From assembly GCA_033442325.1 (NCBI GenBank), contig JAWQFM010000016.1, positions 475,666-527,520 of the forward strand: 51,855 nt of DNA. Direction: 5' to 3'. A program made the position numbers and the translations under genes. Under the pieces are notes generated by a model. The model searched no databases. It saw nothing but the letters and a program-made list of their open reading frames with translations, and was not told where the DNA came from. The stretch's first letter is position 1. Each line of letters opens with the position of its first letter. Below, piece by piece: positions 1 through 51,855 of the stretch. This DNA comes from Salpingoeca rosetta. Lineage: Eukaryota > Protista > Choanoflagellata.

Positions 1-34
1 ACACACACACCCACACACACGCACACACACACAT

Positions 35-79
<45 letters not shown>

Positions 80-85
<6 letters not shown>

Positions 86-1010
86 CACATACACACAGAC
101 AGATACAGACACACACACACGCACGCACACACATACACATACACAACACATAATGGAGAGGGCAGGGGAGTTTGTGCATCAGCAAGTGCAGTTGCTGCAC
201 TCGCTGCCATCGTTTGAGGCGCTCCGGCCCAACATCGACACCATGCGCATGGATCTGGGAGAGGACGAGGATGACGCACAGCCCATGCCCTCCGAACAGT
301 CCATCAAAAAGGCCATCAAGAAAGGTGCTGCGAACACGTGTATGTGTATGCGTGCATGCTCAGTTTGTATGCGTGTGAGTGCGAGCCGTGTTGCAGCTCT
401 TGTGACCGATCAACGGTGGTGTCACCTGCCCACCACTCACAACGCACTCTCTTGACACCGCAACGCGTTGCAGCAAACGACATGGCACTGCAGAAGATGC
501 GGAGCGTTCACGGGCATGTGGGGCGTCGGGAAGCCATCGATCAGCTCTCCGGGCTGATGCGGCCGCAAGGGGACGTTGTCGACGCCACAAACGCGTCAGA
601 CTGGCGACAGCTGCCGATGGAGTGGCCGAACATGGCCGCTGTCAGCTCACAGGGCGAGGGCGATGGCTCATCGACGCAACAGCAGGCCAGCAGCGGCGCG
701 ACAGCCGACAGCGTGCAGCAGCGCGACGAATACCGCCAGCTCCGCCTCAAGGCGCAACGGGAGTATGAGGAGGTGCAACGCGTGCGCGAGCAGGTTGCGC
801 AGACGGAGCAGCTGCTGGAGGTGGTGGAAGCCGTCGGCAGCGATCTTGACACGGGCGCTGTCGATGCCTTGAAGACGGCCGTCAACGGAGCAGACAAGTC
901 GAGTAAGTGCGCTTTGATTACACGTGTGTGTGCGTGCATGCATGTGCATGCGTGTGCGTGTGTGTGCGTGTGTGTGTGTATGTGTATGTGTATGTATGTG
1001 TGCACGTGTG
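80..1010 (+). repeat. Direct duplication of about 0.93 kb; second copy at about 3325-4255
   Basis: The ORF track gives identical translations (172..378 = 3417..3623, 576..872 = 3821..4117). Introns also look identical by eye. Confidence 0.95.
153..902 (+). CDS. Partial duplicate copy (exons 1-2) of the Fta4/Nkp1-like gene at 3398-4549; the rest would lie in the N gap
   Basis: ATG at 153; exon 153-324, GT-AG intron 325-473, exon 474-902, donor GTAAGT at 903. Matches 3398-4147 at an offset of 3245 nt. Confidence 0.7.
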
Positions 1011-1800
1011 NNNNNNNNNNNNNNNNNNNNNNNNNNNNNNNNNNNNNNNNNNNNNNNNNNNNNNNNNNNNNNNNNNNNNNNNNNNNNNNNNNNNNNNNNN
1101 NNNNNNNNNNNNNNNNNNNNNNNNNNNNNNNNNNNNNNNNNNNNNNNNNNNNNNNNNNNNNNNNNNNNNNNNNNNNNNNNNNNNNNNNNNNNNNNNNNNN
1201 NNNNNNNNNNNNNNNNNNNNNNNNNNNNNNNNNNNNNNNNNNNNNNNNNNNNNNNNNNNNNNNNNNNNNNNNNNNNNNNNNNNNNNNNNNNNNNNNNNNN
1301 NNNNNNNNNNNNNNNNNNNNNNNNNNNNNNNNNNNNNNNNNNNNNNNNNNNNNNNNNNNNNNNNNNNNNNNNNNNNNNNNNNNNNNNNNNNNNNNNNNNN
1401 NNNNNNNNNNNNNNNNNNNNNNNNNNNNNNNNNNNNNNNNNNNNNNNNNNNNNNNNNNNNNNNNNNNNNNNNNNNNNNNNNNNNNNNNNNNNNNNNNNNN
1501 NNNNNNNNNNNNNNNNNNNNNNNNNNNNNNNNNNNNNNNNNNNNNNNNNNNNNNNNNNNNNNNNNNNNNNNNNNNNNNNNNNNNNNNNNNNNNNNNNNNN
1601 NNNNNNNNNNNNNNNNNNNNNNNNNNNNNNNNNNNNNNNNNNNNNNNNNNNNNNNNNNNNNNNNNNNNNNNNNNNNNNNNNNNNNNNNNNNNNNNNNNNN
1701 NNNNNNNNNNNNNNNNNNNNNNNNNNNNNNNNNNNNNNNNNNNNNNNNNNNNNNNNNNNNNNNNNNNNNNNNNNNNNNNNNNNNNNNNNNNNNNNNNNNN
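1011..1800. other. Assembly gap (790 N)
   Basis: Run of N bases. Confidence 1.
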
Positions 1801-1830
1801 AGACAGACAGACAGACAGAATAGACAGACA

Positions 1831-1885
<55 letters not shown>

Positions 1886-1891
1886 GCATAC

Positions 1892-3143
1892 CGTGTATCG
1901 GTCATGCCAAAGTCATCGCCGCTGCAAGCTCCGTCTTGGGCAATTCGCCGCCCCAGCCACGCCACAACTGCAGATGAGACCATGAGAGACTATGAGAATG
2001 GAGGCAGATAAAAAGCAGAGCACAGCTTCAACCACGTAGATTATTCCACACACACACGGTCCATACAGCCACACAGACCGACAGAAACAGAGACAGAGAG
2101 AGAGAGAGACACACACACACACACAGACACACCCACACATCCAGCAGTTTCAACGAACGTTTCTGATCAGCGGGCGAAGCGTGATCTGCAATCTCAGCGT
2201 CACCGCTCAAGTATCGAAGCTGCAACGCACTTCGATGACACGGTGCACACGTAGATAGATGTACATGGAGCGCATTCATGCTCAACCGTGAGAGACTGCC
2301 AAAGTAGCTGGCAAAAAAGAAATTCAAACACGCAGACGAAAGGCAACGAACAAAGCACTGCCATACAAATGCAATCAGACACAGTCACACGCACACACTG
2401 CCAAACACAAATACAATCACAGACAGACAAACAAGCAGACACGCAGACAGACAGACAAATACAACCATTTCGATCACACCTGTATGTGTAGAGGACATGT
2501 GGCTGAAGGCCAACGTTTCCAGCGTACGCACCGGTGTTGTGGCACCGACAGGCGTCTGCCAGTGCCAGGAACTTGCTGGCCGGGAAGTCTGCTTCACGCC
2601 GCAACAGGGCCTAGCAGGGTGGTCGTACATTGAGCTGTGAGTTTATGCAACAATGCGCAGGTGCACAGGCTGTAAAAGCTCAGCAAAGAACAAACCACTC
2701 AAAACAGGCACATTGGCGAACATCCAGGCCAACCCATACCCGGAGTGTCTCACACGTGCGCACATTCACGTACGCACACAGACACACACGTACACACATG
2801 CAAACACACAGACACACACAGACACACACGAACACACACGAACACACAGACACAGACACACAGACACAGATATACATACACACATACATACACAAACACA
2901 ACGCACACACACACACGCACAAACACGCAAGTGTTTGCTTACACAGGTGTTGACGCCAAAGTAAGCACCGGATAAGAACATGTGGTCCACCATGCATTCC
3001 ATCAAGCTTGAGGATCCATCGCCACCACCATCACTGCCGTCATCACGACCATCATCAACAGGAGAACGCTTCTCTTGCTTGACACCATCCCGCTGTCGCT
3101 CGTGGCCACGCACAAACTGCACCACCGCATCCACGTCCATCAC
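1892..3143 (-). CDS. Putative multi-exon gene, 3' end probably in the gap; weak resemblance to PCI-domain CSN7/eIF3m proteins
   Basis: Candidate exons: M(M)DVDAVVQFVRG...MECMVDHMFLSGAYFGVNTC (donor GTAAGC); ALLRREADFPASKFLALADACRCHNT; a possible micro-exon GVIEM; LRYLSGDAEIADHASPADQKRSLKLLD; ...VVAWLGRRIAQDGACSGDDFGMTDTR (donor GTATGC at 1891). Exon joins are ambiguous. Confidence 0.35.
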
Positions 3144-3277
3144 CAGCGTCCAGCACCAACCGAAAATTATCTAAATTATCTACAAACTTTCCGTAACGGA
3201 GCCGTTGGTCACTGGCGCGCCACAACAACAACAACAACACACAGACACACACACCCACACACACACACAGGCACACA

Positions 3278-3326
<49 letters not shown>

Positions 3327-3397
3327 CACGCACATACACACAGACAGATACAGACACACACACACGCACGCACACACATACACATACACAACACATA

Positions 3398-4527
3398 ATG
3401 GAGAGGGCAGGGGAGTTTGTGCATCAGCAAGTGCAGTTGCTGCACTCGCTGCCATCGTTTGAGGCGCTCCGGCCCAACATCGACACCATGCGCATGGATC
3501 TGGGAGAGGACGAGGATGACGCACAGCCCATGCCCTCCGAACAGTCCATCAAAAAGGCCATCAAGAAAGGTGCTGCGAACACGTGTATGTGTATGCGTGC
3601 ATGCTCAGTTTGTATGCGTGTGAGTGCGAGCCGTGTTGCAGCTCTTGTGACCGATCAACGGTGGTGTCACCTGCCCACCACTCACAACGCACTCTCTTGA
3701 CACCGCAACGCGTTGCAGCAAACGACATGGCACTGCAGAAGATGCGGAGCGTTCACGGGCATGTGGGGCGTCGGGAAGCCATCGATCAGCTCTCCGGGCT
3801 GATGCGGCCGCAAGGGGACGTTGTCGACGCCACAAACGCGTCAGACTGGCGACAGCTGCCGATGGAGTGGCCGAACATGGCCGCTGTCAGCTCACAGGGC
3901 GAGGGCGATGGCTCATCGACGCAACAGCAGGCCAGCAGCGGCGCGACAGCCGACAGCGTGCAGCAGCGCGACGAATACCGCCAGCTCCGCCTCAAGGCGC
4001 AACGGGAGTATGAGGAGGTGCAACGCGTGCGCGAGCAGGTTGCGCAGACGGAGCAGCTGCTGGAGGTGGTGGAAGCCGTCGGCAGCGATCTTGACACGGG
4101 CGCTGTCGATGCCTTGAAGACGGCCGTCAACGGAGCAGACAAGTCGAGTAAGTGCGCTTTGATTACACGTGTGTGTGCGTGCATGCATGTGCATGCGTGT
4201 GCGTGTGTGTGCGTGTGTGTGTGTATGTGTATGTGTATGTATGTGTGCACGTGTGTGTTTGTCCCCGTCTCATTCTCGTGCGTGCGGGTGTGCACCATCA
4301 ACCCCCCGCCCCTCCATATCATGCGATGCCTTTGCAGTACATGCGCTGCAGTCTGCGCTCGCTGATCCGGAGAAGCGAACGAAGATCGCGGCTCGCCTGC
4401 GCGCGAACGGCAATGGTGATGATGTCCATAGTGGTGGTCACAATGGCGACGGCAGCGGTGATGGGGTGTTGCCTGAGAAGCGGCCGAAAATGGACCCAGC
4501 AGCCGTCTTGCAGCAGCTGTTGCAATC

Positions 4528-4549
<22 letters not shown>
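3398..4549 (+). CDS. 3-exon ~270-aa coiled-coil protein resembling kinetochore Fta4/Nkp1
   Basis: Exons 3398-3569, 3719-4147 and 4338-4549 join in phase with GT-AG introns. Motifs [40 protein letters not shown] and YRQLRLKAQ follow the order recalled for the FTA4 family. Gene structure is solid; the family call is tentative. Confidence 0.6.
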
Positions 4550-4558
<9 letters not shown>

Positions 4559-4715
4559 CAAGCAACATCAGCAGTGACTCGTTGCACGTTGTGTGTGCGT
4601 GTGTGTTGTGCGTACGCAAGCGGAGGAAGAAGATGATTGTTACGTTACCTGACATGCACGTACGGTCGTCGTGGTCGTTTGACAGGGGCGTGTCGTTGAA
4701 TTCAGCCATGTGGCA

Positions 4716-4794
<79 letters not shown>

Positions 4795-5125
4795 GTGTGC
4801 AGTGTGTGTGTGTTTTGTCTTGTCCTTGTTCAAATTCGTGTGGCTTTGTTTGTGTTTGCCATCATCGTTTGGCTGTGTGTGCATGTGTGGATGGGTTTAG
4901 CAGCGCCTTCATCAGTGCTGCTGACTTGTGCGTTTAATTGCTTCTTTGCTTCTTGTCCTTCATTGACGAATAAACCGACCACGAACCAAAGCCACCATCA
5001 CGAGCACGCAGGGATAAGACCGAGTGCTACACCATCACCACCAATCATCAACCACCAATCACCACTACGATCACCACGACAATCACCACCACCACTACCA
5101 CCAACAATCATCAGCACCACGGGGA

Positions 5126-5263
5126 CTACTCGGCAAACCCGAGCTCCTCTGCGCGTTTCGCAGCAGCGGCAACAGCGGTGATGACGGCGCCGCGAAATCC
5201 ACCGTCCTCGAGCGCATGCACCCCGGCAATTGTCGTGCCGTTGGGCGAGCACACCTGTCGGAT

Positions 5264-5314
<51 letters not shown>

Positions 5315-5874
5315 AGGGAAAGGGAGGCGACGTGGAGAGAAAAGGTGGTATGAAAGGGGAGAGAGGAACACGGAGGTGGGTATAGAGTGTGAGCAACAGG
5401 CACAGACACAGACAGCCAAGATAGATCGATGCACAGACACAGACACAGACACAGACACACAGAGACAGACAGACAGATCGATGCACAGACAGACAGACAG
5501 CCACACGAACACAGACACACAGACACACATACCTGGTCCTTGAGGTGTGCCGGGTGGTCGTTTGTCTCGAGCACCATCTTGGCAGCGCCGAGGAGCGTCT
5601 GGGCAGCAAGCAGCTGCGCCTCCCGCCTGGTGGTGGCGGCGGTGGTGATGGCGGTGGTGAGATGGATGTGGTGAGCGACGTGAAAGGTCGCATTCGTACA
5701 CACACACACACACACACAGACACACACACACACACACAGACACACACGACACGCACAGACACGACACACACAGACACACACAGACACACAGACACAGACA
5801 CACACGACACGCACAGACACACAAACAAATACACACACACACACACGACACACACACACACGACACACAGACAC

Positions 5875-5926
<52 letters not shown>

Positions 5927-6553
5927 GGACCTTGAGAGGCCTGCGCGGACGCCACCGTCAGCCATGGCCTCAATCATCATGTATCCATACGCGGGGCCGC
6001 TGCCACTCAGGCCCGTTACCGCGTTCATGTGCGACTCCTGCACGTGGCCGTGATGGAGTGGCGGTGTTTGATATGAGGCGTTCGTTGTGCTGAGGTGTTC
6101 GTTGTGCACCCAACACAACATCACACCGCTACCGCAGCACCGCAGCACTGCAGCGTTGTGCCAACTCAATGCCGTACCGTCACGCCTCGCTCCATCATCA
6201 TACTTCATCACCACCACCACCTTTGGCGCCACCACAAGTCGATGGCTCGCCACGCACCTTGACACGGACGCAGGTGCCGATGGCCGACATCATCTCTTCC
6301 ACGAGCGCAATGTCCTCTGGCGTGGCGTCCGGATCTGCCGCTATCGCCGTCGCACCCTCGCGCACAAGCGCAGGCGTGTTGGGCATCACCCGCACAATGC
6401 GCGCATGGCTCTTCAGGTGCTGTGGGAGAAAGACAAAAGAGAGGAGGAGAAAGGGAAGGAGAGGGGTGACGATGAAGGGTGGAATAATAATAATAAGAGC
6501 ACTCCGGGAGGTGCTTGCGAGTTTGCACACCCAGACACGCACACACACACGCG

Positions 6554-6596
<43 letters not shown>

Positions 6597-7108
6597 AGAC
6601 ACACACACATAACACACACACACACACATAAACGTACACAAACACACGCACACACCTTCTGCAGGGTCTTGATGCGAACACCGGCCGCGATGGAGACGAC
6701 GAGCGTGGAGGTGCCCACGGCAGAGGCAATCTCCTGCAGGACACTGACGACGACGTTCGGCTTGACCGCGATGACGACAACCTCGGCCGCCTTGACAACA
6801 TCCACGTTCTTGGCGTGCGTGTTGATGCCGACGTCGCTGACGGCCTTGATGCACTCCTCGCTGGGATCCGCGGCGTGGATGTTGCTGGCGGGCGTCACAA
6901 ACCCTTGGATCATGCCGCGCATCATGGCCTGCGCCATCTTGCCGCACCCAATGAACCCAATCACGGGGTTCTTCTGCTTCATCAACGACTCCATCTCTGC
7001 GTATGGGTGTAGTAGCTACGAATTGGACGAAAGCGAGAGCAGTCGCTTTGAGAGCAAGGGAAAAGAAAATGATGACGAGGCTAGACGATTAGCCATGTCT
7101 TCAACCAT
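5126..7108 (-). CDS. PYCR: Pyrroline-5-carboxylate reductase
   Basis: Six exons in phase: 7108-7087, 6996-6656, 6419-6258, 6037-5931, 5626-5533, 5254-5126. Motifs [73 protein letters not shown]. Confidence 0.96.
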
Positions 7109-7319
7109 ATTTCTACAACGTCAAGCAAGCAAGCGCAGTGAGGTGGGTGGTGTGCATTGCGTGAGTGTGCGTGAGTGTGCGTGAGTGTTTGTTGCTCGCT
7201 TCGCCGTTTGCCTTGTTGGTTGGTGGGTGCTGGAGTGTGTTTATATTTGTGTTCCTCGCCCACACCTCTCTTTACCTCACGCCCTTGGTCCTCCCTCCTT
7301 CCTGTCGCTTGCTTCTACA

Positions 7320-7428
<109 letters not shown>

Positions 7429-7534
7429 TCACGCGCATTGCATCCGTCACAATCATTTCCCCCCTCACGTGCAGAACAAACAGAGCACAACAACTGCGGC
7501 AACAGCAGCGACGACCACCAACAAACAAACAGCC

Positions 7535-7894
7535 ATGCCCCAAGTAGCCGTGAACAACCTCACCACTCCCCTTGGCATCTCCAAGCTTGCCATCTTTGTA
7601 CGTGTATGGTGTTGCCGGATTTCGGTGTTTGCTGGGCCTGCTCGACATGCGACGCTGTTGCTCTGCTGCGCGCTTCTCTCGCCTACTTAAACACGAACAC
7701 ACACACACACACACTCTCTCTCTCACACACACGCACACACTTGCCCGTTGCAGTTCTTCACCTTGTGTGCATTTGCTGCCGTGTCTGCTTGGAGCTGCTC
7801 TGTTGGCGGCTTCAGCGCTGACTACTCGTGAGTTTGAAGTGGAAGCCTTTGTTTGTGTCGCCACGTTAGCGTGTATTTCATCCTCCACACCCAA

Positions 7895-7955
<61 letters not shown>

Positions 7956-8505
7956 CACCTCTCTTGTTGTTCATTGCAGCGACATTGACAATGGCGAGTT
8001 CTTCTTGGCAATCCACGTCCTTGGCTGGCTTCTGAGCATCTTCTTCATCGCGGAATATGTCTTCTTCCTCGGCAACGTCACCTCTTGTCTCCCCTTCAAC
8101 TACTACATGGCGGTATGGCGTTGCATGCTCAGCTGGAACGACCGCTCCCTTTCCCTTCATCCCTGCTGCGCACAGGGCTGTACTGTACGTCTGCAACGCT
8201 GCATGCCAGCCAGCCCACCATCTCACGTGCATCCATATGTGTGTGTATGTGTGTTGTGTGTATGTGTGTTGTGTGTTGTGTGTTGTGTGTTGTGTGTTGT
8301 GCAGGATGCGAGCCTGTGCGTGTCGTGGGGGTTCATGTCCATCATTGCCTCTGGCGTGCATGCCTCGGACTGGGTCGATGCCAAAGACAGCGCTGCCTTC
8401 AAGGCGGCCTGTGACGGCGAGGATGGCTACCAGTTTGGCCTCGTGAGTTCTGCCGTTGGAGTGGAGGGCAGGCCGGTGGCGGGAAGTGGGCGTATGCACA
8501 CATGC

Positions 8506-8552
<47 letters not shown>

Positions 8553-8952
8553 TGCGTGTGAATATGTACTTCCATGTGTGAGTGTGCATTTCCTCTTCCT
8601 CTAGCACCCAGGTCTCGCTCATCTCCAATCCTCCTCATCTTCACGACTACGAACACCCCCCCCCCCCCCACACACACACCAATACGGCCAGGCGATGGGG
8701 TTCTTTGCTGCGTTTGGATGGTTCGTGTCCGCGGTCCTCGCCTTCCTGCAGGCGCGACAGGGCGACGCCGCATTCTCGCGTGAGTCCACCATCACATGTG
8801 CTGTTGTTGTTGGCGGTGGTGGTGCTGTTCTGCATGCAAGCATGCCTGTATCAACGGCGAGCATGGGGGAAGGGCGAGGATGAGTGTGGCTGAAAGAGAC
8901 GCGGGTTGCTGTTCAATTGGGGGCGGGGGGGTAGGACAGGAGTCCTTCACAC

Positions 8953-9029
<77 letters not shown>

Positions 9030-9144
9030 AGACTCGAGCTCGTCGCAGTCGACGACGACGACAAGCAACCCCGACGGATCCACGACCACAACCACCGTCA
9101 CCAAGGCAAACGTGGCGCAGCAGTCGTCCCAGCTCCCGTACTGA
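7535..9144 (+). CDS. Four-transmembrane MARVEL protein, synaptophysin/synaptoporin-like
   Basis: Six in-phase exons: 7535-7597, 7754-7827, 7980-8112, 8305-8442, 8692-8779, 9032-9144. TTPLGISKLAIFFFTLCAFAAVSAW resembles synaptophysin EPLGFxKVLQWVFAIFAFATCG; ADYSDIDNGEFFLAIHVL resembles GDYSSSAEFFVTVAVF. Four hydrophobic segments and a Ser/Thr-rich tail. Confidence 0.8.
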
Positions 9145-10099
9145 GCACGACTGATACGCCTCCACCCCCCTCCACACTACCATTCTTTGCTTCACGTCGA
9201 GGGTGTTCTGTGTCCATCCATCTTTGTTTCTTTACATTAGTGTACATGTCTGTACTCCCTCTTTATCTCTTCCTGCCTTCATCTCTCTCGACTCTCCCAT
9301 TCTGTGGTATTCTCTTTGTCCATTCGCCTCCGCATCCCCCATTGCCACCCACCTCGCCCTATTCCCTCGTTGGTGTTCCTGGCACCACGTGTAACATCCC
9401 CCCTCCCAATCGTCGCGCCAAACACCCGTTCTCCCGCCCCGCCCCCATCCGTGTGCTTGATGCATCGCCCTTGATGCTGTACCTGCCTGCGCTCACCAAA
9501 CACGTTTCTAGCGTGTGTGTGTGTGTGTGTGCGTGTTGTCGTTTCTTGCATTGTGTGCATGTTACTCCACCTCCACTGCGCTTCAGTGCATTAACAAATC
9601 CACCCCGCCCTTACCCCAAGTGCCACATTATCCATTGTAAAAGAAACCACAAAGGGCGTATGTATTTAGTGCATCAGCGCATGGCACTGCGCGTTCCATC
9701 AAATTGCGCACTTTCACAGTGGGAGTTGAACAGAAGGAGTGACAAGGAGGGCGCGGTTGGGAGTCAAGCAACGCGACTACGCTAAGCGAACGGTACAGAG
9801 AGAAAGCAAGAAAAGGGCTCAACGAGGCAGGCAGAACAAGGGAAACAAACAAATTCACAATCAATGCGACAACATGTCTCACAGACACCGACATATGGAC
9901 ACACACTTACAGACATTCATACACACATTCACACACACACACGGACACGCATAGACGCACACGAACTAGGTCTCAGAACGCAAGCAAAGAAGACAGAGTG
10001 CCCAACCCACAACCAACGGGAAAAAGGCACGGTTACATCGTACTCCTGCTTGCGCAGCAACAACAGCACGCTTCACGCAAGCGCTTTTGCGCTGCTTGA

Positions 10100-10282
10100 T
10101 CAAACAAAGTCAAGCCATGCTGGGAGGTAGAGAATGGTGGCGAAGATCCACAGCGACAACAAGGCAATCAGCACACCGTTGAACAGCATCCGCTCCCAGG
10201 GCTCAAGCATGTACAGGCCGATGGTGACGTTGTACTTCAAGTGCATGCGCTGCACCAGGTCCACGACGCCTCCGCCTGCCAT
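10100..10282 (-). CDS. SPTSSA: Serine palmitoyltransferase small subunit (ssSPT), 60 aa, single exon
   Basis: Hallmark Y-x-VT-x-GLYMLEPWER-x-LFN followed by one transmembrane helix. Confidence 0.92.
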   Translation of the reverse strand: MAGGGVVDLVQRMHLKYNVTIGLYMLEPWERMLFNGVLIALLSLWIFATILYLPAWLDFV

Positions 10283-10314
10283 CTCGCTGTGTATGCGGTG
10301 TGTGTGTGTGTGTG

Positions 10315-10379
<65 letters not shown>

Positions 10380-10513
10380 GTGTGTGTGTGATGAAGCTAG
10401 AAGCGAGCAAGGAAACGAGCAAGGAAGCGAGCAATGTGCACAACGTCTATCTTTGGCGTTGCGGAAGGTGCGATTGTGGAAGATTTGCGAATGTTTGTTG
10501 AGAGATTTCTTTC

Positions 10514-10862
10514 ATGCCAACGATGACGATGATGACGATGGCAAGGCAAACAACAAGGCAATGGAGGGTCTTGTTGTTGTTGTTGGTGGTGGTGTTGGTG
10601 GCAGGCACAGCGAGCATCGCAGCTGTGGCGGCAGCCAGCGCGGGGTTGGACCACAGCGGTGTGGTCATGGACAAGTGCACGCCGTTGACGCTCGCAGAAT
10701 TGCACGCATGCATCGACGAGCGCCCGCGAACACCAGCCGACCACGCTGAGGACAGCACGCCTTTAGTGCGCATCGTCGTCACTGACCCGCTGCTCGACAG
10801 CGTCAGCGTCGGCAACAGCAATGGTGACGGTGATGTACAGCATGGCCACCATCAACACCACA

Positions 10863-10913
<51 letters not shown>

Positions 10914-11853
10914 GCCGTGGCGGGGGCCTTGGTGACGCAAGGGAGCTTGCGGATCGGAACAAAGCATCCTACGCAGAAGTGTCAGTCGTCTTCCACAACA
11001 CAGAGCTCAGCAACGGCACCCGTATCCAGAAATTCATGCATGCAGCGTTCTTTCAACACCACATTGCCTCGTTGGCAATCTGGAAGCCGACGCACGTCTC
11101 CAGCGAAGCCCTGGCGAGCATCTTAATACCGGGCGCGTGGTCGCTGTACGAGCTCACCCTCTCCGATGTCAGCCTCCAGTCGTCGGCAGCGATGGATGTC
11201 CTCGTCTCGGTGATGGACGAATGCAATCACCTGGAAGCGCTTCTACTTCGTGATGTCAAATTGGAAGAGCACCACATCCGCACCCTCTTCGAAGCCCTCC
11301 CCACGTCCCTCCGGCGATTGGAAGTGTCATGTGAGATCTTTGTCTGTGAAAATATGTGTATGTGTGTGTGTGTATGTGTATGTGTGCGTGTGAATATGCG
11401 TGAGTGAAAATATGTGTGTGTATGTGTGTGTATGTGTGCGTGTGAATATGCGTGAGTGAAAATATGTGTATGTGTGTGTGTGTGAGTGAGTGTGTGTGTG
11501 TGAGTGTGTATGTGTGTATGTGTGTGTGTGTGTATGTGTGTGTGTGTACATGTGCGCGCGCACTTTAATGCGCTGCAGCAACACGGAATCACCTCCTCCC
11601 CCCTACTTGCCAACGGGTGCAGGTGTGGACAAAGGCAGCTATGCATCGTACTTGGGCGTGGACGCTGCACAGGCTCTTGCCAAGCGACAAGACCTTCATT
11701 TGACCCGGGTGCGTCCCCCATCTCAGACTCTTATGTGCTCATGTTCTGTTGTGCATTTGCTCTTGTGATATCTGCTTGCGTCTCATCTCCAGCCGTTGTG
11801 CATGTGTGTGTGTATGTGTATGTGTAAATGTGTGTGTATGTGTATGTTTCTGC

Positions 11854-11884
<31 letters not shown>

Positions 11885-12637
11885 TGCTGCCGTGTTTTCG
11901 ATGCCATCAGGTGGTGCTGGGTGGACTGGAGATTGACGATGACGCGTGCACGGCGCTCGTGTCCGGCTTTGCCTCCATGCCCGCACTGCTCGTTGCCAGT
12001 CTGCACGACAACAGCAGTACGTCACTGTGCACTGTGTATGTGTGTGTATGCATGCATGCGTGCTGATATGTGCGTGCACGTGCATGTGTGCTGACATGTG
12101 CGTGCGTGGGTGTATGTGCATGTGTGCATGTGTGCAATTGTGGGAGGAGTGGCAGGAGGCTGTGCATTTGTGGATCCCTGTTACAGACCCCACCTTGCAC
12201 ATGCACATGCACCACACTCACGCGCGCACTTTGACCGCTTTCGTTTCATGTCAGTTGGCGACGCGTGTGCACGGGGCATCGTAGATCTTTGCACATCGGG
12301 CTCCCTCGACCACATGCAGCTGCTTGTGTTGACGCTCAACTTCATTTCCCCAGCGCTGCAGCAGGAACTTGGTGAGGCAGCACAGTCGTCATTACTGCTC
12401 GTGTCGACGTCGTACATGCGTGCGTGCACGTGCGCGTGTTGGTGTTTCTCGTCTTCATTCTAATCCCGCCACAACTTAACACAACACACCACATCACACC
12501 ACACACCACACCACACCACACCACCAGCTGCGGCGTGTGTGTCGCGCGGGATTGCTGTTGATGTGCACCGCAACCGCCGGCGGGCGAAGATGGCGGCAGC
12601 GACGGAGGAGGAAACGGAGGCACCGGCCATGCAGTGA
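10514..12637 (+). CDS. Leucine-rich repeat (RNI-like) protein with N-terminal signal peptide/anchor and polyQ
   Basis: Five exons, approximately 10514-11330, 11623-11708, 11911-12016, 12255-12371, 12528-12637. N-terminus WRVLLLLLVVVLVAGTASIAAVAAA. LRR-type units LYELTLSDVSL, LEALLLRDVKL, LRRLEVS, LTRVVLGGLEIDDDAC, LLVASLHDNSIGDACARGI, MQLLVLTLNFIS. Start Met is uncertain (several in 10514-10540). Confidence 0.75.
11348..11470 (+). repeat. Intronic degenerate tandem repeat, ~52-58 nt unit anchored on GTGAAAATATGTGT...GTGAATATGCGTGA
   Basis: GAAAATATGTGT recurs near 11348, 11406 and 11458. Confidence 0.7.
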
Positions 12638-12881
12638 TGGTCGCAGTTATGACAATGCAGTGATGGTCGCAGTTATGACAATGCCGTGATGGTCGCAGTT
12701 ATGACAATGCCGTGATGGTCGCAGTTATGACAATGCCGTGATGGTCGCAGTTATGAAAATGCCGTGATGGTCGCAGTTATGACAATGCCGTGATGGTCGC
12801 AGTTATGACAATGCAGTGATGGTCGCAGTTATGACAATGCCGTGGTGGTCGCAGTTATGACAATGCAGTGATGGTCGCAGT
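12629..12881 (+). repeat. 26-bp minisatellite ATGC(A/C)GTGATGGTCGCAGTTATGACA, 9 full copies plus a 19-nt partial
   Basis: Units start at 12629, 12655, 12681 and so on to 12863; head-to-tail with no spacers. Confidence 0.97.
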
Positions 12882-13176
12882 GCTCGCTTGCTGTTGTTGT
12901 TGTTGTTGTGGTGGTAGTCGTGATGAAGAGTCATGGGCGTGGTGGTTGCGTGCGTGTGCTGTGGTTCGGGAGTGTCAAGTGTGTGGTGATACTATGATGC
13001 ATTGTTCTGTCGCCGTTGCGTATCTTCAGACCCTGTGGTGGTTCTTTTGCTACTCAAGACTGCTGCCTGTGCGCGTGCGCACGGTTACGATGTTGATTGT
13101 GATATGGCATTGGTTGTGTTGGTGTTGTTACCCCATGTTCTGTGAAGTTACGGCCTCGCAGCGTTGCGTTTACTCT

Positions 13177-15358
13177 TTATTCTGACGTTACCATCGTGCA
13201 CATCAGCGTGGATGGCCGACAGCACAACAACAATAAACAACAGCGGAGAGAGGAGTGTGGACGTGGTGTGAGCTGGAACAGGGTTAATGAAGCAAAGGGA
13301 CACTGTGCACACGGCACAAGGCAAAGCTGGCAGAGAAGCTCAACCAAGACATCACGACATGCTACACACACACACACACACACACAGACACAGACACACA
13401 CACAGGCAGACACATGCACACACACAGGCACACACATGCACACACACACGCACACAGACACAGACACAGACACAGACACACACACACACACAGACATGCA
13501 CACACAATGCCGCCGACCTGTATGGAGGGAGGCGAGGACGCTTGCGTCGGGGTAGCTGCTCTGCGTGCCCTGCTGCTGCACGGAGACAGTCGCAATGGCA
13601 CCGGCTTTGGCCACCGCCGTTCGCAGCGGCAGCGACGGGTCTGTCGCCAGGAAGTACCCTGCAGAGATGGTTGTGATCACGGTGGGAGGGGGTTGAGAAC
13701 GAAGTGGGGAGAGGATTGTGGCGTGGTGGTGATTGCCGTGATTACCGTGATTGCGGTGATTGTGTGAGAGGGAAACAGACGTCACAGCAGGTGAGTGCAC
13801 ACGCGCGAGACACAACAGAGGCACAGCAGAGTACTCATCCCCCCAAACGCAACCGCGACCACAACAGAATGGAATGGAATTGAATGGGGGTAGTCTGACC
13901 AAGAGCGCCGATGAACGCATCGCCGGCACCAGACGTGTCCACGGCAGTGACTGCAGCGCAAGGTGGGGTGTGCGAGTGAGTGAGTGTGGGTTAGGGATGC
14001 CGCGAGCCATGCCATGCCCCAGCATGACATGACCACCCGGCACATGGCGCGTGTGGAGATGAGCGAGTGGCAATGCACCTTTCGTTGCCGGCATGTGGAA
14101 CGGGTCGCCGTCGCCGGGTTTCGGCAGCACATATGTGCCTGAAGGTGGGAAGGGCGGAAGGAACAGGGGGTGTCACGGGCTTTGAGGTGCGAGCAAGATG
14201 AGTGCAGGAAAGAGAATGAGGGAAGAAAGGACAGCACACATGAATGCATGCTTGCACACATGCATGCATGCATGCAGCTTGCAAGAGACAAAGCCCCCCA
14301 ATACCTTGGGGCCCGAGGGTGATGATGATGCATTTTGCGTTGTGTTTGTCCTGCAGAGCACGGGCAGCGGCTTCAGCGTCCTGGCACACACACGCACACA
14401 CACATGTTGAGACAAAGGACGTGCATGAATGCAAAGCGTGGGTGCTGCGAGTACACAGGCAGACAGGTAAACACACAGACACACACAGACACACACAGAC
14501 ACACAGCGGCACGTCAGCATCATGTGTGCGGCACCTGGACGGTTTGGACATCGACACCCGTGACCATCGCTGCCTCCGTTTCGTTGACGCAGAAAATGTC
14601 GGGAAGCGTGAACAGCTCGCTAGCAATCTCGGCCTTTGCGGGGGCAAGGTTGAAGATGCTGTGGAGATTGCCGGGGGGGGGAGGGGGAAGGGGTGTTGTG
14701 TGTGTGCGTGTGTAGTTTACTCGTGTGCAGGCTACAATCGCGTGTTCATACCATGCAAGTACAGCCATTCTTTCATACAGACACACACACACACGCACAC
14801 ACACACACACACACACGCACACACACACACACACACACACACCTGAACACGCCGTGTTTGTTTGCAAGTCGCAGCGCCGCGAGCGTGGTCTCTGGGCGAA
14901 TCTCGTACTGTGTAATCACAACCTGGCCAACCGTGCAGAGTGGTGAGGAGAAGGTGGAGGGTGAGGTGGAGGCGGGTGTTGAGCGAGCTTGGAGAGTGTG
15001 CACGTTGTCATCACTGGCAGAACAACGACGCGCAATTCATCCTTTCGCACGTGCACACACACATGAGTGTCATAGATCGCTGCTGGACCTTTGCGTGTGC
15101 GATCAAGTCCTCTACCCGGCCAATATCAGCCTCAGACAGCTTGTCGTTTGCACCGTTCACGATGATGATGCTGTTCTGCCCTGTTCACAAGACAAAAGGA
15201 GGAGGAAGAGGGAGTAGGGAAGATGGACGCGGAATGACGCCAGAAGGGATGAGGGGTCTTATCTGCCCACGTAGCATGCATATCATTCGCAGCAATCGCA
15301 GAAAGGAAAGACATCGACAACCACACAGCCATACACACACAGCCACACACACACACAG

Positions 15359-15390
<32 letters not shown>

Positions 15391-16331
15391 CACACACACG
15401 CACACACACACACTCTCTTTCTCACTCACTCACACACACACACACACACACACACACTCTCTCTCTCTCAATCAACCAAACCAAACCAAACAAAACAAAA
15501 CCAAACGCACCGGCGTCATCGACGGCAATTGGGGCGACGCCCGTAAACTCTGCGTCGTCCTCCAGCACGTGCTCCGTGTTGATGCCATACCGCTCGTAGT
15601 TGTCCTTGGTTTCCTTGCCAAACACGTCCTTGCCAACCTTGGTCACCATTGCCGTGGATGCGCCGAGCTTGGCCGCCATGACGCACTGGTTGGCGCCCTT
15701 GCCGCCAAACCCTTTCTACCGGACCAAGCATAACACCACATGAGCGAAGCGAAGTGTGCGCAACATGCAAAGTCAAAATGCTGCGCGCTGCACAAAGCCG
15801 AAGCTGCAGACCTCATAGCACAGCAACATTTAGCCAAAGCCAGGCACAATCAAGACAAAGCAAGACACAATCAAGACAGTATTAAGCCAAATCTGTCCAA
15901 ATCCAAGACAAAAAACAAGACACAGTCAAGACAATATCAACACGTAATCTGGCCACCACATCAAGACACGTTCCTGGCAGCACCCTCGTTCACCAAACCT
16001 TGAAGCAGTGGCCGTGCAGGGTTTCACCAGGCTTTGGCAGAGATGGCACATAGCTGTTGCACATGAAATGGTGGCAGATAAATGCACAAAGAAAGTCGCG
16101 TTGGTGAGGTGACGCGTGGAGAGGTGGTGAAGATCAACACAGCTTGGTTGTGAGCACCTTGCCAGTGCGATAAATGCAAGCAACAGCAGTGGAATACCTG
16201 GTCAGGTCCATGTTGGACGCGCCAACGACCTGAATCCGCGGTGCGCACGACAACATGCATCTGCGAATGTCAATCACAAAGAAACAATACATACACAGAC
16301 ATACACAGACACACACACAGACACACACACA

Positions 16332-16389
<58 letters not shown>

Positions 16390-16461
16390 GCACACACAAA
16401 GCACACACACACACACACACACACAAAGCACACAGAGTCTCACCACAACTTGCGAAGACAT
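13177..16461 (-). CDS. RBKS: Ribokinase (PfkB family), about 12 exons
   Basis: Spliced product MSSQVVVVGASNMDLTSYVPSLPKPGETLHG...GFGGKGANQCVMAAKLG...TGVAPIAVDDAGQNSIIIVNGAN...QYEI...IFNLAPA...FCVNETEA...IIITLGPQG...VTAVDTSGAGDAFIGALG...SVQQQGTQSSYP. The last exon is uncertain. Confidence 0.95.
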
Positions 16462-17053
16462 GCCAGTTGTTGGTGTTCAGTGGTGTTGTTGCCAGGCTGC
16501 CTCCTTTTCGCTCTCCTTCTCCTTCTTGCTTGTTCCTCTTTGTTGTTTGGGTGCTGATTAATCGCAATGTCATGGCAATATTTCCGTAATCGCGTCCACC
16601 ATTTCCGCGCAAGAAGAAGAAGAAGAAGAAAGAGGACGTTGAGGTGAACAGAGGGGACATTGTTGGTGGTGTTGGTGTGGTAGTCGATCCTGTCTTGCTC
16701 CTTGGTTTGTTGTTGAGTCACCGCCACAGAGGCCTGCACAGTGCGCTCGCACTGGTGTTGCAACCCTGGCTGGTGCCAACGCTTGTTCTCTTTGATTGCG
16801 AGCATTTCGTGGCTGGTTTACTTGTCAACACACCAGCCATCCAACTGCCAGTTGTCGACAGTCCCGTCTGCTTCTTGCGGTGCTCACAGTGACGGCTCGC
16901 CATCCTCCGCCATTCCTTTCGCTGTGCGTTGTTATTTCGCCTTCTTCAGCTTGGTCACAGTGACACACCGAAGCACGTTCGACGCCCACTCTCGTTTCCA
17001 CTGCCAGTTCGATTCACAGACAGCGGTGCATTAGCGCCGCACCCAACGTCATC

Positions 17054-17704
17054 ATGACCAATGTGAGGCAGGCTGTGTGGCGACAGTGCAGCCTGGTTTG
17101 CTTTGGTTCTTGCCGTTGCGTTGGTGCTGTGTGGTGCTGTGTGGTGCCGCGCTTTCCTGATGCTGTGTGCCACATTTCCTTGCGCTAATGCTGGCTTTTT
17201 CAACTTGATGCCCTCCCTGTGTTGCTGGTTCTCGCTCACACCCACCCACACCCACAGCCGCAGTCCTTGCAGTACATTGTACAGCAGATCAAGTCTGCCA
17301 GCAGTGCCAATCCACAGGTAGCACATCCTGCCGCTGTTTGTGTTGCTCGCGTGCTCTGATTGCATGGGCGCTGCCACAACAGCAGCACGCCGCACACTGC
17401 ACACATTGCACACTGCGCAGCGTACTGTACACACTACACACTGCGCACTGCGCACTGCGCATTCGAAGTTCTCACGTATGACCACGCTGCACTTGTGTGC
17501 GTGCGTGTGTGTGCAAGGCTGCCGAGCGCATTGTGACGCGCGTGAAGTATGTGACGAGTAAGCTCAGATTTGGGCAGCTGCAGCCGCTCGTGTCCGATCG
17601 AGACAGCGGCACCGACAACGACATCCTCGGCGCAATCTTGGAGGCTCTGGACAACTTGCAGCGCGCACACCGCGATCACAGCACGCTCCAACGGCTCATC
17701 GTTG

Positions 17705-17761
<57 letters not shown>

Positions 17762-19870
17762 GAATACATTCGTGAGGGGGGGGGGAGGGGAGAGGGTGCG
17801 TGCTTGTCAGGGAACATGTGCCCACAGATGCAGCTCTGTGTATTCGCTGTGTGTTTTGTTTGTGTGCATGCATGGTCGACAAGAGCCAACACAAACACAC
17901 ACACAGACACACACAGACACACACACACGGACACACGGATACAGACACACGGATACAGACACACGGACACAGACACACGGACACACTCACAGACTAACAA
18001 TGCTCACCCAATTACGTTCTTTCCTTCACCTCTCCTCTACTTTACGTCACGTTTCATCTTCTATGCCTCCTCCTGTGCTGTCGAGCAGATTCGGGTGGCT
18101 GTTGTCGTTGCGAGCGGCGATGCGTCTGCCATGCTCGTGTTGGCGTCGCAACTTCGCGGCTCACACCGCACCATCCCAGTCTCCGAGGTGATGAAGACGG
18201 AGGCGGGAGGATATAGAGTGTTAATGAACTCGTGGAGGTGGTGTGTGGATGTGCTTGAGCGCTAATCATGCTGCCGGCGCTTTATAAGTGCCTTTACCTC
18301 ACAATCCTGTTCATATTCACACACACACACACACGCACAAAACAAAAAAAAAAAAAAACCAACAAAACAAAAAAACAAAAACAAAAAAACACACACACAG
18401 CCTTTGGCGCAGCTGCACATGTCGACGGGTGTATGGATGCAGCACTCCACGTCCATTGTGCCGCGAGCACCGCCCCCACCGGACCTGACAGGAGCGGCAT
18501 CCTCCTCCGTCGACACGTGCTCCCCGCATTCGCCTGCCCCACTACAGCCTCGCGACATTGTCAACACGCTCCTCCCTGAGCGGGACTTTTCCGCCACCAG
18601 CATGCGCGTGCGTGATGCAGGCCGCCTGTCGCAACTGGGCATTGACCTGGACTCCGCGTGCGTGCTTGCAGGCAACGGCGCGCTCTTCTACCTCACAGCC
18701 TCGACGTTTGTGAAGCTCGTGCCGACGCCAACACCGGGCGAGCTCAGCATTGCCTTTATCAAGCCCTCCCCTCTCGGGTAAGCCGCTCTTGTGTGTGCTC
18801 GTTTGCGTGCCATGTGTGTGTGTGTGTATGCGCGTGCGTATGTGTGTGCTCTTGTCTGCGTGCCATGTGTTGCTTCCGCGACATTCCACAACACCGTCGC
18901 CATCACATGCCACTAACCCTCATCCTAACCCCATCTCATCGACAACGTCTCCACCGTCACTACTCCCATCCCCCTTCCAAGCGAGTCCGTCACGCCCGTG
19001 TCGGCCACCATTGCCGATGGCACCGTGTATGTCCTCGTGGCAGAGTCGACAAAGCTGCACGTCATTCCGCACGAGGGCCAGGCACCCGCAGCGCAATACG
19101 ACGTACGCGCATTGGTGGTTGCTGCTGCTGCTGCTGCACACGTGTTGGCCAAGGTGTGGCGGCCAGCCTGTGGCTGACGTTTCTCAGTGCAAATTCTTAC
19201 GCTTGCCCTCTTCCGTCCCTGTGTTGGCTGCAATCGCGCAGATTGTTGGTGCGGTGATTACGACAGACATGATCAAGGACAAGCAGTGCCATTTGTTCAC
19301 CCACGCCTTTCGCCCCCACATATGCTGGCGCTCCTCCGCACTCCCCATCGGTGCTGCGCTTGTTGTTGTCGTTGTCGTTGTCGTTGGCGTTGGCGTTGCT
19401 GGTGGTGGTGTTGGTGGTGGTGTTGGTGGTGGTTGCGCTTGCCGTGGATGGTGGCGATGGTGTTGTTCTGGTTTCGCGTGCTTACTGGTCAGGGCATGGC
19501 GCACGCCATGGTTGTTTGTTTGCCTGTGTGTAGTCCACGCCGTTATTGCTCCACCAGAAATATGCCACGCGTTCTTACGTATTGCCTTGCTGTGCGTTCA
19601 GTTTGGGAAACGAGCGCGCTGTGCCTCGATCCACACAGCAGCAATGGCTGCATCCATCTTGCGCGAGCAGACCACACCCGTTCGATCATGATGCAAGATC
19701 ATGTTGTCTTTGACAAACTGGAGCGCGTCTCGGATCCCGGCAGCCTGACGCGCTCCTGCACCCTCTGTACGACCCAGAGGGGGAGAGACAGCGAGAGGGA
19801 GAGAGACAAACAGACAAGCGCACGCACACACGTACACCGACACCGACACCGACACCGACACAGACACAGG

Positions 19871-19911
<41 letters not shown>

Positions 19912-20666
19912 CAACACACAACACACAAACACATACACACACACACACACAACGCTCACGTCCTCGCCCAATTCATCCCAAATGACCTGTAGGCCAACTG
20001 CTTGGGGACCGGTTTGATGCGTACATGACGTCGTCGTGGATGGACGCGGTCAAGTTTGGCTGCAACGTCTACATCAAGTCCCTTACCCTGAAGCTCGACC
20101 AGGACACAGCGCACGTATGTCATCCATTGCTCGCAACCTTTTCAGGGGAGGGCGGAACCAACTTGGGGGTGGCGTGTCAAACGCGAGTGAGAGCTGTTCC
20201 GCGGTTCAATGTGATGGTGTGTGATGTACCGCACATCAGCACACACCAGCTCACCCGTTCTCCTTGTCCCTTCCCCTGAAATGCACGTGCGTGTGCGTGC
20301 ATGTACGTGCGCGTGTGTGCCGTCATCAGGACGACTGGGAGCGGCTGCAGTTGAACTCGGGCACGCCTGTGTTTCGACTGACGGGATCATACATCTTCCT
20401 CGGTGCGCCCGTTTCACCATGACATGAAAGAGGGGCGAGGGGACCGTTGTGTTGGCCATCGTTGTGTTGACGCATAGGGGAAGTGATCGAGTGTGTGAGC
20501 GTGTGTGAGTGAGTGAGTGAGTGAATGAGTGAGCGAGTGAGTGAGTGTGTGTGTGTGTGAATGAGTGAGTGAATGAGTGAGTGAGTGAGTGAGTGAGTGA
20601 GTGAGTGAGTGCTTGTTGGACATTTTCTGGATGTTGAAATCAAACTCTTCCACTCATCGTTTGCAT

Positions 20667-20705
<39 letters not shown>

Positions 20706-20870
20706 CGCACGCACATTCATTCATTCATTATTTTTATGCAGCTGAGAACATCACCGACCGCCTTCTTGTCCAGCGTTCCAACTTTGACATGCTGACCATG
20801 GTGGAGGACAAAACTGTGCCACCAAAACTCTCCGTCCTCGCCTCATTTGGTGCGCCCGCACTCACACACA

Positions 20871-20908
<38 letters not shown>

Positions 20909-21577
20909 CTCTCTCTCTCTCTCTCTCGCGAGCAAGGCCTTTTTCCCTGTTCTGCATCCCATTGTCCTCCCAACCTTTTGCTCACCCCGCCCCAACCGAT
21001 TGTTCACGCCACCACCCTGTTTGAACATTCCCCTTTCGTCCCTGCTCCATTGCCCCCACCGTCACAGACGAGCCCGTGAAGTGTGTGCGGCTGTGGTCGG
21101 AGCACGAGTACCTCTTCCTGATGCAATCGAACGCCATCTTCATCTTCAACACCAAGGAAACCATCCAGCAGCGCCTTACAAACATCTCCCTCAAGCCAGT
21201 ACGTCACATGATTTTTCCACATTGCTCGCGCAGTCTCCCCTGCCCCCGTTTTGTGTCCTGAATTTCTTGACACGCGCACTTCATGTAATTTGCCCCACCT
21301 CACGCCCATTACATCCACTCAATGCTTCCGTCTCTGCGGTTCTCCGTTATTCGTTCTGCCTTTCATCGCCCCTCCCCCCCAAGGGCGAGGGCATTGTCGA
21401 TGTTGTTGTGTTTGCGAGCGCCGACAACCGGCGCCAGCTGCTGTTGCGCACAACAACGGGTGCACTTGTTGTCGTTGCCAACCCGCTGTTTGTGCTCGAT
21501 ATTGCCTCCTCGGCCTCGACAAAGTTCTCAAAGCGATACGGCGGCAAAGGTAGTACGATTCGTGACACACCATCTTC

Positions 21578-21612
<35 letters not shown>

Positions 21613-23322
21613 GTTCTCCGGACTCATGTTGGGGATTGCTTTGTTGACAGCCGAACCCTACACCCCGCCCCGCACACATACTCACTTACACATACTCACT
21701 TGCACATACACACTCGCTCATACTCTCACCCACATCTGCCCTCTGCCATTATCATGGCCTTCAGACCGGCTCACCGGGCGGCGGCGGACAATGCGCACTC
21801 GCTTAAACGGCGAGCGGAGGGCGTTGCGTCCAGCCCCGTCATCATTATCATCATCATCGACGCTACGATCGTCATCGTCCCCATCAATATCGCGGCAGCA
21901 GCAGCAGCAGCACCGCAACGAGGGTGTTGTTGGGCGAGTGCTGATGCTGCGCAGTGCAGCGCGCCGCAATGCGCGGGAAGTGCTGCGTCGGCTGGCGGGC
22001 AGGCCGTGCGAGGAGAGCGGCCTCGCTGCCATGCTGAAGCGCGCAAACGAGCAGCTCGAAGGCAAGGCAGCACAGGCGGCAGAGCACGGGCTGGCGTCAA
22101 GTGGACTGGCTGTCCTGAAGGAAGAAGACGGCGAAGAAGACGGCGAAGAAGCCAGTGCGAATGGTGTTGGAGAAGAAGAAGGAGAAGACGCGCAGCAAGG
22201 TGAAGCAAAGGCAGAGCGGGAAGAAGGCGGTGACAAGACGCCCGGCACCTCCACCGCCTCCACCACGACCACACGACACGAAGCAGAAAAGGGCACGCGT
22301 GGCGCTGCCACCGACGGCACACCCACAGGCAGCAGCAAGGCCGAAGGTGCTGGTGAAGGCAGCGAAGAACAGGGTCATGACGACAAGGAAGAGCGTGGTG
22401 CTGACACCGACAAGACAGCAACGGAGGTTGGAGCATCTTTGGCAACGGCAATGCGGAAGAAGAAGCGGCCTCGCGTCTCCTTTGTGCTGGATCACCTGCA
22501 GCCCAACGCAGACGCGCAGGAAAAGGACAAGAAGGAGGGCACGGGGACCGCACGGCTGTCAGCCAACAGCACGCTGGGACAGGCTAAGGACAGTAGCAAG
22601 AGGAGCAAGAAGAAGGAGAAGAAGAAGAAAAAGAAGAAAGAGAAGAAAGAGAAGAAAGAGAAGAAGAAGGGGACCGGAGATGCATTGGCGAAAAAGGCAA
22701 GTGGCGGCGTGGGCGACCTGAAGGCGCCATCTCCCGATGCCAACGGGCAGTCCGCGGGCGAGGGTGCTGATGGTGTGCTCGATGTTGACACGGCCATGAG
22801 TGGTGATGGAGACGACGTAGACGAGGGCAGCCTGCTGCGTGAGCTGTGGGCGCCGAGCATGGCGTCAATTGCCCGCCGCCACCCACACCGCCCGCCACGC
22901 TGGTCTCCAGAGCGCGATCGCGTGCCGCCCTCAGCGACGGTGGCGACACCAGCGGCCAAGGAACCTGAGGCCGGTGAGGGTGATGGTGTCGGCCAGGAGG
23001 GTGATGCTGACGTGGCTGGAAGCGATGCGGTTCACTCCACAGCAGCGACTGGTGAGGCAACAGGGCCAGCTGAGGCAACAGGGCCAGCTGAGGCAACAGC
23101 TGGCGAGGCGACAGTCGCAGCAGAGGGCGATGACCGCGTGGAGGTTGCGCTACCGCTTACAGTTACGGCTGTCATCGATGTTGACGTCTCTGCCTCGCAT
23201 ATCGCTATTGTCACCACGGACCACACGGTGTGTAGTGCGCTCTGCTGTCGTGCTGGGCTGCACTTTGTCTCCAACCGCGATGCGGCCATGCGTCCATGCA
23301 CTCATGTGCACCCTGCTGCCTT

Positions 23323-23402
<80 letters not shown>

Positions 23403-26400
23403 TCTGCTCCCCACATATCCAACACTTTGTCTTGTCTTTTTTTTTTTCTTACACCGCCACGTGCTGTTGCCTGCCGCCACCTCTGCCGGTTTGCAGGTGT
23501 ACGTTGCGTCAACGTCGAGTGGGCTGTCGTCCAAGCTGCCGTGGAAGCAGATCAAGGCTGAGGACAGCGAAACAGGCGCATTTGAAGCCCTCAGCTGCTT
23601 TCTCCACAATGAGCAGATTTCCATTGTTACTACAGACCGGCGCCTCCTCCAGCGCGCGGTACGCACGCTTGCTCCCGTTCTTACAGTTTTTTTGTGCACA
23701 TTTCCGTGTACACGTGTACACGTTCCTGCGCGTAGGCGTGTAGCTGTGTCATTTTGTGATGGTTGTCCCAGTGTCGTGTGCGTGTTGTGTTGTTGGGCCC
23801 CACCTTCTTTGGTCGCTCCTTGCCATGCGCCAACTCCCTCACACGTCCAATTCAACGTGTCATCTCACGTGCGTGAACAGAGCGACGCGTCGCTGGCGTC
23901 GCGACTGCATGAGCGGGTCAAGCACGTCATCCACGTGACGCAGACACAAGACAAGGACAGCCTCTACGTGTGCTGCACGCAAAAGCGCATGTGCCCATCG
24001 TTCCTCAGCTTTGTTACCTCCACCTGTGGGTACATGGTGATGGCGTGGCCCGAGCACGCTCTCACGGGCACGGCCGGCTCCACCAACACGGTCACAGATG
24101 TGCGGCCAATCGAGTATGGCCTGCGGCTCAGCCCGCGATCAGCGCAGCCCGCCGCGTTTCAGTGCGACTCGCGTCACGTGGTGGCGACGGACAAGTGCGT
24201 GTGGCAGCTGCAGTCCCCAACAGACATCAAGGTGTTGCGGACACTGCCGCTGTCCTCGTTGCTCACGACGGAGGACCCTCTCAAGACGCTCACCAGGGGG
24301 CTGTCCACCCCCGCCTCCACCCCCACCGCGCCGTTCGCTGCCACGGCAGCATCGTCGCGGCCACCACAGCCACCATCGTCATCGTCATCGTCATCGTCAT
24401 CTCCACCGGCCCCTGGCGACGTGTCGTCGTACCCTCGCAAGCAGTCGTCGCCGCCCCCAGCATCGTCAGCGACACGTGCTGATGCAACAGCAGCAACAGG
24501 AACGGCTTCAGCATCGTCGTCAACCACGCACGATGCGACCACGCCTGCCAGTGTTTCGTCGTCCGCTTCTGCCGTGTCTTCCTCAGGTGCGCCGCCATCA
24601 CTGCCGCGCGCCCTGGCTGACTTGGGCTCGCCGGCGCGCACGTCGTTCTGGTCAGCGATGACCGATGACAGTGCGTGCTGGCTGTCACGCCGCCAGGCGG
24701 ACACCGCCCTGGTGGTGGCCAGTGTTGGGGAGGAGGTGACAGAACACACCGTGTCGTGCGTGCTGTACTCGTCCCTGTGCCACCGGCTTCTGACAGACGT
24801 GCAGGACGCAGATGCCCGCGCTGCCCTTGACGCAGAGCTTCGCTTCTTGCTGTCGGGTAAAGCCAGCGCCAGCGCCGATGCCAAACACACGGCAATGGCG
24901 CGCACATGCGTGCAGCTGGCCCACCTGCCCGATACGGTCCCTTCCTGCCTCTCAAGCAGCGCCGAGCCCTGCGAAGAGCACGGAACCACCGCCACCACCA
25001 ACAGTGACGACGCGAACGGCAGCGAGAACGCGAGCCGCAACCGTCCTGCCGTGACGCCTGGCGACCCGGCCGCCAAGGGCGAGAGACACAACGTCCCCAA
25101 AGAGCACGACGAAGATGAGGAAGATGAGGAAGAAGAAGACGAGGAAGCAGTAGACGAGGAAGAGAAAACAAACGGTGGTTACGGCCACGAAGGTGATGCC
25201 AACAGCTGCGCTGCGCACGTGGGGCCGCGCCTCGGGCCCACAGCAAGGATGCGGCTGCGTGTGTCCACGCCTGTCAACACTGGGGTCTGCCTTCGCGGCG
25301 TTGCGTTGTGGATTGACATCCCCGACTCAGAGTCACTGTGGGTGCGGCCCGTCAAGGTCTGTGCCCGCGCTGTTATGGTGGCGGACGCCACATCACCATC
25401 TGTAACACCAACAGCAACACAAACAGCAGCATCGACAGAATCGGCGACAGAAACGGCAACCTCGTCGGGAACTTCAACGACAACAGCGGCACACGCTCCT
25501 CCGATGGCACCCTGCTACTACAGCTTCCGCCACATTGCCATGCGGCCGCTCGGCGCGAGCGCGTTTCTGCTGCTGTACGATGAAGCCAATTTCACGATTG
25601 GGCCGTTCCCTGCCGGGTTTTCGGGCCATGTCGACCTCACCTTCACAGTGGTTGGCATCGAGGGGGCTCGCGTTGCCCCTGCCGGTATTGCGCCCGCTAT
25701 CTCGCGTTTGCTGACGCCACTCGGTGGATTTGCAACAGCCGTACCGCCAACGTCGCCTTTGCTGTTGTCGTCGCCGTCGTCGTCGTCGTCGCCGGCACCA
25801 TCAGGCGCCCGTGGTGGTGATGGTGGTGATGGTGGTGATGGTGGTGTTGGTGATGACAGCGTTGATGGGGCCTCCACGGACACCGCTCCCAAGGACAGTT
25901 GTTGCTTGAAAAGCGACGGCAGCTGTGATGGCACCGTGGCGAGCACGCCCTCTGCTGTGATGGCCATTGTGTCAGTGCCCACGGAAGAGCTGATGGTGCT
26001 GCGTCGGTGGTCGCGACCGCACTCGTTTCAGCTGTCCGTCTCGCCCGCCTTTTTCCGCACCCTGCTGCTGCAGTGGGCAGAGCTGCTGAGGAGCGTGCCT
26101 GACATGGTGGCGCTGGCCAAGGCCGCTGCCGAGGCGAAATCGGACACCAGCAACGGCTGCGCCAGCGAGGGCGACAGCATCAATGAGAAGGAGCACAGCG
26201 CCACTGACAAAGGTGGTGTTCATGCTCGCAGTGCAAAGTACTGGGAGCAGATGTTCGCCTTCAAGTGCACGGCTGCGCTCCTGGCGCGCATGCTGCTGTG
26301 TGGGCCCTCGGCAATCCAGTCCTGGCACTCTGAAGATCTGCGCGCTGTGCTGGACGCCACCAACAGCATCAAGTCAGCTGTCGTGTCGCTCACCTCCACG

Positions 26401-29400
26401 GAGCCAGCCCTGGCCAGGTTCTGCTTCCAAGCAACGCAGTGGCTCGTGCCACGCTGGCTGCACGTTGGCAGCACGTACAGCGCGTTTGCGCTTGCTCGCC
26501 TGCTGCGCACACCGCCCGGCGCGCCCCTTGATACGTGGCTCCGCCTCGTGCTTGGCAACGACATCCACGCCGCACAGCCAGGGACGCTGTTGTGGCACAT
26601 CATCTCGACGCTAGTGTCCCAGCAGCAACACCAGCTGCACGGGCAGCAGCAGCGGGTGCCACACCTCTTGGAAGACACCACCAAACGTTCAAGCACCAGC
26701 GCACGCGCCAGTAGCCGTACTGGCACCACGGCCCCCACAGCGCCGGCATCCTCACCAACCGTGCTCGTGCGGGAGCACCTGGAGCTGTCCGTGGCACGGC
26801 AGCTGAAGCAAGGGCCCGTGCACAAGTTCATGTTTTCGTGCGCGCAGACTGTGGAGGAGGTGTTTCTGACGCTTCGGCTGACCGAGCAGCCACCCAACAC
26901 GGCCACAATGTCTGTCACTGTGCACTACATGAGCGCGCCCGTGCTTGCGCTGGCTGATGAGCGCGTGGATGTGCAGGCGCTGCTTGATGTCAAGTACGCC
27001 GCGCCATCCCTCGTTCAGCCCGTCATGGTGGGCACACTGTGCTCCTCGTCGCCGTCAGCGGGGCCGTCTTCGTCATCGTCATCATCGCCAGACGCGTTCA
27101 AGGACCCTGGAGCGGCCCTGTACGATTACGAGCTCGACGTGACGGGTGCCGTTCGCGCAGGGGTGAGCGCCTGCAGACAGGCCGTTGTACAGGTGCTGGA
27201 GCGTGTTGGCCACGAGGAAGCGGAGGGCACGCGCCTTGTGCAGGCCTTGGACTCACTGCCGATGATGGTGCTCGTCACGACAGAGTCCATCACCCCGCTC
27301 CAGCTGAGCATGGCTGGCGGCACAGCGGCATACCAGGTGCGAAAGGTGTCGCCGCTGCTGTCACAGCAGCTGCTGGCCACCCCTGATGCAGCCCTGGCGA
27401 CGTACACGGACCTGGATGCTGCCGATGCTGCCCGCGATGCGCAGGAGCTGCTGCAGTCATGGACGGTTGGCGGTGCTGTGACGCGCGTGCTGCAGCTGGG
27501 CGTGCGGCCAGAGCTGCAGACCCACGAGCGCTTCTTCCTGTTTGCGGAGGTTGCGGCGCTGCTGGATACCGCTGGGGACGGCTGGACGGCGCATGTGGCG
27601 CTGCAGGCCGCACAGGCGGTCGTGGCCACGTGGGGCCGCCTCCTCTCCGACGAGTACGACGAGTGCCTCGCTGTTGTGAAGCGCGCGGTGCTTGTGCTGC
27701 TGCAGTCGCCGGCGTCCAACACGGATGCACTTGCGCTGCTCGGCTCCCACGGCGCAGCGGCAACGGAGGACACGTTTATGGTATCTTCTGCGTGCGACGA
27801 GGAGGAGAAGAGCCCACCCAATGTGCTGCTCGTGCGCGGGCACGACCGCCACGGCCTCATGCCCACCACCCCTCTTGGCATGCTGCCGTTGGCCAGAGCA
27901 GAGGCGCCTTCCCCTGCCTTCTCCCGCCTGCACAGCACATCCGAGGACACGCCTGCCGACACAACTGCAGCCGACAAGTGCGACGCACGTGAAGGTGATG
28001 GAGGCGACGCCGCCCGCCTTGACACCAGCGTTCATCCCCTGCAGCAAGGGGGAACGGGTGGTGCGGATGGCGATGGCGATGGCGGTGACACGGTGCTCAC
28101 ATCCGCCGCTGCCGAGTCGTTCCGTGCAGGCATGCGCCACCGCGAGGCCGTCGCCCTGAACGTTGCTGCCTGGGCGGGGAAAAGTGTCCCGTTTACGCGC
28201 AAGCAGGGCGCGGACGCGTCGCTGGAGCGCGTGCTGGCAGCGCTTGGTGTTCGCTTCAACACGCAGGACATGACCGGTGTTGCACGCACGTTTGAACTCA
28301 TGCATCCGAGCCAGGCTGCGGAGGGCAGTGGCAGCAGTGGCGGCAGCAGTGATGACGCAGATGAAGCAGCCAGGCTTAAAGCGACCAAGCAGCTGCTGTG
28401 CGAGGCCATCAGCAGCTCGTCATACATCACCCACGCGTCTTCGGGTACCACCAGCCCAGGCGCGCTCAAACTGAAGGCCACACCAAACCACAACCCTTCG
28501 AACAAGCAGACACATACGCAGGCGCAGGCACAGACGCAGGCGCAGGTGCAGACACATACGCAGGCGCAGGCGCAGGCACAGGCGCAGGCACAGGAGTGGC
28601 TTGGGCCCGTGCTTGATCAGACGGCGCCGTTCAGCCCGCTGTCGCGTATTGACGCGAATCTTGTCCGCAGCCACATGTTCAACTTCATGTCCAAGGCATC
28701 GCTGCAGCAGGGCGGGCCTGGGTTTGGCTGGCGATCCAGCGGCGGGCGCGAGGTGCTGCTAACACCGCCGGCGCTGATGCTCGGCCACTCGCACGCACAC
28801 GCAGCGGTTGTGCCACGCACCCTCCTCACGCGATGGACAGGGGATGGCGGCGACGTAACCGCTTTTGCTGGCGACAGCTCCAAGGCCGACAGCGGCCGTG
28901 GCGGAGCCAGCAGTGATGCAGGCAAGACTGTCAGGGCGTCGTGGTGGGCGGGTGTTTTGCCCACAGGTCGCCGCGACAAGAAGAAGGACGAGGCCACAGG
29001 CGCAGACAAGGACAAGGAGAAGGACAAGAAGAACAAGGACAGCTCGGGCAAGAAGGCGTCGGCACCAACGGAAGTGGCCAAGCACCACCAGCGGCGCGTG
29101 CTGTGGTCGAGCGCATTTGGCGCAAACGTGGTGGACGCACTGGAGCTGCTCAAGCGCAGCGACGCCGTGCGGCGAATGGTCCACCCCAACGTGGACGACG
29201 ACGATGAGGACGGTGAGGAGGGCGATGATGGGATGAAGGGGCGCGGTGCTGCAAAGGGCGCAAAGAAGGACAAGGTGGCCAAAGAAGAGGAACAAGAAGC
29301 GGGTGAGGAGGCGGTCCAGGATCAGCAAAAGGATTCTGACGCTGGCGGAGACCGCAGCAAGGCCAAAGCCAAGGTTCGCGCGGACCCCGGATCTGCTCTG

Positions 29401-32400
29401 GCGCCGGGAGCCAGTGCTTCCTCTGCATCGCCCTTCATTGCACCGGGCCGTCTCCGCCCACGTGTCGTGTCGGCACTGCTGCCCTGCAACGAGCAGGAGC
29501 ACGCGCAGTGGAGCCCCGAGCGACAGGCGCGCCTCGCCTTCCTCCTGGATTTCGTGTGTGCAGCCGCTGGAACGCGCGGGCATGCGTGTGCACACGCAGC
29601 GGGCCTGCTGGGCGAAGTGCCCGTGGCGCACGTGCTTCTGAGCGACTTGGTTGGGCTCAAAGCATCGTTGACACACTCACGGCCGGCATCTCGATTGTCG
29701 TCAGCAGCCGGCAACGCTGGTGATGATGGTGGTGATGCTGCTGCTGGCGGTGACGATGTCGAAGGAGATGGTGGTGATACTGGCGATGTGAGGGTGCCCG
29801 CACCAACCATATCGCGCTTTGTGAAGGTTGCCACTGCTCACAGCCGCGTATTCCAAGATATGCACGGAACGTCGGGCGTCACTGCAGGATCCCATGACAC
29901 CGCAAATAGCGACAACAAGGCCGCAAGCACGGATGCTGCCAAGCGCACTTGGGCAGCGATTGCTAGCACTGCTGGTGCCACAGACACGGCCACATGTGGT
30001 GACAGCAAGCGCACGGATGGCACAGACACCACGAGCGACCACACTGGGGACCACGCTGATGAACATGATGATGAGCTGAAGAAGCAATATGCACCGGAGC
30101 ACGTCGACGTGATGCTGACAGCCACCGTTCACCGCACGCGCTTGACCCACGTGTTCTCGTTCTTTGTGGAGCTGTTTGGTCACAGCAAGTCCGAAGCGGC
30201 AACACGCGGGGACGCGACTACCACTGTGGGCGAGCGAAGCAACGATGATTCCACGGACAGCGCCGAGGATGGTGGTCGCGATCAGGGGCGCGCGGTGCTT
30301 GCGGCACCGGCCAACGCCGTGTCCATCGCAAAGGAGATGCCCGTGTCCGTGCGCATGTACTGTGGCCCGGAAGACACCAGTGGTAGTCAGGGTTCAAGCA
30401 AGCATTCACAGTCTGCACGCGGCACGACTGACCCTGACAAAGAGCAGCGGCAACAGCAGCAGCAGCTGAAGCAGTCGGAGGACGTGGAGGAGGAGCAGGA
30501 GGATGACGCATCGAGTGCCACTGCTTCTCCCACCACCAGCACGCCAGCAGCCATGGATGTTGGTGCGGACGATGCTGACGGTGGTGGTGACGCCAGAATC
30601 GTGTCAAGCATGCAGGATGTGGGCTATTCGTGGCCCCCGGCCAAGGGCGTCTTGAGCTTGGAGGAGCAGCGGGCCATGGTGTACATGGCGTCGCCGCGCG
30701 TGAGTGTTGTCAACACGGCCGAGACGCATCGCCGGCGCTATCAGATCAAGCTGGAGAACATTCGCAAGGGCAGGTATGTCTTGGCGGTGACAACGAGTGC
30801 GCGTGCGCAGCCAATCTGGATCCACCTGACGGTGCAGAACGAAGCAGAGACTGCCGGCGAGTCACGCACGAGCGCCGCGCACTCTGTCGCGTCGCAGCTG
30901 TCGGCTGGGCCAAGGGTGTCGACGCCTGGTGCGGAAGACGTGTTTGCGGCTGCAAACGAAGGCAGCGCGCCAGCCAACGCCCTTCAACACCAGCAGGGCG
31001 TGGAGACGGTGTCCGAGTTCCGGTTTGCCATGGGCAATGACGTGGTCATGTGGGGCACGCCCACACGCGTGTCGCTGCCGGTGCGCACGATCAAGATACA
31101 CGCCGGCGCGGGGCGGGACACGATTGTGCTCGGCAAGATGACGGGCGATGAGATACAGGACGCGTACCTGCGGGCGGAGATGGAGGAGGACGATGCGCGG
31201 CTTCGCATGCTGGAGACGAAGGACCTGTGGAAGGGCGGCGGCGAGGAGGGCGAGGATGCTGCAGAAGGTGGGCGCTTGCTGGATCGTTACAAGGAGAAGC
31301 GTGAGTTCTTTGAGAGACGGCGAGCGCGCTTGCGGTTGGGCGGCGCTGATAAGGCCAAGGCCAGAGCAAAGGGTAAAGACAAAGACAAGGACAAGAAAGA
31401 GGGGGAAGACGAGCTGGACGCTGATCTTGTCATGGCTGGCATTGAGGATGTGCACTCGCGCGAGGCGGCGTTTGCTGACCGCTACAACGAACGCATGAAC
31501 AGCGGCGATGATTCGAGCGACGACGGTCGGGAGATTACGCTGGAACAGCAGGCGCAGCGCCTCGTCGGCCGCCTCCGCACCGGGCCCATGTTCATCCTGA
31601 GCGGCCACGTGGTTGTTGTTGACGGCGATGACAAGGATGACGATGATGACGCCGACGGCGTGGATGCAAAGGGCGGCAAGGAGCACGGCAATGACAGTGC
31701 TGCTCGCTACAAGCGGCGGCGTTGTGTTCCTCTTCGCCGGTGCTGGGCGGCCCTGCATCCCACGACGGTTGCCTCTGTGGCATCGGAGGAATACAGGCAC
31801 CTGCCGGGATGGGTGAACCTTGGCGACCTGGCCGTCCAGGCTGAGGAGGGGGAGGAGCACGAGGTGGAAGGGGAGGAAGCCAACGAAGAGAATAAGGGCA
31901 AGGGAGGCCCTGACAAGGCCGAAGATGAGGGCAAGAAGAAGGACGACGCAAAGGGCGAGGGCAGCGACGCGCCGGAAGCAAAGGACAAGCAGAAGAAGGA
32001 TGGCGATGATAACGCGGAGAACCAAGGCGAGGGCAAGGACGAGAAACAGGACGAGAAACAGGACAAGGACAAGGACAAGGGCAAAGAAGAGAACGCGTCG
32101 GCACAGGATGACAAGGATGCCAAGGGCGAGAAGGAGGGCAAGGCGGATGAGCAGGCAAAGGGCCAGGAAGAGAAAGGCGGTGTTGGTAAAGGGACCGATG
32201 CAAACGAGACAAGCCCTCGTGCTGGTGCGGTGCGTAGCGCGACAACAGCCATCACGACGCTGTCTGCGCTGCCTGGTCGTGATTTGCTGATGGTGTGGCA
32301 GAACCACCACTTCCGCGGGAGGCATGCGGTGATGGTGATGCGCCCGGCAGACGCTGACGACGACAAGGGCGATGGCCAGGGTGACAAGGACAAGAAGGAC

Positions 32401-35400
32401 AACGACGGAGAGAAAAAGAAAGACGAGGCTGCAGGCGCCAAGGATGACAAGAAGAAGGTGGAAGGTGAAGAACACGCGGTGGCTGACAATGGCGATGGCG
32501 GCGAGGATAAGCCGAAGCAGGAGGAGCTGAAGGAGGGCGATGACAAGCAGGAGGGCGAGAAGAAAAAAGAGGAGGAAGAAGAAGGCGATGACAAGGACAA
32601 GGCCGGTGAGAAGGACAAGGCAAGCGAGGGCGAAACGCCGACGCCAGAAGAAGTGCGGGTGATGATTGAGCAAGCGGCACAAGAGCAGGAGACAAAAACC
32701 GAGGCAACAAGCGAGGGCCATTCCCTGTCGTCTTTGCAGTGTCAGCGTGCACTCCTGGCTGCTTCCCTCTGGCACAGCCGCGCATTCCATGACATGCCAC
32801 CTGATGACATCACCCCTGACACATTCCTCACCATGGCGGTGCGTAGTTGCGTGTGTGTGTTGTGTGTGTGTGTGGTTGTGAAACTGTGCTTGAGACTCTG
32901 TTTTGAAGTTGTGTGAGAGAAACACTGGCCGCGCCTGCTTCATGCTCGACGGTGACGCATGCCTCACAGTCGGCCGCTCACGCTGCTACTGCTTGTAATA
33001 CCTCCCATAACTAACAGAAGCGCCACAACGCCGACGCGCTCCTGGCCAACTTCTCGACTCACCAGCCGGAATACGTTGGTGCGTAAATTCAAAATGCGTC
33101 TGTGCGTGCGTGCGTGCGTGCGTGTGCGTGCGTGCGTGTGTGTGTGTGTGTGTGTGCGTGTGTGTTGACAAAGGGGGTTGCCTGCGTGTCTTTCACAGTG
33201 ACTGTAGCCTTGACAGACAACCTTCCCTCGCACGCGCAAACGCGCACAAACACGCACACTCACACTCACACCCAAACCCACACCCACCCACCACATACAA
33301 ACGTGCATGATTCGGATAGTGGTGCATGCTGAGCTTGGACGCCTGGGCAGCGTGTGCCCGCGTCAGGATGTGACAGCCCTTGTCCAGCACATGTACGGGC
33401 AGCCATCCCTCTCCTTTCAGTGGCTGCAGCCGTGGCCGGCGTGGGCCACGCTCCTCGTCGTGTTTGCCCCATCCCCCTTTGGGCTGCGCAGCGTCGTGTT
33501 CGGGCCGCCAGCCCTGGCCGACCTGCGAGTTGTTGCGCTGTCGTCCTCTGACGCCGCGCGCGAGTGGACGGCCGATGCGGTCGCTGATGCGGCGGTGCCC
33601 GTCACGGAGTACTTTGACGCACGCGAGCAGGCCGTCATTGCAGAGGCAGCGAAGCGCACGCACTTTCAGTTTACGCCGTCGCTTGCCGGTGTCAACGCTG
33701 GCAGCGGCCGTGATGGCAGTTCTGGCGATGGTGACGTTGAAGATGACACCGCCGTTGCTGCGTACACGCGGTCAGCCCTGTCTCGCCTCGCTGCCTGCAT
33801 GGACGTTGACCAGCTGGGTCCATGCCTCAAGGTACCGCTGATGTTGAGGAGGAGGGGCGGGTTTGTTTGTGTGTGTGTGTGTGTGTGTGTGCGTGTGTCT
33901 GTGCAGGCTCGCGCACATGCGTATCTGTGTTTGTGTATGTTTGTGTATGTGTGTGTATGTGTTTGCACGCGCTGATTTGCAGCTTCAACTGACGTACGCT
34001 CTGTTCATGTCCACACATGTTGCGTCAACCACTCACACACACACAAACACACACACACACACACACAAATACACACACACACGCACACACACAAATACAC
34101 ACACAAATACACACACTCACACACACAAATACACACACACACACAAAGGTTGATGGCGCCGTGTACGAGCACTTGGCAGCAAGCGAGGCTGTCAGTGCCG
34201 GTGTGAGTGCGAGCGATGCTCACACGCAAGTGATTGCCTGGACAGCGTTCCTCCTCTCCCTGTCGCCCCTGTCAACGGCCGGTGTCTCACAGGACGAAGA
34301 CGCAGACACCCACAAGGTGCAGTCATGCTGCTGCTTGATTGTGTGCATGTGTATATGTGTACGCGTGCATAATTGTACATATGTGCAGAGATGCGTGCTT
34401 GTGTGCAGTTGTAGTTTGGTGCTCTTGTGGTTTGTGTGCATGTGTATGCGCGATTCATTATATTGTTTGTTGTGACATTGACAACCCAACCTCTTGTTCA
34501 CTTGTTCGTCGTGCTTTGTGAACTGTACGTGTGTGCGATGTATGTGCGATGCGTGAGCAGCTTGTGTGCAGCGGTTTCCGCCATCAGCATGACATATTCC
34601 TGGAGTTGGGCCACCATCTCCACGACGCCCAGCGGCACTTTGACTTCCTGCAGGTGTGTGTGTGTGTGTGTAAGTGCTGCGGAGAGTGTGCGTTGAGGAG
34701 GAAAACAGATTTGACCTGCGGTATGTATGGTATTCTTGGTCACACGGCACACGTTCACTTGCGCTTGTTCTTGCCCCACTTTGTGTGTGTGTGTGTGTGC
34801 GTACATTGGCGCATCTGCAGATGTGCCGGAAAGTAAGCGCGTTTATGCAGCGCAAGGAAACGACGCTTGAATCGGCCGTCCTGTACGTTTCAATCGCGCG
34901 TTTGCATCGTGTGTGATTTCTGCAGTGTACTATTCGTTACACCTGTGTGTTGGAAAGCTGTGGCATGTGTGGCATGTCTAGGGTTGTTCTCACACTCACG
35001 TGTCGCGTGCGAATACGTGTGTGCGGTGCGTATTGTTTTGGGCAGGCTGTTGTGCCGCCTTGTTGAGATGCGCGAGTACGACGTTGAGCAGCTGGTGCGC
35101 CCGCGACCACCCCTCGTGTCCACATCGCGCCTCGCTTCTGCAACGTGCGTGCCCCGTGTTCGTGTTTGTGCATGCGTCTGCTGGGTTCATCCACGTGTAT
35201 GCTGCGTGTGCATGCTGCGTACATGTTGCGGTGCCTGTCGAATCGCCACCCGCTGCTTGTCTTGCTCTGTACGTGTCCTCACAGCGTTGGCTGGCATGCG
35301 CGCTGGACTGCAGATGGGTGGAGACGAGCTGCCCTCTTGTCTTTGGCCGAGACTTTGCGGCCTGTCTTCGCGTCATGTCAGACGCCGTGCTCAAGCGCAT

Positions 35401-38211
35401 CGCCAAGGAAAAGTGCGCGATGTTCTGATTGTGCTGTTCTCCTATGCGCTTTTCTTGCCCGTTGGGGCTGGTGCTGTCCTTGCGTGTCTTCATTGACCAC
35501 GGCGCGTGTGGCTCGCCACTCACGCAGCCCACACACATACACACACACTCACTAACTCACACATACACACATACACACACACTCTCTCTCCGTCTCTACT
35601 GTAGGAGCCCGAGTGTGATGTTGGCGGTGAGCGGTGCGCTGCGGGCGTCGGTGATGAGTGTCGCTGTGCAATCGCACGAGCTGCCGCTGTGGCTGGCAGA
35701 GGCCAGCCGCCTTCGCAAGATTGTCGTTGTCGTGCAGCGGCGCGCCTCTGAGCTGTCCAACTCGGCGAACGTGCCCAAGGTACCGACGGAGCTGACGAAG
35801 GATGTGCTGTTCGTCCACGCTGCGCAGGACACCAAAGCCGACAACTACTCCATTACCAACGGCTGGATCACGTATGTCATGTGCTTTTACCTTTACCCCT
35901 TGCTGTGTTGCTTGCTTGTTTGTGCGTTTCCGTTCCTTGCTCCCCGTGTGGAACAATGTGCATGCATACATGTTCTGTTTATGCGTGTGTGCGTGTGTGT
36001 GTGTGTGTCTGCGAGTTTTCAGCCTGATGTGCTTGCCTATTGTCGCCGGTGCCTGACAATTCAAACAAACACAAACACGCAAACAAACGCACGCACGCAA
36101 ACACACACGCAAACAAACGCACACACACCGTTCTGACTCGCTTGCCATTGTCTTACCACTGGTTCTTGTGTGTTTGCTGCAGGAACACGCGCGAGCGGCC
36201 ATCTGTGTCCATTGAAATTCCAGTCACGGCGCACATGCGCGGTATCGTGCTGCCCGCCAACGTCAAGTGCACCGTCATCGCCACACAGGTGATGGGATGT
36301 GATGGGACGTGATGGGACGTGACAGAGGGCGTGATGGGGATGCGCAGCAAGTAGCATGCTGTTGGCTGCGACTGGAGCACTCACACTTGGTGCTCTCGTT
36401 GCAATCGTGGGTGTTGCTCTTCTTGTTGTTCTTCTCATGTGTCCGCCTCACTGAATCGTGAATCGCATCACCGCCGCCACGTCCACAGCATGCGGACGGC
36501 ACCGTTGGCTCTGCGTCAGTTCGGCTGTCTGATATGGAGCGGGATGCAGTGGTCTCATACCTCAAGGATGTCAAATCCGAGGAAGAGGTGGAAAGCTGCA
36601 CCCGCTACCACCTCAGATACCCGCACATTACCATGGACGTGTTGCTGTTTGATGCTGCAATTGCCCAGGTGCGCTGTGTGTACGTGTGTGTAGGGATGTG
36701 CGTGTGTCTGAGTGTGAGTGTGTGCGTCGATGTGTGCAGGAATGTGCGTCGATGTGTGTAGGGATGTGTGTGTGTGTGTGTGTGCGTCGATGTGTGCAGG
36801 AATGTGCGTCGATGTGTGCGTGTGAGTGCGTGTGAGTGAATGTGAGTACGTGCACAATGGGCTGTAATCTCTCTGTGGTGGGTTGAGTTCGTGTTTACAC
36901 GTGCATCCCCGAACGTGCCACCCATCTCTTCTCTTTGCGCACACCTTTGCTCAACTGCACAGGTGTCGAAGTTCCTGCTGCTGAGCATTCACTGGCCGAG
37001 CGATGCCAAGGCGCGTGTGCCCGCGTATCAACTTGTGTATGAGTCGCGCTTTGGCGTTAACCTCCGCAGCGAGGTGGAGAGTCTGCGCCTCGTCCTCATG
37101 GACAGCCTTAAGCGGCTACAGACGCAGGTTGTGGAGGCACTCAAGTCTGTCAAGGACAGCAGCGCACACCCGGCAATCCTGGACACGTCAATGTTGTGGA
37201 CATCAATTGTGCAGGCGTTCTCGTTCATCGAGCAGCACATGCCCAGCGTGAGTGCTTCGTGTACCTGTACGCGTGTGTGTGTGTGTGTGTGTGTGTGCGT
37301 GTGCGTGTGCGTGTGCGTGTGCGTTTGGTTGTCGATTGCAGATGTGCTTCTGACATGTTTGTGCGCGTCTTCGGTGAGCTTCTTTGATCTTTCTCTGGGC
37401 ACTAATGCACGGGATGCTGTGTGTGTTCTCTGTTGTACCCAACTTTCACAGCGCACGCAAGAGGTCTACAAGATGTGGCAGACGCAAGTCCTGGACCCTC
37501 TCTTCAGGATGCACCCATCCACAATGCCAAAGGTCTGTGTCTGTGTGTCTGTGTGTCTGTGTGTCTGTGCATGCGTATCGGTTTCCGTGTATCTGTGTGT
37601 GTGTATGTGTGTGTGTGTGTGTGTTTGTGTGTTCGCGCGCGCATGTGTGTGTACGTGTATTTGCGTGTCTGGGTGTACGTACACTTTCTTCCCGGACTCT
37701 CGCGTCCCATCCCCTCACGTGTGAATGGCAACGGCAGACCTGCCCTGTTGTGAAGCTGGCCCACTCCATTTTCGCCACGACCAACGCTGTGCTCGAGGCC
37801 ATGTCCTGGCCAGGCGAAGGTGCGACTGTTGCCGCTGTCTTGCATGCACCATTGTGTTGTTGTGATGGTTTCACGGTTTGCACACGCAGTGCTACGACGC
37901 ATCCACGCATCCACGCATCCATACATGTACGCTTTGCTTTTACTAGCCTGGCTCACCCACACACCCACGTGATGGCTTGCGTGCAATTGGCAGACATCAT
38001 GGTGATGAAGCTGCTACTCGCTGTTGAATTCGTCGGAATGGTCAGTGACGAGTGCAACAAATATGTTCATTTACCAGCTTCACCGCGTGTTCGATTGTGT
38101 CCCTGAACCACGCCACCCGCCTGGCGCCACTGTCATGCCCACGTCCACATACCCGTCTTCCATTTTTTCGCAAACTCATTTCACGTCACATCAACCCCAA
38201 TACCCCCCATT

Positions 38212-38299
<88 letters not shown>

Positions 38300-40773
38300 G
38301 CACACACGCACACGCACGCACACGCACACACACGTTCTTTCTCGTCACCAGTGTCACGCCCCAGGTGTTGTAGCGACTGCGCGAGAAGGGCGTCGGCTCC
38401 TGGAGCACCTCATCTCCCAAGTGTACCGCCAGCAGCAGCGTGCACTGCTCACGCCAGAGTCAGCAGCAACGTCGTCCATGAACGCGTCCGTCGCAGACGC
38501 CGGCGTCGGTGTTGCGTTTGACTTTGGCATGACCGCCGGTGTTGGCATGGGGGATCCTGGCCTCGGCGCCGGCGTTGACCTTGCCGTGGGTGTTGGTGGC
38601 GACATGGGGGCACCTGGCGATGCTGGTGCTGGTGTTGTGGACAACGGCAGTGGCGTGTCTTCTGCCGGCGTTGATGCGCAGGCGAGCAGCAGAGGCGAAA
38701 CAGCCGTGGAGACAACGGTGACTGTCAACGAAGACGACACGCTTGTTCGCATCGCCATGAGCATCAACGGTAAGTGTGTGTGCGCGCGCGTATGTGTCGG
38801 TGTGTGTGTTTGTGCCTGCATCATCAAACGTTGCCTGTGTATGTGTGTGCGTGTGTTTTTTTTTTTGTACGTTGCATTTTGTTGTCTCTGGTGAAGCCAA
38901 GGCACACAATCCCTCGGTGGCATTTTTTTTTTTCGTTGTGGTTGAGCTGACGAGCGAGTGCGTGCTGTCCATTGCACAGATCATGCCTGCAAGACAGTTG
39001 TGCTGAAGACACTGCCTGTTGACGATGACGAGGAGAACGAGGACAAGGAGGAGAAAGAGAAGGAAAAGGACAAGGATGACGACAAACAGAAGCTCTGGGA
39101 GGAACTCAAGGCCATGGTACGTCTGGCAGTCGTGCGTGTGTGTGCGTGTGACTGCATGTGTGCGTACGTACATGTGCGTGTGTACACGTACGCGTGTGCG
39201 CGTGCGCTGGCGTGTGCACTCACGTGTACTCACTCTCGCATGCCTTGCCCGATTGCGCATGCCACGTGCACGCCCATGCACGCTCATCAGTGCAAGAAAC
39301 GCAAAGCGCCGCGTCGTGTGAAAGCGGACAAGGACCGGTCTGTCTCGTATTACCGCGACATGTTCCTCTTCCTCTTTGATGTCGAAACAAGGCTCAACCC
39401 AGGCAACTGTCTCAAGGTGTGTGATGGCGGACACCCGTCATATACCGTTGGCAATCACGCATTGCTCTTGCGTTGTGGTCTTGCGTGTGTTGGCGTGTAC
39501 GCTTGACTTTCATGGCACCGCTGTTGCATTTACATGAAGTGAACGGCGGCCGTCACTCACCCCATGTTGGTTGCGGGTTCTGATTGTGTGATCGCAGGCG
39601 TTTGTGATGCATCAGTTCAAGAAGACACACGAGCGCCTGCAGCAGCACTTGACCAGCGAATCCTTCATGGAGTCGTGGGAGACGTGAGTGCTGCCGGTGT
39701 TGAAAACTGTGTTGTGGTTGGGTGGTGTGTGCTATGTGTCCTGTGTGTCCTGTGTGGTGTGTGAACTGTATGTGTTGTGCGGAAGTGTGCGGCTTTCACG
39801 CACGAGCTCCACGCCCATGCTGCTCTGCGTCTTACACACTGGTGTGTTTGTGGCTGTGTTGTTGGTGTTTACACCGCAGGGTGCTGGCCCAGCTGTCTGC
39901 TGCCGCCGTTGCTCTTACACCGAAGTTGTGCAAGGAAGTGGAGCGCTACTGCAACCAAAGCCTGGTACGCCACAGAACTGCTCGTGTTGTTCCTGTTGCT
40001 GCTCACTTGGGTGTTGTTTGCTGTTGTTGTTGTGCATACGTTGCTCACAGCATCTTGCTGCTGCTGCTGCATCATGTGGTGTAGACGGCGCCTCCAACGT
40101 GCGACAATCACGGTGATGACACAATGGCGGTCGTGCATTGCGAGGAGTGCGATTTGGACCTCTGCCGCGAGTGCGACGCATTCTGGCATCTGCCCGCCAA
40201 CAAGCGCTCGCACAAGCGCATTCACGTAAGCTGCGATTCTGTGATTGGCCTACGCGTGTGTGTGTGCGTGCGTGTGTGTGCGTGTGTGTATGTGTGCGTG
40301 TGTGTATGTGTGCGTGTGTATGTGTGTGTGTGTGTGCGTGTGCGTGCGTGTGTGTGCATGTGTGCGTGGGTGTGTGTGGGTGTGTGTGTGGGTGTGTGTG
40401 TGGGTGAGACGTTCACAAATTTGTACGTGCGTGTGCTTGTTCACTTTTGTGTGCGTTGCACCTGGCCGCCTTCTGATATCCGCATCACCACTTGCAAATC
40501 ACAAACTAGATGAAACCGCCACCATCCCGCCTGAATTTGGCGTTTGACGAGGAAGCCGGCATTGTGCACATTGTGTGCGACAACCTGAAGATTGACGTGG
40601 ACATGGCCCGGGTGGAGGCACACCTGTCCTGGGAAACGTACGACGAAGCAAGTCGCACGCGCACACCTGCAGCTGTGCCTGCGGCTGACAGCGGCAAGAA
40701 GAGCGACAACAATGGTGATAATGGAGATGGCGACGGTGACGCTGATTTGCTGCAGTTCTTCAATCGCGCATAA
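17054..40773 (+). CDS. Giant (~5,000 aa, ~37 exons) protein with C-terminal B-box-type zinc finger; divergent MYCBP2/Highwire/RPM-1 (PHR)-like
   Basis: A continuous in-phase GT-AG exon chain can be traced from ATG 17054 (MTN|[12 protein letters not shown]) to TAA 40773, including an 8,958-nt exon at 23881-32838. Exon 40085-40225 encodes [47 protein letters not shown]1-like segments lie near 21383-21549 and 23170-23520. A few joins (e.g. near 38040-38350) are ambiguous. Confidence 0.7.
36718..36820 (+). repeat. Intronic direct repeat GTGTGCGTCGATGTGTGCAGGAATGTGCGTCGATGTGTG, two copies 60 nt apart
   Basis: Visible near 36720 and 36780. Confidence 0.8.
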
Positions 40774-41251
40774 ATGCCTTGATCCGCTGCGCTTTGTGTT
40801 TTCAGAATATGCGCAGTAGACGGCTTGGCGCTTGCTTGCATATGTGTGTGTGTGTGTGTGTGTGTGTGACTGTGTGTTGACTGTGTGTTGACCGTGTGTA
40901 TGTTTGGTAAATGCGTGTGGGAACACCAGTGTGGCTCATAACGTGAGTTGATTTTGCATGTTCAGTTTGCGGCTGTTTACGTTGCGGTCCACCATTACTC
41001 GACCATCGCGTGTTTCAATGACAAACCGCCTCAAATGGAATCAGACAAATCAAGCAATCGGATAACTCAAATCAAATCAAGTGAGACACAAAGCACTTAC
41101 ATCCTCACCCCACGCACAGCACGGGAAACACCCTACTCAACACATCGCTGCTGAGACGAAAGTAACAACACTAAAAATAACGGCCGCATTCCATTCGCCC
41201 AGCTCTCTTAAACCACTGGGCTCCTTGGCGCACGTCAATCATATACACACA

Positions 41252-41290
<39 letters not shown>

Positions 41291-41395
41291 ACACACACAC
41301 ACACAGACACACACACACACACTCAGACACACACACAAACTCAAAGACATGCACACACACACACAGACTAAAAGACACACACGCATACAACCAAG

Positions 41396-41879
41396 TCACT
41401 TCTTGGCCGCCCCCGACTTTAGCTTCGAAGATGCCGCTGGCTTCTTGCCAGTCACCCCTTTCTTGGTGGTAGAAGACGAGGCAGCGCGAGAAGGCGTGGT
41501 CGTGGTTGTCTTCGTGGTTGTTTTCTGCGCACGTGCACGCGTTGCTGCAAAGCCGGGCGAGGAGCCGGACCGTCGTGCCGGTCTTGGGCGAGGTGACACG
41601 CCGTCCTCTGTCAACAACTGCGGCGATGACTTGCTGTCGATGGAAGCAACCGTGCTGCGCCCACTTGCACTCGCACTAGCATGTCCACTTGCGCTCGCGC
41701 TTGTTGCGAGCGGACTTCGTGATGCTGTTGCGTTTGATTTCGCTCGTCTCCGAGCAGCTGCCGAGGGCGAGGGCGAGGGCGATGGCGACGCAACACATGA
41801 CGACGCCAATGACGAGGATGGTGTGGTCGATGAGCGGCGGCCACGTGGTGTTACAGTGGTCGTTGCTGACTTTGGAGAT

Positions 41880-41924
<45 letters not shown>

Positions 41925-44900
41925 GTCATCTTCTTTTTCTTCCCACTTCCGCTGCGGCTCGCGGGCTTGGGTGTGCTGTGGGGCGTCTTTGCTGGTGTCG
42001 ATGTTGTGCTGGCAGGGGCATCTGTCGATGAGCCACCATCATCGGTGCTCGTTGCTGCTGTCTGACCGCCGTCCTTCAACACCCCTGGCGACGACTGCAT
42101 GCGCGCGAGGGACGATGGCCTTCGCGGTGCCTCCCCACGCTTTCGTGACGACTGCGACGACTGCTGTGACTGCTGTGGTTGCCGCTGCTTCTGCTGCACG
42201 GGCGTGGACGCTGACCGACGCCGCCCTTCCTTTGCACTTCGTGCGGCGACGTGCGCATGTTTCGCACCTCCGCCAATGGTGGTGTTGCTGCCTGATGGAC
42301 TTCTGAGACCACTGGGCGAGCGCTGCCGTGTGCGTCGCAGCTTCGCCGCGGTCGATCGAAGTGGTGTGGATGTTGACGACGCCGTGCCCAGTCCAGAGGC
42401 GTGCAGCTTGTGGATGTAGTTGAGCAGCGTGTCCCACCCGCCACCGGTTCGCACCATGAGGTGATTCCGCACCTGGCGGACGTTGACGGTCTTGTCTGCG
42501 CCGCCAAAGATGTAGCAGCCGGCACGGTGGGTTGTCTCAAACTGCAGCCAACCGTGTGTGTGTGTGTGTGTGTGTGCGTGTGTGAGTGTGTGTTTGTGTG
42601 AGTGAGTGAGTGTGTGAGTGAGTGAGTGAGTGAGTGAGTGTATGTGAGTGTGTGCGTGAGAGTGAGTGTGAGTGAGCGAGTGAGTGTACGTGTGTGTGCG
42701 TGAGTGCCGGGGGCTGTGAAAGTCTGGAAGAGTACGAATCGCTGGCACAAAACGACCTGTGGCACTTGTACAAGAGGCTCTCAATACCAATGTATGGGCA
42801 AGTTGTGCAATGCAACATGTCACCAACCGTGACTTGGCCCGTGAGGCCTGCCTTGTCGATGCTTTGTTGGACGAGCGGCAACACTGTGTCGCTTCGCAGC
42901 TTCCTTTGTTCCTTCTTGAACTTTTCCACAGCTGTCACAGCCAAGGCAGTGAGAACCATGTCAAGAAACATGCATGTGTGTATGTATGTGTGTGCGTGCG
43001 TGCGTGCGTGTGTGTCGCGTGAGTTCGTGAGGGAGCAAGTTAATGACAGCGCTATCGGTGCACCCTGATCCCCCCATGCAGTGTACAAGAACATGACCAG
43101 ACCATTGCAGCACACAATTCAAGCACAGGCCATTGCAACCAGTCTTGTGTCAAACCAACCGCGCGTGCTGAGAGATGTGCGCCTATGGATGGCGTTTGTG
43201 GCGCGGCGGCTCAGGCCCGTGTTGACCTTTGCGGACACCTTGGAAACGTTCAGGGGAAGGTTCATAGCCTGGAACGCCGGCCGCTTTATCTGCTGCTGCT
43301 TATCCTGTGGAGGGCACGTTTGCAAAACGGAACATTGATGGCCGATCGTCGGTGAGGTGTGATGGCCGAGGCAACAGACAGCCAGCCAACAGCAGCAAGT
43401 CATGCCGAGTACGAAATACAAGCCAGCAAGTCGAGCCAAGGAACCCATCAAGCAAACCACCAACCAAGCAACCAAGCCAAGCCAGCCACCGAGTAAGCAA
43501 GTGGGTGCAGCGCAAGGTGCGGATTCGGGTTCCACCACCGCCTCTCTCACCTCCGCGATTGCATCACGTGCTCTGACGTCAGCAATGACGCCGGCGACAG
43601 GACGCAGGGAGGAGCGTTTTCGCCGCATAATCTCGCGCATGGCAGCCGGCATGCTGCTGTCCACGCGGTGGCGGATGTTGGACAGGTCTGGCGAGCGTGC
43701 GTGTGTGTGTGTGTGTGAGTGAGTGAGTGTGTGTGTGTGTGTGAGTGAGTGAGTGAGTGAGTGAGTGAGTGAGTGAGTGAGTGAATGAGTGAGTGAGTGA
43801 ATGAGTGAGTGAGTGGGTGAGTGGGTGAGTGGGTGAGTGGGTGAGTGGGTGAGTGGGTGAGTGAATATGGCTAAGTGAGTGTGAGCATGTAAGTGGGCTT
43901 ATTGTCAAGAGGGCGCTAGCGACGAACAAAAAGACACACAGCAGCAACAACGGAAACAAGGTCAGCTACGCTTGACATGCTTGTCTCACCAAGCTTCGGG
44001 TACGTGGGGAGCTTGAAGCGGCCAAGGCGGCGTTTCTTCGCCTGATATTGGAAATCACAAGCGGGCGCACAAATGAAGGGTATGACAGATGAGTGAGGGT
44101 GCAGCAGTGCATGTTCATCACAAACAGCACGGCAGCACCCGCGCTCTAAATGTGACAGCATTCAGTTTCCACCGCCCAAACTTTATAATCAACAACCAAG
44201 CCCCAACAACCACTGTCACAGCACGACTCACCGTGAGCTTTGCATGCCGGGCGTGATATGCGGCCAAGCGGCTGGTGACGCTGCCAACGGTGGCACTGCT
44301 GCGTTTACGTGCGCGTGCAGTCCTTCGCTTGAGCTTCCGCATGGGCGTGACCTGCTGCTTTGGCAGCCGCGTCGCAGCGTCGTTCTCGTTCGTCGCATCA
44401 CCAGCACCAGCACCGTCACCGCCGCCACTGTCATCTTGGTCCTTCGATTGTGACCGCTCCACGCACATCTTCAGGATGCTGGAAATGGCGTGAAATATTT
44501 CGTCCTGTCGGGCATTCACGTGCGCCTCCATCGAAGAGAGTGCGGTGCCGAGACCCGTGTTGGCTTTGGACAGCATGCGTGCTGCGCGTGTCACCTCCTT
44601 GCTGCACCGCTTGATGCCCTCCACTTGCTCGAGTGCACTGCGCAGCGCATGTTCCAGCGCCTTGAGGTCACGTTTGCTCGTCGTTGCGCTCGACATGAGT
44701 GCTGTTGTCGCCGCGTTGATGTCCGCATCCCAGAACCTGAACGTGATGAACGTGATGAACGTGGAATGGGGTGGGAATGGGGTGGGAATGGGAGAGGATG
44801 GGGAAAACCAAAAGCACGTGAGTGTGCGTGTACATGACACGAAATGTCAGGGTGTGAGATTTCATCCTTCAAGCACAACCACCGCACAATCACCGCACAG

Positions 44901-45149
44901 CCTGCTTAGAATGCAAGCAGTAAGTGTCATCGTACTTGGATTGGACGGGCTTGAGCCACTGTTGCGTCATGTCCACAATGTCGGCGTTGCTTGCAAGCAT
45001 ATCCTCCACGAGTTCGGCCGCTTCCACACAGCCAGTGTGAAGCGCATCGCTGCTCACCTGCGTGTCTGTCACCAACTCTTGCACAATCTCCGTTGCCCTG
45101 CATTCGAGTCGGGGGTGGGGAAGAAAGAGGGAAGAAGAGTTGGTTTTGC

Positions 45150-45190
<41 letters not shown>

Positions 45191-48100
45191 TGTGTTTGTG
45201 TGTGTGTGTGTGTTGTGTGTGTGTGTGTTTGTGTGTGTGTATGTGTGTGTGTACGTGCGTGTGTAAGTGCGCGCGTGTGTGTTTGTATGTTTGTATGCAC
45301 GTGCGTGCGTGTGTATGTGTGAGAGAGAGTGTGTGTGTGTGTGTGTGTGAAACAACACCGTGGTAAGTGAGGATAAGCAAGCACTGTCACCAACGAGGCC
45401 ATCCATCACACTGCCAACAACACACACAACTGACTCATCAAAGTCCTGCGTTTGAAGGAGGAATTCCTTTGTGCTCTCCACTCGCTCCTTCACGTTCGTC
45501 CACAGGACATCCGCATCGCGAATGGGGCGGTGGCACAGCCCCTCCTCCATGTCGTTGACAGCCGTGCACGTGGCTGTCAGCTCACGAACCAGAAGCTCGC
45601 CCTCCTCTCGCGTGTGTTCGAGACGGCGAAGCAGCGCAGAGAGCTGTGACGTCGACTGAACACCGCCCGCACCACTGTCACCGCCGTTCACTGCCACCGC
45701 TGCACTGCCATCACCTTCGCCGCCGCCATCAGCAGTGCTGGTGGAACCAATTGAGCCGACGCTCGTCGTACGCGATTTGCCGCTGCCTACCTCCGTCTCA
45801 CCACCGCCAGCTGCATGCGCATCACCAACGCCGGCGTCGCCAGTGCCGCCATAACCCGTAAGCGGTGACGATCGACACAGCACAGCCACGTCAACACGCG
45901 GGGGAGCAGCGCCAATCCAGTCAATTAGGTCGATGCTGAGCTCTTTGGTCACCACGGTGCCGAGGAGTTGGAAACAGCTCGTGCGGTGCACATCTGGGCA
46001 TAGGAAGAACACGCCTTCCTCTGCCAACTCTTCCTCGTCCTCGTCATCCTCTTCTTCCTCTTCTTCTTCATCATCCTCCTCGCTGCCACCAGCGTGGATG
46101 ACTGCGGTCGTGTTATTGCTGGTGCCTGAATCATCGCTCCCAGGATGACTCGTTCCCATCACCATATCATCATTGCCACCACCACTGTCACTGTCACCGT
46201 TGTCGCTGTTGGGTGCTGCAGCCTGAGCAGCGTCCTCGGTGTCATCTTCACCACCGCGTGGCGCTGCCACCTCATCTCCATCACTGACTGTCATCGCCTT
46301 ATCATCATCTTCTACATCACCATCGCTGTGTTCGGCAATGGCGGGCAGAAGGCTCAGGTTCTTGCGCGTCGCAGCTGCTGTTGACGCTGCACCGCTGTCT
46401 GTGGACATTCGCGGCGATGGTGTTGCACTCCACTGCTGCGTACTGCGGTGGCTCATGGACAGGCGTTTGCACGCATGCACCACGCCGTTGTGCAAATCCG
46501 TGTACGCACACTGCACCGCAAACACTTGCGACGACTGCTGTTGCTGCTGCTGTTGCTGCTGTGTGGAAGAGCCATATGCACCATTGCTCGTGTCATCTCG
46601 GTCAGAATCATCGTCACCCACCGCCTTGTTTGTGCGCACGGTCTCGGATGGGATGCTGCCACCTGTGTGTCGGATGAGCACTGCCACGACATGTGTTGGC
46701 CGTTCAAAGGTGATGGTCACGCGTGGATCAGCGTCGTCATCGCTGCCATCATCATCATCATCATCATCACCACCACCGCTGTCACCAACCACGACAGCAG
46801 TGGGTGCGGTTGTGTCACCATGACCATCGCCTTGGTTGTGGATGTTGGTGGTGCTGGTGTCTTCTTCTATCGCCACGCCATCCTGCCACGCCACGTCCAC
46901 GCCTGTGTTGCGTCGCCTGATGCCAAATCCAGCGCATGACACGCACCCCTGTGCCCGCTTCACATCTGCTTCCTCAAGGGCAGCCATGACGGGGTGGTAG
47001 TCTTGATCATCAGGCAGCCACGTGCTCAATTGCTGCTGCTCTTGTGGCTGCTGCTGCTGTTGTTGCTGTGACTGCTGTTGTTGTTGTGGCTGGTGTTGTT
47101 GCTGTGACTGCTCTTGTGGCTGCTGCTGCTGTTGTTGCTGTGACTGCTCTTGTGGCTGCTGCTGCTGTTGTTGTTGTGGCTGGTGAGGTGGTGTGAGGTA
47201 GGCCAGGTGGCCAGCAGCAAACGCTTCGACGCAAAGGTGAACGCGGCACGAATCGTTTTCGACACCACGTAATGTCGTGGCGGCATTGTGGGTGTCGCAC
47301 TGGCGCTGCAGGTGTGCACCATCAAACCGAACGGTGATGAACCGGAACAAACGTCCGGCGTAACGTGACGCAATGGGAGACGATAACACCGTGCCCTTCT
47401 TCTTTTTGATGTTCTTGCCCGTGTCCGCTGCTGTGGCCCTCGTGTCACTGTCATCATTGCCACCATCGTCGTCGCCACCGCCGTCGTAGTCATCATGGCG
47501 AGTGCACGTGACCTGCACGTCATCATGACGCCACAGCAAACACGTCGGCTGTCCCGCTGTGCGCACGTGTGCAGATGGCGATACGACGCTGTCCGTTGCG
47601 CTGGCATCACGATGACTGGCATTGCAACGAGCGTTCATGGTTGCGGTCGCATTGTTGGTGCAGGCAGAGGTGTGATCCAGACATCCCCGCAGCTCCACTC
47701 GCAAGGCCGCCAACGCCGCTGGACCGCCAAGACCATCACTTTCCTCGCCATCGTGCCGTTGCTGCTGTTGTTGTTCCTGTTGCTGTGCTTGTAGGTTGTG
47801 GTGTTGTTGCTGTGCTTGTAGGTTGTGTTGTTGTTGTTGGCGGGGGGAAGAAACGCCTGTAAGGACGCCGTGTGCCCGAAGAAGCGCCCGCACGTTCAAC
47901 CCAGCTGTCGTCGCTGTCGCTGGTGCTGTTGCCCCTGCTGTCGTTGTCATGATCGCGTCTTTCGTCCCGTGTGCGCCAGCAACGGCTGCAGCCGCGGAGA
48001 CGGAGAGGGTGCAGGCGTGCACGTGCATGGGAAGGCCAAGATCAAACGTAGCCGAGGATGAAGTGACGCCGACGGGTGAGAGCGTGCACTGCGTTTGATG

Positions 48101-48332
48101 CGTGTACCCTGGACGCGTTGGCACGCACAACTCCAATGCCAATGGTGCAAATGAGAGCGGGGTGGCTTCAGGGCCAATTGCCATCCCATCATCATCGTCG
48201 TCAAGATCATCCGACAGAACGCCAACGCTGTCCTCCTCATCGCGAAGATGGTCATCACCCGTGCTCACATCGTCTCCGTCAACCTCCAACATCGGCAGAT
48301 CAGCACGAGCACCAGCTGTATCCTCATTGTCA

Positions 48333-48380
<48 letters not shown>

Positions 48381-48676
48381 TCATCATCATCCTCGTCGCT
48401 CTCGCTCTCTTGCTCCTCGCGCTCAATCTCAATCTCCATTGCAATCAATTGCGACGGCTCTGGAGCACAAACAACCGCGTTGGTGCAAGCAGGTGGGGTG
48501 GATGTGTGTGTATGTGTGTGTGTGTGTGAGTGAGTGAGTGTGTGTGTGCCTGTGTATGTGTGTGTGTGCATGTGTGTGCATATGTGCATGTGTGTGTGCC
48601 TGTGCGTGGGTGCGTTTACGCACGTCCACATATCCTTCGATATGTCCTTCCTCGTACACACACACACACACACGCA

Positions 48677-48709
<33 letters not shown>

Positions 48710-50380
48710 CGCTCGCATGACTCCATTCCCGCGTGCAGCGTACCCATGCCGACGGTTGCTGCGAATCTGGCGACCTCCAGGAGACAGTTGAGCACCGCCC
48801 GGTCGTTCCGGCCTTAAGCGGCGGACGAGCAGGCAGCAGCGATGCAGCAGCAGGTTCAGTCGTAACAGTGGTGTGGCTTTGCGTTAATTCTGGTGTTGGC
48901 TGCCCCTTGGATCACACACATATGACACACACACACACATATTACACACACGCACACATCACACACATATTACACACACGCACACATCACACACACACAC
49001 ATCACACGTGCTGTCGCACCTTCCACCATGTCGTTTGATTCGAAGAGCAGGACGTCTGGCATCCCAAGCTCTCGGCACCACCGCAGAAACTTCTGCACGT
49101 TTGTGCACAGCACCAGCAGAAGAGGCGCAACAAGGACGCGAGGAGACGTGTCAGCGAGAGACACGAATGATGCGCACAACGACGTCCGCAAACACCCCAA
49201 CAGGAAGGTAAACATGCACTCACGCACACATACACAAGCCCTACGCACTCCATGCGCACATACACAAGCCTGCACACTCCATGCGCGCGCACACACGCAC
49301 ACATACACAAGCCTACGCACCAACGCACACACACACACACACACAATTGGTTGGAGACATACCACGGCATTGTCGCGTGCAAGGAAAGTGTGAGGTTGCG
49401 CGTGTGCAAAGAAGCGAAGGCGGCGACTGCCAGTCCCGCACACGCGAGCAGCGGACTCCTGGGCAAGGCGGCAGAACTTAAAGTGCTGGTAGGACGAAGA
49501 TGGCGGTGGGTAATGGTTCATGCAGGAGGGAAAAAAAAAAGCGGATGCGCAGTGAGAATGTGATGCACAAAGGAGAGCAACAACAAACGCACGCGTGCAC
49601 ATACGCACACACATACGCCATCACTCACTCACGCGCGCACAAACACATGTACATCCCCGTACCGTTGGTCGCTGGTCCATGGGCGTGTTCTCTGCTGCTT
49701 CTTCAATTGTGTTGGCCAACTTGCACACCAGCACTCCATTCTGCAACTCCTGCGAGCGGCAAGATTAGCACAAACACAAGCGTGTGAGCATCGTGAGCAG
49801 CAGTGTAAGCACAAAACGGTCCATACATGGCATTGCAGTTGTCGTTCAAGGGGTGAAGCCACAACCCGTGTGCGCACCTCCATGAGGTTGTCTTCTGTCA
49901 GACGAGCCTGCAGCTGCTGAGACAGCCACTCGGCCAGGTCCTCGCGAATCACCAGGAAGCGTTGTTCCTGTACACGGTACAAACACGCATGTACATTAAG
50001 CCATACGTTGAGAGCAAGAGTTGTAACGTGAGAGAAGGGAGGGCTGAGAAGAACCATCGCGCCAAAACGCGAGCGATAAGCGCACTTGGGGCAGTTGTCC
50101 AACGCACGTGTGCAGCAAGCAACGCCAACCACGGGGCAGGCTTACGTCGAGGTATCTGCGCCATTCTGGGGACTGGTGGTCAAGGTCAGGCTCCTCCTCG
50201 GCCTCTGTGCAGTGCAACGAACAAGCAAGAACGGCAAGTCAGCAAGCAGGAGACACAACTCGAAGTTCACGACCACAACAACGCACATACACACCCGCAC
50301 ACACCCGCACACGCACGCACACGCACGCACACGCACGCACACACACACGCACCGATGCGCTTCCTTGTTGGTGCGAGCAT
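41396..50380 (-). CDS. GAS2-family actin-microtubule crosslinker: N-terminal CH domain, long insert, GAR domain, basic Ser/Thr tail
   Basis: CH exons: EQRFLVIREDLAEWLSQQL..EDNLME (49967-49878), ELQNGVLVCKLA, TFLARDNAV, KFLRWCRELGMPDVLLFESNDMVE, RNDRAVLNCLLEVAR, EPSQLIAMEIEIERE. GAR exon from 42541: GCYIFGGADKTVNVRQVRNHLMVRTGGGWDTLLNYI. The start (MLAPTRKRI, 50380) is tentative; an upstream donor near 50925 suggests a further 5' exon. Confidence 0.88.
43716..43862 (+). repeat. (GAGT)n / (GGGTGAGT)n microsatellite in an intron of the GAS2-like gene
   Basis: Direct reading; similar tracts at 20490-20610 and 42598-42685. Confidence 0.9.
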
Positions 50381-51304
50381 GCTGGAGACTTGGCGCAGCC
50401 TCGCGCCAGCACAATCCCCACCACCACACAGCGACAGAACAAGGGAGGATCGAGCCTGAGCCTGTTGTTGCCCTCAGCCAGTCTTCAGAGTGCACGACAC
50501 ACAAAAAAAAACACACAAGAAGCAAGCACACCACAACAACAACAAGACGGGCACTCCTTTGTGCATCGAATCAAATTTTTGTTGGCCCACGAACAGCCGC
50601 CAAAAGAAGAGAAAAGGGACAGACAAGCACGAGAGCAGCAGCAGCAGCATAAGAGAAAGAGAGACAAGCAGACAGAGACGACAGGGGAAGAGACAAGAGG
50701 CAGCGTGAAGGGCACGATCAGGTGCAGTCGGCGAGGGTGACAGTCGGCAAATCCAGAGTCCAAGTAGAAACGAAGAAACGAGGAACCAATGTGCATGCGT
50801 GGTGTGTCTGTGAGTAAGTGTGGGTGCAAGCATGTGCATGTGCATGTGCATGTGTGTGTGTGTGTGTGTGTGTGATCATTTGAGTGAGAGGAGTTGGTGT
50901 TGTTGCAAGGTAGCAAGGTGCTTACCTTCCTCGCCGAGGCGAGGATGGCTCGTTGGTTGGGACGCCAAAAATGGCACCATACCAACTCACCAAAACAAAA
51001 AAAGGAGGGGAAAAAAGTGAGTGTCAGCCGTCCACTTCCGGGACTGACTGGTACCTAAGAGAGAGAAAAAAGTGTGAGGGTGTGGGGGGCTTAGTACATG
51101 TGCATGTGACCGAATGTACATGTGTGTGGTGGGGGTTGTGTGCGTGTGTCTTACCTTAATCAGTGCTGACAGCACTTTTGGGAGGCCCGCGATGTGTTGC
51201 CACCACCACCACAGCGGTGGTGGTGGTGTGTGTGTATGTGTGTGTGTCTGGGGTGGTGTTGGTGTTGGTGGTGAGGGAGAAATGACAACGGCCTCTTTTC
51301 TCCG

Positions 51305-51372
<68 letters not shown>
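51305..51372 (+). repeat. (CAA)n trinucleotide microsatellite
   Basis: About 22 CAA units upstream of the GAS2-like gene. Confidence 0.95.
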
Positions 51373-51374
<2 letters not shown>

Positions 51375-51855
51375 ACAAACAAACAAAACACACACACACA
51401 CTGGCTGGCTGCTGGGGTTTTCTCAGCAAAGTTTCTTCCCCCATTTAACCAATCACCTGCGACAAGACAGAAGACACGCCCATCTGTCGAAAGTTTGCCA
51501 ATTACAAAGCGGCAAGCGGGAGCGGCATTGACAGATTATCGTCAACGCGCCATTCACAGCCACGCCCCCTTTACCAACATTTTACCACCTGTCTTTCGGT
51601 TGGAGGTACGCCACTGCCTTTGCACAAAAGCCAAAGCTCGAGCTGTCGAGCTTTGTCAGGTATTGTTGTGGTGTCCCATTCTAGCATTCTGAGCTTTCTG
51701 TGCATTGTGTGTCAAATCATGTCATTTTTCACATCAACACGTTGCCTTTCATCTTTACTCAAGGACCTAAGGACACAAGGCACATGCAGAACCACAGTGC
51801 AGCAGCAGTAGCGGTAAGTTTAACACACGCCTACACAACAACACAGGCAACCAGG

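Follow-up and report, generated by a model that had tools for sequence, protein, structure and literature searches.

Whether a putative giant gene of the choanoflagellate Salpingoeca rosetta, which carries a B-box next to its last exon and then stops, belongs to the PHR ligases was the question raised by this locus. PHR ligases play a central part in regulating how axons and synapses develop, and a B-box is shown in every domain diagram of these enzymes. In a literature search, no paper on the function of the MYCBP2 B-box was found, and nothing on MYCBP2 in choanoflagellates or on a structure covering the B-box. The window, that is, the whole stretch of DNA analysed here, comprised 51,855 nt of the forward strand (assembly GCA_033442325.1, contig JAWQFM010000016.1:475,666-527,520), and all positions below are window coordinates. 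The gene had been placed at 17,054-40,773 by the original prediction, which read it as a ligase-less PHR-family scaffold or as half of a split PHR system.

Exons and extent of the gene

The exons of the gene and of its neighbour were as follows (a slash marks a splice site).

About 17518-17706, 18413-18778, 18929-19174, 19986-20276 and 21363-21581, plus strand: tentative far-upstream exons from a coding-potential scan and translations, boundaries approximate
21788-23227 (5' end approximate), plus strand: Lys/Glu-rich exon upstream of the central exon, donor /GTGTGT
23497-32838, plus strand: central exon, exactly 3,114 codons long, in phase 0 at both ends
33421-33831, plus strand: exon after the central exon, 137 codons, phase 0, acceptor TTTCAG/TGG
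About 34149-34316, 35605-35871, 36489-36668, 36963-37247, 38433-38775 and 38998-39116, plus strand: tentative small exons from coding potential
40085-40225, plus strand: B-box exon of 47 codons, acceptor TAG/ACG, donor CAC/GTAAGC
40510-40773, plus strand: terminal exon starting after CTAG/, 87 codons plus TAA at 40771-40773
41396-42826, minus strand: final exon of the convergent neighbour, encoding a GAS2 (GAR) domain (Pfam, E 1.1e-10)

The positions and splice sites of the B-box exon, the terminal exon with its stop and the closeness of a convergent GAS2-like gene all agreed with what had been predicted; the neighbour ends at 41396, 622 nt downstream of the TAA, which limits the room 3' of the stop. 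The ATG at 17054 was without support as the start codon. The far-upstream exons encoded short strand-rich motifs, possibly propeller blades, and neither RCC1 nor any other family was matched on them by Pfam. The exon at 21788-23227 joined the central exon in phase 0, and the joined reading gave a strand-turn-strand motif. Pfam returned no match on this exon, on the exon at 33421-33831 or on the tentative small exons. CA/GT-repeat introns lie between the latter. From about 34.3 to 40.1 kb a frame-consistent path of exons could be threaded only under a permissive chaining model, and the joining of these small exons to one another and to the central exon stays tentative, as does the placement of the 3,114-codon exon and the B-box exon on one transcript. 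The gene probably comprises more than 15 exons, with about 4,600 codons in total. Searches were run on each exon separately.

The central exon is certain as an open frame. It is a genuine coding exon, being stop-free, with periodic GC content by codon position (0.665/0.517/0.711) and phase-0 junctions on both sides; in-frame introns may lie inside it, for example at about 23.7-24.1 kb, where the coding potential falls. Its product is rich in Ala, Ser, Gly and Asp and mostly of low complexity, with a few beta-rich and helical islands, and a whole-genome paralogue search with a shorter piece indicated a single copy. No family was recognized in it by Pfam. A word-index protein search with residues 80-3200 and 905-1560 of the giant exon returned no match, self included, and a full HMMER search with residues 655-1520 against 1.84 billion representative proteins, whose species coverage is uncertain, gave 0 matches. 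The same residues had no usable match in the ESM Atlas, where they were recognised with a lower score than known families are. Because these protein libraries returned no self-match, their coverage of S. rosetta is uncertain, and the apparent lack of relatives of the giant exon weighs less. Single-sequence AlphaFold models of long-frame residues 655-1290 and 2270-2660 were poor (pLDDT 42 and 37); in the secondary structure taken from these poor models, residues 669-808, 1197-1233 and 2490-2660 formed beta-rich islands, and Foldseek with the same models found no PDB match at E<=0.001.

Kinship of the B-box and the terminal exon

The B-box exon showed the zinc-ligand pattern C-x2-H-x9-C-x2-C-x4-C-x2-C-x4-H-x7-H, with all 8 ligands present as read from the sequence. 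After trimming, it scored 25.9 bits on Pfam zf-B_box (PF00643), above the cut-off of 24.1. As judged by sequence comparison, it is a B-box of the MYCBP2/PHR type, beyond a generic one, and the kinship is well above chance, so the assignment made in the original prediction was sustained. With the B-box of MYCBP2 in the same genome it shared 48% identity over 44 aa (43.9 bits, BLASTP), and identity reached up to 58% with the B-box of another non-animal PHR protein. All 8 zinc ligands survive though about half of the residues differ from the MYCBP2 of the same genome. A profile built from 19 PHR B-boxes gave the window B-box 39.6 bits (E 2e-11), compared with 19.8 bits for a control B-box on contig C9.

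The relationship was also recovered from the genome side. In a six-frame search of the whole genome with the B-box, the MYCBP2 locus on contig C1 ranked top after self (38.5 bits), followed by the C9 B-box at 30.9 bits. When all open reading frames of C1 were compared with the window by tblastn, the sole match was the B-box exon (45.4 bits, E 7e-7). The genome has six B-boxes, of which those in the window and in MYCBP2 formed the reciprocal best Smith-Waterman pair, with a score of 120 vs 96 for the C9 B-box. In a small maximum-likelihood tree the window B-box grouped with the PHR B-boxes, with support of 100/100 against the C9 and C7 B-boxes, and it sat among four rows that retain the four-residue C-x2-C-x4-C spacing, namely the MYCBP2 of the same genome and the three nearest matches of that MYCBP2. 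Language-model neighbours of the exon were B-box clusters, and a sequence search of the PDB gave weak matches to B-box2 structures of TRIM2 and TRIM3 (E 0.05). A metagenome scan with the exon yielded 118 pattern matches, 0 of them confirmed. As a separate observation, family scans in the S. rosetta genome overlook small domains if a translated CA/GT-repeat intron stays joined to the exon.

The terminal exon encodes a short beta-looking stretch followed by an acidic, Gly/Asn/Asp-containing tail. By eye only, the spacing from the B-box to a short L-x-[LV]-x-[FL]-[DN]-E-x-x-G motif in this exon agrees with that in PHR proteins. No match was found for the exon in Pfam or the PDB, nor any paralogue in the genome. 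A beta stretch similar to that of PHR ligases had been expected after the B-box. This expectation was not borne out: the exon scored about 0 bits on a PHR profile covering the B-box and the beta stretch, 17 of 429 shuffled sequences scored as well, and BLAST gave no alignment with the region 3' of the B-box in the MYCBP2 of the same genome.

Search for PHR domains in the window and in the genome

A complete MYCBP2 gene was located in the same genome at about 3.043-3.062 Mb of C1. It contains RCC1 repeats, a PHR domain, filamin, APC10/DOC, a B-box of its own, and RING and tandem-cysteine exons, the last two matching the human structure 5O6C with E 3.5e-26 and 1.1e-28. Its B-box lies inside a 1,748-codon exon and directly precedes the RING and tandem-cysteine module.

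In the window, Pfam was run on the 3,206-aa frame, 20 untrimmed plus-strand ORFs, 10 sub-segments at E<=10, 10 trimmed exons and 8 minus-strand ORFs. Across all of these inputs the sole match was the B-box, after trimming; no RCC1, PHR, filamin, APC10/DOC or RING domain was matched on the exons, whole or trimmed. For the RCC1-like domain, none of RCC1, RCC1_2 and WD40_RLD appeared at E<=1 in the plus-strand exons, whole or trimmed, while the same scan of the C1 gene recovered RCC1 at 1e-14 to 1e-21. The PHR domain (PF08005) occurred at one locus of the whole genome, on C1 (142 bits), and was absent from the window. The beta-rich islands matched nothing in Pfam at E<=10. Three profiles of PHR orthologues (1213, 785 and 337 positions) reached a best E of 0.16 on 998 six-frame ORFs of the window, and on the C1 gene they scored 152, 768 and 180+95 bits. 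Filamin, APC10/DOC and the C-terminal helical region before the B-box were negative in the window with these profiles and Pfam, and the PHR sequence test was also negative for the 800 residues before the B-box. The RING-H2 and tandem-cysteine (RCR) module was sought with the 337-position profile and tblastn in six frames of the 51.8-kb window, with negative results. A RING exon downstream of the stop was rejected, as none was found in any frame of the window. The binding sites of PHR ligases for FSN-1/FBXO45 (FBD1) and RAE-1 (RBD) are experimentally defined short motifs (PMC4806438).

These results divided the original prediction. That the protein ends without the ligase module was confirmed by the stop at 40771 and by the six-frame search for RING and tandem-cysteine sequence. 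The reading as a ligase-less PHR-family scaffold did not hold, because no PHR-defining domain besides the B-box was detected in the window by Pfam or the profiles. The prediction itself had held that it would be refuted by a merely generic B-box with no MYCBP2 match elsewhere; no other match was indeed found, but the B-box was more than generic. Lacking any MYCBP2 match besides the B-box, the claim of PHR family membership fails this test. The reading as half of a split PHR system was rejected, since the RING-TC part is encoded within the complete, canonical MYCBP2 on C1 and is not a separate partner.

Proposed origin of the gene and comparison with known systems

We consider it probable that the window gene is a lineage-restricted, single-copy gene combining a B-box of the PHR clade with an unrelated tail of 87 residues, and that it is neither a PHR ligase nor a piece of one. 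In the simplest history, the B-box-coding segment of an ancestral choanoflagellate MYCBP2 would have been duplicated, and the copy would have ended up as a small exon of its own, 3'-terminal in a gene that is either unrelated or diverged beyond recognition. Most of the product would be disordered or of low complexity, interrupted by a few beta-rich and helical islands that resemble nothing recognisable. The B-box looks functional, and the protein presumably has no E3 activity of its own; stabilised by zinc, the B-box may mediate protein-protein contacts of a long and flexible scaffold. TRIM B-boxes self-associate, and the window B-box may likewise pair with that of MYCBP2, or it may bind the ligand of the latter. 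That the gene acts as a giant non-catalytic partner or decoy of MYCBP2, by sharing its ligand or by pairing through the common PHR-type B-box, is an unlikely extension.

The most serious competitor, which we still regard as doubtful, is that two genes are present, the giant frame ending at about 34.3 kb and a separate B-box gene of about 500-600 codons occupying about 35.6-40.8 kb. A stretch of 1.3 kb without coding potential (34316 to 35605) would separate them, the exon at 35605 does not continue the phase of the preceding one and has in-frame ATGs near its start at which a gene could open, and the chain crossing the 34.3-35.6 kb gap took four tiny, implausibly small exons. However, comparable gaps of about 1-1.2 kb also occur at 37248-38432 and 39117-40084, an in-frame stop after 33831 or 34316 is reached only by reading into GT-repeat sequence, and the best-scoring chain from the giant exon arrives at the TAA at 40771, although the permissiveness of the chaining model makes this support against two genes weak.

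The whole gene could instead be an ancient, extremely diverged MYCBP2 paralogue, with a cryptic propeller and PHR/DOC sandwiches and with the RING-TC lost. Its estimated size of about 4,600 codons, close to that of MYCBP2, the repeated strand-turn-strand, blade-like motifs of the upstream exons, the beta-rich islands of the long frame (seen in poor AlphaFold models) and a B-box that sits C-terminally, like that of PHR proteins, are consistent with such a descent. It was nevertheless judged improbable: the sequence tests for RCC1, PHR, filamin, DOC and the B-box flanks were all negative, whereas the same profiles detect the true gene at 95-768 bits across the distance between animals and choanoflagellates. 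Moreover, the stretch after the B-box, which all 19 PHR proteins conserve strongly, is unrecognisable, and the AlphaFold models were too poor to show any fold, although similarity to RCC1-like, PHR or DOC domains may persist at the fold level. Least probable of all, to the point of being nearly dismissed, is a B-box exon that lies dead in non-coding DNA as a fragment left by a MYCBP2 duplication. Its GT/CA-repeat-rich surroundings would suit a fragment, and the exon is known from genomic sequence; yet at 48% identity the 8 zinc ligands are all retained, as are the N-H, D-D, T-x-A, L-C and H-L positions, the frame is open, its clean acceptor and GTAAGC donor fall exactly on codon boundaries, and a phase-matched terminal exon with coding potential comes next.

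If a shuffled B-box in a lineage-restricted gene is the right reading, the locus would be a clean case of domain shuffling out of a giant ligase gene. A second choanoflagellate protein with only a PHR-type B-box and no ligase module would offer a handle on what this B-box binds. Should the gene in addition prove to be a partner or decoy, a natural "B-box-only" setting would be at hand in the unicellular organisms closest to animals, and it could show what the highly conserved PHR B-box does. Since a complete MYCBP2 is present in the choanoflagellate, the gene represents neither a ligase-less ancestor nor a split system, and the picture of PHR evolution is unchanged. Overall, the finding is a modest one, a domain-shuffling curiosity.

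Compared with generic B-boxes (PF00643, TRIM B-box2 and the ANCHR-like B-box PF22586), the window B-box passes the PF00643 cut-off but resembles PHR B-boxes (about 40-44 bits) much more than any solved TRIM B-box (17 bits), and the window gene lacks the RING, the coiled coil and the C-terminal domain of TRIM proteins. The second-nearest B-box of the genome (G000:C9:689833-689961; 30.9 bits, Smith-Waterman score 96) shares the CEEC....CREC core and the K/R-rich H-x7-H tail. It starts with C-x2-C and lacks the NH-DD-T head, in contrast to the C-x2-H of the window B-box, scores 19.8 bits on the PHR profile and falls on the other side of the tree. ORFs near the C9 B-box read like a SAM domain. Unlike the PHR ligases (MYCBP2/PAM, Highwire and RPM-1), the window gene has no detected RCC1-like, PHR, filamin, DOC, RING-H2 or tandem-cysteine domain, and the segment 3' of the B-box, V.L.EGCGR.KL....AD...LKA..EF, very conserved in 19 of 19 PHR proteins, is unrecognisable in it. 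Here the B-box has a small exon to itself, whereas in the MYCBP2 of the same genome it is part of the 1,748-codon exon. With PHR ligases, the window gene has in common the B-box ligand pattern, the CDNH..DD.T.A, LC.ECD, HL and R.H.R positions and, in its tentative gene model, the position of the B-box close to the C-terminus of a protein of very large size.

Architecture of the giant gene and its 3′ end

The stretch from 17054 to 40773 (window coordinates unless prefixed G000) had been predicted to encode a giant MYCBP2/Highwire-like protein without the RING/tandem-cysteine (TC) end. The source genome is 55.4 Mb, and CA/GT repeats fill the introns of the window. The main features of the gene and its neighbor were as follows.

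23497-32838, plus strand: giant exon, exactly 3,114 codons, acceptor TTGCAG/GTG, donor GCG/GTGCGT
40085-40225, plus strand: B-box exon, frame 2, 47 residues, ...gtgtag/ before and /gtaagc after
40510-40773, plus strand: last exon, after ...aaactag/, acidic tail, then TAA at 40771-40773
41396, minus strand: end of the GAS2-domain ORF of the neighbor (GAS2 E 1.1e-10)

The giant exon lies in a frame without stops (23236-32913), its GC at codon positions 1, 2 and 3 was 0.665, 0.517 and 0.711, and phase 0 joined it upstream to an exon ending ACG/GTGTGT at 23227 and downstream to the exon 33421-33831. The product was rich in Ala, Ser, Gly and Asp; it contained long tracts of acidic or Lys-rich sequence and some islands rich in beta strands or helices. 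The predicted junctions of the B-box and last exons lie at codon boundaries. The predicted B-box peptide was present in frame 2 with its splice borders, and the small downstream space was confirmed: since the minus-strand GAS2 ORF ends at 41396, 622 nt remain after the stop.

More small exons were marked by the codon-usage scan at 17.5-21.6 kb and 34.1-39.1 kb, and a chaining script could link the giant exon, via the B-box exon, to the TAA at 40771 without breaking the frame. This path required several tiny exons, notably over 34.3-35.6 kb, and the exon from 35605, which contains in-frame ATGs, was out of phase with the preceding part of the chain; one mRNA carrying both the giant and the B-box exon is therefore considered more likely than not. 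Two separate genes, a minority possibility of some weight, would affect the size of the B-box protein and not the B-box itself; the protein searches were made exon by exon.

At the start of the window, a direct repeat of 300 nt with 100% identity (80-379 and 3325-3624) flanked a 790-N gap (1011-1800) and looks like an assembly duplication around it. This gap also accounts for the low GC over the initial 2 kb.

Kinship of the B-box

The zinc finger of the window is MYCBP2-like in sequence and the kinship is real, as the original prediction held; BLASTP, genome search, profile, reciprocal best partners and tree all bore this out. The window B-box shared 48% identity over 44 residues (43.9 bits) with that of the complete S. 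rosetta MYCBP2 on contig C1 (the C1 gene, about 3.043-3.062 Mb). In the six-frame genome search its best non-self match was the MYCBP2 locus (38.5 bits), with 30.9 bits for a control B-box on contig C9, and in tblastn the B-box exon was the sole match in the window for all plus-strand ORFs of the C1 region (45.4 bits, E 7e-7). A set of 18 orthologue fragments of PHR (PAM/Highwire/RPM-1) ligases was collected from sea urchin, insects and non-animal sources, the three non-animal ones having 53-65% identity to the C1 gene. Together with the C1 sequence they gave an 89-position profile that covers the B-box plus the segment following it, and on this profile the window exon reached 39.6 bits (E 2e-11, 998 six-frame ORFs) and the C9 B-box only 19.8 bits. 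Among the six Pfam B-boxes of the genome, those of the window and MYCBP2 were reciprocal best partners. A small ML tree placed the window B-box on the PHR side (100/100), among four rows keeping the four-residue C-x2-C-x4-C spacing; the closest sequence, a non-animal PHR B-box, shared 58% identity with it.

The second Cys pair is separated from the third by four residues in the non-animal PHR B-boxes (S. rosetta MYCBP2 and P0001-P0003, its three nearest matches) and by three in the animal sequences. The finger also qualifies as a generic B-box: the trimmed exon matched Pfam PF00643 above the cut-off (25.9 bits), and the untrimmed ORF, with its GT-repeat intron translated along, gave no Pfam match; small domains in S. 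rosetta can escape Pfam behind such an intron (CVCV... tail, seen at 40085-40510). The genome seemingly holds only about six B-boxes in total, the second-nearest to that of the window being the following, whose adjoining ORFs look SAM-domain-like.

G000:C9:689833-689961, minus strand: C9 B-box, loci L010/L011, small gene, Pfam 30.6 bits

The observation was largely right, its "similar beta stretch" after the B-box excepted. In 19/19 PHR sequences a highly conserved segment, V.L.EGCGR.KL....AD...LKA..EF, directly followed the B-box. The last exon of the window has an L-x-L-x-F-D-E-E-x-G motif at the same distance, and it gave no BLAST alignment with the post-B-box region of C1 MYCBP2 and about 0 bits on the profile, a score matched by 17/429 shuffles.

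Search for further PHR domains and relatives

At the sequence level, the rest of the window is not PHR-like. No Pfam family was detected in the long frame, untrimmed ORFs, ten sub-segments (E<=10) or ten trimmed exons (B-box apart), and Pfam found nothing in eight minus-strand ORFs either. BLASTP and tblastn of the C1 locus against the window revealed nothing shared beyond the B-box. The C1 sequence was included in the 785-position and B-box profiles and absent from the other two.

Matches of PHR profiles in the window and the C1 gene
Far upstream of the B-box, 1213 positions: window best E 0.16; C1 gene 152 bits
800 residues before the B-box, 785 positions: window best E 0.26; C1 gene 768 bits
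RING+TC, 337 positions: window none at E<=1; C1 gene 180 and 95 bits

AlphaFold models of window pieces, built without relatives, had pLDDT of 42 and 37, and Foldseek with these low-confidence models returned no match.

The Pfam PHR domain (PF08005) had a single locus in the whole genome, on contig C1 (142 bits), and the surrounding 60 kb was examined. In the C1 gene, RCC1 repeats and the PHR domain share one exon, and matches to filamin and APC10/DOC were also present. An exon of 1,748 codons carries DOC, a B-box (LFCDNHDDGETHATHACAECEMNLCTECERVLHLPRRKRDHTRTR) and a RING, and among the further exons one reads YAYFPCHKCGKAYFGG.... Its RING and tandem-cysteine exons matched the human MYCBP2 RCR crystal structure 5O6C (E 3.5e-26 and 1.1e-28). 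A ZZ-like CMDGCDYDLCLGC motif opens the last big MYCBP2 exon (L006:459-5702 = G000:C1:3055459-3060702).

The giant gene was single-copy in the genome. Two word-index protein searches of the giant frame and a full HMMER search (residues 655-1520 against 1.84 billion representatives) gave zero matches, not even to the query's own protein; the ESM Atlas had no match for a giant-frame piece, and scanning metagenomes for the B-box exon likewise yielded none. The gene is likely, not proven, to be an orphan, because the missing self-match makes library coverage of S. rosetta uncertain. As to the 9.3-kb exon 23497-32838, public models may split the gene or lack an annotation for it, or the libraries may not contain it.

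Origin and possible role of the B-box protein

The proposed ligase-less PHR scaffold did not hold, since nothing PHR-like by sequence was found in the window except the B-box, and a split PHR system was refuted by the RING and tandem-cysteine exons of C1 MYCBP2 itself. That the whole gene is a PHR paralogue diverged past recognition is judged unlikely, the remaining exons giving no PHR match. A dead B-box fragment is very improbable, as 8/8 zinc ligands are kept. In the favored reading the gene is lineage-restricted and encodes a giant, largely disordered protein that would have recruited a MYCBP2 B-box copy as its C-terminal module. The B-box ligands are under selection, so this module probably retains its zinc-dependent fold and acts as a surface for contacts. 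As no RING, TC, HECT or U-box was found, the product is predicted to have no ligase activity of its own. Its B-box might bind the partner of the MYCBP2 B-box, or the MYCBP2 B-box itself.

In the literature, no paper assigning a function to the PHR B-box was found, and it appears merely as a drawn element of domain schemes (PMC2627918; PMC4806438). The window gene presents a known domain in a new context, which is of modest interest.
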